From the NCBI GenBank assembly GCA_918797485.1, contig CAKKNE010000002.1, positions 1,240,001 to 1,304,000 on the forward strand: a stretch of 64,000 bases of DNA, given 5' to 3'. The stretch comes from Pelagomonas calceolata (taxonomy: Eukaryota). The notes beneath the pieces were generated by a model. That model was not told where the DNA came from. It ran no database searches and saw nothing but the letters and a program-made list of their open reading frames with translations. This document shows positions 1 to 64,000 of this stretch, one piece after another (the stretch's first letter is position 1; each line of letters opens with the position of its first letter). The translations under genes and the position numbers were made by a program.

Positions 1-6
1 ACCTCG

Positions 7-3000
7 ATGCCGACCAAAATTCCGACGTCTGCACCGAGCCCCCGGCCGACGCCGCTGCCCACGCCGCGACCGACACCGAGTCCCTCTCCGGAGCCGTCGC
101 ACAAGCCGACGCCCAGCCCGACGACGGCGATGCCGACGACGGCGCTCCCGTCGCCCGCGCCCACGAGCGTGCCCACGATTTCGCCGCCGCCGTCGCCGGT
201 GCCGTCTCTGGCGCCAACGACCATAAACTACCGCCTCGCGGACTTCTCGGTGGCGGCGCCGCCCGAGCTGGCCGAGGCCGCCTTCACGGGGACGGGTCTC
301 AAAGTAGAGCATCTGGTCGTCAACCTCACGGTCCCAGCAACCAAGCCCGTGAGGGTGACGCTGCGCGGCGGCGGTCGGAGCGGCGGTAACCTCCGCTTCT
401 ACGACGAGGACTCAGATAACCCGGGCTACGCGCTCACGTCGGACGCCGGAAGCGCCTCCGTCTCGAAATGGATCCCCGCCGGCGACACCAATTGTACGGT
501 CGCCGCCGGCGCGCTCCGTGATCGCGTCGACAACGGGGACAGCGTCGCCCAGAGCGTCACGGTCCTCCTCTCGTCGACGGACCCGATCTATGGCCGCGCG
601 CGCGGCTTTGAGAAGACGGTTTCCGTACATGTGCTGGACGTCGACGAGTCGCTGATCGCGGTGAACAAATTCCTGGCGACGACGGACCCCGTCACGTCTG
701 GCGCAATAACGGCGAAAGCAAAGGAGAACGCCGCGACCTTCGTCTTCACGGCGGCGCTGACGAGCCTACCGTTTTCCGCCGTGCGCCTCGAGGTCGAGGG
801 CGACGTCGACGCGTTCGAGAGCATCTCCGTCGACGGCGCCGACGGAATGAACCGCACCGTCGAGCCCGCCGACTGGGCCTCGCTCGCGACGTACGAGTTC
901 CGCGTCGCCGACGACGCTGTATTATCCGGCGACCGCAACTACTCCGTCTGGTTCGTGGCGCGCTCGGCCGACGCCAACTACGACGGCGTTCGTTCTCCCA
1001 ATATGACGTGCCAAGTCATCGAGGACGACGTCGCCTTCGCCACCGTGAGCGGCAAGGCGCTGACGGTCGGGGCCGGCATCAACGGCCCGACGTTCGGCGA
1101 CGGCTACTGGATCACGCTGTCCGCGCCGCCAAAGGCCGACGTCGTCGTGTCGCTCGGCTGCGCCGACACGAGCGTGTTCTACACGAAGCAGCTCTTGTTT
1201 ACGCCGGACGACTGGGATCGGAAGTACGTGGCCGTCAACGCCTCTCTCGCAGACCCAAACATCTTGGAGGGCAGGACGGCCATGCTCACGCACTCCGTCG
1301 CCTCCGCTGACGCCTTCTTCGACGGTCTCGCTGTCTCAGACGTCGAGATCGCTGTCGAATTCTCTGTAGATAGTGTGCCGCCGCCCAAGCTGGAGCTCGT
1401 GCGGTTCCTGGACGGCGGCAACGGCCTCGACGTGCTCTTCGACAGCGCGACAAACATGGTCGACGGCGAGTGGGATATTGATTGCGCCACGCTCTTCGAG
1501 TACGCGGCGCAGCAATTCGGCGCAGATGGTACGTGCTCCTGGACGAACTCGAGCGCGCTGCGCGTGACGTTCGGCGCGGGCGCCCAGATCGTGCCGTTCG
1601 ACTACGTGGCCGCGACGGACCTCAACAGCGCGTATCTCAAGGGCGACCTGCTGAAGAACGACCTCGACGGCGCGACGCTCACGAGCGCCGCCCAGTACGC
1701 CGAGGCCCAAAAGCCGCTGCACCCCGTGGCGCCGGCGATCTCGATCACGGCGCCGGAGAGCGTCGGCGTCTGCGACGGCGTCGTCCTCGACGCGCGCGGC
1801 GCCACGGGCGGCGGCTCGCGAGCTCTGACGTACAACTGGGGCGTGCTGACGACCTGGGACGCCGAGACGGACGCCGACATGGCCAGCTTGGCGGCGCTCG
1901 AGACCAAGCTCGCGGCAGCCGACGCTGCCGGCGCCGTGACCTTGAGCCTCGGCTTCGACGACCTCCTCGCGGGCCGGGCCTACGACTTCCTCATTGCCGC
2001 GACGAACTTTCTCGGCGTGACGACCACGGCCTACGCGACCGTCGGCAAGCTTGGGTCGCCGTCGCCGCGGGTCCAGTTCCAGGGCGCGGCGACGCAGACC
2101 ATGGTCCGGTCCGACCGCAAGACGCTCAAGCTCGACGTGGCCCTGCCGAACCTGACCTGCACGGACATGAACGTGTCGAGCGCCGCGCTGGGCTTCGCCT
2201 GGCGCGCCTGGCGCCTCGAGGGCGCCGAGTGGGGCGACGCGTCGCCCGAGCTCTCGCGCGCGGCCATGGAGGAGTACGCTGCGAACCCCGTGTCCTGCCG
2301 CCTGCCCGTCGACGCGCTGCGCGCGGGCGCGACCTACATGTTCCGCGCGACCGTGGGCTTCGCGGACACCATGACCATCAACAGCTCCGCGACGGCGACG
2401 GTCGTCGTCAGGTCTCAGGACTTGATCGCCTCGATATCGGGCGGCGTTGAGCAGACCGTCGCGATCGGCACCGCCGTCGAGTTGGACGGGTCCGAGTCGT
2501 ACGACCCCGACGACAACGACGCCGAGGGCGCGATGGCATACGCGTGGACCGTGGCGCGCGTGCTGGACGACGGGGGCCGGGAGGACCTTTCGACCGCACT
2601 CCTCGACAACGCGACGCAACCCGTCCTCGCGTTCACGCCGACGACGGCCGCGGGCTGGGCGAGCGACACTTCGTACGAATTCACGCTGACCGTCTCGCGC
2701 GGCACGCGGAGCGCGGCCTACAGCGTGCTGGTGTCGGTCTCGTCGGACCAGTACATGCCCCGCGCGACGATCACGGGCTTCGACGAGAGCGTCAAGTACA
2801 ATCCCACGGAGGGCGCGTTCACGGCGATCTACTTCAAGGCGACGTCACCCGATCCTGACAGAACGATCGAGCAAACCGCCTGGTCCGTCGGCGACGGGCA
2901 GTCCGCGGGCCTCCTCGGCAAGCCCAGCGGGGCGCCGTCTCCCATGCTCGTCGACCTCGGCAAGACGCGGCCCAACGCCGTGTACCGGCTGAAACTTACG

Positions 3001-4842
3001 GTCACGGACAGCATCGGGTCGACGTCCTCGACCGTCGTTTCCCTGACGACGAACGGCCCGCCCACCTCGGGCACGTTCGCCGTCTCGCCGTACCGGGGCA
3101 CCGCGCTGACGACGGAGTTCGAATTCCTGCTCGACGGCTGGTCCGACGACGTCGACGACTACCCCCTCACGTACACGTACAGCTACCGCCAGCGGGTAAG
3201 CAGGGGCGGCGCCGGTCGCTTCACAAGCTTCGCGGACCGTCGGGCCGCGATCTCGGCCCTGACGCCGCTCGTCGCGGACCAGTACGCGAGCTCGTGGTTC
3301 GTCACGACGCTGCCGCAGGCGGACAACGTCAACCTCACCTGCGTCGGCCGCGTCTTCGACCGCTACCTGTCGTACGCGCAAGCCTTCACGCCCGTGCGAG
3401 TGGACGCGCTCGAGATCTCGACCGAGGACCTCTCGGCGTTCGCCGGCGATCTGTTGTCGGCGTCGGCGGACACGGGCGACGGCGAGGCGTCGCTGTCTTT
3501 GGTCTCGAACGTGGCGAGCGTCATAGGCGGGACCGACGCGAGTCGCCGGAGGCTTTCCTCCGAGCAGGAACTCATCGACGACCTGATGGGCCACACGATC
3601 AGCGCCGCGAGCCTGGTGGGCACGGACTCGTCCGCGGCGGCGGCGACTCAAGTCCTGTTCACCGTCTCGACGCTGACCGGGGACCCCGACTCTCTCTCTG
3701 AAAGCGCGCAGACGGGCGCGATCGGACTGCTGCGCGAGGTCGTCGGCGACGCCGCGACACATGGGATCGACGACGACACGGCGGCGTCGGCGGCGGATGC
3801 CGTCTCGAGCCTCCTGGATGCGAGCCTGTTCGCGTCGGGCGCGTCGAACAGCTCCCTGGACGGGCAGATGACCGGCACGGTGGGGGCCCTCGCGACCGGC
3901 ATGATCGTGGGCGCCTACGGCGGCCAGAACAAGAGCGTCGTCACTGACAACCTGGAGCTGCGCGCCTTCCGGACCGACTGCGGGACGCGGGACGCGGCGT
4001 TTCGACTGTCCTCGGGGGCTGGCGTGACGGACCTGCCCGCCGCGGCCCTCGACGCAGCCGCCGGAGGCGGCAGCTGCGACGCCGACGCGACGGAAGCGCC
4101 GGCCGACGTGGACGTGAAAGTGGCTCAATTGAAGAACGTCCGTGCCTCTGAGGGCGACGGGACCGTCTCGGACCTGGTGCAGATCGAGCTCGGCGGCGAA
4201 GGCGCCACGGTCAAGGTTGACAGTCTCGCCGAACCCATCGTGTTCGACATCCCGTTCGACGACGACCCGACGCTCGCGGCCGGCTACGACCCGGGCAACC
4301 GCACGGGCACGTGTTATAATCGGTCCCAGGTCCTGAGCTTCGACTGCGACGTGCCCACGACCTTTGACTGCGGGGAATCTCACGAAGTGACGCTCCCCGA
4401 CGGGTCAACGACAACCGTGACGGGAGCTAACCTTCCGCTCGAAATCACGGTGAGCTGTCCCGCCAGGACGGCCGCGTGCTCGTTCTGGGACAACGCGACG
4501 ACAAGCTGGTCGTCCGACGGCTGTGCCGCCGTCGCGTCCACGGCGTCCGGCGTGACGTGCGCGTGTACGCACCTGACCGAGTTCACCGCCTCGACGAACG
4601 AGACGGACGCGGCATTTTCCGCGGACGCTCAGCCGTCGCCGGCGCCGACGCCGGAGCCCACGACCGGTCAGCCGTCGCTGGCCCCGACGTCGCAGCCGTC
4701 GCCGGGGCCGACCACGACGGCGCAGCCGACCACAAATAAGGGAACCTGCGAGTGCTTGGCCGCCGCGCCGACGAAAACAATTACACCGGCCGCGAAGTCG
4801 GCAATATACGGCTGCCCGCGCATTTGCAGCCTGTCGGATTGA
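7..4842 (+). CDS. Large extracellular PKD/REJ-like protein with a GAIN/GPS motif and PT/PS-rich linkers; probably 5'-partial
   Basis: 1611-aa ORF. REJ/PKD-like segments (LDGSESYDPD; NGPPTSGTFAVSPYRGTALTTEF..GWSDD..PLTYTY), GPS motif CSFWDNATTSWSSDGC...CACTHLTEF, and PTPSPT repeats at both ends. Confidence 0.75.
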   Translation: MPTKIPTSAPSPRPTPLPTPRPTPSPSPEPSHKPTPSPTTAMPTTALPSPAPTSVPTISPPPSPVPSLAPTTINYRLADFSVAAPPELAEAAFTGTGLKVEHLVVNLTVPATKPVRVTLRGGGRSGGNLRFYDEDSDNPGYALTSDAGSASVSKWIPAGDTNCTVAAGALRDRVDNGDSVAQSVTVLLSSTDPIYGRARGFEKTVSVHVLDVDESLIAVNKFLATTDPVTSGAITAKAKENAATFVFTAALTSLPFSAVRLEVEGDVDAFESISVDGADGMNRTVEPADWASLATYEFRVADDAVLSGDRNYSVWFVARSADANYDGVRSPNMTCQVIEDDVAFATVSGKALTVGAGINGPTFGDGYWITLSAPPKADVVVSLGCADTSVFYTKQLLFTPDDWDRKYVAVNASLADPNILEGRTAMLTHSVASADAFFDGLAVSDVEIAVEFSVDSVPPPKLELVRFLDGGNGLDVLFDSATNMVDGEWDIDCATLFEYAAQQFGADGTCSWTNSSALRVTFGAGAQIVPFDYVAATDLNSAYLKGDLLKNDLDGATLTSAAQYAEAQKPLHPVAPAISITAPESVGVCDGVVLDARGATGGGSRALTYNWGVLTTWDAETDADMASLAALETKLAAADAAGAVTLSLGFDDLLAGRAYDFLIAATNFLGVTTTAYATVGKLGSPSPRVQFQGAATQTMVRSDRKTLKLDVALPNLTCTDMNVSSAALGFAWRAWRLEGAEWGDASPELSRAAMEEYAANPVSCRLPVDALRAGATYMFRATVGFADTMTINSSATATVVVRSQDLIASISGGVEQTVAIGTAVELDGSESYDPDDNDAEGAMAYAWTVARVLDDGGREDLSTALLDNATQPVLAFTPTTAAGWASDTSYEFTLTVSRGTRSAAYSVLVSVSSDQYMPRATITGFDESVKYNPTEGAFTAIYFKATSPDPDRTIEQTAWSVGDGQSAGLLGKPSGAPSPMLVDLGKTRPNAVYRLKLTVTDSIGSTSSTVVSLTTNGPPTSGTFAVSPYRGTALTTEFEFLLDGWSDDVDDYPLTYTYSYRQRVSRGGAGRFTSFADRRAAISALTPLVADQYASSWFVTTLPQADNVNLTCVGRVFDRYLSYAQAFTPVRVDALEISTEDLSAFAGDLLSASADTGDGEASLSLVSNVASVIGGTDASRRRLSSEQELIDDLMGHTISAASLVGTDSSAAAATQVLFTVSTLTGDPDSLSESAQTGAIGLLREVVGDAATHGIDDDTAASAADAVSSLLDASLFASGASNSSLDGQMTGTVGALATGMIVGAYGGQNKSVVTDNLELRAFRTDCGTRDAAFRLSSGAGVTDLPAAALDAAAGGGSCDADATEAPADVDVKVAQLKNVRASEGDGTVSDLVQIELGGEGATVKVDSLAEPIVFDIPFDDDPTLAAGYDPGNRTGTCYNRSQVLSFDCDVPTTFDCGESHEVTLPDGSTTTVTGANLPLEITVSCPARTAACSFWDNATTSWSSDGCAAVASTASGVTCACTHLTEFTASTNETDAAFSADAQPSPAPTPEPTTGQPSLAPTSQPSPGPTTTAQPTTNKGTCECLAAAPTKTITPAAKSAIYGCPRICSLSD

Positions 4843-4949
4843 CCTCTTCTGTACATTCGATTCCTCTAATAGCTAATTATTAAGACCACAACAACTTATC
4901 ACGTCCTCATATGCATCTCCAGGAAGCGTAGAGCGTCGCAAGCGACCGC

Positions 4950-7101
4950 TTATTGTCCCAGGTACACCAGCAGATCCCGGGGGATCCGGAACGGCGGCTC
5001 CGCGCGGCCCTTCTCGCGGCGCACGGCCTCCTCGCGCATCGCGCGCGCCTCGGCGAGCCGCTCCGCGCCGGTCCGGCGGCCGTCGACGAGCGTCGGCGCG
5101 ATGCGCGGGCTCCTGCAGCTATTGTCGGCGGCGAGGCGCTCGGCCGCGTTCGCCGCCGCGTCGGCCGCGGCCAGGCTCTCCGCCCGGAGCATCGCTTGCT
5201 CCGCCGCCTCGGCGCGGTCGCCGGCCTTGTTGGCGCGGTCGCGGACGCGCCGCGCCTTCTCCAACACAGCCTCGCGCGGGTCCGGCGTCGGCGGCGGCAG
5301 CGGGTCGACGCGCGTGTAGCCCTTGGCGACCATGTCCTCGTGGATCGCCTCGGCGAGCGTCGTCGGTGATTTCGGAGCCGGCACGGGCGCCGACGCGTCG
5401 TCGCGCATGTCCGGAGGGACCAAGAGTTCCAGCACTGGGTCGCCGGTGAGCACGCGCACGAAATCGTCGTCCTTGTAAATCTCGGCCTGGTTCTGGTTCT
5501 GTAATAGCAGCGACGCGACCGCTTGCAAGGCTTTGTCCTTGGTCTCGAAGTCGGGCGCGTGGTCGACGGCGGCCAAGAGAGCGTGGCGGGCGCCGCGGTG
5601 GACCCAGACGGCCCGCCGCAGGGGCGGCGGCTGCGACAGGAGGTAGAGGGTCTCTATGACCGCGTACCGCGTGCCGGCGTCGCGGCCCGCGAGCCCGCCC
5701 GCCGCCGCGAGGTCCAGCGCGTCGCCGAGGGCCTTTTGGTCCAGCACAACCGTCGCCCCCTTCATGAGCCCGGCAAAGTCGCCCAGCGGCGCCGCGGCGT
5801 CGGCGTCGGCTTTTGCCCGGGCCTGCCGCGCGAGCGTCGCGGCGAGCGGCCCGAGCTTGGCCAGGAGCGTCGCGTCAGGTAATAGAGTTAGGAGGCGCTC
5901 CTTCGCGCGATTCACGAGGGGCCCCGGCGCGAGGCGCTCGAAGGCCGTCGCGTACAAGAGCCGCCTCAGGGGCCGGTGGGCCCAGAACTGCCTCTTGTTC
6001 GCCTCGTAGCCGGCCAGGCGGATCAGGCAATCTAAGGCGAGCGCGCGCGCGCGTGTCTCGACGCCACACTGCGACGCTACGAGTAATGCCTCGCGGACGA
6101 TTTTGCGCGGCCAGAGGTTCGCCTCGCGAGACAAAGAGCTCAGGACCATGAGCGACCGTCGTAGAGCGGCAGTCTCGACGGACGCGCCCTCGGTGTTTGT
6201 GGACGCGTCCTGCTTGACGAGGAGGCATGCGCCATTATCCAAGGCCGCCTTGCGGGACGCGGCCGTCTCGGGCGCGCGCGCCTTTTCCGTCGCTGCTTTG
6301 TGCTTTTCCGCGTCGGCGGACCAGGGTGCCTCCCGCAGCTCGCAGCCGTACTCGTAGTTCGCCCGCGCGTGTTCGACGTAGGGGATGGTCCCGCCGCCGA
6401 TGTCTTTATAGTAGTGGCGCCGGTCCCTCTCGTTGAGTCTCGCGCGTGTCCCAGCCTGCGTGGAGATCAAACAGTGAGTTGGGTCACGGGCACGACGTCG
6501 CGTCGATGGCGTCGGGCGTCCGAAATTTGAGTTCCACACAGGTCCCCACCAGATCTATTTCCAGGCGCTCGACCTGCTCCTCCAACAACTCATTCCGCTC
6601 CCGTAGCGAATTCAGGGTCGACAGCAGCGCGTCGCGGTCGTGCTTCACTCGCATGGTCAATGCTTCGATCTGGCTTTGCTTGGATCTCATATTGCCCAGC
6701 AGCCGCCTTTCCAGCTCTTCAGAGACGTATTTGAAGTGGTCGCGCTCGTCCGCCATCGCCGTGACGGTGCGGTGCAACCCGGTAGCCGTCGCTTCGATCT
6801 TTTTCAGAGCCGCTTGCGCGGCGACGGGCTGGCCCTTCTGGAGGCCGCAGCGCGCGGCGTGCGCCGCGAAGTCGAGCTTTTTGAGAGCGGCTTTCGCGCG
6901 CGTCGGGTCCGTCTTCAGTACTTTTTGGGAGGCAGCGTCGAGCACGGGATTGACGCCGCAGCCCTCGATCAATGCGAGCAGTTCCTCGCGCTTGGCGTCG
7001 CGTCGCTTCGCTTCGGTCCACGCGTGCGCCGAGCCGGGCCGCTTGGTTGGGATCGGTGCGACGCGTCTTGCCGCTGGGGCGGACCGCGGCCTGCGCTCCA
7101 T
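4950..7101 (-). CDS. Hypothetical coiled-coil plus helical (ARM-like) repeat protein; 2 exons, intron 6456-6549
   Basis: ORFs 6484..7101 and 4950..6539 join in frame (…EIDL|AGTR…) after removing a GT-AG introner intron. Confidence 0.65.
6456..6541. mobile_element. Introner element, short variant; intron 6456-6549 on the minus strand
   Basis: TIR ctgcgtggagatcaa...ttgagttccacacag. TSD on the minus strand is gtggggac (intronic) vs gctgggac (exonic), 6/8 match. Confidence 0.88.
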
Positions 7102-7548
7102 GTTGCTGGTGGCAGCCCGCCCTCGTGTCTTGTGCCTTTACTGCTGGGTCGAAGGGCTGCCGCCCGGATTTCTGTGTCGCGCGGCTCGTGTGCGACGACG
7201 GGCAGCCTTTGTCTGGCGTTGCGCACGTCGTCTGCAGCTCCGCTCTCCGGCTGTCGTGAGAGCGCGAGTGCCACCCCGCGTAACAGCCAAACAGCCGTCG
7301 GGACGCGTTCCCCGACTCTTGCTGGACCTTCTGACGATTGCTTTGCCCCGTTTTGCGACGGCTCATTTTCAAACCCGTCCTTTAGCTCTCAAATCAGCTT
7401 GGCCGCGCCTCGCATTTTACGGCCACACAAATCACCGCGGGACGCCGTCGACGCGTCCTCGCAGTTCTCCAGTAGCGCCCGGAGCCCCAGCGCGCTGCGC
7501 GGCACGGATAAAGCCGCGCCCGCCGAGCTCAAGGCCGCACCGAGCACG

Positions 7549-8508
7549 ATGTCGACGCAGCCCTGGGTCGAGAAGTACCGCCCCCAGCTTTTGAAGGATG
7601 TCGTCGGCAACGAGGAGACGGTGGCCAAGCTCCAGGCCGTCGTGAACGGCGGAAATATGCCGAATATTATCCTGTCGGGCCCGCCGGGCACCGGTAAAAC
7701 GACGACGATGCTCTGTCTGGCCCGCCAGTTGCTGGGCCCGCTCGCGAAGGACGCGGTCATGGAGCTCAACGCGAGTGATGAAAGGGGCATCGCCGTCGTG
7801 CGCGACAAGATCAAGATGTTCGCCAAAAAACGCGTCAATTTACCAGCCGGGCAACATAAATTAGTTATTCTCGATGAGGCCGACTCCATGACGGCCGCCG
7901 CGCAACAAGCGATGAGAAGGACGATGGAGCTGTTTTCTTCCACTACTCGCTTCGCGCTCGCTTGCAACACCTCGAACAAAATAACGGAGCCGATTCAATC
8001 CAGGTGTGCTATTTTGCGCTTTACTAGGTTGTCCGACGAACAGTTGTTGAGGAGATTACAGTACGTCTGCAAGGAGGAGGGCGTGTCCTACGAACCGGAG
8101 GGCTTGGAGGCGCTCATCTTCACGGCCGAGGGCGACATGCGCAACGCTCTCAATAACTTACAGTCTACTCATAGCGGTTTCTCGGTCGTGAACCAGGACA
8201 CGGTGTTCAAGGTGTGCGACCAGCCGCATCCCCACATCGCGCGCGGCATCCTCGAGGCGTGTCTGGAGGGGCGATTAGATGACGCCCTAGCGGGGTTGCG
8301 CGGACTGTCTGAGTCAGGATACGCTCCGGTAGATATCGTCGGCACCTTATTCAAGGTCGTCAAGTCGCACAAGATGCCCGAGGCGCGCCAGTTGGAAGTG
8401 ATAAAGGAGGTCGGCTTCTGCCATACTCGTATTGCTGATGGCTGCGCGTCGCTCGTGCAGCTGACGGGCATGGTCGCGCGGCTCTGCCAGCTGGCCGAGG
8501 AGAAGTGA
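7549..8508 (+). CDS. RFC2: Replication factor C small subunit (human RFC2 / yeast Rfc4 type)
   Basis: PWVEKYRP, Walker [31 protein letters not shown] motif, [11 protein letters not shown]. Confidence 0.95.
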
Positions 8509-8589
8509 GTGGGGTGTGCGTAAGAGAACTAGCTTATTCTATGGTTCGCGCGGAGTTGCTTACAAGTCCTTACTCACATGTCACAGCGA

Positions 8590-9534
8590 CTAGACGGGAC
8601 CGTCGCGCTCCGTCCTCCAGAACGACAGGACCTTCCAGAACAGCACGTCGGGCAGGCGGTCCGACGCGATCCCCGAGGCTACACGGCGACGCGGCGACGG
8701 GAACAGGCGCGCGAGGAGGCCGCGGCGCGGCGCCGTCGCGCGGCCGCGCTCGCATAGCTTCAGGAGGACGAGCAGCCGCTTCCTCGGCTCGTTGACATAA
8801 CGTTTATACGTGCCGGCCTCGGTCACATTCAACAGGAAAGCCAAGATGGCTCGCTTGTCCGCGGCAGATGTGATGGATCCTGAATCATAATCTTCGTCAG
8901 CCGCCATCATCGCATAAAGCAGAGCATCATCGCCTTCCTCGTTCGTCGCAGCCAGGTCCGCGCCGTGACGCAGCAGCTCTCGCAGAAAAACCACCGGCGC
9001 CGAGTAACACGCGGCGGCCATCAGAGGCGTAGTTCCCACTGAAAAGCGCCCGCCGCCCCCAGTTACCCGGAGGTCGACCGGAATGCCCTTTTCTACGAAC
9101 AGAGGAATCAAAAGCGCACACTTTTCTGCGGCCGGATTCTCAGGAAGGTAGTAATCATCGGCGGTCATCATTACCGACAATTTGTGGAGAACGGACCAGG
9201 AGGTGTCATCATTACTAGGCGCGCCGCTCCTCGGGTCGGCTCCGTGCTCTATGAGAAGTCGCGCGACATTGACGTGGTCGGGGCTGGGATGCATTGAAAG
9301 GACTTGGTCGACGAGGTAAAACAGGTCGGCTTCGCCGCACCGCGCGCCGCGCTCGAGTAGGAACTCGTACATCTGCGTCTGAGACCCTAAGATTGCATTT
9401 GACAGTAAGCTACCATCCCAATCTCCGTCCTGGTTTACGTCGCCGCCACCAGAGAGCCACGCCTCGACGGCGCTCACGTCGCCGGCGAACGCCGCGCGTA
9501 GGTGAGCGGGTGTGTCTTCGTCAATGTGCGACAT
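8590..9534 (-). CDS. Ankyrin-repeat protein with a C-terminal LPxxxxWxVLSFW motif
   Basis: Ankyrin-like units (LLERGA, LLIEHGADP, GTTPLMAA..LLRHGADLAATNEEG). Paralogue of 51630..52451. Confidence 0.8.
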   Translation of the reverse strand: MSHIDEDTPAHLRAAFAGDVSAVEAWLSGGGDVNQDGDWDGSLLSNAILGSQTQMYEFLLERGARCGEADLFYLVDQVLSMHPSPDHVNVARLLIEHGADPRSGAPSNDDTSWSVLHKLSVMMTADDYYLPENPAAEKCALLIPLFVEKGIPVDLRVTGGGGRFSVGTTPLMAAACYSAPVVFLRELLRHGADLAATNEEGDDALLYAMMAADEDYDSGSITSAADKRAILAFLLNVTEAGTYKRYVNEPRKRLLVLLKLCERGRATAPRRGLLARLFPSPRRRVASGIASDRLPDVLFWKVLSFWRTERDGPV

Positions 9535-9998
9535 GGCGAGCAGCGATGCGCGGCGAGGGCGTCAAATTAGCCCGAGGAGTCTGAGGTCCAGCCCACCTAG
9601 GTGAGCGGGTTGCTGGGCAAATGGCTTGAACTTTGAGCGCAGTTGAAGCTCGCGGCAGCGCAGCACAGCGAACAACACGACAGTCCAACGCTAAGGACCA
9701 CACAGCTCGCAAAAGCCAACCAAACTTGACCTAAATTGCTCAAAACCCGACCAGTTTTTGAGTCGGACCTACGATGCCTCTCGTAGCGCCAGCAATCCAA
9801 CTCCCCGCCACGCCATCGCCGCGACGCGTCCGAGTAGGCGCCGTCGGGAGGGAGAGCCATGGAAGCCTCACAGCGTCCAGCGGACCAATAGACGGGCAGC
9901 CCAGCCGCGCTCGCAGGCAACGCGATCGCGCAGCGAAGAAACGGATCCCCAGCCGTCGTACCGCGGCGCTCCGAACCGCTCCCGGGCAGCCAGCGACG

Positions 9999-11504
9999 AT
10001 GCTAAAGCTCCTCCTCCTCCTCGCGACAGCATGGGCGCAGATGACCATCAACCGCGTGCCTATTGGGAATGCACAAAGACGCAGCGGCGCCGGTTCCCTA
10101 GTACTGGAAGTCCAGGGCGTGGGCAACCTTACCGTGCCGGCGAACGAAGATCCCGCGACGGCCGTCGAGCGCTTCGCGGCGAGAGCCACGGAGGCGGGTT
10201 TCCGGATGAACAACGTGACCATGCTGAACATGATGGAGTGGCTCTGCGAGAGAAGGCAGTGCACGCGACCTTTGACCGGTCCGGTCATGCTCGAAGTGAC
10301 GGGAGCGGGAAATTTAACGGTCCTGATGCACGAAGAACCGGCGGCCAAAGTCGAGGAGTTCGCGGCCATGGCCGTGGCGAACGGCATCCCGTTCAACGTC
10401 GAGACGATGCGGAGTATGCTCAAAAGTCTATGTAATTCTCGCTCTTGTTTTAGGGATATTGCCGGTCCTCTCACACTCAATGTGACAGATGTGGGGGAAT
10501 TTACGGTGCTGCCCTGGGAGGAGCCGGCTGATAGAGTGGAATATTTCTCAGGATTGGTTGTCGAGGCTGGTTTAGGCATGACCCGTCAAAGCGCTCAACA
10601 GATGCTCGAGTGGTTCTGTCAGCGACGCGTCTGTCGGAGGGGTCTGACGAGGCCGTTGACTTTATCAATAGGAGAAGTGGGCAACGTGACGGTGCGACCC
10701 TTCGAGGAGCCCGCTTATGTGATTGAACGATTCTCGTCCGCCGCGACGGCTGCCGGTTTACAAATGAACGTCGAGACGATGCTCGCGGCCTTGGAGTGGT
10801 TCTGTGCCCGACGATCGTGCCACCGACCGATCACGGGGCCCCACCGCTTGGTCGTGAATGGGGTGGGCAATATTACGGTGCGGCCCTTCCAGGACCCGGC
10901 GGCCGTCGTCGAGCGGTTCTCGGCGCAAGCGTCGGAGATGGGCTATGGGATTACCGCAGATGCTATGCTCCAGATGCTCTCGTACTTCTGCGAGAGGAGG
11001 TCCTGCCATCGGCGATTGACGGGGCCCTGGACTTTGCAGTTGGATGTCGCCAACGTGACGGTGCGACCCTTCGAAGAGCCGGCGGCCATCGTCGAGGTGT
11101 TTGGAGCGAAGGCCCAGCAGGCGGGCTTGGAAGTCGACGAGGAGATGCTCCAACAAATATTAAACTTCTTCTGCGAGCGGCGGTCGTGTCATCGACCTTT
11201 GAATCCAGCATTGGAGATCAACGTGCCCGATCTCGGTACATTGAAAGTCGCGCCGCACGAGGACCCCGCCGACGCCGTGGAACAGTTCGCTTTGGTAGCG
11301 ATGCAGAAGGGCCTGGACATGACTGGTAAACAGATGGTCGAGATGTTGACACTGATCTGCGAGCAGCGCGTCTGTCGCAGATTGGGCGTGCGGCCGCCGT
11401 CGGAGCTGAACCAGACTTCCACTGAGTCTCTGATGCCGCCCGAGGCGGAGGCGGCCGTCCCGGAGGCGCCCCTCCCCGCCGCCGAGACGAGCACTACCGA
11501 GTAA
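9999..11504 (+). CDS. Secreted protein built from seven ~62-aa repeats, each ending in C-x4-C
   Basis: Signal peptide MLKLLLLLATAWA. Repeat consensus L-x-V-xx-VGNxTVxPxEEPAxxVExF...G...MLxxFCERRxCxRxLxxP. Confidence 0.8.
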   Translation: MLKLLLLLATAWAQMTINRVPIGNAQRRSGAGSLVLEVQGVGNLTVPANEDPATAVERFAARATEAGFRMNNVTMLNMMEWLCERRQCTRPLTGPVMLEVTGAGNLTVLMHEEPAAKVEEFAAMAVANGIPFNVETMRSMLKSLCNSRSCFRDIAGPLTLNVTDVGEFTVLPWEEPADRVEYFSGLVVEAGLGMTRQSAQQMLEWFCQRRVCRRGLTRPLTLSIGEVGNVTVRPFEEPAYVIERFSSAATAAGLQMNVETMLAALEWFCARRSCHRPITGPHRLVVNGVGNITVRPFQDPAAVVERFSAQASEMGYGITADAMLQMLSYFCERRSCHRRLTGPWTLQLDVANVTVRPFEEPAAIVEVFGAKAQQAGLEVDEEMLQQILNFFCERRSCHRPLNPALEINVPDLGTLKVAPHEDPADAVEQFALVAMQKGLDMTGKQMVEMLTLICEQRVCRRLGVRPPSELNQTSTESLMPPEAEAAVPEAPLPAAETSTTE

Positions 11505-11573
11505 CTAGACCTCCCTTCTGCTCAAGTTCCTGCTCGACGGCGTACCCGGGGAGGTTGCCTTTAGAAATAGGAA

Positions 11574-12503
11574 TTACCCCCCGCTCAGCACCATGGCCGC
11601 CTCCTCGACATCTCCATCGGTCGCCACGAGCGCGACGGCCGCCCTCTGCCGGTCAAACCCCATGGCCACCAACTGCGCACACAAATCGTCCTCGGAGTGG
11701 AGCTCCTCACGCAATGGCGCCGATGACGTCACGGGCGTCGCCACGGGCAGGTCCCGCTCCGTGACCGTCGCATCTTTCTTCACTCTTCCGGAAAACTCCT
11801 CGGCGTCGTCGTCGACACCCAAGGCAAATAAACCGTCGACCCAGCGTTTCTTGGCCAGATCGACGACGATGGCTCGGTCCGAATCGTAGAGCACGACGCA
11901 GGGCCGGCCCGTTTCTTCCGCTAGTGAAAGTAATTCAGAATCATTGGCATCAAAGGCTTCATGCGGCGCCTCATCTATAGAAAGGGAGTACCTCCACTTC
12001 TTCACGGAATCCGGGTTCGCCACGCGTCTCACTGGTAATGCTGGAGGTAATGGCTCGGTCGCGGACGCGAAATCGGGAAGGACCGGATCCACAACCAACA
12101 TCCGATCCAAATCAACGACGCACTTCTCAACAATATTATGGCCCGCCGGCACCTTGACGAGGCGTTGCTTGTCTCGAGTAAAGGTTTTTTCGATGACCTC
12201 GCACTGCCGCGGGCCGAACTCCGTCCACCCTTCACTTGTGAGAAAGTACCAGCCTCGTCCGTTTGGAGCGGCTTTCGTGGTCCTATCGCGGAACCAGGTG
12301 AAGGCGTCGGCCGAGCCTTGGAGTGTCGGGGCTAAGGCCCTCAGCTCAAGACGCGTTTTGGCCCTGCCCGGCGTTGAGTTTTTTGCGGGGGTGTCGCCGC
12401 GGCGCTCGGCGAGCTCTTTCAGCGTGCGGCGCTGCTGGTTCCTCGCTTCGATCTTCGCGTTCTTCCGGCGCGTCGTGAGGCGCTTGTAGGCCAGGTAGGT
12501 CAT
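11574..12503 (-). CDS. Tandem WWE-like domains plus a C-terminal UBA domain
   Basis: WYFLTSEGWTEFGPRQCEVIEKTF..VDLDRM, a second WRY..AFDANDSELL..VDLAKK unit, and UBA-like QLVAMGFDRQRAAVALVATDGDVEEAAMVL. Confidence 0.7.
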   Translation of the reverse strand: MTYLAYKRLTTRRKNAKIEARNQQRRTLKELAERRGDTPAKNSTPGRAKTRLELRALAPTLQGSADAFTWFRDRTTKAAPNGRGWYFLTSEGWTEFGPRQCEVIEKTFTRDKQRLVKVPAGHNIVEKCVVDLDRMLVVDPVLPDFASATEPLPPALPVRRVANPDSVKKWRYSLSIDEAPHEAFDANDSELLSLAEETGRPCVVLYDSDRAIVVDLAKKRWVDGLFALGVDDDAEEFSGRVKKDATVTERDLPVATPVTSSAPLREELHSEDDLCAQLVAMGFDRQRAAVALVATDGDVEEAAMVLSGG

Positions 12504-12759
12504 ACTGGTGTGATGGTGCTGCCCTTCCGGGGCGCGCTCGTCACCGTGGAATCGATGCGCGGCGATATATGCTCTTCCCGTATGGTCCTTTAACCCGTTT
12601 GGGGGCGCCGGGGCAGCGGTGCTCTCCGACCCAGCCTGGCTGCTCTCAGCTCCATGCGCCGCGAATTTGCCGTGCTGAGGCTGCCAAACTCAGGCGAGGC
12701 TGCCCCTATTCGTCGTTTCGAGGCAGGCCACAGCCCAATACCGAGGTCACGATGCTGCC

Positions 12760-14490
12760 ATGATGCGTGCACTGCTGCTCGTCGTCGTCGTGCACGGCAA
12801 GCGGGCGCCGCCGCTGGGTGGCCGCCACGGGGCGCGCCTCAGGACGTACGCGCAGCTCGGGCGGCGCCGCGTGCCGCCGCCGGGGAGCACGCCGGACCAC
12901 GTGAAGCGCGTCTACGACGAACTCGACCGCTCCGTGGCCTACTTCCCGCAGACGACGAACCGCAGCGATGCTGCAAATATTGTGAAAGAGATCCTCGCGC
13001 ACCCCTACGGCCTCGCGCTCCTGAACGGGCGTTTATTTGCCCATGAAGGGGTCGACCTGAAGACGATCCGGCAGTTCCGGTTGTTGTTGGAGGCTTCCGA
13101 GAGGCGGCGCGTCAGGAACGTCGTCGTCGCGCACAACTCGGCCTCGGATGGTAGGTGCGCCACCGTATGTAGGGACTGCGGCCACGGGAGCCACGAAAGA
13201 GATAGAGGAAGACGCCACTTACCTTCCACGCTGATAGCCAAGAAGGGCGGTTTCAAGGAAAGGTGCGGCGTTTTGGTGCCGAATCCCTACTTTGGGACCT
13301 ACAGAGAGCGCACGAACTCGACAAATTATGTCGTGAGGACGCCGTGGGTCCGGCGGCAGAACCAGGCCTTTTGGAGGGGAAGACTGATCGAGCCCGGCAA
13401 GGCGTGCATGAAGGAGAAGTGCGTGCCCGACCCGAATTTATGTGAGGGCAACCTCGCGCGCTTCGAGGGTTTGAGCCTGACGTTGCGCCACCCGGAGTTG
13501 TTTGATGTCAAGGCGTTACATATCAGCCCGAGCTGTCGTGCGCTGCGTAGAAACCAATTGCAACGCGCTAAACGCCATCGACGCGATGTTGCTCACTAGT
13601 TTATTTGCGCACAGGGACCGACAAGGCGGCGCTGCGGAACCGCTCCTGTCTTCCTACGTCCTTCGCGACGAAGATCGCGAAGCGGCTGCACAAGGTCACC
13701 GAACCGAAGCACCGTTCTCACTTGTGTGGAAATCAAATTTCGGGCGTCCCACGCCATCGACGCGACGCCGTTCCCGTGGCCACAGTCGGCTCGATGGCGT
13801 GGAGGTTCACGATTCCTAACTCACTGGTTGATTTCCACACAGGTCCTCACAACTACTATGCGAGGTTCAAGATGAACCTCCACTTTCCCGGATCGACGAC
13901 CGGTTCGTACAGTCGGAACCTCAACCGCGCGGCGCGGTGTCCTCGCCTTCACGCCATCGCCGCGACTTCCAACCAACGGCTGTTCTCGCGCAGACCTCTG
14001 GTCGACCGACGCCGTCGTGCTCATCTGGAAGCACGCCGCCGTGGAGCACTACTACCGCGGCCTGGCGCACGGCGCGACTCATTTAGACGTCGACCTCGCC
14101 TCGGCCGCGGCGACGGCGCGGGAAGTTCTTAAGAACCAGCCCCTCGTGGCGAAGCTCAAGGCCGGCGCGCAGGCCGTTGTTCGCGACCTCATTTGCCCTG
14201 ATTGTCTGGAAAAGTTCCTGGCGGCCGCGCTCGCCAAGATCCGCGCGCGGCACGCGCAGAACTTAATTCTAGACGACGCGGGATCGCTGCGCGCCGCGCT
14301 CCGCGGCGCCAACTGCACCGGCCTCGTCGAGTACCGGCAAGCGCATCCAACCCAAGACGACACGCAGCTCGGTCTGCACAAGGCGATCGAGCGGCGGGTC
14401 AGAGTCGTGCCCCTCCCCGCTGCGAAGGTGGTCGGCGACGGCGAGGACCCCGCGTGCGCGGCGCTCGTCAATACTGTATTTAACAACTAA
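12760..14490 (+). CDS. CAP10 / glycosyltransferase family 90-like protein; 4 exons, introns ~13535-13614, 13714-13842 and 13927-13993
   Basis: N-terminal hydrophobic anchor, VLVPNPYF, PW..R..AFWRG, and after splicing HNYYARFKMNLHFPGS.TGSYSRNLNHLW...EHYYRGLAHG.TH. Three ORFs join in frame. Confidence 0.7.
13543..13614. mobile_element. Decayed introner-derived intron
   Basis: Ends ctgcgtagaaac...tttgcgcacag resemble the TIR, with internal acgccatcgacgcga. GT lies 8 nt upstream at 13535 (an alternative GT at 13538 is also in frame). TSD is no longer recognisable. Confidence 0.55.
13722..13842. mobile_element. Introner element; intron 13714-13842
   Basis: TIR ttgtgtggaaatcaa...ttgatttccacacag. 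TSD gttctcac / gtcctcac, 7/8 match. Confidence 0.92.
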
Positions 14491-14512
14491 TGTACACAAG
14501 AATATTAACAAG

Positions 14513-15379
14513 CTAGGAGCCGCGGTAGGTCGAGAAGGTCCAGGGCGAGCAGAGCAGCGGCACGTGGTAGTGCTCCTCGGGGTTGTCGATGCCGAAGCGG
14601 ATCGGCACGTCCCCCAGAAAGGGCTGGGCCGCCGTCGCCACGCCCTTGGCGGCGAAGTACTCTCCAACATGAAAGGTCCACTCGTAGGCGCCCGCGCAGA
14701 AGTCCGGACCTTTCAAAGCTGGGCCGTCGAGGCGGCCGTCTTCATTGGTAGTGAAGGCGTAGGACGACGGGAGATCGCCATGATCACCTAAGCGCGTCAG
14801 CGTAACACTCATGCCCGCCGCCGGCGTGCCCGACGCGACGTCCAGCACGTGACAGGTCAGAAAACCTTTGCCGTTGCCTTCTACACTGTCTAATAACCGT
14901 AGCCAGGCGATCTTGTGGACCTGGGCCAACGCTTCCGCACGCTCCTCTACCAAATCGCCCGCCATGCGCCGCTCGAGCGCCGCAAAAATGACGCGCTTCG
15001 ACGCGTTGCGGACCGCGAGGATGAACGGAAACCCGAACTTGGCCGTGTAGCGCTCGTTGAGCGACGTGAGCTTTGAGAGCTCCGCTTCCGTTAACGAACC
15101 GAGGCCGGCTTTGGCTTGCTCGGCGGCGGATTCGGCCGTGACGTCGCCGCGCAGCGCGGCCTTGCCGGCCAGGTCGGGGTGCGCTCTCAGTAAAGACAGG
15201 ACCTCGTCGTCCGTCGCGTTGGCCAGCGTCTGCTTCATGGCCGCTGCGAGAGAGGTGACGCTCGCGAAGGGGCCCTGGGCGAAGGCGCGCTCGGCGACCC
15301 ACGGGCTTTTTTCGTAGCAGCCGCCTACCGCTGCGACAAACGCGTCTTTGGTTGCGATCGCGGAGAGGGGTACTGGCAT
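14513..15379 (-). CDS. TTL: Bifunctional OHCU decarboxylase / 5-hydroxyisourate hydrolase (transthyretin-like, urate catabolism)
   Basis: E-x-SPWVAERA, AHPDL, EQ..AGL, YxxKFGFPFILAV, then LTCHVLD..G.PA, TNEDGR, HYHVPLL and C-terminal YRGS. Confidence 0.92.
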   Translation of the reverse strand: MPVPLSAIATKDAFVAAVGGCYEKSPWVAERAFAQGPFASVTSLAAAMKQTLANATDDEVLSLLRAHPDLAGKAALRGDVTAESAAEQAKAGLGSLTEAELSKLTSLNERYTAKFGFPFILAVRNASKRVIFAALERRMAGDLVEERAEALAQVHKIAWLRLLDSVEGNGKGFLTCHVLDVASGTPAAGMSVTLTRLGDHGDLPSSYAFTTNEDGRLDGPALKGPDFCAGAYEWTFHVGEYFAAKGVATAAQPFLGDVPIRFGIDNPEEHYHVPLLCSPWTFSTYRGS

Positions 15380-15857
15380 GATTTTTGCTTCACGGCGACT
15401 TTAGGCTGCGTAGAACTGAGAGCACACTTGAGCAGGCTGTCTGAGAGTACTGCTTGCTTACAAGCTTGGGCTGCAAAAGCGGCGATTTTTCGGCCTGTTC
15501 GCAGCGCACGAGTTGTCTGAGTCGCGCGGTGGTATCTGTGCGACCGAGGACTACCTGTGCGTTGAGCTTGAGGCCTTTTGCGGGAGCTGGCGCTCGCTAG
15601 CTATTGCCACTAGGAGGGCAACAAGGCCTTGCTCGGGTTGAGACCGCGTGTGAGTGTTCGAAAGCGGTAAGGCGCCCTCTCGTCGCCCCAAGGACCCATG
15701 CGACCACGCCCGGCACCATCCGGTGCTTAATTCAATCGGCGCCGCGGAGACTGCCCCCCGCCAGGGGGTTTCGCCAACTAGTCCTAGCAACGTAACAAAA
15801 TATCTATCACAAGACGCCATCGCCGCGACAACAAAAAAAACTTCATGGGTCTTAGCT

Positions 15858-17269
15858 CTAGAGGTGGACGCCGCGCGTCCCGTAGTCCTGCTCGAGGTTC
15901 TGGCACAGCTCGAGCCCGTCCTTCGACGTGTCGAGGTCGCCCTGGTCCAGACCCAGCGCGAGGAAGTCCTTCGTGTAGAACCCGTCCGCGGCGATGTCCT
16001 CGAGGACGTTGTGCTTCGCGCCCTCCCAGCCAAGAGTGGACATGACCTTGCGCACGCGCACGGCGAAGCCCTCGGCGTTCGGCCGGAAGGGGAACGAGGA
16101 TTTGGTGTCCGGCGGTAATGCCGTAACTAACGCCTCCTTGCCGAGCGCGTTCGCCGCGGCGATGCACACGTCGTCGTAGGAACACATCTTGTTCGTGCCG
16201 CAGTTGAAGATCTCGCCGCCCGCTTCACTTTCTTTGCCGACGACGGAACCGATCAACGAAGCCACATCTTCACAATGAGTGACAGAGACGGGCTGCTGCG
16301 CGTCGGCCGGGACCGGCATCGGCAGGTCCCGCGCGGCTCGGTTCAGGAACCAATCCAAATAATCGCGCTTGTTCGTGTAGGGGCCGTAGATGTACTGCGG
16401 CCGGAAGGCCGTCCACCTTCCGGGTAACTCCTTCTCGAGGGTCATCTCGACCTGTGTGGAAATCAAATTTTACGGCGCGTTCGTGCTGAAGCATCGCGCC
16501 GTCCTCCACGCCATCGATGCGACGCCTGCTCGATGGCGTAGCGATGCCGGTTCCTCGCCGCTCGACGGAGCCAGCACGGCCGCGTCATTGTGCACCCGAC
16601 GCACTGGTTGATTTCCACACCGTTCTCGACCTCGCGCTGGCCGGTCGGCGGGTCCTTGACCTTCTTCTCCTCCTTCAACATCCCCTTGGCGGCGTACATG
16701 CCCGCCGATGAGACGAAGCTGTAGAACGCATCAGACTTCTTCGCCGCGGAGATGATGGGCGCGGCGTCGCCCGGTTTCTTCGAGTTGTTGTCGAAGACGT
16801 GCGTGGCCTTGTCGCCGCAGGCGGCTTCTACGGCCGACGCGTCGGACGTGTCGACCCACTCCACATTCACGGACGACGGGAGCTCGCCGTACTTGCTGAA
16901 CGGCAAAGCTTCTTTTTTGGCGGCGCTGTCCTGCACGATGGTCACGGTCAGGTCCTTGTCAGCCAGGTTCTTGGCCAGATGAAAACCGATCTCGCCGTGG
17001 CCGCCGCCCTTGTTTTGTACCTGCGAGCGGGACACGCCGTCGAACCGACACATTGGGCACAGCGTCGGCCGAAGTTTGACGACATTGAGCCGACATCCGC
17101 GTACAGCGTCGACGGCAGCGAGGCAACAACTCGAAGACTTCCGACGCCGCAACCGCACGATGACCGCATGGCCGGCGGCGTTGAGGGCCGTGCTGGATCT
17201 AGCAGTGGGGGCCGGGGCGAAGCACTCCGCGCCTAATGCGAGAGCGAGGACGACGGCGGCGGCACGCAT
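15858..17269 (-). CDS. CSP41: Chloroplast stem-loop binding protein CSP41-like (atypical SDR/epimerase fold), plastid-targeted; introns 17021-17158 and 16452-16630
   Basis: Signal peptide plus AEC-FAP (ASAFAP-like), GGGHGEIGFHLA, FVSSAGMY, FRPQYIYGP, WFLNR, FPFRP. Exons join as QRE|VEMT. Confidence 0.85.
16452..16622. mobile_element. Introner element, long variant; intron 16452-16630 on the minus strand
   Basis: TIR ctgtgtggaaatcaa...ttgatttccacaccg. TSD atctcgac / ttctcgac, 7/8 match. Confidence 0.92.
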
Positions 17270-17729
17270 GATCACTGGTGTAGTAGCAGAGAGCTGCGTT
17301 GCGTCGGTGCAACAGCGGCGCGTATAGCAGCAGGATCCCTGAGCTGCAGAGACACATCACAAAAATGAAGGCGATCTCCCGTCCATCGCAATCGCATCTG
17401 ATCCGTCTGTGACCGCTCCCTACCGTTGCGATGATGCGCTGGGAGGTTTGGCAACTCGTTTGTCTTCTAGCGTTTACGCCCACTAGAGTCCCGGGACCGG
17501 AATCGCAGTTTGATCATTGCCCGCGCGCCGCTGACCAAATTTGCACGCGCCGGACGTCACAAGCGACTCGTCAGTGTCCCGAGTACGCCACGCGAGCTCT
17601 GCGACCCCCGCGCGCCGCGGCTGTGAAGAAAACTGGTAAGCCTTCACTCACCTCTGCAGCGTGAAAAGCCCGCGCGCGCGGACGCGAGAGAGAGTACTTA
17701 AGCGGTCACGAACGCTAGACTAGCAAGCG

Positions 17730-18396
17730 ATGGCGACGCCCGAGGTCGTCGCGCCCACGCCCGTGGAAGACGACGCTGCGGCGCCGGCAATCACCGGCTC
17801 GCGCCGACGAGGCGACACGCACTCGGTCGGGCGCCCGCCGCGCCGGCGTCCGTCCCGGCCGCGTGGGTCGCGGCCGCGATGGCGCTGGCGCCGCCGCGGC
17901 CGCCGGCGACGGCGCCGGTGGCCGCAGCTGCTTTGGTGCCGCGGGCCGCGGCGCTGGCTATCTCGAGCTGGCACGCGGGCACGTCCGACCCCGACGCCGA
18001 CCTCGAAGCCGGCGCCGTCGCGCCGCGCCGCTTCGGGGGCCCGGCGCCCGCGGCTCCTGTCCCTCAGAGATGGGGGCCGACAGGCAGCCGAAAGCCCCTC
18101 GAGATGAGGAGAATCGGCGACGCGGAGTGGCGGACGTCGTGCCCGCGACGTCGCCTCCCGTGACGCCGAGGCAGCCGTCGCCGTGGCTCAGTGTCGTCTG
18201 CGACTACTCGGGAGCGTCCGGCCCGCGCCTCGCCAAGCGCGTGCGCCGGCTCTCGCAATCGCGGAGCGGCTCGCCGGTGGGCGTCGAGTCGACGGGCGCC
18301 GCGCTCCTCGGCAAGCGCAAGGCGGAGCCTTCGCTGACGCCGGCGGAGAAGAAGCGCAACTACTCCTACCACCGAGGCGGGTGGCCGGGCCAGTGA
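17730..18396 (+). other. Possible hypothetical gene or frameshifted remnant; structure unresolved
   Basis: Coding-like codon usage moves between three overlapping + frames. No recognisable domain. Confidence 0.25.
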
Positions 18397-18407
18397 AGAC
18401 TAATTAT

Positions 18408-19052
18408 CTAACCGTTTACCTTAATCCCCGGCGGCTGCGCCCACGCGGGCAGCTCCCGCGGCTTCGCCGGGTCGAACTCGCCGCGCACGGGCGCGGAGCC
18501 GTCCGCGGGGTAGAAGACGGTGGCCGAGCCGTCGACGCAGTAGCGCTGGCCGGACAGCGCCGCCGGCGTGCCTGGGAATAAAGCACCATCAAGAAATCGA
18601 TCCCCCAGGTGCCCGCCGCAGCGGCCGCACCGGATCTCGGCGCCCGCGAGGAACTCGAGCGCGGAGGATTCGACGGCAACGGCGGGCAGCTGCGTCGCGA
18701 ACGACGGCCAGCCCGTCCCGCTGTCGAATTTCGCGCTCGAGGCGAAGAGCGGGACGCCGCAGCCGGCGCAGCGGAACTCGCCCGGGCGCTTCTCCTTGAC
18801 GAGCGGCGAACTGTTGGGCGGCTCCGTGCCACCGTTCCTCAGGACGAAGTACTCGACGCTACTCAGTTGCCGCTGCCACTCGGCCTCGGACTTTTGGACC
18901 TCGTAGCCCTCGGTGCGGCTCGCGGTCCCGCCGGGCGGCTTGGCTTGCGCGGCGGCCGGGACTCCCAACGCGGCGGCCGCTGGGAGCGCGCGGCGCGTGA
19001 CCCGCAGCGCGGATGCTGTTGCGAGAGTGGCAATTAAGAGCGTGCGCGGCAT
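18408..19052 (-). CDS. msrB: Methionine-R-sulfoxide reductase B (SelR family) with a signal/targeting peptide
   Basis: EWQRQLS..EYFVLR..GTE, CAGC, KFDSGTGWPSF, EIRCGRCGGHLG, RYCV. Confidence 0.88.
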   Translation of the reverse strand: MPRTLLIATLATASALRVTRRALPAAAALGVPAAAQAKPPGGTASRTEGYEVQKSEAEWQRQLSSVEYFVLRNGGTEPPNSSPLVKEKRPGEFRCAGCGVPLFASSAKFDSGTGWPSFATQLPAVAVESSALEFLAGAEIRCGRCGGHLGDRFLDGALFPGTPAALSGQRYCVDGSATVFYPADGSAPVRGEFDPAKPRELPAWAQPPGIKVNG

Positions 19053-19439
19053 GCTAGCTTGAGCGTGTGAGAGCAAAGTGGTCAGGAGACCGTTTTAAAC
19101 ACGGATTGCTTGCAGAGCTGGGTCAACGCCGACCACTGATGAGTCCTTCGAATCTCGGTTGTGTTCAACGCGATCGTAGAGAGGCGTATGCGCCGATAGA
19201 CGTGGTCCTGCTCGAGTGCTTGAGCTTGCTAGTGTCTTTACAGGACGCTAGCTCGGCTTTGCGGACGCGCGGCGGCTTTTTGACGCACTCCTGCGCGACG
19301 TCGTCAACGCATTACAAAATTTGAAAGCCCAGGAAGCGCTAGGACCAGTTGCCTGCGCCTTTGCCAGACAAGTGCATCCACCTGTCCAATTGCAGCAAGC
19401 TGCTTGCCTGTTGCAGCGCCCGCCCATCGCCGCGGCAGC

Positions 19440-20516
19440 ATGAAACGACGAAGAACCCTCAACGTTGCAGCGCTGCTGGCGACAGCAACGGCGAGCAGCG
19501 AGTGGGGCGAGTGGGGCCCGCCGCCGCCGCCGCCGCCGCCTCCGCAGCAGCAGCAGCCACCGCCACAATATGATCCGCAGCAGCAGGGCGGCTATTACGG
19601 TGAGCAACAGCCACAATACGACCAGCAACAACCGCAGCGCCCGCCGGGCCCGCCGCCGCCGAAGCCGCCCGCGGGGCCAATTCTCGCGCGCGTCTCGTCC
19701 GTCGTCTCGGGCGCGGGCGTCGGTTGTGGCATAGGAAAATGCATCACGGGCAACGCCTCTCCCCGATTCGCGGCGGCCGGCGCCGTATCCTGCTTCCTGA
19801 GCTGTTGCATCGGCGGGCGTTTTGGGGACGCGGCGCTGGCCTTGGGGCAGACGACGGTCGGCGCCGTCAAGAAGAGTCGCGCGCTGCGAGATGGGCGGTA
19901 TCCCGTCTTCCGCCAGTTCAAGGCGGGCCTGGGGTTGGTGCAGCGGGAGCCGTGGCCGCCGGGCGCGCCGAACCCCTGGAGATATAAAAGGCAATCCGCA
20001 ATAGACCCGCGCTTCTCCATGTACGAGGCGCTCGGGGCGGCGCTGCTGACGGGCGGCGTCGGCATCAACTTCGTGCCGCTGCCGCCGCTCGTGCCGCGGT
20101 CGCTGTGCGCGCTGGGCGCGTCGTTATTTTTCATGTCGCTGGTCGTCGTGAGGGACGCGCGGGGCGACGCGGCGCGGTGTCTGGCGGCGCGCGTCGTGGC
20201 CTCCATCCGAGTCATGCTGGCCGCCGCCTCGGAGCAGCAACTCGTGTCGAAGACCGCGCAGGCCTGGGGCCTCGGCGCGATGCGGCTCGGCGCCGTCGAC
20301 AAGAAGCTGGGCGTGTCGCGGACGATGGGCCGGCTCTTCTCGCGGGCCGCGTCGACGGCGCAGGCCGCGGCCGCGGAGGCCGCGGCCGCGCAGGCGGGCG
20401 GCCCCGACCGACGGCCACCGCCGCCGCCCCAGCAGCAGCATCCGGCCTGGGCGCCGGACTCGCAGAGCGACTGGGGCCACCCGGGCGCCGCGGGGCCGGG
20501 CGCGGGGCAGTGGTGA
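19440..20516 (+). CDS. Hypothetical membrane protein with a P/Q-rich N-terminus
   Basis: Signal-like N-terminus, poly-P/Q tract, several hydrophobic segments. Confidence 0.55.
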   Translation: MKRRRTLNVAALLATATASSEWGEWGPPPPPPPPPQQQQPPPQYDPQQQGGYYGEQQPQYDQQQPQRPPGPPPPKPPAGPILARVSSVVSGAGVGCGIGKCITGNASPRFAAAGAVSCFLSCCIGGRFGDAALALGQTTVGAVKKSRALRDGRYPVFRQFKAGLGLVQREPWPPGAPNPWRYKRQSAIDPRFSMYEALGAALLTGGVGINFVPLPPLVPRSLCALGASLFFMSLVVVRDARGDAARCLAARVVASIRVMLAAASEQQLVSKTAQAWGLGAMRLGAVDKKLGVSRTMGRLFSRAASTAQAAAAEAAAAQAGGPDRRPPPPPQQQHPAWAPDSQSDWGHPGAAGPGAGQW

Positions 20517-20769
20517 CGCGTTCTGTCGCCATTAGCCCCGTGCGGCCACTCGTGCGGCCCCTCTTCGCCCATCATCGTGGACGGCGCAATGTCATAAAAA
20601 GTTATGAGTATGAGTATGCTTCTCCTCACGCGTCGTATCCCTGGCCTACGCGTGCACGCGCCGCCGCTTTCAAATGCCTCAACATGGGGTGTGTGATGTT
20701 TTTTGTTCGCCTGCTCGGACGTCGCATGCGCAGCGGCGGCGGCGCCAGCGGTTAAACCGCTCGATACAA

Positions 20770-22774
20770 ATGGCGGTGCCGTTGCGGCGAAGCCGCTGTA
20801 GACGCAGCATCCTTGGCCGAGCCGTAGTCGCTGCGATTTTGCTCTCGGAAGCGGTGCAGTGTATTCAGTTCAAACGTAAGCGCGCGGGCGTGAGCCATCG
20901 TGCGGTGCGGCCAGCGGTGTCGACAGCTACGCCAGCGGCTCCATCAAAGGCCAAACCGTCGAATACGGCCGCGGTGACAGGAAAAAATAACATCCTACCG
21001 CTGTCGGCGCCGCAGAACAAAATCGACGCGGCCACGCTGACGGCCCTGGTCGCCGCGGACCCCGGAGACGAGCTGGACGAGCCTCTGCGCCTCGTTTCCG
21101 GCGCGATTCCGAAGGACCTGCGCGGCACGCTCTACGTGAACGGCCCGGCGCGGGTCATCGACGGCCGCGGCCGCGCGGCGCACCCGCTCGACGGCCACGG
21201 TTTTGTAAGGGCGTTTTCATTTGGCGCACGGACGGATGCGGCGAAGCTCGCGGCCGCCGCCTCCACCAACGCTAATGACGCGTCGACGTCCATTGGTGGC
21301 AGCACAGTGGCGGCAGACGGTCGCTCGGGCGTGACGGTCCGCGGGCGCTTCGTGCGGACGTGGGCGTACGAGATCGAGAACTTCTTCGACCGCAACCTGT
21401 TCCGGGGCTTCTTCTCGCTGCCCTTCGCGCCGTCGACGCCGCTGCGCCTCTTCAACGCGCTGTCGCTCTGGCGGAAGAACGTGGCCAACACGGCCGTCGT
21501 CGCCTGGGCGGGGCGGCTTCTCTGCCTCTGGGAGCAGGGCCCGCCGCACGCGCTGGATGTGGAGACGCTCGAGACGGCGGCCGGCTGGGACCACCTTAAT
21601 TATTTAGAGACGCCGGCGTGCGCCGTGTCGCGATTGCGGCCGCTGCTGGCGCACACCAAGGTCTGGGTCGAGAATGATGGAAGGGAGCGCCTCGTCGGCC
21701 TGTCGGTCGTGGGCTCACATTTTACATTTTACGAGTTCGACGAACGCGGCGATCGCGTCGCGACCGTCGCCACGGAGCTGCCGTTCGCGAACCCGCTCAC
21801 CCACGACTTCAGCCTCACGGAGCACTATTACATTGTCGCGGAGAACCCGGTGCGGTACGAACCGGACGTCGCCGGGGCGCTGGACGGGTCGCAGCCCGCG
21901 CTAGGGCCATCCTTTGTCGCTTCCGCCGACGACCGGCCTGGCCTGCTCGCGCTCGTGCCCCGCGACGGGTCCGAGCCGATCGTCCTCGACGCCGGCGACG
22001 CGTCGATCGTCTTCCACTACGCGAACGCGTGGGAGGAAGGATCGCGTATCAAAATCGCGGCGTGCGCGTTCGACCGTTATGAATTGGGCGCCGAGTACGG
22101 CTTCGACGCGGCGGGCGGCCGTTTCGATCCGAACTTGCTACTCCGTGACGATCTGTGTGGAAATCAAAATTTCACGTCGCGTCCTGCTGAATCGGCGGGT
22201 CGACCTCCACGCCATCGACGCTGCGCCTGCTCGATGGCGTGGCGATGCCGGTTCCTCACCACTCGACAGAGCCAGCACGGCAACCCGACACACTCTTGGT
22301 TTCCACACAGGCCACGACAACGCCTGGGGCCCGTTCCTCCGCGTGTCAACAATTAATCTCGCGGCGGCAACGGTGTCGCACACTACGGTGGAACACGTTC
22401 ATCGGGACTTTCCCCGAGTCCATCCGCGAAGGGAGGGCCGGCCGACGAAGTACGCTTATGTCGCGGCGTCGCCCCATCTCCAGGAAGGCGAGCCGTTCTT
22501 CCCCTTCCAGTGCATTCAGAAGGTGGCGCTGGACGGCTCCGACGAAGTCATCACGTGGAGGCCCGCGCGCCCGGGCTGCTTCGTCGGCGAGCCGGTCGTG
22601 GCGCCGCGTCCCGGCGAAGTCAACGAGGACCACGCGTGGCTGCTGATAGTCGTCCACGACGTCCACGCCGCGGCGACGGACCTCGTGGTCCTCGACGCAC
22701 GGACGCTCGCCGTCGCCGCAGAGCTGCGCGTCGACCGGCTCCTGCCGCTCGGCCTCCACGGCACGTGGGCCTGA
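20770..22774 (+). CDS. Carotenoid cleavage dioxygenase (RPE65/CCD family); intron 22145-22310
   Basis: GAIPKDLRGTLYVNGP, HPLDGHG, KNVANT, four Fe-ligand His (LAHTK, THDF, FHYAN, GLHG), DFPRV, GEPV. Exons join as LLR|HDNAW. Confidence 0.88.
22153..22310. mobile_element. Introner element, long variant; intron 22145-22310
   Basis: TIR ctgtgtggaaatcaa...ttggtttccacacag. TSD gtgacgat / gccacgac, 5/8 match. Interior closely resembles 16452-16622. Confidence 0.9.
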
Positions 22775-23304
22775 TTGTTGTTGAAAACACCCCCCTATAT
22801 GTATAAAGTCTAACTCACTTATGCCGTGCGTGTTGCATCGCATCGGCCTAGAGCATCGGCCCTCGCTACGACTCGCTGCTAGGAGTTGGGCGGAGAGCTT
22901 GAAGACTCGGAAGGCCTCTCAATCCAGGCGCACACGTATCGTTGAGGCCGATGGTGCAGCTAGGCCCTTCTGCTGCTTTTGCGGTTTTGCAATTCAAACA
23001 AGCAGCGCCGCTCATAAGACACTTGCGTGGCAACAGAGACCAAGAAAAGACACACGCCGCGCCTCCAGCGTCATAATCGTCACCTCGAAATCTCGCCTTC
23101 ATTGGCCCTCGGCGCATCGCAAATCCGCTGCCGTCCGTCGACCGTAGCTCGCATCACACACACGCTAGCGCTATGTAGCGCTAGCTGTGACGCGAGACGG
23201 CAGCGCGGCGCTGCGAGACCGTCTCGCGCCACACAAAAAACGCGGCCACCGCCGCCGCCACACATTTTCATCACCTTTAACCATGGCTACACGCAGCGCG
23301 CAGC

Positions 23305-26300
23305 ATGCTACGGCGCGCCGCCTGGCTGACGAGCCGCCGCGCGGCCGCCGCGCTCCGCACGCACAAGCCAAGCACTACTCATGTGACCGCCGACGGCATC
23401 GACGGCGCGTCCGTCGGCATCTCGTTACCGGAGGAGACGATCGTGCCCGAGGCCGGCGCCTTCCGCCCGATGACCTACCTCAACGCGTCCACGGTCGTCG
23501 AGGTCAACCCGGCCACCGCCTTCGGCTCCTCTAGCCTTGCGGTCAAGCCAATTTTGGTGGAGCCGCCCAAAACCTTAATTCGCCCACCGTCCATCGGCAC
23601 GAACCTCGTCGGCGGCTCAAGACTCCTGGACTTTGTCAGCGCTTCGTCGACGGCGTCCATCGAGTCCATCCCTAGCCAGTCGCCCATCAAGGCATCGCTC
23701 GACGTCGTGCCCATCAAGACATCGCTCGACGTCGTGCCCATCAAGACGCCCCTCGACGTCGTGGCGACGCTCGAGCTCCCCAAGGCCGACGAAGCAGACC
23801 TCGTCGGCATCTCAAGCCTCCTGAACATCAGCAGCACTTCGCCGACGGCGTCCATCCCCAGCCAGTCACCCATCAAGACGTCGCTCGACGTCGTGACGAC
23901 GCTCGAGCACTCCTACGATGACCAGTCCTCGTCCTGGCGCCCGCCGTCGAAGGCGTTGGCAGTTCTGGTGGCTCTCGGTGTTGTTGGCACTTTGGGCGAG
24001 ATTCAGCCCGACGCCGACTGCGCACGGCTTAAGCAGGGCTTGCGTGGCCCTTCTACCGAGTGTGACTGCCTCAACTTCGCCCAATTTCCCGACGGCGTCG
24101 GCGTCGACGCCTATCCGGACTGGGTGCAGCCGTGTGGTGCTAGGGTTAACGGGAAAAAGGCTCCTGGTAGTGCTGGGCCAGGTGCAGTTGGAGAATCGCG
24201 CCACGGCGTGGCGAAAAACTGCCCCAACTTTCTAGCGCACGAGGAGCTGTTTCTAGGACAGCCCGTCTTTGGCGGCGTCCATAAGGGCACGTCAAGCAAG
24301 TCGTGCGGCGTGCTCGGCAAGCCTACCGATTGTGACTGCATCAACTTCGTGCAACTGCCCGAAGGCGTCGGCCTCGACGCCTATCCGGACTGGAAGCAAC
24401 CGTGTCGTGCTAGAGTGCAGGGGAAAAAGCCTCCTAAAGGCGCTCCCCCTGGGACGATTGGAGAATCACCGCACGGCGTGGCGACGACCTGCTCCAACTA
24501 TTTAGCGTACAAGGATCTGTTCCCACGGGAGAAAGTTTTTGCCGGCGTCTGTAAGAGCACCCACTCGGGCCCGTCGGGCAAGCAAGCCAAGACGCCGCTG
24601 CCACTATCCCAGGAGATCATGAACGGCGTGGACGCGGGCCTCCCTCGCATCAAGACGCTGTTCAACGTCCTCGAGCGCTACCGGCCCATCCTCTCGACGA
24701 TCATCCCGGCCGTCGACGAGAGCCCTAATGTCCGCTCCGCGCGCGAGGCCTGGATCAAGCTGCTGCAGGGCGCGAAGAGTTGCGAGGGCTCGACGCCGAT
24801 AGAGTACAAGATGTTCGACATCGAGAAAATGCAGAAGACGCCGTGGGGGCAGGCGTTGCGCGAGGCTGCGCCCAACTCAACTTTCACGACGCTTGCGTTC
24901 TTTATTTATTTTAACACAGGCGCGACGAGGGCAAGGAGGGCGAGGCCGTCGCGCGCGAGGCGGTCCAGCTCGGCATCGTCACGGCGACGTTGAAACGGGG
25001 CCTGGCCTTCGGCGACCTCAAGGTGGTGCTGGATGATGCGGAGACGAGAGGCCTCGGCGAAGACCGTGTCCGCAACGACCTGACGAGGACGCTGGGCCAC
25101 GGCGACAAGCTGTGCGTCTACGGCCTTTACCCGGAGCGTGATTTGTTGGAGTACTGCAAGTGCCTCGACGGCGTGGACTACATCAACGTCCACGGGGCCG
25201 TGTGTCACGCGATGGGCATGGACCCGCATGGCTATCACCGGAGGCCCGGCTTCGTGGCGCCCTGCCCGATCGCAAGCAGCGGGGAAATGATGGAGCAGCT
25301 GCGGAACGGCGTGTACGCTGAGGTCGTAAAGGACTGGAACGTCACGAGCTACCCGCACGTGGCGGCGCGCTCGCGCCTCGTGGACAAAAAAAAGGGCAAG
25401 GTCGACGACCCGTCGTTCATGGCGTTGCTGGCGGCGGATTTCGCCAATGCCGGTTTGGACGGGTTGCGGGCGGCCTGGACGGGGACCGACGCGTTCCTGG
25501 AGGGCAAGGTCGTGACGCTGCCGCCGCGGCCCACGGATCTCAAGAGCTGGTACGTGGACAACCCCTCGTACGACGTGCCTCGGGAGCAGCGCCCCGACTA
25601 CCAGGAACCGAAGAAGCCCTCCAAGAAGAAGGAGGTGAAGACGGCGGCCATCCCCGACGTCGCTTTCAACGAGTCGACCTTTGTCTTCGAGGGCTGCGAG
25701 CATTACATCCGCGACGTGGTCTCCGTGGACGGCGTGATCTGCGTGGACCACTATCAGAAGGCCCTCGACAAAGGGGACTTCATTACGTTGGTCCGGACGC
25801 CGTTGGAAGAGCTCATGTCCAACGGGACGACGTCGGCGCCGGCGCCTGGCGCCATGCAGGCGCCGCCGAACTTCGGGAAGGACATCCGCAGCTATTTCGC
25901 GCCCGCCGCCACCGCTTCGGCCGCAGCGCCGACGGCGGGCGAGGCGCTCCCTGCCGCTGGCACGGATTTTCCGAAGATCCCGTTCAACCCGCGGGACTTC
26001 GACCTCAAGCCCGGTGCAACGGTCCCGACCACGCAGCCCACGAAGAATATTAGATGGGCGTTGCGATTGACGGAGTTACAAATGGACGAGGATGGCGACG
26101 CCAAAAACATGTGGAGACCGAGACAGAGACAGTCCGCACTCCGGCAGGCCGCCGCGGCGACGGCGCGGCGCGTCGTCGCACCGGTCGTCGAACCGGCCTC
26201 GCCGCCCGGCTCGCCGCAGCACGAGTCGTCTTCGACGCCGACGCCGTTCCAGCCCGAGGTCACGGACCTCACCTACTCGCCGCCGCCGCCGCGGACGCCG

Positions 26301-26834
26301 TCCCAGGAGCGCGAGGTCATCGACGTCACGGCCGACTCGCAGCCGTCGCCGAAGCTGTCGCCGACGCTGCCGCCGTCGCTGTCGCCCTCTGAGCCCATGG
26401 TCACGGACTCGCCGCCGTCGCCGACGCCGTCGCCGGCGCTGTCGCCGACGCTGCCGCCGTCGCTGCCGCCGTCGCTGCCGCCCTCTGAGCCCATGGTCAC
26501 GGACTCGCAGCCGTCGCCGACGCTGTCGCCGATGCTGCCGCGCCGAGTGCTGTCGCCGCCGACGACGTTGTCGCCGACGCCGCCGCTGCCGCCGTCGCCC
26601 CCCCAGTCCATCACGGACCTCACCTACTCGCCGCCGCCGTCGCCGACGCTCTCGCCGACGCCGCGCTCGCCGCCGCCGCGCGCGCCCGCGGCGCGCGCGC
26701 CGCGGGCGGAGTCCGTCGCGCCGCCGGGGCTGGCCACGAAGAGACACCGCCCACCCCAGCGCACGACGAAGGTGCCGCGCAAGCGGGTGCGCCTCAACCC
26801 CGCCGAGGAGCCCGACCCGGTGGCCCTGGCGTGA
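23305..26834 (+). CDS. Large hypothetical protein with a duplicated 90-aa Cys/His module and an S/P-rich repeat tail; intron 24858-24919
   Basis: ORFs 23305..24993 and 24990..26834 join in frame (QAL|RDEG) across a 62-nt GC-AG intron. Confidence 0.6.
24061..24550 (+). repeat. Tandem duplication with a 270-nt period (Cys/His module)
   Basis: tgtgactgc.tcaacttcg at 24061 and 24331; gacgcctatccggactgg and cacggcgtggcga each occur twice. Confidence 0.85.
24866..24919. mobile_element. Strongly decayed introner; GC-AG intron 24858-24919
   Basis: TSD gcgcgagg / gcgcgacg (7/8) flanks ctgcg...cacag. Interior is shortened and AT-rich. Confidence 0.65.
26260..26680 (+). repeat. Coding Ser/Pro-rich imperfect repeats (LSPTLPPS, EPMVTDS, TDLTYSPPP)
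   Basis: acggacctcacctactcgccgccgccg occurs twice; ccctctgagcccatggtcacggactcgc occurs twice. Confidence 0.8.
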
Positions 26835-27047
26835 GGGCGCTTCTCCCTTCCCCGACGTTCCTCTCTCATTCCCCGCCCCTTGATCCCCCGGCCTCCCGTT
26901 ATCTCTCGGGTAAGGCTTTCGTGTGAATACCGGTTACTTAGCTTGATATCTAGTCGCGTCGACAGCGGCTCGCGGACGTAGCAAGCGCGCAGAGCCGCCC
27001 GGGCGAGGCCGCCAGGGGGTCGACGACAGGGGCATAAGTATGTTAAA

Positions 27048-27551
27048 CTACTTATGCCTCGACGTCCCCCGTTGCGCGGCCTCGCACATGATTCGGTGGA
27101 AGCACTCATAATCATCCATGGCCTGGATCCGCTCGACGAACTCCGAGTAGTTGTCGTCTTCGAACAGGAAGCCCTCGCCGCCGGCCAAGGCGCACTGCAC
27201 GTCCTTCATGAAGGCCTCGATCGTCCCATTATTCTTTTTGACCAACGCCTCGAGGATCTCCTCCATGATCTCGTTGTACTCGGCATGAGCGCTCCGCCAC
27301 CGCTCCGCCTGCTTGATGGGCGTGCCCGCGCCCGTCCGATCCCCATCCAGCGCCGTTTCGAAATCGGCCGCGTGGGCATTGACGAACTGCGTCAGCTCCG
27401 ATTTCTCCCCGAAGAGGTGCTCGTTCGCGTCGGCGGCCACGTACATGAGCAATTCGTTTTCATCGAAATCCTGCTTCTCCTCGGTCTTCGTCTCGGCGCT
27501 CTGAGCACTGCTGGCCGCGCTGTCCATCGACTTGGACTCGGCGCGCGGCAT
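27048..27551 (-). CDS. BART (ARL2-binding) domain protein, CFAP36-like
   Basis: F...H...F, HAEYNEIMEEILE, I.AMDDYECFHRIM pattern. Confidence 0.65.
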   Translation of the reverse strand: MPRAESKSMDSAASSAQSAETKTEEKQDFDENELLMYVAADANEHLFGEKSELTQFVNAHAADFETALDGDRTGAGTPIKQAERWRSAHAEYNEIMEEILEALVKKNNGTIEAFMKDVQCALAGGEGFLFEDDNYSEFVERIQAMDDYECFHRIMCEAAQRGTSRHK

Positions 27552-28036
27552 CCTTGCTAGGCAGTGGCAAGGTGCCCTCCCAGGGGTGTGGTGTTATGGC
27601 TCGTTACTGCGTCGATGCGCTGCCCCGCGCAGGAATTCTGCGCCTTGGCTCCTGTACGACGGCTGGCAAATGTGTCTGGCGTGCCGCACGTCGCGTGTTC
27701 CAGCAGGTGCTCTTTGCAACGCGAGAGTGGCTCTCACGCAGCAACCCCGCACCCATTTTACGACCACAAGCCATCCAGGGAGCCTGTGTGGGAAAGCCTG
27801 CGTTGGAACGCCGCGTCCCACGCGTCGCGTCAAACCCGAACCCGAACCCAATTGGCCAAAAGTTTGTGTCATCACCTCATCGATAATAATTGCAAAAGCA
27901 CTGCCCTTCGTGCGCTGCACGCTCAGGACATCGTTGCTGAGGCTGCCCATTCGAAGACAGCGTCGCCCATCGTTGCTGAGGCTGCCCGACCGGTGCAATA
28001 ACCACCACGGCTATCCGCCGGCGCAGCGCGCGCCTC

Positions 28037-29056
28037 ATGGCCCGCGAGGCAAGCTACAAGCAAGTGCCCCAGCAGGAGGATGCATCCGAAAAAAAGCCCC
28101 ACGGCCTGAGCCCCGCCAGAGCTGCGGCGGCGACGGTCCTCTACTGCCTCGCCGGCCCGTCGCTCATCTTCCTGAACAAACACATACTCGTGGAAGTAGA
28201 ATTTCCCTATGGTTCCGCGTTATCTTTATTGGGTGTGACGATGTCCACCTTGCTCTCGATAATTGCATTGATGCTGGGCTGGTTCCCCTGCGACCAGACT
28301 CGGTCGTTGACGCCGCAGACGTACTGCACGCGCGTGCTGCCGATTGGCATCGCGCTCGGGCTGTGTCTGACTACTGGTAATGTGGCCTACCTCTATAACA
28401 GTGTAGCATTCATCCAAATACTAAAAGCCTTTGCGCCGGTCGTGTTGTTATTGGTATTATTTGCGGCTAGATTGGAAAAGCCGTCAGCCACGCTCATAGC
28501 CTCGATCATGATTATTTCGGGAGGGACCGCAGTAGCTGTGAGGGGGGAAGTGGAGCTTTCCTTGATCGGCGTCGCCTACATGCTCGCGTCCGAATTTTTC
28601 GAGGCCGTCAAGCTCGTCATGACGCAAATACTGTTGGTAGATCGGAAATTTGGTTCCGTGGAAGGACTAGCAGTTGTAGGACCGGCAGCAATGGCGGCGT
28701 TGTGCGTCTGCACGATTCTGGGAGAGGACTGGCGGGACGCGATGGAGAAGGTCGGGGAACGGCCGCTGCTGTTCCTGGCAGCTTCATTAGGTGGTGTGGT
28801 CGTAAACTTGGCCACAAACATGATGGTCGCGGCGACGTCGGCGCTGACTTTGAGGGTTACGTCGCTACTGCGGAACATCGGCATCGTCTTCGTCTCTACC
28901 GCTATTCTGAGAGATTCGACCCTCACATTGCTGGAAGGCGTCGGTTTTTGTATTGCGTTGACAGGATTCGTTTTGTATCAGCACGCGCGGCGGAACCCGA
29001 CGCACTCCTTCGCCGACATCTGGAGAGATCTCACGACGTTCTGCGGGGGACGGTAA
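28037..29056 (+). CDS. TPT / nucleotide-sugar transporter family (DMT superfamily)
   Basis: IFLNKHIL..FPY, GNVAYLYNSVAFIQILKAF.P, TSALTL, about 9-10 hydrophobic segments. Confidence 0.88.
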   Translation: MAREASYKQVPQQEDASEKKPHGLSPARAAAATVLYCLAGPSLIFLNKHILVEVEFPYGSALSLLGVTMSTLLSIIALMLGWFPCDQTRSLTPQTYCTRVLPIGIALGLCLTTGNVAYLYNSVAFIQILKAFAPVVLLLVLFAARLEKPSATLIASIMIISGGTAVAVRGEVELSLIGVAYMLASEFFEAVKLVMTQILLVDRKFGSVEGLAVVGPAAMAALCVCTILGEDWRDAMEKVGERPLLFLAASLGGVVVNLATNMMVAATSALTLRVTSLLRNIGIVFVSTAILRDSTLTLLEGVGFCIALTGFVLYQHARRNPTHSFADIWRDLTTFCGGR

Positions 29057-29072
29057 CCTTACGCAACATAGC

Positions 29073-29777
29073 CTATTTCACGGGCACGCCGACCCACTTC
29101 CGGGGCGGCAGCTCCGCCTCCTCGCCCTCGGCGGCCTCGGGCACCTCGCCGTCCGGCTCGTACGCGCCCTCCTGCGTGATCAAGTCGCCGGTGGCCGTCA
29201 GGAAGTTGTACTTGCCCGGCCCGATGGGCTGGCCGTCCTTGGCGAAGGTGCCGACGTAGGACCCGGCGTCCTTGAACTGCCACTCGCCCTCCTTGAACGT
29301 GCCGCCCTCCCACGTCCCGTCGAGCTTCGACTTGCACTTGCCGAACTCGTACGTGCCCGCGCCCTCCTTCAAGCCTTCGACGTAGGCGCCCGAATAAATA
29401 TCGTCCGAGGCCTTGTACTTGTACGTGCCGACCCCATGCATCTTCGACTCCTTCCACTCGCCCGTATACACATCACCATTAGGATAGGTCATGGTCCCGA
29501 CGCCGTCGCGCTTCCCGTCCTTGTACTCGCCCTCATACGTCGCGGAGACGACCTGTTCTTCCACACCTTCTTCCTCGCTGGCCGCCATCCACGTGTACTT
29601 GCCCTGGCCGTGCTTCATCTTCTCATCATTAAACTCTCCTTCATACACGGCGCCGGAGTTGTACGTCACTCGGGCCTTGCCCGCGCGCGCGATCCAGGTG
29701 AAGACGCGCTCCTCCTCGGGCGCGTCCTCGGCGCAGTCGAGGTACTCGACCTTGTAATTGGACTCCTCGTCGGCCAT
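29073..29777 (-). CDS. MORN-repeat protein (radial spoke head 1-like)
   Basis: Repeated YEGE....HGQGKYTW / YTGEWKESKMHGVGTY units. Confidence 0.85.
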   Translation of the reverse strand: MADEESNYKVEYLDCAEDAPEEERVFTWIARAGKARVTYNSGAVYEGEFNDEKMKHGQGKYTWMAASEEEGVEEQVVSATYEGEYKDGKRDGVGTMTYPNGDVYTGEWKESKMHGVGTYKYKASDDIYSGAYVEGLKEGAGTYEFGKCKSKLDGTWEGGTFKEGEWQFKDAGSYVGTFAKDGQPIGPGKYNFLTATGDLITQEGAYEPDGEVPEAAEGEEAELPPRKWVGVPVK

Positions 29778-30065
29778 GGCTGCCTCTCCCTTTGGCCCTT
29801 TGGAACTGGTTGGAGCCGTGCGTCCGGGCTGCCCCGGGTGCCTCTTTTGGCCGCCCTTTTCGGCTGCCTTTTGAGCGCGCCGGACAGGCCGCTGTCCATG
29901 TACGCTAGTTACATCTAGGCCTTGTGGCGGGCCTCAGAGGCGCCGATTTGCCCGTCATCTAGTCCTCCAGAGCTCTCGGCGGCGAGTCCGGCCGCTGGAG
30001 TCGGAGACGAGCCCGCGCGCGGCACGCGGGGTGCGCAGGCGTACTAGAGGACAGACAACACACAC

Positions 30066-31280
30066 TTAGACACGCGCTCGCTTCGCCGGGACGTCTTCGC
30101 CCTCGTCGGCAAGCGCCAATAGCCGCTGGCGCAACCGCAGGGACGCGGCGTCGCCCGCGTCGGCTAAAGACGCCGCCACCGCGTCGACGTTCGAGCCGTC
30201 CACGAAATTCGTCGCGATGCCGACCGTCACGCCGTCGTTGTCGACGGCGTGCGGGCAGTCCGACGGCACAAATACAATATCACCAGGTTTCTGGCAGACG
30301 ACCCAGCGCGGTTGCGCCGCGCCCGCCCTCGCGGCGTCGAACAGCACATCATCGGCGGACACAGCGAACCGTGGGTAGAGGAAGGCCGCGTCCTCGCGCC
30401 GCCAGACGCGCCACTTCTTCGCGCCGCCGTGGACGAGGGCCATGGCGAAGTGCAGCGACCCGCTGTCGACGTGGCACGTCGACCGCGTGCCCGGCGCGCC
30501 CACGAACAGCGACGGCCACGCGCCGGCGTAGGGCACGTCGTCGCCGCAGCGGCGCAATAAGTCGCCGCGCAGCCACCGCGGCGTCCTCAGTTCGTCGAGG
30601 AGCGCCTCCGGCGCGTTCCGCGGCAGCGACCAGTCGTGGAGGTACAGTCCTTCGTCGGGCCGCTCCAGGAAGGCGCCGAGCGGCAGCTGCCCCTTCGTGC
30701 CGAGCCCGGCCCAGGACTCGCCGCTCGACGGCGCGTCGGCGGCCTTGAGCGGAGCGCTCTTGGCGCCGAGCGATGCAGCGAGGGCCGCCGGCGCCCAGGC
30801 GCCGCGGGCCGCGACGCAGGCGTCGGCGCCGCCCTCGACAAGCACAGGCTCGCCGCGCGCGAGGAACGCGGCGACGGCGGCGGCTGACGCGTCTTTTTCT
30901 AGCCGCGGCACTTCCTCGGTCGCGGCTGCCTCGGGCATAGGAGCCGTCGCGCAGTCGCGCAGGTAGCAGGTCCGCCGCCGCCATCGTCGTAAATCGTCGA
31001 GGCCGTCGTACTGGTCGCGGCGCTCGGCTATAACCGTGGCGCGGGTCAGCAAGTCGGCGGCCTCCTCAAGCGCATCGCGGCGATCGGCATCGTTCCGTGT
31101 CGCGTGTTCGAGCCACAGCGCCAGCGACGCGTCGCGGTCGATGGACGGGCGCTGGCCGCGCAGTTGTTCGATCTCGCTGCGGCAGAGGTCACTCGTGTCC
31201 GGATCCTGGCTCGCAGCGATTCGTCCTTCACGGATCTCGCGACGCTTCCAGCGAGCTATGACGGCTTGTGGCAAGTCCAT
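30066..31280 (-). CDS. JmjC / cupin-like 2OG-Fe(II) oxygenase
   Basis: YLHDWSLP, WPSLFVG, HVD, KKW, Q.PGDIVFVPS..PHAV.N, NFVD. Confidence 0.85.
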   Translation of the reverse strand: MDLPQAVIARWKRREIREGRIAASQDPDTSDLCRSEIEQLRGQRPSIDRDASLALWLEHATRNDADRRDALEEAADLLTRATVIAERRDQYDGLDDLRRWRRRTCYLRDCATAPMPEAAATEEVPRLEKDASAAAVAAFLARGEPVLVEGGADACVAARGAWAPAALAASLGAKSAPLKAADAPSSGESWAGLGTKGQLPLGAFLERPDEGLYLHDWSLPRNAPEALLDELRTPRWLRGDLLRRCGDDVPYAGAWPSLFVGAPGTRSTCHVDSGSLHFAMALVHGGAKKWRVWRREDAAFLYPRFAVSADDVLFDAARAGAAQPRWVVCQKPGDIVFVPSDCPHAVDNDGVTVGIATNFVDGSNVDAVAASLADAGDAASLRLRQRLLALADEGEDVPAKRARV

Positions 31281-31796
31281 TTAGTTGCTCACTGCCATAT
31301 GGCCACACGGATGCTTTTCGCAGGCCCTTCTGTACAGGGCAGGAGAAGAGCTACTCAGAAGTGCCTTGCATGCGATAAATAGCTCGCATAGCCGCGAAAC
31401 GCTTGAGATCTTGGCAACGCGACCTAGCGGACTAAGACACTAGCAAGCAAGCAATAAGCCTCTGTGAAAAAAGGCCGCGTTTACGCCAACGCGTGCCCGC
31501 CGTACAGTCACTGGCAAGCAGCGTTTCCTACGCGTCGTCATTGTGCTGTAGGCCAAGCCGCGTCATCGCCGGTGAAGCACAGCCCCAGCTCTGCCGCCTC
31601 GCCGCCGCCGCGCCGCGAGCTGCCCGCGCACGAGCCGCCCGCCGCCGCGCGCCGTCCGTGCCACCCGTGTGGGCCGTTCGCCGCGCCGCGCACATTTATC
31701 CGCCGCGAGCCGCCGCGAGCCGCGCGCACACCACCCGCTTGCGAGAGCGCGCGTGGGCTGTTAAGCTCGCCGCCGTAGCGCCGCAGCGGGACCAAG

Positions 31797-32123
31797 ATGT
31801 CCGCGATGGAGGACAAGGAGGGCGGCGCCGAGGACGAGTTCGCGACGGGCCCCCTCTCTCTCCTATTGCACAGCATGCGCACGAACTCGCAAGTACTGAT
31901 TAATGTCCGGAACAACCACAAACTGCTCGCGCGGGTCAAGGCGTTTGATAGGCACTGCAACATGGTTTTGGAGAACGTGAAGGAGGTCTGGACCGAGGTC
32001 CCGAAGACGGGCAAGGGCAAGAAGAAGGCCAAGCCCGTGAACAAGGAGCGGTACATCTCGAAGATGTTCCTGCGGGGGGACTCCGTGATTTTGGTGTTGC
32101 GGAACCCGAACCTCGGGGCCTAA
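31797..32123 (+). CDS. SNRPD2: Small nuclear ribonucleoprotein Sm D2
   Basis: [38 protein letters not shown]...[16 protein letters not shown]. Confidence 0.97.
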
Positions 32124-34063
32124 GATTTCTTACGATTATCTACCAAATTCCGCTTGCCGTCCTTCGTGTACCAGCCGATGCCGACCATTTTTCCGGAAGA
32201 CCACTTGCCCTCGTACTTCGCGCCGCTCACGAAGTCGTAGGCGCCCGGCCCGTGCTTTCGCCCGAACAACCAGTGGCCGTCGTGGACGTCGCCGTTGAAG
32301 AGCACTACTCTCTCTTTTTTCGCGGTGCGTTCCTTTTCCTCCGCCTTGGCGACGGTCTCTCCACTCATTTCGGCCAAAGCCTCCGCGGCGTCGGTTCTAT
32401 TGAGAATAGTGGACGCGACTGCCGAGCGCCCGAGTCCTAGCCGTCGACAATAGCGCTCGGGGAAGAGCTCCACCAGTAACGCCGCCAGAGATGTAGAATC
32501 GAGCGGCACGCACAGGGACGACCGGTCGGGCAGCGGCGCCCCCGGGTGCGCCCGCGCGTAGTTCTCGGCCAGGCCCAAAGCCACGACCTCGTGCAGGAAG
32601 CTACACGACGCCTGGGCCGTCGACGCGGCCACCGCGGTGAGCATGTCATCAGCGTCTGGGGCCTGGACGCGCGGCGCGAGATCTAATACATATGTCGCGT
32701 CGTCTAGTGTTGTCGAGGGTGGCGTGTCCGTCCACTCTACCTTGGCCGAGGCAGCACCAATAGAAACGCCGCCGCCGACAAACGCGGCGCCCGACTGCAT
32801 GTCCACGGCCGGCTCAAAAGGGAGCCAGCGCGGCGTCGCTGTCATTGTTGATGTACTCTCGAAGAACCTTGATAATAAAGCGTAGGGCACCAAGTCCGTG
32901 TCCCTTTTTGCTGCTAAGAGTACAGAACTGAGGGACGCGGCGCATCTCAGTAGTGACACGAAGTAGGCCATCCTATCGTGATTCTCGGGAGGCTGCCAAT
33001 GACCAAGGGGAGCTCTTGGAATGGGCACGCGCGGCAGCATCTTCTGACACAGTAACTCGCCTCGTTTCGCGACCTCTTGCGCGGCCTGTGATCCGGACCC
33101 GGCGTGGATGGCCACGCTCCACGGTATCGAGGCTCTCGCATGCAACGTCCGTCTCCCATCAGTCTCCTCGTCACAGACCTCGAGCACCTCCATCTGGGCC
33201 TTGACGTCCGCGCCCGTCGCGTCGCCGTCCCAGGTTCGTTCCCACTCGACCTTCCAGTCCCTTACCGTACTGTCGCCGAACATCTGATCCGACGTCCGGA
33301 AGGACTTGTAATTTTGTGAGATGGTCGCGAGGGGGTCCTCGGCGGGTCCTTTTAAGTGGGAAGGCCACTCGCGCTGCGCATTCGGCCCCCAGTCGTAGGT
33401 TGCGCACTCCTTCTCAAGAAACGTATCGCGTTCCTCACAATCTAGGAACAAGCCACCATGAGCCGTGCCACCCACGGCCTTCAACGCCACGTCCAATTCG
33501 AGGCAGCACCTCCCAATGAGCGTGCCGCGGTAGCACGGATGTAAGGTTGATAACCTTTTGGCGCCCCGGTCGCACGTCGACTCGAGAGATAACCAAGGCA
33601 ACGCGCCGTAGGCGTAGACGCCGCAGGCTAATTCGGACGCGACGCGATCGATATCTTCCGGTCTTGGTCGGCCGCAGTCCGCAAATGACAATTTCACCGT
33701 CGTCGGCCGCGCGTCGCCGGACCGAAATAAACCAGGTAAGGCCACGGCGCCGGTCGAGACGCCCTTGACCTCCTGGCGCATCTTCCGCACCATGGCCTCG
33801 GGCGGCATGACGACGCGCGGCGCGCGCGCGTAGGCGCCCTGGCCGTCGACCGGCAGCGCCGCGGGCCCGGGCGGCGGCGGCCGGCGCTTCGCCTGCGCGG
33901 CGTTGAGGCCCGCGCCGGCCGCGTGGCCCACGGGGTCCGTCATCTCGCGCAGCACGCGCGCTCGGAACTCCGCATCAGTCTCCGCCTCGCGCGCGGCGTC
34001 GGCGCGGCGCTGCTGGGCCTGGCGCTGCTTCAGCTTCTCGGCGAAGGACTGCTCGGACCGCAT
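32120..34063 (-). CDS. Hypothetical protein with C-terminal MORN repeats
   Basis: 647-aa [21 protein letters not shown] and [17 protein letters not shown] near the end. Confidence 0.6.
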
Positions 34064-34739
34064 CGTCGTCCTATCGGCTGCCCATTCGCATTGTCACCGG
34101 TTGGCACCGATGGCTGCCCAAGGTTGGGGCAGGAGGATGGCTCCCGGGCGCGACGTCGTCGCCGGGGGCGGGAGGCGTGTTCAAACCGACTACGCGAAGA
34201 AAAAGCGGCCAAAATCGAATAGTAGGCTAGTAGGATTACTCAAATCGAGGCCGCTGAGCGCGAGCGGGCAACAGGCATTTGTTGCCCAGAGAACGAACTA
34301 TGAGGTGAGACCGAGCATACGAAAGCATTGGTGCCCTACCCTCGACGCCGTCGCTCCGACCCCGGAAAGGCTGCCTCGCGCAACACAAGGGGCGCCGCGC
34401 GGCTGCTGCCATGGCGCCTTCTTCGCTGGAGAGGAGTGGGCCGCCGCGCGGCCGCAGCGCGCCGTACACGCCGGCCCGCTCGCACCGCGGGGTCCCAACG
34501 AGCCCCCTTGACAAAAGCGGCGGCCCCACGCCGCCTTTTTATCAAAACCACGCCCCGCGGAAAAAGGCCGACAAATCCCACACAGGTGTTCCCGGTGCCT
34601 CGTCGCCCTCGCGGCGTGCGGTGATGCGCTGTCGCCCTTCCAGATCCTGAAGAGCCCGATCAAGAAGCTGCTCGGCAAGGACGCGGCGGCGCCCGCGACG
34701 GGCGCGCCGGACCCGTTCCTCAAGGACTTCTCGCGGCCC

Positions 34740-35918
34740 ATGTCCATCCCGGAAGAGGGCATCGCGGCGGCCGTCGAGGTCATGCGCGGCGGCCGCCTCT
34801 TCCGCTACTGCGCGACGTCGGCGGAGACGTCGCACGTCGCCCAGGCCGAGAAGGAGTTCGCCGCGATGGTGAACCAGAAGTACGCGCTCGGCGTCAACTC
34901 CTGCTCGTCGGCGATCATGCTCGCGCTCATGGCCGTCGGCGTCGACCCCGGCGACCAAGTGATTACGAACGGCTTCACCTTTACGGCTTTACCGTCGACG
35001 ATCATGCGCTTGGGCGCGGAGCCGGTCCTCGTGGAAGCCACGAAGTCCTGGACCATGGATTTGGACGACCTCGAGAAGAAGATCGCCGCGTTCCCGGACG
35101 CGAAAGTCTTGCTCTTATCGCACATGCGCGGCAAGGTCTGCGACATGGACCGGGTGGTGGAGATCTGCGAGAAGAACGGCATCACGTTGGTGGAGGACTG
35201 CGCCCACTCCTGCGGCGTCACGTGGCGGGGCAAGCAGTTGGGGTACCACGCGAAGGTCACGGCCTACTCGACGCAGTCGGACAAGGTCATCAACTCTGGC
35301 GAGGGCGGCTTCATCACGACCGACGACGACGAGATCGCGGCCAAGATCATCTACCTCTCGGGCTGCTACGAGCGCCGCTACGGCAAGCACGCCGTGCGGC
35401 CGGCCGACGAGCTCTGCGAGGTCGCCATGGCCGAGATGCCGAACCTCTCCTGCCGCATGAACGAGGTCACGGCCGCCGTCATGCGCCCGCTCATCAAGAA
35501 CCTGCCCCAGCGCGTCGAGGACTACAACCGCCGCTACGACTCCGTCGTCAAAGTACTGAGGGAGGAGGCCGGCGATATTATTGTGGTGCCCACCCAGGAT
35601 GAAAGAGTGGGCACGGTCGGCGACCACCTGAACTTCTACCTCACGGGCGTCACGGACGAGCAGAACGCGCTCTTCCGGCAGACGTGCGTCGCCATGGGCG
35701 TGCCCGTGTCCTGGTTCCAGTCGCAAGTCAACGCGCGGTGGCACGTGAACTGGCGCAAGTACGGCTCGCCGACGTTCGACCTCCCGAACACGGACGAGGT
35801 GCTGCGCTTCGCCTACGACCTCAAGATGCCGCCGTACTTCGACGACGCGGACTTCCCGGCCTTCGCGCGAGTGATCGCGTACGCCGCCCGGGTGGCCGCC
35901 GGCGACGACGACCTCTGA
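34740..35918 (+). CDS. DegT/DnrJ/EryC1/StrS family PLP-dependent aminotransferase; the true start is probably upstream
   Basis: GD.VITNGFTF.A, LVEDCAHS.G, PLP-lysine motif YSTQSDKVINSGEGG. The same frame is open upstream through a hydrophobic CLVALAACGDA segment. Confidence 0.88.
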   Translation: MSIPEEGIAAAVEVMRGGRLFRYCATSAETSHVAQAEKEFAAMVNQKYALGVNSCSSAIMLALMAVGVDPGDQVITNGFTFTALPSTIMRLGAEPVLVEATKSWTMDLDDLEKKIAAFPDAKVLLLSHMRGKVCDMDRVVEICEKNGITLVEDCAHSCGVTWRGKQLGYHAKVTAYSTQSDKVINSGEGGFITTDDDEIAAKIIYLSGCYERRYGKHAVRPADELCEVAMAEMPNLSCRMNEVTAAVMRPLIKNLPQRVEDYNRRYDSVVKVLREEAGDIIVVPTQDERVGTVGDHLNFYLTGVTDEQNALFRQTCVAMGVPVSWFQSQVNARWHVNWRKYGSPTFDLPNTDEVLRFAYDLKMPPYFDDADFPAFARVIAYAARVAAGDDDL

Positions 35919-36297
35919 GCGCGCCAGGGCGGTGCCTGAAGAATTCCTCTCCTCTTGCCGGCCGCCGCTCGCCGACGCCCCCCGTCGACGACCCCCTCTG
36001 CCGCCAACCCCGCGAAGTTTTAACATGTTCCGCTCGCAAATTTACTCTTATTATTATCGCACGGGTTTCTTCCTGCTTTTGCGGCTTTTTTGCGGTGCTT
36101 GCGTACGGCGGCGGGCGAGCTAGGCCGAAATTATTCGATCAGTGACGATAACGTGCCAGTCGCATTGGCTAGACTGCCTATCTGTGCCACAGCTTCCTGG
36201 TAGACAATCATAACCAATCAAGCCAATTGCAGCGGCGCCGAGATCGCCCGCACAATTCAGCCGCGATCGACCGCACAATTCAGCCGCGACGACGACG

Positions 36298-36971
36298 ATG
36301 AGGCTCGCCGGCCTCCTGCTAGCGTTGCTGATCCACGGAGGCTCGCCGGTAGAACTCTCGCCGGTAGACAAGGATACATTCCCGCGTTAAAACTCATCGG
36401 CGGGATCCTCAACGCGAAGGATTTGGGCATTGACAAGAAGAAGACGTACAAGAAGAAGCACCACCATCATCACGAGTATCGACCTGCGTGGAAATCAACC
36501 AGTGAGTTAGTGTTTCGGAGGGAGACGACATCGCGTCGATGGCGTGCGGTGCCTAAAATTTGATTTCCACACAGGGATCCGGTCACAGCCGCGGCCCATA
36601 CGATCCAGAAATTGTTCAAAGGTAAGCAGTCGCCGGCCACGAGCCAGGTGTCCGCCGAGCTGTCGCCTTACGTCGCCTCCGAACGCTTCCGCAGCGAGGA
36701 GTCGCCGCCGCAGAACGTCGTCGTCGCCGCCGTGGCGTATCCCTTCAAGGCCGTGGCAGGGTTGTTTATGCCCGCGCCGCAGCGCCGCCAGTCCGACGGG
36801 GACCTCTCACCGATGACGGCGAGCCGACCTGTGAGCCGCGCCAACACCTCGACCACGACTATGCATTCGCCGCCGCCTGCGCCGCGGATGCTCGACGACC
36901 ACGAGCTCCCGCGGCCACCGATCGCTCGCAACGAACGCGGGCTCGGGAGCACGTGGTACGGCGAGTCCTGA
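36298..36971 (+). CDS. Small hypothetical protein; intron 36476-36574; 5' structure unresolved
   Basis: Splicing joins KKKHHHHHE|DPVTAAAHTIQKLFKGK in frame. The ATG at 36298 is in a different frame. Confidence 0.4.
36484..36574. mobile_element. Introner element, short variant; intron 36476-36574
   Basis: TIR ctgcgtggaaatcaa...ttgatttccacacag. GT lies exactly 8 nt upstream; TSD gtatcgac / ggatccgg is decayed (4/8). Confidence 0.88.
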
Positions 36972-37045
36972 ACATACTGTCGTGGCGGCTGATAGTGTAT
37001 ATACTAAGTACTTCTCTTACTTGGAGGACGACGACGACAGCAGGA

Positions 37046-40000
37046 TCAAACGACCCCGAGCTCCTGGAGCAGTGCCGCGTTCGAGTCCAGCAGCTCGGAG
37101 AACGCCCCGCGCGCCCGCGGCGTCGGGTCGGCCTCGTCCGGGGACACGACCAACGTCCGCGCCGCTTCGCGCGACGATCGCAACGACGCCTTGGCCGTCG
37201 CCGACAACGGCGAGACGTCGGTGCCCCGCAGCTCGCGCGTCAGCGCGTCGCACCGCTTCGTAAGTTCATTCACAATGAGCGACTCGTCCCGCAGCCTCAT
37301 CATCAGGTCGCGGCGGTCGCTCTCGTTCTTGTCCCGGAGCGCGCCGAGCTCGAGGTTCATCGCCGCTAAAGCTTGTCTGTGTCGTTGCCTCGCTTCTTGG
37401 GCGTCGCGGCGGCAGGCGCTCAGCCGCGCCTCGAGCACGCGGATCTCCGCCGACGCGACGGTGGCGTCGCGCGGCGTCGCCTGGAGCGCCTCGGCGAGCG
37501 CCTTGTTCTGCGTCGCGAGGGCGAGCAACGCCGCCCGTTGTTTGTCCGTGTCGGCGGGCACGAGCGCCTCGTCCTCCTTCGACGACACGGTGGTGTCGTC
37601 GAAGGCGTGGCCGCCGGCCGGGCTCGCCGGCCGCGGCTCCTCGGCGAGCGCCGCGCTCCGGAGCATCTCGTCGGACGACGACCGGTCGCGCGACGACGCC
37701 GAGCTGGCCGTGGCGGCGGCGCGGCGGCCGCGCGAGGACGCCGAGTCGGCGCCGGGCGCGGCCACCTCCTCGTCGACGGAGGATACAGAAGGCGAGGCTT
37801 TGCGACCACGTGTCGGCGCCGCGGCGGGCGCGGCGCTCTCGGTAGTGGAGACGACCGGGGCCGGTGCTGCCGCCGGCACCAGCGGCGCCTTGGGCGTCTT
37901 TGGCGACTTCTTGGGCGAGGCGCGCACGGCGCCGCGGAGTTTACCCCACTTTGACTTCTTCTTCTCGGGCGTCGGCGCCTCGGCCGGGGCCGCCTCCTCT
38001 TTGACGGCGGGCGCGGCCCTGCGGCCACGCGCCGGTGGCGCGGGCGCGTCTTCGTCAACGGAGAGGGCTTCGCGACCCCGCGCCGGTGGCGCTGCGGAGG
38101 CCCGGGCCGGAGGGTCGCGCGGCCGCGGGGGGAGGCCGGTCGCGCGGCGCGCGGCGCTCTCCGCCGTCTCGGATTCGTCGTCGCCCGCGCTCTCGCGGGA
38201 CCCGCGCCACTGGCGGAGCCGCGCCTCGGAGGCCGCGTGGGCCCCCTGGCGCCCACGCGCCCGCGCGGATACGACGCCCAGGCGCGCGGCGGCGCCGAGC
38301 CCGAGCTTTGGCGCCGGCACCGTTTCGATGGCGGCAGGCGCGGGCGCGGCCCTGCGCGCCACCGGCGCGGGCGATTCATCGGACTCGACGGAGGATACAG
38401 AGGCTTTGCGACCACGCGCCGGTGACGCCGGCGTCGCCTCGTCGACGGAGGATACAGAGGGCGAGGCTCGGCGTCCACGTGTCGGCGGCGCGACCGCCTC
38501 CTCTTTGACGGCCCTGCGGCCGCGCGCCGGTGGCGCGGCCGCCTCCGCTTCGACGGCAGGCGACGGTCGGAGACGCGCCCAGCGGCCAAAAACAGCAAAC
38601 GTCGCCCGCGCGTCCGCGGCCGCCGACGCCTGGACGAGCCGGTGCAGCGCGCGGCGGCCGAGGCGCTCCTTGATCCGCGCGCACTCCGCCGCGAGCGCCG
38701 CGTGCTCGCGCGCCGGCGCCGCGCCACGCGCATCGTCGAGCGCGGCCTGGAGCTCCCGGGCCTTGGCCTCGGCGGCGTCGACGGCGCGCTTGGCGGAGGC
38801 CGCGCGCCGCGCCGCGAGGTCGTCGGCGCGCTTGCGCTCGTCGCGGAGACGCGCCTCGTCGGGCGGCGACGACGCGACGGACGCCGGCTCGCGCGGCTGC
38901 GGCCCGGCGTCCGGCGACGACGCCACCGAGGCGCGCGACGGCGGCCGCGACGGCGGCGCCGGCGGCCCGGCCTGCAGCGCGGCGGCCATGATGCGCCGCC
39001 GCTCGGCGGCCGGCGTCGCCGCCGGGCCGGCCTCGTCGCCGCGCGGCGGCGCGGCGGCGGGCGACGGCCGCGGCGCCGAGCGCGGCGGCCCCGCAATGCC
39101 CCGCGCCACGAGGACGGCTCGTGCGGCGGTCCGCAGCCGACGCGAGGCCGACGGCGCCGGGGCCGCGGGCGTCTGCGATGCGGCAGGGGGCCGCGGCGCG
39201 CCGCCGCCGGGCGCGAGGCGCCGGGCACGCGCGCCGACGGGAGCTGCGGCGCCAGGAACGACGGCCAGCGCCGCGCCGGGCGCGACGGTCGCCGCCGCGG
39301 CGATGGACCCGTCGGCGAGCGCGACGACGCGCCCGGCCGGCATGGCCTGGCCGTTCGCGAGCAGCGTGCCGGCGGGCACCTGCGAGGCCGGCGCGACGCT
39401 GCCGTCGGCGAGGGCGACGACCGGCTCCGGGGGTAAGGCCGCGCCGGCCCCGAGCCCCGGCGCTGTAGCCCTCTGCGCGCGCGCCTCGATGGCGTCGACC
39501 GCGGCCGGCACGGCCTGCTGGCCCCGGGCCCGCGCGGCCGCGGCGCCCGACGGCGGTCCGGCATCGTGGCCTCGCCCGGGGCCGAGCGTCGGTTCAGCGG
39601 CCGCCTTCCGACCGGTCGGCGCAGGCTCGACGACGGCAGGCGCCGGATCCCCGCGGCCTCGCGCCGCGGCGGCGCTCAGGCGGGCGGCGACGCCGAACCC
39701 GAGCTTCGGCCCAGTGCGTGACCGGGCGGCGCCCGGCGCCGGCGACACGCGGCCGGTGCGCCGCGGCGGCGGCGGCGGCGGCGGCCCCTCCGGCTCTTCC
39801 GGAGCGTCGCGGATCGCCCCCAGCAGGACCCCGAGGTCCTTCCCCGCCACCGGCGGCAGGCCGCAGACCGCCGCCGCGCTTCCCAAATCGCCGGAGTTGC
39901 CGCCGTCGGCCGCGACGCGGAACTGCGCGAGGGCGATGCGCCGCGCGTGGCGCGCGCCGGGGTCCGACGCCTCGTCGCACGCATCCAATTGATCTAAGGC

Positions 40001-41227
40001 CCGCAGCACGCCCGGGACCGTGGCCTTGGCGTTCGCCAGCTCGCGCGGCACCTCGTCCTTCGTGGTGAGCCCCATGGCCGCGGCACCATCCACCACAGCG
40101 GCCCAGCGCTCTTCCAAACCGGTCTCGATACCCGTACCAGGTGCACTGGGAGGCGCCCCGAAGGCCTTCATGATGTCGCGCGACAGATTTTGCAACGCAA
40201 CGTCCATCTCACCAGGATCGCCCGCCGCCTTCAACGCCGCCTCCGCATCGCCCAACGCCGCGTCGACCTTCTGGTTCAGGATCAGTCGCGCGCGCCGCTC
40301 CGCGAGGGCCCTATGTTCATGATACTCCGCTCGATCTTCGGCAGCTCTTACCTCCGTCTCCAGCAGCACGCGCTCGTCGGGCGCCGCTTTATTACGATTC
40401 GCGAGGGCCCGCTGCTTGCGCTGCGACGATTTGAGCTCCTCGCGCAGGCGCGTCGCATCGTCGCCTAGGGCCGCTGCTCTCTCCCGGACGCCGACTAATC
40501 GTTTCCTCGTCTGGTCTAGAGCTTTGTTGCAGGACTTCTGCTGTTGCGCGTGGGCCTTTGATCGCTTCTCCAGAATTTGCTTCGCTTTGGCCGTGGTCGA
40601 AGCCGCCTGTCGCATTTCAGCCTGGAGCTCCCTCATTTTTGATTCGGCATCATCGACGCGGGCGCGCTCCCGTCGTAACTGCGCGTGCAACTCGCGCCGT
40701 TCCCTAGCAAACGTCGCCTCGACCTTTTGGATTTTCGCCTCGGCCTCTTCATGAACACGTTTGCGTTCGCTCGCGTCGTGCTCGCGCCGCCTCTTCTCAT
40801 ACTGCTCCCTTCGTACCAATTCGGTCTCGTGGGCGTGGGCCTTGACGACGGCCTTGACCAAGGCTTCTTCCAGTTGATTCCGTGACGATGAGAAGGGCTG
40901 CTTTTTCGTGACCCAGTCACAAAGTTGGGAGAGCGCGCGCGTGTGGTCGAACGCTGTGAGCACCCCCGTACTGAGCGCGAGGGCCCGGACCCGAAACTGG
41001 CGGAACCGCGTCTTCAAGCGCGCGTTGGCCACGGCATCTAAGCGGTTCAGCGCCTCGGTCCTATACAGCTTCACAGCCTCGGGGTCGACTTTGATCAACC
41101 GCGGGCTGTGGGCGTCGGGCTCGTCGTCCGCGCGCGGGCGCCGGTCCCGCGGCGCGAGGCGCTTCTTGCCGGCCGCCTTCGGCTGCTGCCCGGGGGGGCG
41201 CTTCTTGGTTTTCAGGCGCGGGCCCAT
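37046..41227 (-). CDS. Large coiled-coil and Ala/Pro-rich hypothetical protein
   Basis: Long ORF with N- and C-terminal heptad-rich regions and internal repeats (RGRKASPSVSSVDE; PKLGxGxAARL). Confidence 0.65.
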   Translation of the reverse strand: MGPRLKTKKRPPGQQPKAAGKKRLAPRDRRPRADDEPDAHSPRLIKVDPEAVKLYRTEALNRLDAVANARLKTRFRQFRVRALALSTGVLTAFDHTRALSQLCDWVTKKQPFSSSRNQLEEALVKAVVKAHAHETELVRREQYEKRRREHDASERKRVHEEAEAKIQKVEATFARERRELHAQLRRERARVDDAESKMRELQAEMRQAASTTAKAKQILEKRSKAHAQQQKSCNKALDQTRKRLVGVRERAAALGDDATRLREELKSSQRKQRALANRNKAAPDERVLLETEVRAAEDRAEYHEHRALAERRARLILNQKVDAALGDAEAALKAAGDPGEMDVALQNLSRDIMKAFGAPPSAPGTGIETGLEERWAAVVDGAAAMGLTTKDEVPRELANAKATVPGVLRALDQLDACDEASDPGARHARRIALAQFRVAADGGNSGDLGSAAAVCGLPPVAGKDLGVLLGAIRDAPEEPEGPPPPPPPRRTGRVSPAPGAARSRTGPKLGFGVAARLSAAAARGRGDPAPAVVEPAPTGRKAAAEPTLGPGRGHDAGPPSGAAAARARGQQAVPAAVDAIEARAQRATAPGLGAGAALPPEPVVALADGSVAPASQVPAGTLLANGQAMPAGRVVALADGSIAAAATVAPGAALAVVPGAAAPVGARARRLAPGGGAPRPPAASQTPAAPAPSASRRLRTAARAVLVARGIAGPPRSAPRPSPAAAPPRGDEAGPAATPAAERRRIMAAALQAGPPAPPSRPPSRASVASSPDAGPQPREPASVASSPPDEARLRDERKRADDLAARRAASAKRAVDAAEAKARELQAALDDARGAAPAREHAALAAECARIKERLGRRALHRLVQASAAADARATFAVFGRWARLRPSPAVEAEAAAPPARGRRAVKEEAVAPPTRGRRASPSVSSVDEATPASPARGRKASVSSVESDESPAPVARRAAPAPAAIETVPAPKLGLGAAARLGVVSARARGRQGAHAASEARLRQWRGSRESAGDDESETAESAARRATGLPPRPRDPPARASAAPPARGREALSVDEDAPAPPARGRRAAPAVKEEAAPAEAPTPEKKKSKWGKLRGAVRASPKKSPKTPKAPLVPAAAPAPVVSTTESAAPAAAPTRGRKASPSVSSVDEEVAAPGADSASSRGRRAAATASSASSRDRSSSDEMLRSAALAEEPRPASPAGGHAFDDTTVSSKEDEALVPADTDKQRAALLALATQNKALAEALQATPRDATVASAEIRVLEARLSACRRDAQEARQRHRQALAAMNLELGALRDKNESDRRDLMMRLRDESLIVNELTKRCDALTRELRGTDVSPLSATAKASLRSSREAARTLVVSPDEADPTPRARGAFSELLDSNAALLQELGVV

Positions 41228-41757
41228 CCTGCCGCTACGAAGCCGCTTCGGCACCACTGGTAGTGCGGCACTGGGGGGCTGCCTGGGGGCCGCGCTGGGG
41301 GCTGCCGCTGCTTGCGGCGGACGTTGCGGCGTTGCTCCGTCGCTGCGGCGCGTAACAGTTGCGCACCGTCGCGCCGCGCCGCTCGTTTTTGGCACCCAGC
41401 TTCGCAATCAACTGGCAATTTTACGGGATGAACGGGCAGCCTGGGAGCGCTCGTCTGGTCCTTTGAGGGCTCGCATAGCTCTCCAGACACGTCCGTGTAG
41501 ATATACGTAATGCACTCTAGTGTCTTACAAGCCGCTAGCTACACTCAGCTCGAGACTAGCTCGAGCCGGCTTTTTTGGCCCTAACGCTGCGCTTGACAGC
41601 ATAACTGGGTTGAGGTGCGCTTATATAGCTGCCACAAATTCTGCGACCAGCTGTGCGGTCGCAACCCACTGATTTTGGACCTGTGCATTGAGACCTCCAA
41701 GGAGCCAGGCGAAGCCATCGAGCCAGCGCGCGCGGAACAATCACAGTTAATAGAGCC

Positions 41758-42897
41758 ATGGCGCCCACCCAAAAGGACCGCAAGACGCCGCAGACCGCCG
41801 ACGAGTGGAAGGCGGCCATCGAGAACGCCAAGTGGGAGAAGGGCGACCTGGCGCGGGGCTTCATGGAGAATTTGTTGGGCGAGCGGCGCGACACGAGCAA
41901 GGACGCGCCCATTCCCTTGCCGGACTTCCTGAAGAAGCCCCAACCAGACCAGCCGCCGGAGCCTCCACGACGGGACCCGGTCACGGGCAAGACTATTGGA
42001 GAGATCGCCGTCGAGAAGGCCGCTGCTTTATATGACGCGGGCCACAAGCCCCTGTTGATGGTCGGGAGGAAGGACCCCTGGCTGCAGCCCCAACCGACAC
42101 CTGCCTTGAATGACGTTTCTGCCTCCGACGGGTCCTACGAGTTCTCGCACTGTAGGGATTGTGTGGTGGGGCCGTGGGCCGGGAGCTGGGCGGCCGTCTG
42201 TCGAGGTGGTTTGTACGAGGCGATCCCGAAGGCCTGCACGCATCGGGTGGTCGTGGACCCTCGCTGTTCTCGACTTATTCTCATCCTCGTCGACGGGACG
42301 CGGTCCGAGGGCGCGCCGAGGCGGGCCGAGGCGTGCGTCCAAAAGCTTGAAGGGAGACTGGCGAAGCTCCCGTCACAGAGAGCCGAGGTCGAAGACGTGA
42401 AGGCGGCCTTCAGGGGCCTCAACAAGGACAAGTGCCGCCCGGCCTGCGTCATTATTGAGGCGTCGGGCCGCGTTTTGGTAGCACACACGGGCAAGACGCG
42501 CGCCGCTGTAAGTGTAGACGGGTCCTTTACGTTCGTCACGCCGCCGCGCGAGGAGGGCGAGCTGTCGTCGGGCGGCAACCATCATATAGATGTGGACGTG
42601 CTCGGAGGGCCCATGGGCGAGCGCATGCGCATCGCGCTGTTTTCGAGGGTGCTCGCGGAGCACGTGCCTGTAGGTGACGTGTTGCCGGCGGAGACCGAGG
42701 AGGTCGCGGCGGCTGATGTGTTGGAGGGCCGCGCGCACGACTGTTGCCGCGTCTGCGAGCACAGGTCCTGGGAAAACGATAGAGAGGACTGCGGCATGCT
42801 CGACTGCATGTCGTTGCTGCTCGTTGATATTCGAAGGAGGCGGAAGTGTGACGTCGCGCCAGCGGTGGACAGCGACTCGGATACGACGGAATCTTAA
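41758..42897 (+). CDS. Hypothetical protein with a degenerate PP2C/PPM-like fold
   Basis: LILVDG, VLVAHTGKTRAAVS and DCMSLLLVDI resemble PPM motifs. Confidence 0.5.
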   Translation: MAPTQKDRKTPQTADEWKAAIENAKWEKGDLARGFMENLLGERRDTSKDAPIPLPDFLKKPQPDQPPEPPRRDPVTGKTIGEIAVEKAAALYDAGHKPLLMVGRKDPWLQPQPTPALNDVSASDGSYEFSHCRDCVVGPWAGSWAAVCRGGLYEAIPKACTHRVVVDPRCSRLILILVDGTRSEGAPRRAEACVQKLEGRLAKLPSQRAEVEDVKAAFRGLNKDKCRPACVIIEASGRVLVAHTGKTRAAVSVDGSFTFVTPPREEGELSSGGNHHIDVDVLGGPMGERMRIALFSRVLAEHVPVGDVLPAETEEVAAADVLEGRAHDCCRVCEHRSWENDREDCGMLDCMSLLLVDIRRRRKCDVAPAVDSDSDTTES

Positions 42898-42921
42898 TTG
42901 TTGTAATTTTTTACTCGAAAC

Positions 42922-44169
42922 CTACACAGAGAGCAGCTCGACCGTCCGGCTGATGTAGACCTCCCGCTCCCCGTTTGCGCTGCCCGAGCTGTCCTCGTGG
43001 GCCTGCAGGAACTCTGCGACGTTCGCGACGACGGCGTCCTTGCCGCTCTCATCTTGCGCGTGGAACTCAATCTCCCCCCGCGCCGGGAGGCCCTCCGCAG
43101 TGCCCCACGTATCTGTCTTCACGTCATAAGTAAAGTAAACGTCGGCGAGCTCAGTTCCTTTGTTTGTGCGTTCTTTTTCAACGTAGAACGTGCCCTGGAC
43201 GACGACGCCTTTCACTATCGCGCGGCTTTCAGGCATGTCGGCGCAGGCGCGCCACGTATCGGTCCACGCGTCGTAGAGCTCGGCCGTCGCGGTCGCGGTC
43301 GCGGGGGCAGCGGGCGCCGCGCCGGGGGCCCGGGCGTTGATACCGCCGGCGACGATCAAATAGCGGTCGTCGATCACGCCGTGGGCGGCCGTCTCGCGGT
43401 CGCGTCCCCGAGTGAGCGCATCGTCCGTGTGCGTCCAAGCCGCCCGCCGGCGGCCGAGGTAGCCCCCGCGGCCCAGGTCGGCGACGGCCAAGGTCTCCAT
43501 CGATCGGTGCCGCGGGCCCTGCAGCTCGCCGTTTTGCGAGTAGCCACCGACGGCGACGACGACGCGCGAGCCGTCGCTGCGCGTGAGCACCGCGACGATC
43601 GGGTCGCGCCGCCCATCTCGCAGGCTCGGCAACGCCTTGGGCGCCGCCCGGCCCTCACGGAGGAGCTCGGCCGACCGCAGCAGGCCGGTCCGACCCTCGC
43701 CACCGACGGCGAGGAAATGCGCGTCGCCCACGCACGCGATGCCGGCGTAGGCGCGGCCGGTCCGCAGCCGCGGCAGCACCCGCCAATCGCCCTCCGTGAG
43801 GCCGAGACCGGCTTCGATTTCGAGGCAGTCCTTACCTACCTCCGTCGCGCAGCCGGCGCGGGCGTAGACGCGGTCCCGCGCGTTCTCGTACCAGCCCGCG
43901 GCGACTGTGTCGCCCGTCATGATCGGTTGCGCGTCTGCGCGGCCGCACCCGCCGACGCAAATCAACCACGTGTGGCGCGTCTGCGCCCGCGCCCGCGCGA
44001 CCGTGACGGCGCCGGTTGAGACCAGGCGCCCGAAGCGCTTGCACACGCTCCCGGCGTTTCCGAAGCCGTCCGCCGACGACAGCGCCAAGACCGCGCACGC
44101 GACCTCGTCCGGCAGAGATGACCAGCCGGTTGGCGGCGGCGGCGCGCTGCGGTTACGACGCGTTTTCAT
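42922..44169 (-). CDS. F-box / Kelch-repeat protein
   Basis: N-terminal WSSLPDEVACAVL; kelch units (LAVGG, VAVGGY, IVAGG, AELYDAWTDTW...MPESR). Confidence 0.8.
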   Translation of the reverse strand: MKTRRNRSAPPPPTGWSSLPDEVACAVLALSSADGFGNAGSVCKRFGRLVSTGAVTVARARAQTRHTWLICVGGCGRADAQPIMTGDTVAAGWYENARDRVYARAGCATEVGKDCLEIEAGLGLTEGDWRVLPRLRTGRAYAGIACVGDAHFLAVGGEGRTGLLRSAELLREGRAAPKALPSLRDGRRDPIVAVLTRSDGSRVVVAVGGYSQNGELQGPRHRSMETLAVADLGRGGYLGRRRAAWTHTDDALTRGRDRETAAHGVIDDRYLIVAGGINARAPGAAPAAPATATATAELYDAWTDTWRACADMPESRAIVKGVVVQGTFYVEKERTNKGTELADVYFTYDVKTDTWGTAEGLPARGEIEFHAQDESGKDAVVANVAEFLQAHEDSSGSANGEREVYISRTVELLSV

Positions 44170-44522
44170 CTTTGCTCTTCAACTGGTAGTGGACACACAG
44201 ACAGACGCTGCGCGCCGAGAATTCGTCCTGTGGCAGTGAATGCAAGCGCTGCGTACGCTCGTTTGCCGCCGTGCGTGAGCGCTGCGGCGTATTCAAGCAA
44301 AGGACAAGGCACTTTTTGACCTGCTAGCGTGCCTGTAAGACACTAGCAAGCAAGGAAAGGGCTGTTCGTAGCAAAGGGAACGCTCCCGCCGCGAGGACGA
44401 GTAGCTGCGAGCCTTTCGAGGACAGCGCGATTTCAATTCTATGCAAATCAGGTGCTGAGTAATTACTGGCGCGCGGGCTGCCTCGCATCGACACTTGAAA
44501 AGGCAGGGCTGCCTCGTCAGAG

Positions 44523-45941
44523 ATGGCCGCCGACTGGCAGCCCCGCAGGGCCAACGCCTGGTCTCCGAAAGATGACTACCCCCTCAAATTGCAGCTAGGA
44601 TTACCGAGAGTGGCCAAGGAGTGGAGCAACTCCTGCGCCGCCGCGGACAAGACCTGCAAGCGAGCACTCCAAGTCAGGGTCTGGGTGCGGATCACGCAGA
44701 TTTTGAATGTTGGTCGACCGATGAACACGTTTCGCTGCGCCTTCGACCTGACCCTCGAATGGGAAGATCAGACGTTCAAACCGGTCATCAGCAACGACGT
44801 GCCCTTCGACCAGGTCGACTGGGCGCGCCACTGGCGGCCGCGCTGGTCCCTGGCCAATCTGGCCTCCGAGATGCATGTAGAACCGCTGTCGTCGTCGTGC
44901 TTCACGCTGCATCCGGACCCTGACACGTTGAAGCCTCGAGTACGGCTCACACAGCGCGTGGCCGGGACGTTCTTCGAACCTTTCAGTCTGAGAAGATTTC
45001 CGTTCGACGTCCAATCGCTAACAATTGCGATCTCCTGCGACGAGCCGCAGTCCTCGGTAGCGTTCGTCGACGCGATGGAATCCACATTAGATGCGGGGCC
45101 TTTTAGTCCACGCTTGGCGGAGTGGCTCCTACTGCGAAGGGACACGGGCTTACAAGCGAACCTACCGTTGGACCAGCGGACGCCGTTCACGAAGACAATA
45201 ACCCAGATGGACGGCTCGCGGGCCTTTCCCTTTTCTGTCTTCGTGGCGCGGATGCCCGTGAAAAGAAAAACAGGATACTACCTCACGAATATCATACCCA
45301 TCTACTTCATCATTGTCGTGTACGGTTGGCTGGCCTTCGGGAACCTACCGGACCAAGACAACCAGGACCAACTGAATTTTTTAGCTTCATTGTTATTAAC
45401 GATGGTCTCATTCAAGTTTACGTACCGAGAAACGCTACCCAAAGTCCACTACCTCACGCTGATGGACTGGTACGTCTACGCTTCAGTGGTTATGCTTGGC
45501 CTACAAGGTGTTATTCATGTCTGGGCCAAACATAGTACACATAGTCAGAAGCGACCGCGGGAGCTGTATGGTTTAGTACTACTCGTGTGTCTGTGGTTCT
45601 TCATCCACGGCGGCATCATTCTCTATGCCTACCGGTTCTTCTCGTATTTGACGGAGCTCGGGCCCACGGAACTGCGCGACTACATCGACACGTTTCGCAA
45701 GTCGGACCACGGCATCGAGACGCAGAACGAGAATAACTACCGCACCCATATCGGCGGCCGCAAGCCGTCGGTGCCTTCGATAAGTTTCATGGCCGCGCCG
45801 CACCTGACCGGCGCGCGGCTCCCGACGGTGACCGCGGCGCAGATGCAGCGCGAGGGCTCGGTGCTGAACAGCCCCGAGATCGGCTCGCTCTTCTCCGGCG
45901 ATGAAGATGTGGGTTCACCTGAGACGAAGGCGGAGTGCTAA
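44523..45941 (+). CDS. Cys-less pentameric ligand-gated ion channel (GLIC/ELIC-like)
   Basis: LEWED, Pro-loop LRRFPFDVQSL, YYLTNIIP, LLLTMVSFKF, LPKVHYLTLMDWY, four TM segments. Confidence 0.85.
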   Translation: MAADWQPRRANAWSPKDDYPLKLQLGLPRVAKEWSNSCAAADKTCKRALQVRVWVRITQILNVGRPMNTFRCAFDLTLEWEDQTFKPVISNDVPFDQVDWARHWRPRWSLANLASEMHVEPLSSSCFTLHPDPDTLKPRVRLTQRVAGTFFEPFSLRRFPFDVQSLTIAISCDEPQSSVAFVDAMESTLDAGPFSPRLAEWLLLRRDTGLQANLPLDQRTPFTKTITQMDGSRAFPFSVFVARMPVKRKTGYYLTNIIPIYFIIVVYGWLAFGNLPDQDNQDQLNFLASLLLTMVSFKFTYRETLPKVHYLTLMDWYVYASVVMLGLQGVIHVWAKHSTHSQKRPRELYGLVLLVCLWFFIHGGIILYAYRFFSYLTELGPTELRDYIDTFRKSDHGIETQNENNYRTHIGGRKPSVPSISFMAAPHLTGARLPTVTAAQMQREGSVLNSPEIGSLFSGDEDVGSPETKAEC

Positions 45942-46346
45942 GGCTTTCTAAGTCGTTTCTTTCTACTTGGTGTTAGGTCGCGCCCCGCGGCTCCCGCGCG
46001 ACGGGTCCGCGGGCGCGCGCCGTCCGGCCGGGTCGCGGCGGTGGCGTATATGAGTTCCACGCCCTCGCGGCGACGCCGCTAGTGGCCCGTAAGACACTAG
46101 AAAAACCAAAGACCTGGGGCAAGTCGCCGCGGCGGAATCTCGCGCGACACCGGCTCAACAGCGCACCGACGCGCCCAGCAGCTCTGCGGCGAGGGCCCCA
46201 AGCTGCCCCACCCACCAACAAGCAGCCCAGGCAAACAGCCCCGGACCTGTCCCAACAACAGCTCCGCCACAAGCAGCCCAAAAGCTGCCCGCAAGGCGCC
46301 CGCCCCAACAGCAGCCCCGGAGCAAGCGCCCAGTACAACAGGCCCC

Positions 46347-49300
46347 ATGGAAGAGGAAATGGACAAAGGGCGTATGGCGGAGGAACTCGAGATGGGCGCC
46401 GCGCCCGCGAACTGGCCGAGCCCCCGCGACTTGGACGACCTCATGGCCGACCGCGAGGTCGCGAACCTCCAATCCTTGCTCAAGGCGAACGGCCAGACGT
46501 CGATGCAGCAGTGGCTCCAAGTAGATCCGTCCCAAGGCCTCTCCAGCGATATCGAGAAGCGCCGAACAATTTATGGAAGGAACGCCTTCGACGCGAAGCC
46601 GCCCACCTCCTTCTTCGCATTCTGGTGGGACGCGATGCATGATGGGGCGATCATCGTTTTATCTGTCATGGCCGTCGTTACTATTTTAGTATGGCTCTTC
46701 GTCGAAACTCCTAAATGTGTTCCCAATGGCTATTTGGAACCCGTCGCTCTCGTGTTTTCCATCTCAGTTATTACATTAACAACAGCTGGAATAGATTTCA
46801 GCAAGGAGCGGATGTTCGCCGCCTTATCGGATCAATTGGATGCGTCCAATAAAAAATTCGTGCTGCGGAATGGACAAACGTTGGAACTGCCGGACGCGGA
46901 GATCGTCGTCGGTGACATCGTTACGTTTAATGCTCATAATGCGGCGTCGGTGCCCGCGGACGGCGTCCTCGTAGCTGGTTCGGGCGTGAAGATGGACGAG
47001 GCCGCTCTCAACGGCGAGCCCGAGCCCGCCGAGAAGAGCGCCGAGAAGCCTTTTATATTATCTGGCACGGTCTGTACGTCTGGTTCTGGCAAATTGTTAG
47101 TGTTAGCGGTAGGAACACATAGTGTATCAGGTAAGATCAAGGCCGCGGTCTACGGCGAGGCCGAGGAGGAAGGCGGGTCCCCGCTCTTCGACAAGCTCGA
47201 CAAGATGTCCCTGAAGATCGGCAAGGCGGGCATGTACCCGCGTCTCGCTATCTCGGCACCGCGGCCATGTTTTCGGCCCAAACTCGGACACGACGTCTCT
47301 CTGATACAATCGACCGAGTTGAGCGAGCAGAACTTCTCTCAGACCACGAGAGACCACGAATTGAAGGGCGCTTGAACTTTGATTTCCACACAGGCATGTT
47401 CGTCGCGACGGTCGTTTTTCTTGTGATGACGATCGTGGGTGTTTTTATCAAGGGCGGCCCGGCGCGCGAGATCGTGCACTACATCGTCCAGGCCATTACT
47501 ATTCTTGCGGTTGCGGTTCCCGAGGGTCTGCCGTTGGCCGTTACGCTGTCCCTGGCGTTTTCGTCGTCGAAGATGAGTCTGGATAATAATCTCGTGAAGA
47601 CCTTGAAGGCCTGCGAGACCATGGGTTCTGCTACGACGATCTGTTCGGATAAGACGGGAACATTGACCGCGAACCGGATGACCGTGCGAGGTGCCGTGGT
47701 GTGCGGGGTCGTGAAGCCAGCCTTGGACCCTAGGATCGATACCGCCGAGTCGAGGAAGTCCGTCGGTCAACGACTAAGAGCAGATAAGAATATACCGAAT
47801 GAAGCGCTGGAAGAGTTGGGAAGACTCATCAGCGTGGACACGATGGACGAGAGCGCCGTGGTCTTTGAAAATGGCGACAATGCGCCGCCGGCGTTCAAGG
47901 GCAACCCCACCGAATGCGCGTTGCTCGAACTTTGCAGGACCCTATCGATCGACTGGCGTGGGATTAGGGACTCAGCAATTGGTCGGAGTGATGCCACTCG
48001 TTCGCAGGGCCACCCGTTCATGTTCTCGTCAGCGCGCAAGCTCATGAGCTGGGCCGTGCCTCGGGAGCGGGGCTATCGGGTCTACGTCAAGGGCGCGGCC
48101 GAGATTGTTTTGTCAAGATGCGCCTGGGAGGTGTCTTCCACGAACCGTGTTCAAAAACTGAAGGACGAGCGGAGGGAGTCTTTTTATGTGAACGACGTCG
48201 TCAAGTCCTTCGCCGCCAGCGCGATGCGGACCATCGCGCTGGCCTACAAAGATTTCGACCGTCTGCCCCAAGATTGGAGTCAAACGACTGATGAGGTAAA
48301 AAATGCGGACGGGACCGACGCCTTCGTGGCGGAGACGGAGCTCGTGTTGATGGGCATCGTCGGCATAGAAGACCCCTTGCGAGATGAGGTTCCTCCCGCA
48401 ATTAATCGGTGCTACGGCGCCGGGATTGATGTGCGCATGTGCACGGGCGACAACCTGGCGACGGCCGTCGCTATCGCGTCGAGATGCGGCATCCTGCGGA
48501 AGGAGCACTATAAACATGGTAGGATGTCGCCGCACGTCTCCGACTTGTTGAAGGATCGGGCCATGACGGGCAAGGAGTTTCGCAAGCGGGTCCATAATAG
48601 TGAAGGCGTCTTCGTGCAGGCGGCCTTCGACGAGATCTGGCCTCGACTCAGGGTCATGGCGCGGTGTGATCCCGACGATAAACATACATTAGCACATGGT
48701 CTCAATAAATCACTGCTCTTCCAGGACACGGAGACGTGCGCTGCCCTCAAAGAGGAGGGCATCACGATCTTTCCCGACCGCCAGGTCGTCGCCATGACCG
48801 GCGACGGGACCAACGACGCGCCGGCGCTGAAAAGAGCGGATGTTGGCTTCGCCATGGGCATCTCGGGCACGCAGATCGCCAAGGACGCGGCGGACATTAT
48901 TCTGTTAGATGACAACTTCGCGTCCATCGTCACGGCGGCCAAGTGGGGGCGCAACGTCTACGATTCGGTGTGCAAGTTCCTGCAGTTCCAGCTTACTGTC
49001 AATATTGCCGCTATCTCCGTCGCGGTCGTCGGGGCTTTTAGATACCAGGAATCGCCCATAGCGGCGGTCCAGATGCTCTGGATCAACCTGATCATGGACT
49101 CTTTGGCTTCTCTCGCATTAGCGACGGAGCCGCCCGACGACGCGTTGCTCGATCGACCGCCCGTCAATAGATCGGATTCCATCATCTCAGAACAGATGTG
49201 GTACAACATGGTCGGCCACGCGGCCTACCAAGTCGTCGTCATGATGCTCTTGTATTATGATTTAGGTGCTTCCCTATTAGATACGGAGCCGAACGGGACG

Positions 49301-49861
49301 CCCCACCACGGGAAATGTGGCGGTGTTACCGTGTACTCGAAGCACCATTCCGCATTATTCAACTGCTTCGTCATGATGACGCTGTTCAACGAGATCAACT
49401 GCCGGAAGTTGCGGGGCGAGTGGAACGTCTTTGCAGGATTGTTCAAGAACCCCTACTTTGGTTCGATATGGGTGCTTACCATGGTGATTCAGATCATTGG
49501 TGTCCAGTTTGGAGGGGCCGCAATCGCCGTGCACAAGGACGGCATCACGTCGCGCCAGTGGCTCGTCTGCGTCTGCTTCGGGGCCGGCGAGTTGGTCTGG
49601 CAGCAGGTGATAAACGTCGTGCACATGCTCACGAAGGGCGGCGACGAACAGGTCGGAGAGAAGGGTTATAGAGATGCCGGCATCCTGAAGATCGGGTCCG
49701 GGCGTGTCGCGCTGCCGGAGACGGTGCGGTCCGCCTCGTCGCGGTCGAACGAGTCGTCGCAGCGCGACTTATCATTAAGGCGCCGCGCGTCGTCGAAGAA
49801 GGGGCTGTCGGCGCGGGAGCCGTCCACTACTCCTCGCATGGTCGCGTCGGAGAAGGTCTAG
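46347..49861 (+). CDS. P2B (PMCA-type) calcium-transporting P-type ATPase; GC-AG intron 47230-47393
   Basis: VAVPEGLPLAVT, ICSDKTGTLT, GNPTECA, KGAAE, TGDN, TGDGTNDAPAL, KFLQFQLTVN, QMLWINLIMDS. Exons join as KA|GMFV. Confidence 0.95.
47238..47393. mobile_element. Introner element with a decayed donor-side TIR; intron 47230-47393
   Basis: Acceptor TIR tttgatttccacacag is intact. TSD gcatgtac / gcatgttc, 7/8 match. GC donor. Confidence 0.85.
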
Positions 49862-50248
49862 GTCGTTCTTGCCCCCGGCCTAAGGTTTCGCTCTATGGGA
49901 AGTAGCTATAGTCAATTCGGGTTGCGGGGGCGCGCGCCTAGAGGGGTGACGGGGGAGCTATCCCCCGCGAGCGTGTACAAGCTCTCGTGATTTTTTTGCG
50001 TCACGGGTTTTCGCCAAAGACTTCATTGATTCCTGGGTTTCGTCGGTCTGGAGCGTACGCGCGTCATCGGAGCGGTTTCTAGCAACAGTTTGACGCGACG
50101 GGGAATCGTTTGAGCGCGTGTAGTGCCCCAGGGAAAGTCAGGCACAGCTGGGATCATATAACGCTTGCGCCACGCTTGCGCCCCACAGCTTGCGCCAGAA
50201 GCACGTTGTCCGTGACCATTAATACTCTCCGCACGTTGACAGCCGACG

Positions 50249-50512
50249 ATGATCGCGCAGCTCGCCCTCGCGGCGCTCGCGACGGGAACGGCGCGCGCCG
50301 CAAGTCTGCCGAGCCCGCAGGGTGCGTTCTCCTACAACTACACGACGGAGGCGCCGAGCGCGGCGCCGACCTACGGAGAAGGTGCACGGTCCGGTCACGC
50401 GCGCGTTTTTCGCCTGGACTCAGCGCCAGTTCGCGACGCCGTGAGGCCCTTCCCCCTTCCCCCTTCCTTCCCTGTCCCGTCCCCGTCCCATCCTTCCCGT
50501 CCCGTAACATAG
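50249..50512 (+). pseudogene. Orphan signal-peptide exon, possibly a truncated gene
   Basis: MIAQLALAALATGTARA..FSYNYTTEAPSAAPT followed by an AG|GTGCAC donor-like site and low-complexity sequence; no downstream exon evident. Confidence 0.3.
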
Positions 50513-50755
50513 ATCGATCCCAAGCGGGGCTAGCGTCTCTAGACACTCTAGAAAGCTAGCCGAGCAAGCGCCGCCGCGGCTTATACGCGCCGCTAGCGCA
50601 CGTATAGCCTTTTCCACGCGCGTGGGCTGCAGCCCTGTCTGATCGCTGAGCGAGCACACGCTGCGCCGCGCCGCCGCTGAAGCCACCCAAAAAGAGGTCA
50701 GCTGCGCCCTCGCGCCGCGCCGCGCACGCCGCCGACGCCGCGCGCCGCCGACGCA

Positions 50756-51604
50756 ATGGCGGCCACGGCCCCCCAAACACCGCTCCTCCTCGACCCCTCC
50801 ATCCGCGACTGGGTCGTGCTCCCGATGGTGGCCATCATGGTGCTCATGAATTTGATGCGCCACTACGCGCAGCAGGCCATGAAGGACTCGAAGCCCATCG
50901 ACGCGACGGAGATGCAGCAGAAGCAACTATTATCACGAGCTGCTAGAATAAGGACGCGGGGCTCGCGCTTGCTCCCGTCCGAATCATTTAATGCCAGAAA
51001 AGCCTACTTCGTCGACAAGGACAAAGGTTTGTTAGCAAAGAAGCCCAAGAAAGCCACAAAAAAACCGATGGACCCCATGGCCATGATGGACGGCATGAAA
51101 GGAAATATGTTATATATGGTGCCGAACATGCTGATGATGACGGTGATTAGCTTCTTCTTCTCGGGTTTCGTGCTCGTGAAGGTGCCGTTCCCCGTGACGC
51201 AGCGCTTCAAGCAGATGCTGCAGCGAGGGGTCGATCTGGCGACGCTGGATACGTCGTACGTATCATCGTTGTCGTGGTATTTTTTACTGATGTTTGGACT
51301 GCGAGGTTTTTTGCGAGTCGTATTGGGCGAGGACCCTGATGCGATGGACGCCAATAGAGAGATGCAGATGCAGATGGGCATGGGCATGGGCGGCGGCGGG
51401 CCGCAAGGGTTTGATGCTGCTCCTGCGTATAAACACGAGAGGGAGGAGCTGCAGATGGCGCAGCACTCCTGGGTCTTGGAGGATGCGGAGCTGCAGCTGT
51501 GCGGGGCCGCCGTGGCGGCGCGCGTGCAGAACGCGGCGCTGGGCGCTCGTCCCGTGAAGAAGGCGGGCGCGCGCGTGAAGAAGGTCCGGCGCGTGAAGAA
51601 GTGA
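50756..51604 (+). CDS. EMC3: ER membrane protein complex subunit 3
   Basis: LLLDPSIRDWVVLP, FFSGFVLVKVPFP.T.RFKQMLQRG, LDTSYVSSLSWYFL.MFGLRG. Confidence 0.95.
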   Translation: MAATAPQTPLLLDPSIRDWVVLPMVAIMVLMNLMRHYAQQAMKDSKPIDATEMQQKQLLSRAARIRTRGSRLLPSESFNARKAYFVDKDKGLLAKKPKKATKKPMDPMAMMDGMKGNMLYMVPNMLMMTVISFFFSGFVLVKVPFPVTQRFKQMLQRGVDLATLDTSYVSSLSWYFLLMFGLRGFLRVVLGEDPDAMDANREMQMQMGMGMGGGGPQGFDAAPAYKHEREELQMAQHSWVLEDAELQLCGAAVAARVQNAALGARPVKKAGARVKKVRRVKK

Positions 51605-51629
51605 GGGTGTGCATAACTTATCTAGAGTA

Positions 51630-52451
51630 TTAGCTTCGCGTCGATGGCGTCGAGGGCGGCGCGACGTCTGCTTCGGCCGGCCAGAACGAGAGGACGTGCC
51701 AGGCCATCTCGTTGGGCAGACGCGCGACGGCGGCGAGCAAGGCGTCGGGTTCGGCGCGTTCGCGGAGTGCAAGCGATCGGAGCCGTAGAAATGCCCTTCG
51801 CGGCAGCATGTATCTCCGGCGCCGCTCGTCGGCGATCAGCTTCTTGCACGCGACGAACTTTTCCTTCGTTGCATCGGTCGGTGGTCTTGTGCTACTATAT
51901 GCGGCGTGGTACTCCGGAAATGCACTTGGATCCTCGATTTGTCGCAGACACTCCTCGGCGCTCCGCCCGCCCCAGCAGCCGTCCAGTTTCGCGCCACGGC
52001 GCAGGAGCAGAGAGACATAGGCGAGTCCTGTTTCTGCCATGTCAATTCTGTCGTATCGAAGCCAGTCAATCGCGTTGGAGAGAGCCGTCTCGCCGGCCAT
52101 GTAGACACCTTCAATCGTAGCCGTAGTCCGTGTGTCAATGCTTGCACCAGCGTCCAGGAGCATGGTCGCCGCTTCCAGCCCGAATTCCTCATCGGATGAG
52201 CCGATTGCAGTGTATAGTGGATGGTCCCCGTCCATGTCCCCGGGTTTATTCACGTCGGCGCCGTGGGCGATTGCAAATTTCACGGTTTCGAGGTTATCAA
52301 ATACTAAGCTCAAATTCAAGATGGTGCATCCGTCCTCGTCGACGTCGTTGATGTCTCCGCCATTTTCAAGCCAGTCTCTTATCGTTTCCACCTGGTCGCT
52401 GGCGTCGGGCTCGCGCGTCGCGGCTTCGACTATATAGCCGGGCAAGACCAT
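51630..52451 (-). CDS. Ankyrin-repeat protein with a C-terminal LPNEMAWHVLSFW motif
   Basis: WLENGGDIN, AHGADVN, HPLYTA, LLDAGASID, GETAL, LLLRRGA. Paralogue of 8590..9534. Confidence 0.8.
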   Translation of the reverse strand: MVLPGYIVEAATREPDASDQVETIRDWLENGGDINDVDEDGCTILNLSLVFDNLETVKFAIAHGADVNKPGDMDGDHPLYTAIGSSDEEFGLEAATMLLDAGASIDTRTTATIEGVYMAGETALSNAIDWLRYDRIDMAETGLAYVSLLLRRGAKLDGCWGGRSAEECLRQIEDPSAFPEYHAAYSSTRPPTDATKEKFVACKKLIADERRRRYMLPRRAFLRLRSLALRERAEPDALLAAVARLPNEMAWHVLSFWPAEADVAPPSTPSTRS

Positions 52452-52721
52452 CGTTTTATGCTGGCCCCGGGTGGGTTGTCTGGGACCCTGTAGAGATGCC
52501 CTACGGAGAGTAGTTCCACGGACTACAGCGATTGAAAGTCTTGGCGGGCGCTTGCGCTTATGAATTTTAATCGTTGGCGTGGCCGGGCGCGCAAAACTCG
52601 ACCTGTAAAACCCGTTTTGTCAGCTCAAAATACAACGAGCTGGGCAGAACAGGCACAGCTAGACGCCATCGACGCGACCCAAAAGGCCATTGCAAGATAC
52701 CCATGGCCGTTGGACTCGGAT

Positions 52722-53954
52722 CTATCTATCCACCTTACGCCGCAACACGAGGCGCGGCGTCTCCCCAGCGTCGACCGCAGCAGCAGCAACAGCACGTGCC
52801 TCAGACAGACTCTTCCGCTGGATGTGCAGCTGCCCGCACGCCGCGGTTTTATCATCCCCTCTGGTCACCCGTAACGCCACATGCACTCTAGGCTCGACTT
52901 CACGAATCGCGTCCCGGAACAGCTCCAGAGCGTCGTCCGACGGTCTCAGGAAATCAGGAGCGTGGTCCGTAGGATTCACGGGAATCAGATCCACGTTCAC
53001 TTTTTGCGCCACGTCCACGATCGGAGACACGAACGCCGCGAGCCTCCGCGCGTCTTCTGGCGAGTCGTTGACGCCCGCGATGAGCGTAGCCGCGAGCATG
53101 AGCGTGCGCTGCCGCGCCGGTCGCGGTTTCAACGCGTCGAGTAACCCGGCGCGCAGCTCGTCCACCGTATACTTCGCCGACGGAACCAACTGCTTCCGCA
53201 ACGCGTCGTCCGCGGCGTGCACGGACCAGGCGAGCATGCCGTCCGCATCTGACAATTCCCGGAAGCAGTCCGGCGACGGTCCTACGGTGCTAATCGTGAT
53301 CTTGGACCGGGCCATGCGGAACTTCTCGCCGTCGATCAACGACGTCGCCGCGAGCTTGACATTAATGGCGTTGCGGCCGGCGTCGCCCATGCCCATGAAC
53401 ACGATATTTGTTAATGGAGGCATTCTCGTGGACTGCGCCGCGACGCGGCTCGCGATGACGAACTGCGCGAGGATCTCGTCCGGCGTGAGGTTGCGCACGA
53501 GGCCCATTCTAGCTGTGGCACAGAACCTACACCCTTGGTCGCAACCGACTTGAGACGAGATGCATAATGTGGTCCTCGGGAGATGGGCATGCGGTATTAA
53601 AACAGCCTCGACGGCCAACCCGTCGGCCAGCCGCACGAGTAGCTTCGTCGTGCCGTCGGCCGCCTCGTCTTTGTGTTCTAGACAAGCTGGGACGAACGCC
53701 GTCAGGCCGCTCGCCTCCAAGACGCGTCTAGCGCCAACCGTCGTCGGCGCGTCCGCATCCAACGGCTCCTGGCCACTTCGTACGGCGTCCCAGATGGACC
53801 GCGCGCGGCCCGTGCCTCCCACTAGTTCACTGAGCTCGGCGAACGGCAGCGCTAGTGTTTGTGTTGAGGCCGTGGCCAGCTTCGGTGGCTTGAGCGTGGC
53901 GGTGCTTAGAGCGCTTGTATCGTGGAGTAATAATGCGAGGACGAGGGCACGCAT
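52722..53954 (-). CDS. RlmN/Cfr-family radical SAM RNA methyltransferase with a signal/targeting peptide
   Basis: DGTTKLL, CISSQVGCDQGCRFCAT, NL...EI..Q, NIVFMGMG, ITISTVG, GVNDS, AACGQL. Confidence 0.9.
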   Translation of the reverse strand: MRALVLALLLHDTSALSTATLKPPKLATASTQTLALPFAELSELVGGTGRARSIWDAVRSGQEPLDADAPTTVGARRVLEASGLTAFVPACLEHKDEAADGTTKLLVRLADGLAVEAVLIPHAHLPRTTLCISSQVGCDQGCRFCATARMGLVRNLTPDEILAQFVIASRVAAQSTRMPPLTNIVFMGMGDAGRNAINVKLAATSLIDGEKFRMARSKITISTVGPSPDCFRELSDADGMLAWSVHAADDALRKQLVPSAKYTVDELRAGLLDALKPRPARQRTLMLAATLIAGVNDSPEDARRLAAFVSPIVDVAQKVNVDLIPVNPTDHAPDFLRPSDDALELFRDAIREVEPRVHVALRVTRGDDKTAACGQLHIQRKSLSEARAVAAAAVDAGETPRLVLRRKVDR

Positions 53955-54525
53955 GGTGGTCCTTGGTTCACTGCAGCAGCAAGTGGCAGCAGCGCTGTAT
54001 GGGCCTTTGCGCTCGTTTTCCGGCCTTGCCACTCCCGCAGCAGCAGCAGCACAGTGCGATAGTTAGCGCTTGGAGGTCTGGGGCTTATCGGCGGCGCGTG
54101 TACGGCAAGCGCTGGGACTTCAGCTGAACATGGCTGAGTGCCTGCTTGCTAGAGCCTTACAGGCCGCTAGCGCGCCGCGCGCTCTTTCTCCTTTGCACCC
54201 GTCCTTTAAGCCCTTTTACGCGTCCCAGACTCCTTCTTGGTACGTTTGCGTGGTGGACCTCGCGAGCCCGAAGGCCGTGGCGTCACAGCTTAAACCAAAG
54301 CTGATTGTCCACACCAGCGTCTACCTTTTTGCATCATCGAATCGCTTCGTGGTCGTGCGCTGTCAAACGCGTCGCAGCCGCGAAATTCTGCAGCGACGTC
54401 GCATTTTCACGGAGATCACAAGCACCGGAGAGCGCAGCCAAAGATCCAAGGCGCGACACCGATCACGAGAGCAAAGACAAGGCGCCACAGCACGCCAGCG
54501 ACGCATCCTTAACACAGGTCAAAGA

Positions 54526-55908
54526 ATGGCTAAAGCCGCGACCATGTTCCTGCTGGCCGGCGCCGCGCGCGCGCTCCGCGGCCACCGCCTCCACCACTTA
54601 GCAAGACCTTCTAGAACGGTCATGTCCGCGGCGACGCTCGACCGCACGACCCCCACCAAACTCCAAGACGCCGAAAGTTTCCTCAAGGACATCGACGTCT
54701 TCATTTTTGATTGTGACGGCGTGATCTGGAAGGGCGATTCATTGATCGACAAGGTCCCGTCCGTCTTGGAATTACTGAGAAAGCTCGGAAAAAAAATCTT
54801 CTTCGTGACGAACAACTCGACCAAGTCCCGCAAGGGCTACAAGGGCAAGTTCGAGAAGCTTGGTCTTGACGTCGAGCCCGAGGAAATTTTTTCTTCTTCG
54901 TTCGCCGCGGCGGCCTACCTGGAGCAGACGGAGTTCAAGAAGACGGGCAAGAAGGTCTATATTATCGGCGAGGTCGGCATTGAAGAGGAGTTGGACCCTG
55001 CGTGGAAATCAAATTTCGGGCGTCCCGCGCTTCCGTAGCTGCGTCTGCGCGATGGCGTGGCGATTCCACGCCATCGACGCGACGTTATCCCCGTGGCCGC
55101 GTCGGCTCGATGGCGTGGAGGTCACGAAGGTCCACGCAATATTTTCTCGGGATGAACTAACTCACTGAGTGATTTCCACGCAGGCTGGACCTCATCGGCG
55201 TGCCGTACATCGGCGCCGGCAAGGACTCGGACAAGGAGCCGAACATGAAGCCCGGTGTGTGACCGGCGTCCCGTTGATGCGGCGATGGCGTGACGCGGCG
55301 ATGGTGTCGCGTCCGATGTTACGCGTCGACACCGTGACGCGTCGCTCTGATGGCGTCGCGGCGGGAGTAGTCCTACCCCGCCCGCGCGCCATCGACGCCG
55401 TCTCGGGACCGCCCCCACGCCATCGACGTCATATCACGCAGGCGGCAAGCTCGAGCCCGACGAGGACATCGGCGCCGTCGTCTGCGGCTTCGACCGCGAG
55501 ATCAACTACTTCAAGATCCAGACGGCGCAGCTCGCCATCAACGAGATGGGCGCCGAGTTCATCGCGACGAACTTGGACGCGGTCACGCATCTCACGGACG
55601 CCCAGGAGTGGGCGGGCAACGGCGCCATGGTCGGCGCGATCAAGGGCTGCACCGGGCAGGAACCTACTTTAGTAGGGAAGCCGTCGCCGCTCATGATCGA
55701 CTACATGGAGAAGAAGTTCGGCCTGGACCGGTCGCGCATCTGCATGGTCGGCGACCGCCTCGACACGGACATCCTCTTCGGCAACGACAACGGGCTCAAG
55801 TCGTGCCTCACGCTGTCGGGCGTGACGACGGAGGAGAAGCTGCTCTCGCCGGAGAACAAGGTGATCCCCGACTTCTACGTCGACTCGATCGCGGACTACC
55901 TCGGGTAG
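54526..55908 (+). CDS. PGLP: Phosphoglycolate phosphatase (HAD IIA), likely organelle-targeted; introns 54990-55183 and 55255-55441
   Basis: FIFDCDGVIWKG, FVTNNSTKSR, FIATNLDAVTHLTDAQEWAG, VGKPS, CMVGDRLDTDILFG, LSGVT. Three exons join in frame. Confidence 0.93.
54998..55183. mobile_element. Introner element; intron 54990-55183
   Basis: TIR ctgcgtggaaatca...tgatttccacgcag. TSD gttggacc / gctggacc, 7/8 match. Confidence 0.93.
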
Positions 55909-56404
55909 GTTTGTATGGGGGCTAATTTGAAAAGTCTATCTCGCGGTCCCGTCTGTCGCGTCGAGGGGCCGTCGGAGGCTTCCCTATTGCGACTGGGGAT
56001 TTTTCGAGGCGTTTCGATACTCACAGGAAACCGGCCGGCATTTGCTTGTCGGCGATGTCGGTGGCTCAATCTGGAAGCAGCACTCAGAGCCATCAAAACA
56101 CTCTCGAGCCTCGCTAGCCACACGACTTAAAGTTTGCGTCCGGCGCGCTCCTGTTTTACGCTCGCCTCGCCGGCTACACGCATACGGAATCTCGCGAACT
56201 CGCACGCCGCGTGCATTGCAAACACTGGCACTCAACTTTGCTTTTGCAAATAGCGCGCGGCGCAAAAGGCCACGGGCGCGCTCGACCTGTGCCGCGCGCC
56301 GCCGCGGACGTCGCGTCGGCCACGGCGGCCAACACGCGCGCCGAGAGGACGCCCGCGCCGACGCGCGAAACCGCGAACACGTCGCGCAGGCAAAAAAAAG
56401 CACA

Positions 56405-56714
56405 ATGACCTCATACTCGACCATGCCCTCGGACCTCGAGTCCGAAGCGAGTCTGCTCAACAAGCCTAAGCCCAAGACCTCCTTCAAGACGCTCGTCGGC
56501 GGCGCGGCCATTGCCGCATTCGTCCTCGGCGCGCTCGTACGTCAAGTTCTATTATGGATATTTCACCGATGATTATGAGCTTCACCTGGAGATGGCTGAG
56601 TTCGGGCCGGACGGTTTTGTCGGATATCATTACGGGGACGGCACAGGCTTTAACGGCCAAGTGTTCACGCCTGTGACGGACGACTACGACGACGGTCGTA
56701 ATCGCGTGTGGTAG
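56405..56714 (+). pseudogene. Frameshifted or internally deleted type II membrane protein remnant
   Basis: MTSYSTMPSDLESEASLL..KTLVGGAAIAAFVLGAL, then the coding-like sequence (YVKFYYGYFTDDYEL...) continues in another frame. Confidence 0.35.
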
Positions 56715-56955
56715 ACACTCGAACAACAGCAGCAGAGGAGTTGAGACGTCTCCCCCCGCTCATGAATGAAAACTGGTTGAGCGCTGCCCAAGAAGCCCCC
56801 TCCCCGATCCCCCACACCACGAACCCTTCCCCACGCATAAGATAAACCAACATCCCATCTAAATTAAGCCGCAAAGCAGGCGCCATCGCCGCGTCGCCCG
56901 GGAAAGCTATATTGTAGTCATATTACTCACAGGGATAGGGCTAGAGAAGTGGTAG

Positions 56956-58517
56956 CTAGAATTCGGCCACGGCGAGCGTCTCGAGCCGCGGCTTCCCGTA
57001 ACGGTCCGCGCCGGGCCGCGGCATGGTCGGGGCCTCGACGGCGTAGAATTGAGCCTCATCCTCATCATCCGACTCACTCTCCACCACCGCAGCAGGGGAC
57101 CGCGACGCCCACGCGCGCGGCGACGCCGTGTCGCCCGTCCGCGGGGGCGGCGGCGGCATTAGAGGTGCCGACATTGTCCGATGCACGCGCCGCCGATCCA
57201 GCGCCGTCGTCGCCTCCAGCGAACTTTCTGGAGAAGTCGTCACGCGCGACACCTCCATGGCCGGCGACGGCTCCGGAAAGAATGATTCTGAGTCGATTTC
57301 CGGGAAGGGCGGCGCTAGCAGTTGCTCGACGGCGTGCCAATCTGTCGAAGCAAACGCGGGCGCCGCCCGCACGTCGTCCGCCAAAGGTCGGGAATGGGGC
57401 TCCTTCTCGAGGAGAGCTTCGAGCGTCACCGCCAAGGACTCGTCCTCGGGCAAGGAAGGCGTATCATTGAGAATAGACGCCATGAGCTGCCGCGGCGTCT
57501 CCGCGTGGAAGGGTGTACTACCAGTGGCCAATTCGCCGACGAGGATCCCAAGGGCCCACCAGTCGACGGCGACGCCGTAGGCGTGGCCCCGCAGGATTTC
57601 CGGCGCCATGTACTCGACGGAGCCACAAAAAGACCGGCACCCTTGGAGCGGGTCCTTGCCGAGGGCCGCGAGGCCGAAGTCGGCGACGACGCAGTGGCCC
57701 TGTGTTTTGTGACGGGTGAGGGGCGCAGCGACGGCGTCGCAGCGCGTCGCGTCGATGGCGTCGACGCGATACGCCGTCGGCGTGGCCCTCAGAGACTCTA
57801 CGCGCCTCGCGAGAGAGCCGCGGCAGTTCGAGAAGGAACGGACGCCGGAAAACGGACCTGGTCGTCAATCAACACGTTCGAAGGCTTGCAGTCCCGGTGG
57901 ACGACGCCGTGCGCGTGCAAGAACGTTAAAGCAACAACTAACTCAGCAAACGCAGCCACACAACTCTCGAGGGACACCTGTCTCCTTTTCAATAAAGTCT
58001 CCAAGGAACCGCGCGAGAAGTAGTCCGTGACCAGGTAGAAGGAATCTTGCGCCTGGAAGGCGTAGCGCAGGTCGATGACGAAGGGTCCTCCTTTCGATTG
58101 CAGAAACCCGAGGATGAACGGCTCGGCCTTCGAATTGGGCGGCTTCCGCCGGTCTTTTTTGCCGGGCTCCTTCTTCTGGCAGACCTTCATGGCAAACAAG
58201 CAGCCCTCGTCCGGGGGTTGGCGCTTCCTCGCTAATACGACGGTGGAAAACGCGCCTCTGCCAATCTCCTCAAGCACTTCAAAGCGGTCCTCGGCCTCGC
58301 GCGTGTCGCTCACGGACGAGGAGGCGGTGACATCAGATCGAGAGCGACCTAACGACAAGGCTGACAACGACCGCGTCAATCGCGACGACGTCCGCGACAG
58401 CGAGCGGGACCAGCTTTTCCGGAGGGGCTCGTCGCTCTTCGCCGTGTTCGGCTCGTCCTCGTGCTGTTTCCTGCTCTTGCGCCGGGGGCTCGACCGGCCG
58501 AAGAGGGAGAGGGGCAT
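56956..58517 (-). CDS. AGC-family Ser/Thr protein kinase; intron 57700-57857
   Basis: IGRGAFSTV, AMK, LRYAFQ, HRDCKPSNVL, after splicing DDQ|GHCVVADFG, SFCGSVEYMAPE, VDWWALG. Confidence 0.9.
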
Positions 58518-59250
58518 CTTTTCCCGGAACCGCCTCGGCGTTTCCGGCCACGCGTTTCCGAGCACCGAGCGTGTCGTGCGCTCTTGCTCGGCGGCGGCGC
58601 GCTTTGGGGCCTGAAGCTCCTCCCGAGGAGTTCTGGGCTGCGCTGCGGCCCCGCGCGAGCGGCGAGGTCACGGTTATGCTAGGCTGTGTGCCTTGTTGCT
58701 GTGCTTGCTCGAGCGCGAGGCTGCGCGACGGCGCCAGCTGAGCTCACAGGTTGCCTGGAGGGCTGCGATGCCCTTCTAGCCTCACGTATCCAGCCCTACG
58801 CGCGCCGACGGCGGTAGCGCCACCACGCTCGACTTTGCGCGGCGGGCCGAGCCGCGACGAAAAATCCGACGGCCGTCCGAAGAGATACGCCTCGCGCCCA
58901 AGCATACTTGATATCCACCACAAAAAAGCAGGGCGACCAAGAGGGCCAATAATACACCGGCCCAATGACCGGCATAGCACGTACCACAGACCGCAACAAA
59001 GCCTCGACGCAGCCACACCGAGTCGCAAACGAAGCGAGCGAAGGACTTATAGTGCGGGTTCGCATTAATTCCAAAAATTAATTGCCTGAACACAAAGGCT
59101 TTTGGAAGCTGCATCTGACACGCACGCACAGTCAGCACTGCTGCTCGTCGTCCAGCGCCGCCCGCAGCGCAACAAGTTCCAAGGGCTGCCCGCAGACCGA
59201 AGCAAAAAGAGTACCATAAAGCTACATAGGGCAGCCTAGATCATTAAGCA

Positions 59251-60261
59251 ATGGTGAACGCGACGCGCCGCCGCTCCTACCTCGGCACGCAGGAGTTCAT
59301 CCCCGGCGACGTCTGGCGCGGCACGATGACGAACTGCCAGCAGACGGAGCTGCATGTGAAGAAGAGGCGGCTGCGCTACGTGCCCATTGAATTGTCCATC
59401 GACCACGTCAGTGGACATGAAATTACGGCGACGTTCGTCACGCACTACGACCGCTCGTTCTACGAGATGACGGGGAGGTATGAGTCTGAAGGGAGGAGGT
59501 TGTACCTCGAACCGAAACGCGGGAAGTTGGGAAAGCACTGGATCGCCTGTGACGCCGAAGCCTTTGTCTCTCCAGATTTTAGTAGTATGTCGGGATTGAC
59601 CTACAACTGCTTCGCAGATCAAGACAAGGAGTGCGATCCGGGCGGGGGCGAGTTCATGCTGCGGCACGATCGTACTAGATTCGTGGTGGAGGGTGCTGGC
59701 GACGCTAGAGTAAATGGCGAGTACGCGGCGCAACCGCGCCTCGGCAAGGCGAAGGCCGACGTCTTGTATGAAGGCGCGCCCGTCTATTTGCAGGAGGGCG
59801 GCCCCTTCGCGCTCGTTCACGAAGTGATCGGCCAGTACGGTTTTTGGAGGATTACGCAGGCCGTGAACCTCGAGTATCGGGTACCCGATAGTAGTGATGG
59901 CGCGTTGTACAGCGCGTGGAGCGAGGACGTCTACCCGCCGGAGAACGGCTGGCGGCCCCTACTGAATAAGAGGCGCGGCGCGCCGGCGCCGACGGTGCGC
60001 CCTGCTGTTAGAAGTATGTATGTTGGCCTGGCCATTCCCCGCAATTTGCGCGCGGGCGCCGACGACGACTCTGGTTTTTATGGCGATGCGTCGCTCTTGG
60101 TGGCCATGATCCTGGTCATCGGGTTGCTGCTGTGGTGCGTCGTCCTGAGGTGTGGGCGGCGCGTGCGCCTCAAGGGGGGGAACCGCACGAGGAGGCGGTC
60201 GCTCTCGGGGTCGAGCCCGTCGCCCTCCATGTCCGCGCGCAAGGCGTACGCGATCCCCTAA
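59251..60261 (+). CDS. Hypothetical single-pass membrane protein
   Basis: 336-aa ORF; VEGAGDARVNGEY-type beta domain and C-terminal TM LLVAMILVIGLLLWCVVL followed by a basic tail. Confidence 0.6.
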   Translation: MVNATRRRSYLGTQEFIPGDVWRGTMTNCQQTELHVKKRRLRYVPIELSIDHVSGHEITATFVTHYDRSFYEMTGRYESEGRRLYLEPKRGKLGKHWIACDAEAFVSPDFSSMSGLTYNCFADQDKECDPGGGEFMLRHDRTRFVVEGAGDARVNGEYAAQPRLGKAKADVLYEGAPVYLQEGGPFALVHEVIGQYGFWRITQAVNLEYRVPDSSDGALYSAWSEDVYPPENGWRPLLNKRRGAPAPTVRPAVRSMYVGLAIPRNLRAGADDDSGFYGDASLLVAMILVIGLLLWCVVLRCGRRVRLKGGNRTRRRSLSGSSPSPSMSARKAYAIP

Positions 60262-60384
60262 CTTGTAGCTTCTGCTCGTTGGCGTCGGGGGGCTACTCCT
60301 GCCACAGTGAGCATCACGCAGCGCTTCCCCCGCCTCGAAGGCGGCGGTCGCCGCACAAGGCGTACGCGATCCCCTAAGTAGTAC

Positions 60385-61152
60385 TTAGCCAGCTGACTCG
60401 TCAAGTACCGGCTCTATCTCGAAGAGCGCGTCCTCCTCGAAGGCTGCCGCCGCCGCGTCGGTACGCGCCGAACTCAACAGTTCGCGCGCGACGTCCGGCG
60501 AGAAGGTCGCGTCACTTCCCCAACTTAAAACATCAAAAACCGTCGACGCGGACCGAAGAGACGCGACGAGCAATCGCGTCGGCGACCGGCAGCCGTCGAG
60601 ACACCCCTGGATGCGCTGGCACTCGGCGGCGCCGTCCAAACCGGCGTCGCTCATCCGCCCCAAATACGGCGCCAGATACGACGCCTTGAGCGCGTTCGCA
60701 ATCAACGCCTGCTCCCGCCCGTAGCACGCCGTCATGCACAGATGGGCCTCGTCCCGTAACCGGTGTGCCGCGACGACGCCATCTTTCGTAAGAGGTAGTT
60801 TGATCACGAGATGGTCCGCGGCGCCGACCGCATCGAGTAAATCCAGGGAGCACTTCTCGTAGGCGTCGACGGAGCCGCCCCAGGCCTGCACCATCACTTC
60901 CTGGCAGCCCGCGCCCAGAGCTGTTCTCGCGAGTTTCGCGACGTCCGGCACGGTACAAGGCACGCCGTCTCTCTTTAAAATTGTGGGGTTCGTCGTGACG
61001 CCGTAAAACAAGCCCGTCGGCAGGAGCTCGCGCCAGGCGTCGACGGACGCGCTGTCGAGAAATAACCGGCCGCGGCCCGCGTTCGGGGCGATGGCCGTCG
61101 CCGTGTATATGAGTAGGGCGGCGCGCAGCGGGCGGCCGCGGCGGCGGCGCAT
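60385..61152 (-). CDS. Transaldolase / fructose-6-phosphate aldolase family protein
   Basis: LFLDSA, GVTTNPT, Schiff-base VIKLP, YLAPYLGRM, LLVASLR. Confidence 0.88.
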   Translation of the reverse strand: MRRRRGRPLRAALLIYTATAIAPNAGRGRLFLDSASVDAWRELLPTGLFYGVTTNPTILKRDGVPCTVPDVAKLARTALGAGCQEVMVQAWGGSVDAYEKCSLDLLDAVGAADHLVIKLPLTKDGVVAAHRLRDEAHLCMTACYGREQALIANALKASYLAPYLGRMSDAGLDGAAECQRIQGCLDGCRSPTRLLVASLRSASTVFDVLSWGSDATFSPDVARELLSSARTDAAAAAFEEDALFEIEPVLDESAG

Positions 61153-61530
61153 GGCTGCTTTTGGACCTCGCCTCGGTGCGCTATTTTGGCCTCGCGTCGG
61201 CGCGTCGAGACCTTAAGACTGCCTAGCTGCAGCTCTGCCGATCTGAGGCCTACAGCGGGCGCGTCACAAGCCGCCGAGGCAAGAAACGCTGTCGGAGCAG
61301 AGTCGAGACGCGAACCTACCTTCGTGCCGGTCTACACGTGTCGGCGTCGCTTCTGTTGAGCCGCTGGGCAGGGAGAGCTTGAGGCTCTGCACACAGAGCG
61401 CTGCAAAAAAACGGCGCCTGGCGACGCGGACGGACTGCTAAAGCGATAGGACACGGTCTCAGGACCAGACCAGTGCTGCCAAACGCTTGCTGACGCTTGT
61501 AGTCACCTCGCGCCGAGGCACAGGGAGCAA

Positions 61531-62778
61531 ATGTTGCAGCATGGTTTCTGGCATGGTACGGCGCCTCGTCGAGATCGAGGCCGGGTCGAACGCGACGGAG
61601 AGTCAGTTCTTCATCGACATGGAACGCCGCACGAGCCTGCAGATCTCGGTCGCCTTCACGCTGGCCGTCGCGGCGGTCGTCGCGTGCTGCGGCCTGCGGC
61701 GCTCGTAGCCCTCCTTTGCTTCGCACCGGCGGCGGCGCGGAAGCCAAAAGGCGTGCGCGCGAAGAAAAGCGGCGTCGACGCAAAAGCGCTGGCCGTCAAG
61801 GCCTGCTGCGAGGACGCGACGACCGCCGAGCTGATCGTCGCGATGCGCGGCGGCAGCGACGAGCGCACGGCCGCGGACCACGCGCTCGCCGCGCGCGACG
61901 GCGCCGACAAGACGATGGCCGTCGAGATCCAGGAAGTTTTGGACTTGAGGGGCTCGGACACGGCGTGCCTGCTCGCCCTGGGCGCCGAGTGGTGCGGGCC
62001 CTGCAAGGTGCTCAAGCCGTTGCTACGGAAGGCCGCCGAGGCGTCTCAAGGGACACTCATACTGAAGGAAATTGACGTCGACAAAGAAAGACCGATCGCG
62101 GAGGCGCTGGAAGCGACGCAGCTGCCCTGCGTCTACAGCGTGAGGGACGGCAAGTTGCGAGACGTCATCGTCGGCCTGCCGCGGTCGCACCAGGACCTCG
62201 CGGCCTTCGTCATGCGCGCCATGGATGGGGAGGGCGGTGCTTCCACAGTTCCGGGCAGCCGGACCGTCAATTTGGCGCGCGTCGCGGGCTCGGCCGCCCT
62301 GGGCGCGGGCGGCCGCGAGGCCCTGGCGGCCAAGTGCCGCGGCGCGCTCGACGCGTGTAGGGAGCTTGCGGCGTCCGACAAGGATACGGTGATGGAGGCG
62401 CTCAAGACGACGAAAGCGTACCTAGAGCGGGCCTACGGCGGCAAGCCGGTCTATCGCGACAACGCCGTGTTTGTGGAGAACTGTGTGGAAATCAAACAGT
62501 GAGTTAGGTTATCCTGAGATTTGTTGCGGGACGACGTCGCGTCGATGGCGTGGGGCGCCCGAAATTTGATTTCCACACAGGTGGAGAAGGTGGCCCCCTG
62601 CGCGCCGGCTTTGGACTTGTTTGCGGCGGCTGGGTACGTGGAGATTCCCGGCGACCCTGAGGGTTCAGATGACGAGAAAAGAGACGCCTTACACCCGACG
62701 CATCGCAATCTAGCCGTCTTCGAGCTCTGCTGCGCCGAGATCGACAAGGCAAGAGATGAGCTGCGCGTGATGACGTGA
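61531..62778 (+). CDS. Thioredoxin plus PUB-like domain protein (sPUB-like); intron 62473-62580; start uncertain
   Basis: Hydrophobic LRPAALVALLCFAPAAA, WCGPCK, IDVD, and after splicing a PUB-like ALKTTKAYLE..NAVF|VEKV..ALDLFAAAGY. Confidence 0.7.
62481..62580. mobile_element. Introner element, short variant, best preserved; intron 62473-62580
   Basis: Perfect 16-nt TIR ctgtgtggaaatcaaa...tttgatttccacacag and perfect TSD gtggagaa / gtggagaa. Confidence 0.95.
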
Positions 62779-62801
62779 AGTACACCTAACAATATCTTAC
62801 A

Positions 62802-63434
62802 CTACAACTCAGCGCGCCGCCACTCGATGTCCAGCGCGCAGCCCGAGGCGACCACCATGTTCGCGACCGGGCAGCGCTCGTGCACGATGCGACCGATCTG
62901 CTCGATTGTCGCGTCGTCGTCGGCGTCAATGCTAACGTGCGCGACGCCCCAGATGCGCGTCAGGCGGCTGACGGCCGGCGCCGGCGCGTCCACCGGCAGG
63001 TGCGCGGCGCCTTGCGGATCTCGCGACGCTTCCAGCTCGAAATCGATGCTGCGTATCTTCGTGCGCAGCATTCTTGCAACAAAATCGGCCGTCGCGCCCT
63101 CGCACCCTATCAAGGCCGCCAGCAGCGTCTCGACCGGCTGCGGCGCGGTGTCCTTGCCGCCGCCGGAGGGCGGCGTGTCCGTATGGAGAATGTGACCGCG
63201 GGTCTGCGACGTCGACGCCGTGCCTTGGGTGGTGCCGGTGATGCTGTAGAGCTTTTCACGCGGTTTGCGCGTTGATAGCGTTCGTTGTCTCGCTGTGAGA
63301 GCTCGTGTCGTGCGTTGGCTCACTGTGAGAGCTCGTGCCACTGTGAGAGCCTGCACTCGTTTTGCGAGCGTGGCGGCCAGCATTGCTCTTCTACTGCTCT
63401 GGAGCGCACCGGAAGTCTCCCGTAAGATGTTCAA
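62802..63434 (-). CDS. OsmC/Ohr family protein with an N-terminal transit-like peptide
   Basis: D.P...GG.D.AP.PVETLLAALIGC and CPVANM. Confidence 0.85.
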   Translation of the reverse strand: MNILRETSGALQSSRRAMLAATLAKRVQALTVARALTVSQRTTRALTARQRTLSTRKPREKLYSITGTTQGTASTSQTRGHILHTDTPPSGGGKDTAPQPVETLLAALIGCEGATADFVARMLRTKIRSIDFELEASRDPQGAAHLPVDAPAPAVSRLTRIWGVAHVSIDADDDATIEQIGRIVHERCPVANMVVASGCALDIEWRRAEL

Positions 63435-63688
63435 TGATACCCAGTGGCAGTTCTAAGGGTTATTCACCAGCGCTGCGGGCAGACAGAGCTAGCGTAGATA
63501 AAGACACTAGCTCACAGTGCACTCGACCCAAAACGTGCTACAAAGGCTGCCCACGCGCAACGTACGCACCAATAAGTGCGATCAGGCGGCACAGGACAAT
63601 GCTGGATGGTAATCATAGCAAGAAGCATCGCGTGAGGACGACGCCGGTGAGTCTTCTGCCGGGGGACCGCAAGGAGCGGCTCTGCGCC

Positions 63689-64000
63689 ATGGCCGCCGAG
63701 GCCAGGGAGAAGCTTCGACCATGGGCGCTGCAACCGGCATCGGGCGTGAGCACGTTCAACCGGCTTTACATGGCGCTCGGCGAGCAGGAGAGCGTGGGCG
63801 GACTGCTGCACATCGCATCACTTGGCGCGGACGGAGGCGATGTGACGGAGGAGCACATCGACGCGTTCCTTGAGGAGAGCAATGCGTTCTTCGATGGCGT
63901 CTTCCACACGGTGAACCAATTCGCGATCGTCGCTGCCCTCACTTTTACCATCTCCGTGCCGCTAGCCGTGTACAACCTGGACGGCATCGAGACGTTCGGG
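63689..64000 (+). CDS. Hypothetical membrane protein, 3'-partial
   Basis: Frame is open from ATG 63689 to the window end, with GC3-rich codons and hydrophobic FAIVAALTFTISVPL. Confidence 0.5.
   Translation, partial: MAAEAREKLRPWALQPASGVSTFNRLYMALGEQESVGGLLHIASLGADGGDVTEEHIDAFLEESNAFFDGVFHTVNQFAIVAALTFTISVPLAVYNLDGIETFG

What the first reader, a model, noticed from the sequence alone, without database searches (positions are those of the whole stretch)
6456..62580. Family of intron-generating TIR elements (introners) spliced out seamlessly via their own target-site duplication
Seen: 8 copies start at 6456, 13722, 16452, 22153, 36484, 47238, 54998 and 62481. All lie inside coding sequence, are 86-186 nt long, and are bounded by CTGYGTGGAAATCAA...TTGATTTCCACRCAG (the donor-side end is decayed at 47238). 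In every copy a GT or GC lies exactly 8 nt upstream of the element, at the start of an 8-nt duplication. Removing one TSD copy plus the element restores the frame and conserved protein motifs (PGLP, PMCA, CSP41, CCD). Established: non-autonomous DNA-transposon introners with TIRs and 8-nt TSDs are described in the pelagophyte Aureococcus anophagefferens, so the class is known. I cannot tell whether this particular TIR family is described. Inference: 8-nt TSDs are compatible with a hAT-, P- or Merlin-type transposase acting in trans; none is encoded in this window.
Basis: partly seen in the sequence, partly recalled or inferred. Interest (0 to 1): 0.88.

Follow-up and report, generated by a model that had tools for sequence, protein, structure and literature searches.

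The report
Known intron-making transposons in marine alga
Short jumping-DNA copies sit inside genes of a tiny marine alga, most likely Pelagomonas calceolata, and are cut out of the RNA as introns without changing the protein; this is real but already catalogued for that species.

Summary
All 8 copies are present, plus a ninth, older copy at 13543-13614 (16 TIR matches vs 0.14 expected). RNA shows the predicted junction at 3 of 9 sites, in both element orientations, and 4 DNA runs lack the joined forms. Related genomes have empty sites with one target copy at 3 of 9 sites; homologous proteins read through 2 more. The 8-nt duplication is clear for the family (53 of 72 bases match), but only 1 of 9 is perfect. 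At 2 sites the target began GG, so the donor GT was not simply co-opted.

Gene order matches Pelagomonas calceolata. Its genome paper reports 956 putative TIR introners with GT/GC donors. A 2025 survey lists a 340-copy family, classed hAT, that co-opts the 5' site and carries the 3' site. No paper text gave its sequence, so identity is inferred. No transposase was found.

Minor additions are apparent donor improvement after insertion (+2 is T in 5 of 5 copies that differ there), a possibly much larger family, and an internal 12-mer shared with other non-coding DNA.

The parts
6456..6549 (-). Predicted 94-nt intron: 8-nt target copy (6542-6549, starts GT) plus element 6456-6541; host gene unannotated
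   Evidence: host strand from stranded reads; junction not seen in RNA, not tested by homology
13535..13614 (+). Ninth, diverged copy; predicted 80-nt intron; exon-side target starts GG
   Evidence: empty site in L123 identical to the exon copy, 8/8
13714..13842 (+). Predicted 129-nt intron (element 13722-13842)
   Evidence: exact 129-nt gap vs L123
16452..16630 (-). 179-nt intron in an NAD-dependent epimerase-family gene (element 16452-16622)
   Evidence: RNA junction: 308 reads in X21 and a contig in X11, 0 in DNA runs X3 and X4; empty site in L122, L123/124, L125-127
22145..22310 (+). 166-nt intron in a carotenoid oxygenase (RPE65) gene (element 22153-22310)
   Evidence: X11 contig leaves the window exactly at 22144; Pfam halves on either side; joint row itself not displayed
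36476..36574 (+). Predicted 99-nt intron (element 36484-36574); exon-side target starts GG
   Evidence: homologues read through as the 99-nt removal predicts; too little RNA depth
47230..47393 (+). 164-nt GC-AG intron in a P-type Ca-ATPase gene; donor-side TIR lost (9 of 15 mismatches)
   Evidence: RNA junction: 18 reads in X22, contigs in X10 and X12, 0 in DNA run X2
54990..55183 (+). 194-nt intron in a HAD/phosphoglycolate phosphatase gene (element 54998-55183)
   Evidence: RNA junction: 602 reads in X22, contigs in X10 and X12, 0 in X2
62473..62580 (+). Predicted 108-nt intron with a perfect 8-nt duplication, in a thioredoxin-domain gene
   Evidence: 4 homologues read through without insertion; not covered by the RNA lays

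Best explanation
These nine copies are introns that most likely arose by insertion of a short non-autonomous cut-and-paste DNA transposon (an introner): three are shown to be spliced out exactly, and the rest are predicted to be. Inferred: a transposase encoded elsewhere cuts the target with an 8-nt stagger and duplicates it. Shown from sequence: each element end finishes in CAG, so either orientation supplies the acceptor, while the donor lies at the first two bases of the upstream target copy. Shown for 3 copies: splicing removes one target copy plus the element and restores the original coding sequence. Inferred: insertions survive mostly where the target starts G-Y. Afterwards the unused donor-side end decays, and the intronic target copy drifts towards a stronger GT donor. 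The family is most likely the P. calceolata introner family already catalogued (fam2, classed hAT).
For: TIR enrichment. Only a duplication length of 8 fits: 53/72 matches vs 14-31% for lengths 4-7 and 9-12. Positions 3-8 match 40/54 vs a permutation mean of 19.9, and 0 of 100,000 permutations reach it. RNA junctions at 16452-16630, 47230-47393 and 54990-55183; joined forms absent from DNA runs X2, X3, X4. Both orientations are spliced: end A is acceptor in 5 copies, end B in 4; RNA-proven for A once and B twice. L122 keeps the neighbouring older intron but lacks the 16452 copy and holds one target copy identical to the exon copy. L123/L124 (one genotype) lack the 13535, 13714 and 16452 copies. 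Terminal CAG is kept at 9/9 acceptor ends but at 6/9 donor-side ends. Gene order CCD, Ca-ATPase, phosphatase equals Pca_2p06840/06970/07020. Published TIR introners in that species.
Against: 6456 has neither junction nor homologue support. TSD identity is only 4/8 at 36484, although its TIRs are perfect, and 2/8 at 13543; both targets began GG, which simple co-option does not explain. No transposase was found in the window. In the searchable part of the species annotation the only 'transposase' is Tc1-like, and hAT, Merlin and MULE Pfams were absent (file cut when stored). No within-species empty site was seen: DNA runs X2, X3 and X4 carry the copies where they cover them. The published TIR letters could not be compared (logo is a picture; no TIR letters in supplement text).
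Confidence: 0.9

Rival explanations
1. The introns spread through RNA, by reverse splicing of whole introns, and the TIR is only a fold-back structure.
For: The 2 copies with GG targets have intron starts unlike the downstream exon. The TIRs pair in the predicted pre-mRNA fold in most copies.
Against: Locus-specific 8-nt duplications in 7 of 9 copies (5/8 or better). Use of either element end as acceptor. Reverse splicing predicts no duplication and one orientation (established knowledge).
Confidence: 0.04
2. MITEs landed inside older introns, or old introns were lost in the relatives.
For: L123/L124 lack every intron compared in this region, including non-TIR ones, so loss in that lineage cannot be excluded from it alone.
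Against: The intron is exactly element plus one target copy. L122 keeps the older 17021-17158 intron yet lacks the TIR one, and the more distant L125-L127 are empty too.
Confidence: 0.03
3. It is an introner family, but a distinct, uncatalogued one, not fam2 or the published putative introners.
For: No sequence-level match to a published consensus could be made. Lengths here (80-194 nt) lie below the reported 210-bp intron peak. The species has 11 listed families.
Against: At 9 copies per 64 kb it must be among the largest families. fam2 is the largest listed and has the same layout: TE start 7 columns after the donor, TE end at the acceptor, 13-bp TIR, GT/GC donors.
Confidence: 0.12

Closest known systems
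Pelagomonas calceolata introner fam2 (PMC12130899, supplementary file 8, row 1080; also fam1, fam5, fam24)
   Same: Same inferred species. TIR DNA element of about 200 bp with a 13-bp TIR; 'co-opt 5' carry 3''; donors gt 281, gc 42; donor 7 columns before the TE start; acceptor at the TE end.
   Different: That table gives no TSD length for fam2 and counts 340 copies. Here the TSD is 8 nt, both orientations are shown spliced, and the local density suggests more copies. Sequence identity untested.
P. calceolata putative introner elements (PMC9481584, Supplementary Note 3)
   Same: 956 putative elements, GT and GC donors, AG acceptor, conserved TIR.
   Different: The logo is a picture and could not be read.
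Aureococcus anophagefferens introners (Huff, Zilberman and Roy 2016; paper not held, seen only as described in 10.1101/2020.10.14.339549)
   Same: One splice site carried, the other recruited from the TSD. That preprint likens its own 8-nt-TSD, either-orientation classes to the A. anophagefferens pattern.
   Different: Different species. TIR sequence not compared.
hAT superfamily MITEs (RepBase hATv-2N1_EHux is the listed hit for fam2)
   Same: 8-nt TSD and short TIR (hAT features recalled).
   Different: Ends start CTG rather than the usual CAG/TAG (recalled consensus). No transposase in hand.

Membership tests
TIR DNA-transposon introner | Similar introns at unrelated loci | tested here: met
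   9 copies in 8 genes (two in one gene)
TIR DNA-transposon introner | Terminal inverted repeats | tested here: met
   15-nt TIR, 0-3 mismatches at 17 of 18 ends
TIR DNA-transposon introner | Locus-specific target-site duplication | tested here: met
   8-nt register 53/72; weak at 2 of 9 copies
TIR DNA-transposon introner | Spliced out, restoring the coding sequence | tested here: met
   RNA junctions at 3 of 9; contig edge fits a fourth; homologue read-through at 2 more
TIR DNA-transposon introner | Recent gain: empty orthologous sites | tested here: met
   3 of 9 sites at DNA level; others not covered
TIR DNA-transposon introner | One splice site carried, the other co-opted from the TSD | tested here: met
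   Acceptor carried 9/9. Exon copy starts GT/GC in 7/9 and GG in 2/9
P. calceolata fam2 / 956 putative introners | Same species | tested here: met
   Three marker genes in the same order; GC 64.3% vs 63.6%. Species level only, by annotation, not by sequence
P. calceolata fam2 / 956 putative introners | Sequence identity to the published consensus | not testable with these tools
   No TIR letters in supplement text; logo is a picture
hAT superfamily | 8-bp TSD | tested here: met
   shared with P and Merlin (recalled), so not diagnostic
hAT superfamily | Usual CAG/TAG termini (recalled) | tested here: not met
   Ends start CTG; the consensus is recalled, not from a call
hAT superfamily | Cognate hAT transposase between the same TIRs | not testable with these tools
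   No genome held; none in window; none in the stored part of the species annotation
RAG-like/Transib (AanRAGL) | 5-bp TSD and CAC-starting TIRs | tested here: not met
   PMC9435367 part 1
Tc1/mariner | TA duplication (recalled) | tested here: not met
   8-nt locus-specific duplication

The most novel reading that the evidence does not exclude
This one family, in successive waves, made most P. calceolata introns (thousands, not 340-956), and its copies record new introns maturing. Insertions are first tolerated at weak GC and even GG donors, then fixed by a +2 change to T in the intronic target copy. The element also carries a 12-mer that the host uses in intergenic DNA and older introns, possibly a captured host protein-binding site.
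Probability: 0.3. Interest if true: 0.5.

Novelty: already known. Interest (0 to 1): 0.2.

Why it matters
It is a clean example of how new spliceosomal introns arise in bulk in one of the ocean's abundant small algae. The mechanism and its presence in this species are in print. What is still open is the transposase that moves the element. Because each copy keeps its original target in the exon, the family also lets one read how a new donor site improves after insertion.

Tried and rejected
No own genome was held, so no genome-wide scan and no search for a long autonomous copy.
Two 25-nt end patterns gave 0 in viral contigs, and one gave 0 in prokaryote genomes. There is no sign of viral carriage at exact-match sensitivity.
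AanRAGL was rejected as the mobiliser. The Tc1-like gene Pca_3p03790 does not fit an 8-nt TSD. Rfam gave 0 matches.
The element profile found no copy in 9 related loci (best E 0.65).
Summed contig depth on the element is in the thousands-fold range, but the tool states it is no copy number, so it was not used.
The first lay, at 90% likeness, was swamped by other copies and hid 400 joint rows.
Three look-ups of earlier scan findings returned nothing.
Huff et al. 2016 is not held.
Searches for hATv and for donor strengthening in introners (0 papers at 4 of 5 terms) gave nothing usable. This is too narrow to claim the latter is unpublished.
Full report
OBSERVATION. The 15-nt TIR matches 16 times at up to 2 mismatches, against 0.14 expected. 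A ninth, diverged copy lies at 13543-13614. Aligned, the copies have two different sub-terminal ends: end A with a branch-point-like CTAAC/CTCAC, and end B. They share an internal 12-mer, doubled as an inverted pair in the longer copies, and their middles vary.

SPLICE ANATOMY. On each host's sense strand the intron begins GT (8 of 9) or GC (1 of 9) exactly 8 nt before the element and ends at the TIR's CAG. Only a duplication of 8 nt fits: 53 of 72 bases match, against 14-31% for lengths 4-7 and 9-12. Positions 3-8 alone match 40 of 54 against a permutation mean of 19.9, and 0 of 100,000 permutations reach that. Per copy the match is 8, 7, 7, 7, 7, 6, 5, 4 and 2 of 8. End A is the acceptor in 5 copies and end B in 4. 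The terminal CAG is intact at 9 of 9 acceptor ends and at 6 of 9 donor-side ends, as expected if only the acceptor is under selection (inference).

RNA. Exact junctions were seen for 16452-16630 (308 reads in X21 plus an X11 contig), 47230-47393 (GC-AG; 18 reads in X22 plus X10 and X12 contigs) and 54990-55183 (602 reads plus X10 and X12). The joined forms are absent from DNA runs X3 and X4 (first lay) and X2 (second lay). X21 and X22 are one sample; X10 and X11/X12 are two further studies, whose RNA status is the tool's guess. No junction row appeared for 6456, 13535, 13714 or 36476; depth at 6456 and 36476 was low.

EMPTY SITES. One metagenome scan gave 12 loci. L122 (86% nucleotide identity) keeps the neighbouring older intron, so it is genomic, yet it lacks the 16452 copy and holds a single target identical to the window's exon copy. 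L123 and L124 are one genotype (100% identical over 14.7 kb), syntenic with the window. They lack the 13535 (80 nt), 13714 (129 nt) and 16452 (179 nt) copies, and also the non-TIR introns, so on their own they cannot separate gain from loss. L125-L127 are empty at 16452; L121 may be a transcript. L128 and L131 were not aligned exactly, and L129, L130 and L132 do not cover the site. At protein level, 4 of the 6 homologues examined (of 7 found) read through the 62473 site with no insertion, two of them from 17-kb and 86-kb contigs. At 36476, 7 of 33 homologues extend across the site with the His-rich upstream sequence and match the 99-nt removal; 5 others carry the downstream anchor with a different upstream sequence, and 21 lack the anchor.

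A DEPARTURE FROM SIMPLE CO-OPTION. Position +2 differs between the two target copies in 5 of 9 cases, and the intron has T in all 5 (exon C at 6456, 22153, 54998; exon G at 13543, 36484). At 22153 and 54998 the exon change could be synonymous drift. At 13543 the empty site in L123 equals the exon copy 8 of 8 and starts GG. At 36484 homologues keep the Asp that needs the G. So two targets began GG, and the GT arose later in the intron copy, or these insertions had another history. Nine copies cannot settle this.

MOBILISER. None of 195 window ORFs of 130 aa or more hits a transposase family. No genome was held. In the stored part of the P. calceolata annotation the one 'transposase' is Tc1-like, and six transposase Pfams (hAT, Merlin, MULE, piggyBac and Harbinger types; accessions and labels recalled) had no row. 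That file is cut, and repeats were masked before part of the gene prediction. The RAG-like transposon of Aureococcus has 5-bp TSDs and CAC ends and does not fit.

ORGANISM AND PRIOR WORK. The host proteins' nearest named relatives are pelagophytes. The order carotenoid oxygenase, Ca-ATPase, phosphoglycolate phosphatase matches Pca_2p06840, 06970 and 07020, and GC is 64.3% against 63.6%. The species is therefore most likely P. calceolata. Its genome paper (PMC9481584: passages, supplement 2 part 1, supplement searches; preprint 10.1101/2021.10.25.465678: passages) reports 956 putative introners with GT/GC donors, AG acceptor and a conserved TIR. PMC12130899 (passages and supplement rows) lists 11 families for the species. 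Its fam2 has 340 copies, a 13-bp TIR, class hAT by a RepBase hit to hATv-2N1_EHux, mechanism 'co-opt 5' carry 3'', and the TE starting 7 columns after the donor. That is this layout. The consensus letters are in no supplement text I could search and the logo is a picture, so identity is inferred. Huff et al. 2016 was not held; I rely on passages of 10.1101/2020.10.14.339549, PMC11282704 and 10.1101/2022.06.06.494994. PMC12166617 had no pelagophyte passage.

SCALE AND INTERNAL MOTIF. Nine copies in 64 kb extrapolate to about 4,500 in 32 Mb (95% Poisson 2,058-8,542), above the published 340-956. The window was picked for having them, so this is biased upward. The internal 12-mer occurs 13 times exactly in the window, against 0.1-0.45 in Markov controls. 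Six are in TIR copies; seven lie outside, in introns without TIRs (13952, 57760) and at other places, mostly between genes (9811, 15815, 51649, 52664, 56881). It has no exact match in the 9 related loci scanned, but a degenerate version sits at the orthologous place in L130. It may mark decayed older copies or a host site; this is untested.

VERDICT. Interest 0.2.

Noticed in passing
window 13927-13993 (+): 67-nt GC-AG insertion absent from L123. It carries the internal 12-mer and an end-A-like 3' end but no TIR; probably a decayed tenth copy, the third intron in this gene.
   Followed up: partly
window 17021-17158 (-), 54307-54517 (+), 55255-55441 (+): Three RNA-confirmed introns without TIRs. 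55255-55441 holds several degenerate copies of the 12-mer. 17021-17158 is shared with L122 and absent from L123.
   Followed up: partly
window about 57704-57860 (-): Likely intron splitting a protein kinase domain (Pfam halves); it carries the 12-mer and no TIR.
   Followed up: no
window 9811, 15815, 51649, 52664, 56881: The element's internal 12-mer stands alone outside TIR copies, mostly between genes or at 3' ends; degenerate at the orthologous place in L130.
   Followed up: partly
window 36204-36968 (+): The host of the 36484 copy has 33 metagenomic homologues on short contigs, many at 85-96% identity, with mosaic N-termini; it looks like a variable multi-copy family.
   Followed up: no
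window 20518-27042: This block, including the carotenoid oxygenase gene, is missing at the syntenic place in L123/L124.
   Followed up: no
window about 49921-49978: 67 RNA reads end loose at 49978 and the DNA contigs break at 49921-49961; a repeat or an assembly difference.
   Followed up: no
window 1-4839 (+): Long ORF with REJ, PKD-like and GPS domains, polycystin-like.
   Followed up: no

What the first reader, a model, noticed from the sequence alone, without database searches (positions are those of the whole stretch)
54990..55191. Donor sites appear to be upgraded from GC (or GG) to GT after insertion
Seen: intronic vs exonic TSD copies are gttggacc/gctggacc (54990), gtggggac/gctgggac (6549, minus), gtgacgat/gccacgac (22145) and gtatcgac/ggatccgg (36476). 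The intronic copy has GT where the exonic copy has GC or GG. Introns at 47230 and 24858 keep GC in both copies. Inference: many insertions begin as non-canonical GC-AG introns and later fix C>T at +2, which implies a permissive spliceosome and selection for donor optimisation. The exonic copy acts as a record of the ancestral donor.
Basis: inference. Interest (0 to 1): 0.7.

Follow-up and report, generated by a model that had tools for sequence, protein, structure and literature searches.

The report
Splice donors in transposon-born algal introns
In a marine alga whose introns are copies of a small jumping element, the two copies of each duplicated target often read GT inside the intron and GC in the exon; some of these likely are real GC-to-GT changes in the intron, the flagged site likely changed in the exon instead, and a faster-than-chance 'upgrade' is not shown.

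Summary
The sites are introner elements (15-nt inverted ends, 8-nt target duplication; the upstream copy gives the donor), likely of a Pelagomonas-type alga. Intron 54990-55183 is spliced GT..AG (836 reads). The asymmetry is real: of 86 duplicated pairs from the window and marine metagenomes, 10 are GT(intron)/GC(exon), 1 GT/GA, 1 the reverse, 45 GT/GT, 29 GC/GC. Polarity is mixed. Homologous proteins put the change in the intron at 6549 and two metagenome loci, one from GA. At 54990 the difference is synonymous (TTG/CTG) and most related transcripts seen have T, pointing to the exon; 7 of 10 GT/GC pairs keep the amino acid. A model with a neutral intronic rate is not rejected (p 0.05-0.76), and +3..+6 show no drift towards the U1 consensus (10 vs 11). 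The clearer signal is a filter on which targets are kept: GT targets are 2-4.6 times over-represented. 36476 is not a demonstrable duplication; three GT/GT sites were missed. GC donors in these elements and donor conversion in dinoflagellate introners are already in print.

The parts
54990..55183 (+). Intron 1 of a HAD-family (phosphoglycolate-phosphatase-like) gene: upstream target copy 54990-54997 (starts GT) plus introner element 54998-55183 (inverted ends, ends in AG)
   Evidence: RNA joint 54989>55184, GT..AG, 836 reads of run X21; inverted repeat
55184..55191 (+). Exonic copy of the 8-nt target duplication, starts GC; position +2 is the first base of a Leu codon (CTG here, TTG in the intronic copy)
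   Evidence: related transcripts
54526..55909 (+). Host gene, three exons, HAD hydrolase (Pfam Hydrolase_6, Hydrolase_like); the name phosphoglycolate phosphatase is recalled
55255..55441 (+). Intron 2 of the same gene, GT..AG, holds the element's internal motifs but no inverted ends and no readable duplication; exon resumes with GC
   Evidence: RNA joint, 943 reads; motifs
6448..6549 (-). Element 6456-6541; intronic copy 6542-6549 starts GT (would read Val), exonic copy 6448-6455 starts GC (Ala); change placed in the intron
   Evidence: homolog P0025 has Ala-Gly across the junction; splicing not tested by reads
22145..22318 (+). Element 22153-22310 in an RPE65/carotenoid-oxygenase-family gene; GT/GC pair, +2 synonymous (CGT/CGC), 3 mismatches; not polarised
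36476..36582 (+). Element 36484-36574 with intact ends; flanks GT/GG with 4 of 8 mismatches, duplication not demonstrable
47230..47401 (+). Predicted intron 47230-47393 in a P-type ATPase gene, GC in both copies, left inverted end lost
   Evidence: its joint is not among the rows shown
24858..24927 (+). Predicted intron 24858-24919, decayed element, GC in both copies
13714..13850 (+).
16444..16630 (-). Element 16452-16622, GT in both copies (missed); same insertion in metagenome locus L022 with a perfect duplication, so the window's +8 change is intronic
62473..62588 (+). Element 62481-62580, perfect duplication, GT in both copies (missed)
13535..13622 (+). Decayed element 13543-13614, GT at the expected donor place, no readable duplication (6 of 8 mismatches)

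Best explanation
These are introner elements whose upstream target copy supplies a GT or GC donor, and the GT(intron)/GC(exon) excess likely comes from a one-way filter acting on ordinary mutation in both copies rather than from a demonstrated drive to upgrade donors. Shown: the element brings the AG, the duplicated target brings the donor, and 54990 is spliced. Inferred steps: (1) insertions are kept mainly at G-T targets, or at G-C targets with a better match to U1 further on; (2) afterwards the intronic +2 can only move between C and T, with C>T tolerated or mildly favoured and T>C rare; (3) the exonic +2 is freed from splicing and, where the change is silent, drifts from T to the C that this GC3-rich genome prefers. 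Steps 2 and 3 both give GT/GC. Step 2 fits 6549, L093 and L122; step 3 fits the flagged site 54990.
For:: 10 GT/GC, 1 GT/GA, 1 GC/GT, 45 GT/GT, 29 GC/GC of 86. Given T in the intron, the exon has C at +2 as often as at +3..+8, at silent sites (6/14 vs 4/11) and at non-silent sites (4/41 vs 7/71), p 1.0 both; silent sites are enriched (p 0.012). All 3 phase-2 cases are Leu/Leu with intronic TTG; related transcripts with T at +2 read directly in loose ends and between-letters (X16 3+3 contigs, X17 1, X18 1), by a joint (X18 1) and by inference (X16 4+2+1). Intronic polarity: P0025 Ala at 6549; 9 Ala, 5 Gly, 0 Val among the 14 of 16 homologs covering L093; Glu in 3 of 3 homologs of L122. Neutral intronic rate not rejected over 18 parameter settings (p 0.051-0.76). 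GT targets enriched 4.6, 2.0 and 4.1 times by phase among concordant pairs (p 0.0001, 0.24, 0.0006); GC/GC donors match U1 better than GT/GT (1.5 vs 0.84 of 4, p 0.005). No U1-directed bias at +3..+6 (10 vs 11).
Against: All 3 polarised non-silent cases are intronic. Given C in the exon at silent sites, the intron has T at +2 in 6/20 against 4/86 elsewhere (p 0.003). Converted pairs have a weaker U1 match than kept GC donors (0.8 vs 1.5, p 0.045), exonic GCT is over-represented among them (6/10 vs 4/29, p 0.009), and 8 of 10 lie in one orientation of the element (p 0.03), which exon drift does not predict; the last three are after-the-fact comparisons. The freely fitted intronic rate was above neutral in all 18 settings. 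In one search some relatives have C (X18, X20, and X17 identical to the window), organisms and intron status are unknown, and 135 loose ends were not shown. Target preference of the transposase and selection at establishment cannot be told apart.
Confidence: 0.58

Rival explanations
1. Selected upgrade: weak GC donors, GCT above all, and rare GA/GG targets are tolerated at first and then fix GT under positive selection; most GT/GC pairs are intronic changes.
For: 3 of 3 polarised non-silent cases; weak-donor, GCT and orientation enrichments; fitted +2 rate about 2 to 11 times the assumed neutral rate; L122 target was GA.
Against: No setting rejects neutrality; non-silent rate 3/18 vs 7/71, p 0.42; flagged site points to the exon; no optimisation at +3..+6; GC donors persist across populations 10-14% apart; no significant rise of GT with divergence (p 0.17).
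Confidence: 0.3
2. Exon drift alone: every donor was GT from the start and only the exonic copy changed.
For: Fits the pair counts as well as any other model; 7 of 10 silent.
Against: Homologs show Ala, Ala/Gly and Glu at three sites, so the exon there is ancestral.
Confidence: 0.05
3. Ectopic conversion or recombination between element copies overwrites the intronic 8-mer with another copy's (mostly GT) donor.
For: Among 29 highly mismatched pairs, intronic 8-mers resemble each other more than exonic ones (16 vs 1 near-identical pairs, p 0.002); perfect inverted ends beside 4-7 mismatches (36476).
Against: Not seen in pairs with 1-4 mismatches (p 0.17); L005 and L007 share one flank only, so assembly joins at the repeat can explain part of that class.
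Confidence: 0.07

Closest known systems
Introner elements of Aureococcus anophagefferens and Pelagomonas calceolata (Huff, Zilberman, Roy 2016, not held, known here from citing passages and recall; Guerin et al., 10.1101/2021.10.25.465678 passages and PMC9481584 supplement passages)
   Same: Short DNA-transposon-like introns with inverted ends, one splice site carried and the other recruited from the target duplication, either orientation; 956 putative elements with GT and GC donors and AG acceptors in P. calceolata.
   Different: The passages read do not compare the two target copies or ask which one changed.
Donor conversion in dinoflagellate introner-like elements (Roy et al., 10.1101/2020.10.14.339549, first quarter of the text read)
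   Same: New element-derived introns start with a suboptimal donor and convert later; classes with an 8-nt target and both orientations.
   Different: [quoted passage not shown]
GC-AG introns in pelagophytes (10.1101/2024.10.30.620910, passages) and GT/GC conversions in mammals (PMC2490688, abstract)
   Same: About 14% GC-AG introns in P. calceolata; GT and GC donors interconvert in evolution.
   Different: The pelagophyte paper ascribes GC-AG to genome GC content, not to the elements' targets; in mammals conversion runs mostly GT>GC (298 vs 40).

Membership tests
Aureococcus/Pelagomonas-type introner element | Multi-copy intron family with sequence similarity | tested here: met
Aureococcus/Pelagomonas-type introner element | Terminal inverted repeats | tested here: met
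   15-nt inverted ends in 129 paired elements
Aureococcus/Pelagomonas-type introner element | Target duplication of fixed length (8 nt) that differs between sites | tested here: met
   86 of 131 elements pass at most 2 mismatches outside +2; 38 have none outside +2
Aureococcus/Pelagomonas-type introner element | Acceptor carried by the element, GY donor recruited from the target copy, precise splicing | tested here: met
   RNA joint at 54990; a codon model blind to the donor picked a GY strand in most rows; homolog continuity at 6549, L093, L122. Splicing of a GC donor was not seen directly in my calls.
Aureococcus/Pelagomonas-type introner element | Works in either orientation | tested here: met
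   37 and 49 of 86
Aureococcus/Pelagomonas-type introner element | Empty orthologous site | tested here: inconclusive
   P0017 reads through the L122 site on a 468-kb contig, which fits an empty site; its DNA was not seen. DNA runs X3 and X5 showed no joined form at 54990.
Aureococcus/Pelagomonas-type introner element | Insertion into nucleosome linkers; autonomous transposase partner | not tested
   No chromatin data and no whole genome held
Selected donor conversion after intron gain (as in Symbiodinium) | Polarised conversions of the intronic donor exist | tested here: met
   6549, L093, L122
Selected donor conversion after intron gain (as in Symbiodinium) | Rate above neutral, one direction | tested here: inconclusive
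   p 0.05-0.76, p 0.42; one reverse pair in two populations
Selected donor conversion after intron gain (as in Symbiodinium) | Favoured donor splices better; its share rises with intron age | tested here: inconclusive
   Age trend p 0.17; splicing efficiency not measured

The most novel reading that the evidence does not exclude
The element can found introns at weak GC(T) targets and even at targets without GY (GA at L122, perhaps GG at 36476); these are spliced well enough to last and are then rescued by positively selected change to GT, more so in one orientation of the element. The target duplication would then be a built-in before/after record of splice-site adaptation for about a thousand introns in one genome.
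Probability: 0.3. Interest if true: 0.6.

Novelty: new member of a known kind. Interest (0 to 1): 0.35.

Why it matters
How newly gained introns acquire good splice signals is an open question, and the paired target copies make it countable within one genome. The result here is mainly a caution and a design: the exonic copy can serve as the ancestor only at amino-acid-changing positions, and positions +7/+8 of the same copy give the neutral yardstick. With about 956 elements in the published P. calceolata genome the test has ten times the numbers used here.

Tried and rejected
No whole genome is held for the window and the metagenome records were not searchable, so no genome-wide count. Viral contigs gave 2 hits without a second inverted end; genome contigs gave 6, of which 5 have no second end and one (L125) repeats the L113 site; its genome added no complete element. 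DNA runs X3 and X5 match the window and gave no empty site; the 20-kb lay hid 270 joints, so 36476 and 47230 were not checked by reads. A word-index search for the 6549 protein found nothing; HMMER did. Two PDB searches could not polarise L113; that Val is the conserved residue there in biotinyl/lipoyl domains is recalled. CpG deamination as the driver: not favoured, only 2 of 10 converted exonic copies read GCG against 10 of 29 kept ones. Pair counts alone cannot polarise: an all-intron and an all-exon fit differ by 0.5 log units. Supplementary Data 3 of PMC9481584 (element table) lay beyond the stored part of the file and bioRxiv supplements are closed; they may hold donor counts that bear on this. 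Earlier notes of the scan: none on this claim.

Full report
What is there. The window is GC-rich eukaryotic DNA with ten copies of one short element whose ends are 15-nt inverted repeats beginning CTG and ending CAG. Each copy lies between two 8-nt direct repeats that begin with G; the upstream one begins GT or GC. At the flagged site, reads of RNA run X21 skip 54990-55183 with GT..AG ends (836 reads) and 55255-55441 (943 reads); the joined frame encodes a HAD hydrolase. So the element gives the acceptor and the upstream target copy gives the donor. This is the published introner design of pelagophytes. That the organism is Pelagomonas or near it is my inference from these features; no call named it.

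Check of the observation. The six pairs are as written. 36476 matches at only 3 of 7 places beyond the first G (chance 0.29) and cannot be read as a GG ancestor. Three GT/GT elements (13714, 16630, 62473) and one unreadable one (13535) were missed. The window has 3 GT/GT, 2 GC/GC, 3 GT/GC and 2 unreadable.

Larger count. Pairing ends gave 129 elements, 8 of them in the window; I added two decayed window copies by hand. Strand and phase came from a self-trained codon model that does not look at the donor. Of 131 rows I kept 86 and dropped 31 (more than 2 mismatches outside +2), 12 (no GY on a supported strand), 1 (no AG) and 1 duplicate. At +2: 45 GT/GT, 29 GC/GC, 10 GT/GC, 1 GC/GT, 1 GT/GA. 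Ten to one is p 0.012 against even odds, but p 0.11 against the 11 to 7 ratio at +3..+8, and 7 to 1 (p 0.07) without the window. The 17 pairs with 3-4 mismatches add 2 GT/GC, 2 GC/GT and 1 GT/GG. The loci mix populations up to about 14% apart, are biased to copies with an intact end, and are not checked by reads; phase calls of weakly scored loci such as L060 and L084 are uncertain.

Why the count does not give the direction. GT in the intron with GC in the exon arises if the intron changes C>T or if the exon changes T>C. The genome prefers C-ending codons and uses TTG for 16% of Leu against 66% CTC+CTG. Seven of the ten pairs keep the amino acid, and all three phase-2 cases are Leu/Leu with TTG in the intron. 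Given T in the intron, the exon shows C at +2 no more often than at +3..+8 (6/14 vs 4/11 silent, 4/41 vs 7/71 non-silent). Given C in the exon, the intron shows T more often at silent +2 (6/20 vs 4/86, p 0.003) but not significantly at non-silent +2 (3/18 vs 7/71, p 0.42). An all-intron and an all-exon model fit equally. With the neutral intronic rate and the exon constraint fixed at 18 plausible pairs of values, the free +2 rate was always the higher, but neutrality was never rejected (p 0.051-0.76).

Polarised cases. 6549: the best homolog spanning the junction, P0025 (43% identical over 176 residues), reads Leu-Ala-Gly, the exonic version; one outgroup only. L093, an aldo-keto reductase: 14 of 16 homologs cover the place, 9 Ala, 5 Gly, no Val. 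L122, a WWE protein: 3 of 3 homologs have Glu, and P0017 reads through the site on a 468-kb contig, which fits an empty GA target; these are 91-96% identical and two may share the intron. 54990 goes the other way. In four ocean RNA assemblies T at +2 is read directly in X16 (3 contigs GAA TTG, 3 GAA TTA), X17 (1, TTG) and X18 (1, TTA), follows from a joint in X18 (1), and is inferred for 7 more X16 contigs that lie along the intronic copy while all four T>C rows of that run are elsewhere. C is seen in X18 and X20 (CTT, in an AT-rich context), in one X18 contig 88% alike, and in one X17 contig spliced like the window. The organisms are unnamed, RNA cannot show whether they have the intron, and 135 loose ends were hidden, so this favours exon drift without proving it. 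L113 and L125 share a GC(intron)/GT(exon) pair in two populations. Shared insertions polarise six more changes outside +2, five intronic and one exonic, and show GC donors kept in both lineages at L012/L062 and L067/L115.

Signs for and against selection. Against a general optimisation: at +3..+6 the intronic copy is nearer the U1 consensus (recalled as R-A-G-T) in 10 cases and the exonic in 11; the share of GT does not rise significantly with divergence (p 0.17). For a filter on which insertions are kept: GT targets are 4.6, 2.0 and 4.1 times over-represented by phase relative to coding sequence, and GC/GC donors match U1 better than GT/GT donors (p 0.005); transposase preference could add to the first. 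For some selected conversion: converted pairs have weak U1 matches (p 0.045), exonic GCT is enriched (p 0.009) and 8 of 10 are in one orientation (p 0.03). These were noticed after the fact, and GCT in phase 2 is simply a Leu codon, so they are leads.

Mechanism. Insertion duplicates 8 nt; copies are kept where the target starts GT, or GC with a good context. The intronic +2 is then limited to C or T, the exonic +2 only by the protein. Intronic C>T and silent exonic T>C both accumulate, and their reverses are rare.

What is known. GT and GC donors in 956 P. calceolata elements (passages of 10.1101/2021.10.25.465678 and the PMC9481584 supplement); about 14% GC-AG introns (passages, 10.1101/2024.10.30.620910); donor conversion from GA towards GC in dinoflagellate elements (first quarter of 10.1101/2020.10.14.339549); 53% GC donors in Micromonas IE-A1 and a permissive spliceosome argued there (passages, PMC3879977); passages of 10.1101/2022.06.06.494994, PMC11282704, PMC12130899 and PMC10228655; abstract of PMC2490688. 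The 2016 Nature paper was not held and could contain such a comparison. Six searches turned up no paper, in the listings and passages I saw, that uses the two target copies to polarise donor change; most subscription papers are outside the library.

Verdict. A known element, a real but modest asymmetry, a few true conversions including one likely GA>GT, a flagged site that likely changed in the exon, and no proof of selection. Interest 0.35.

Noticed in passing
L122:293-399: Target was likely GA (Glu in 3 of 3 homologs, one reading through on a long contig) while the intronic copy now starts GT with two changes: a possible intron founded at a non-GY site.
   Followed up: partly
elements in the less common reading, e.g. 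window 62481-62580 and 36484-36574: In one orientation the element carries a perfect donor-like GTGAGT 18 nt inside its end (26 nt after the used donor, out of frame); GC donors are more often kept in this orientation.
   Followed up: partly
window 55255-55441: Second intron of the same gene has the element's internal motifs, no inverted ends, GT in the intron and GC at the exon start; related transcripts have C there. Possibly an old copy.
   Followed up: partly
L125 (contig of a genome bin titled uncultured proteobacterium), about 500-720: Holds a short piece of algal gene with this element joined to bacterial-looking sequence: likely a chimeric contig or contamination of the bin.
   Followed up: partly
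L005, L007, L017, L028, L079, L082: Intact elements with unrelated flanks; L005 and L007 share only one flank; three loci have the same intronic 8-mer. Assembly joins at the repeat or exchange between copies.
   Followed up: partly
shared insertions L012/L062, L025/L102, L067/L115, L113/L125, window 16452/L022: The same insertions are present in populations 10-14% apart, and at some of them the element lengths differ, so the burst predates their split and inverted ends stay near-perfect while interiors change.
   Followed up: partly
window 51637-51665 and 57748-57775: The element's internal palindromic motif also occurs outside recognisable elements, apparently between genes.
   Followed up: no
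window 38001-40000: A stretch of 82% GC with many imperfect inverted repeats and little RNA cover.
   Followed up: no
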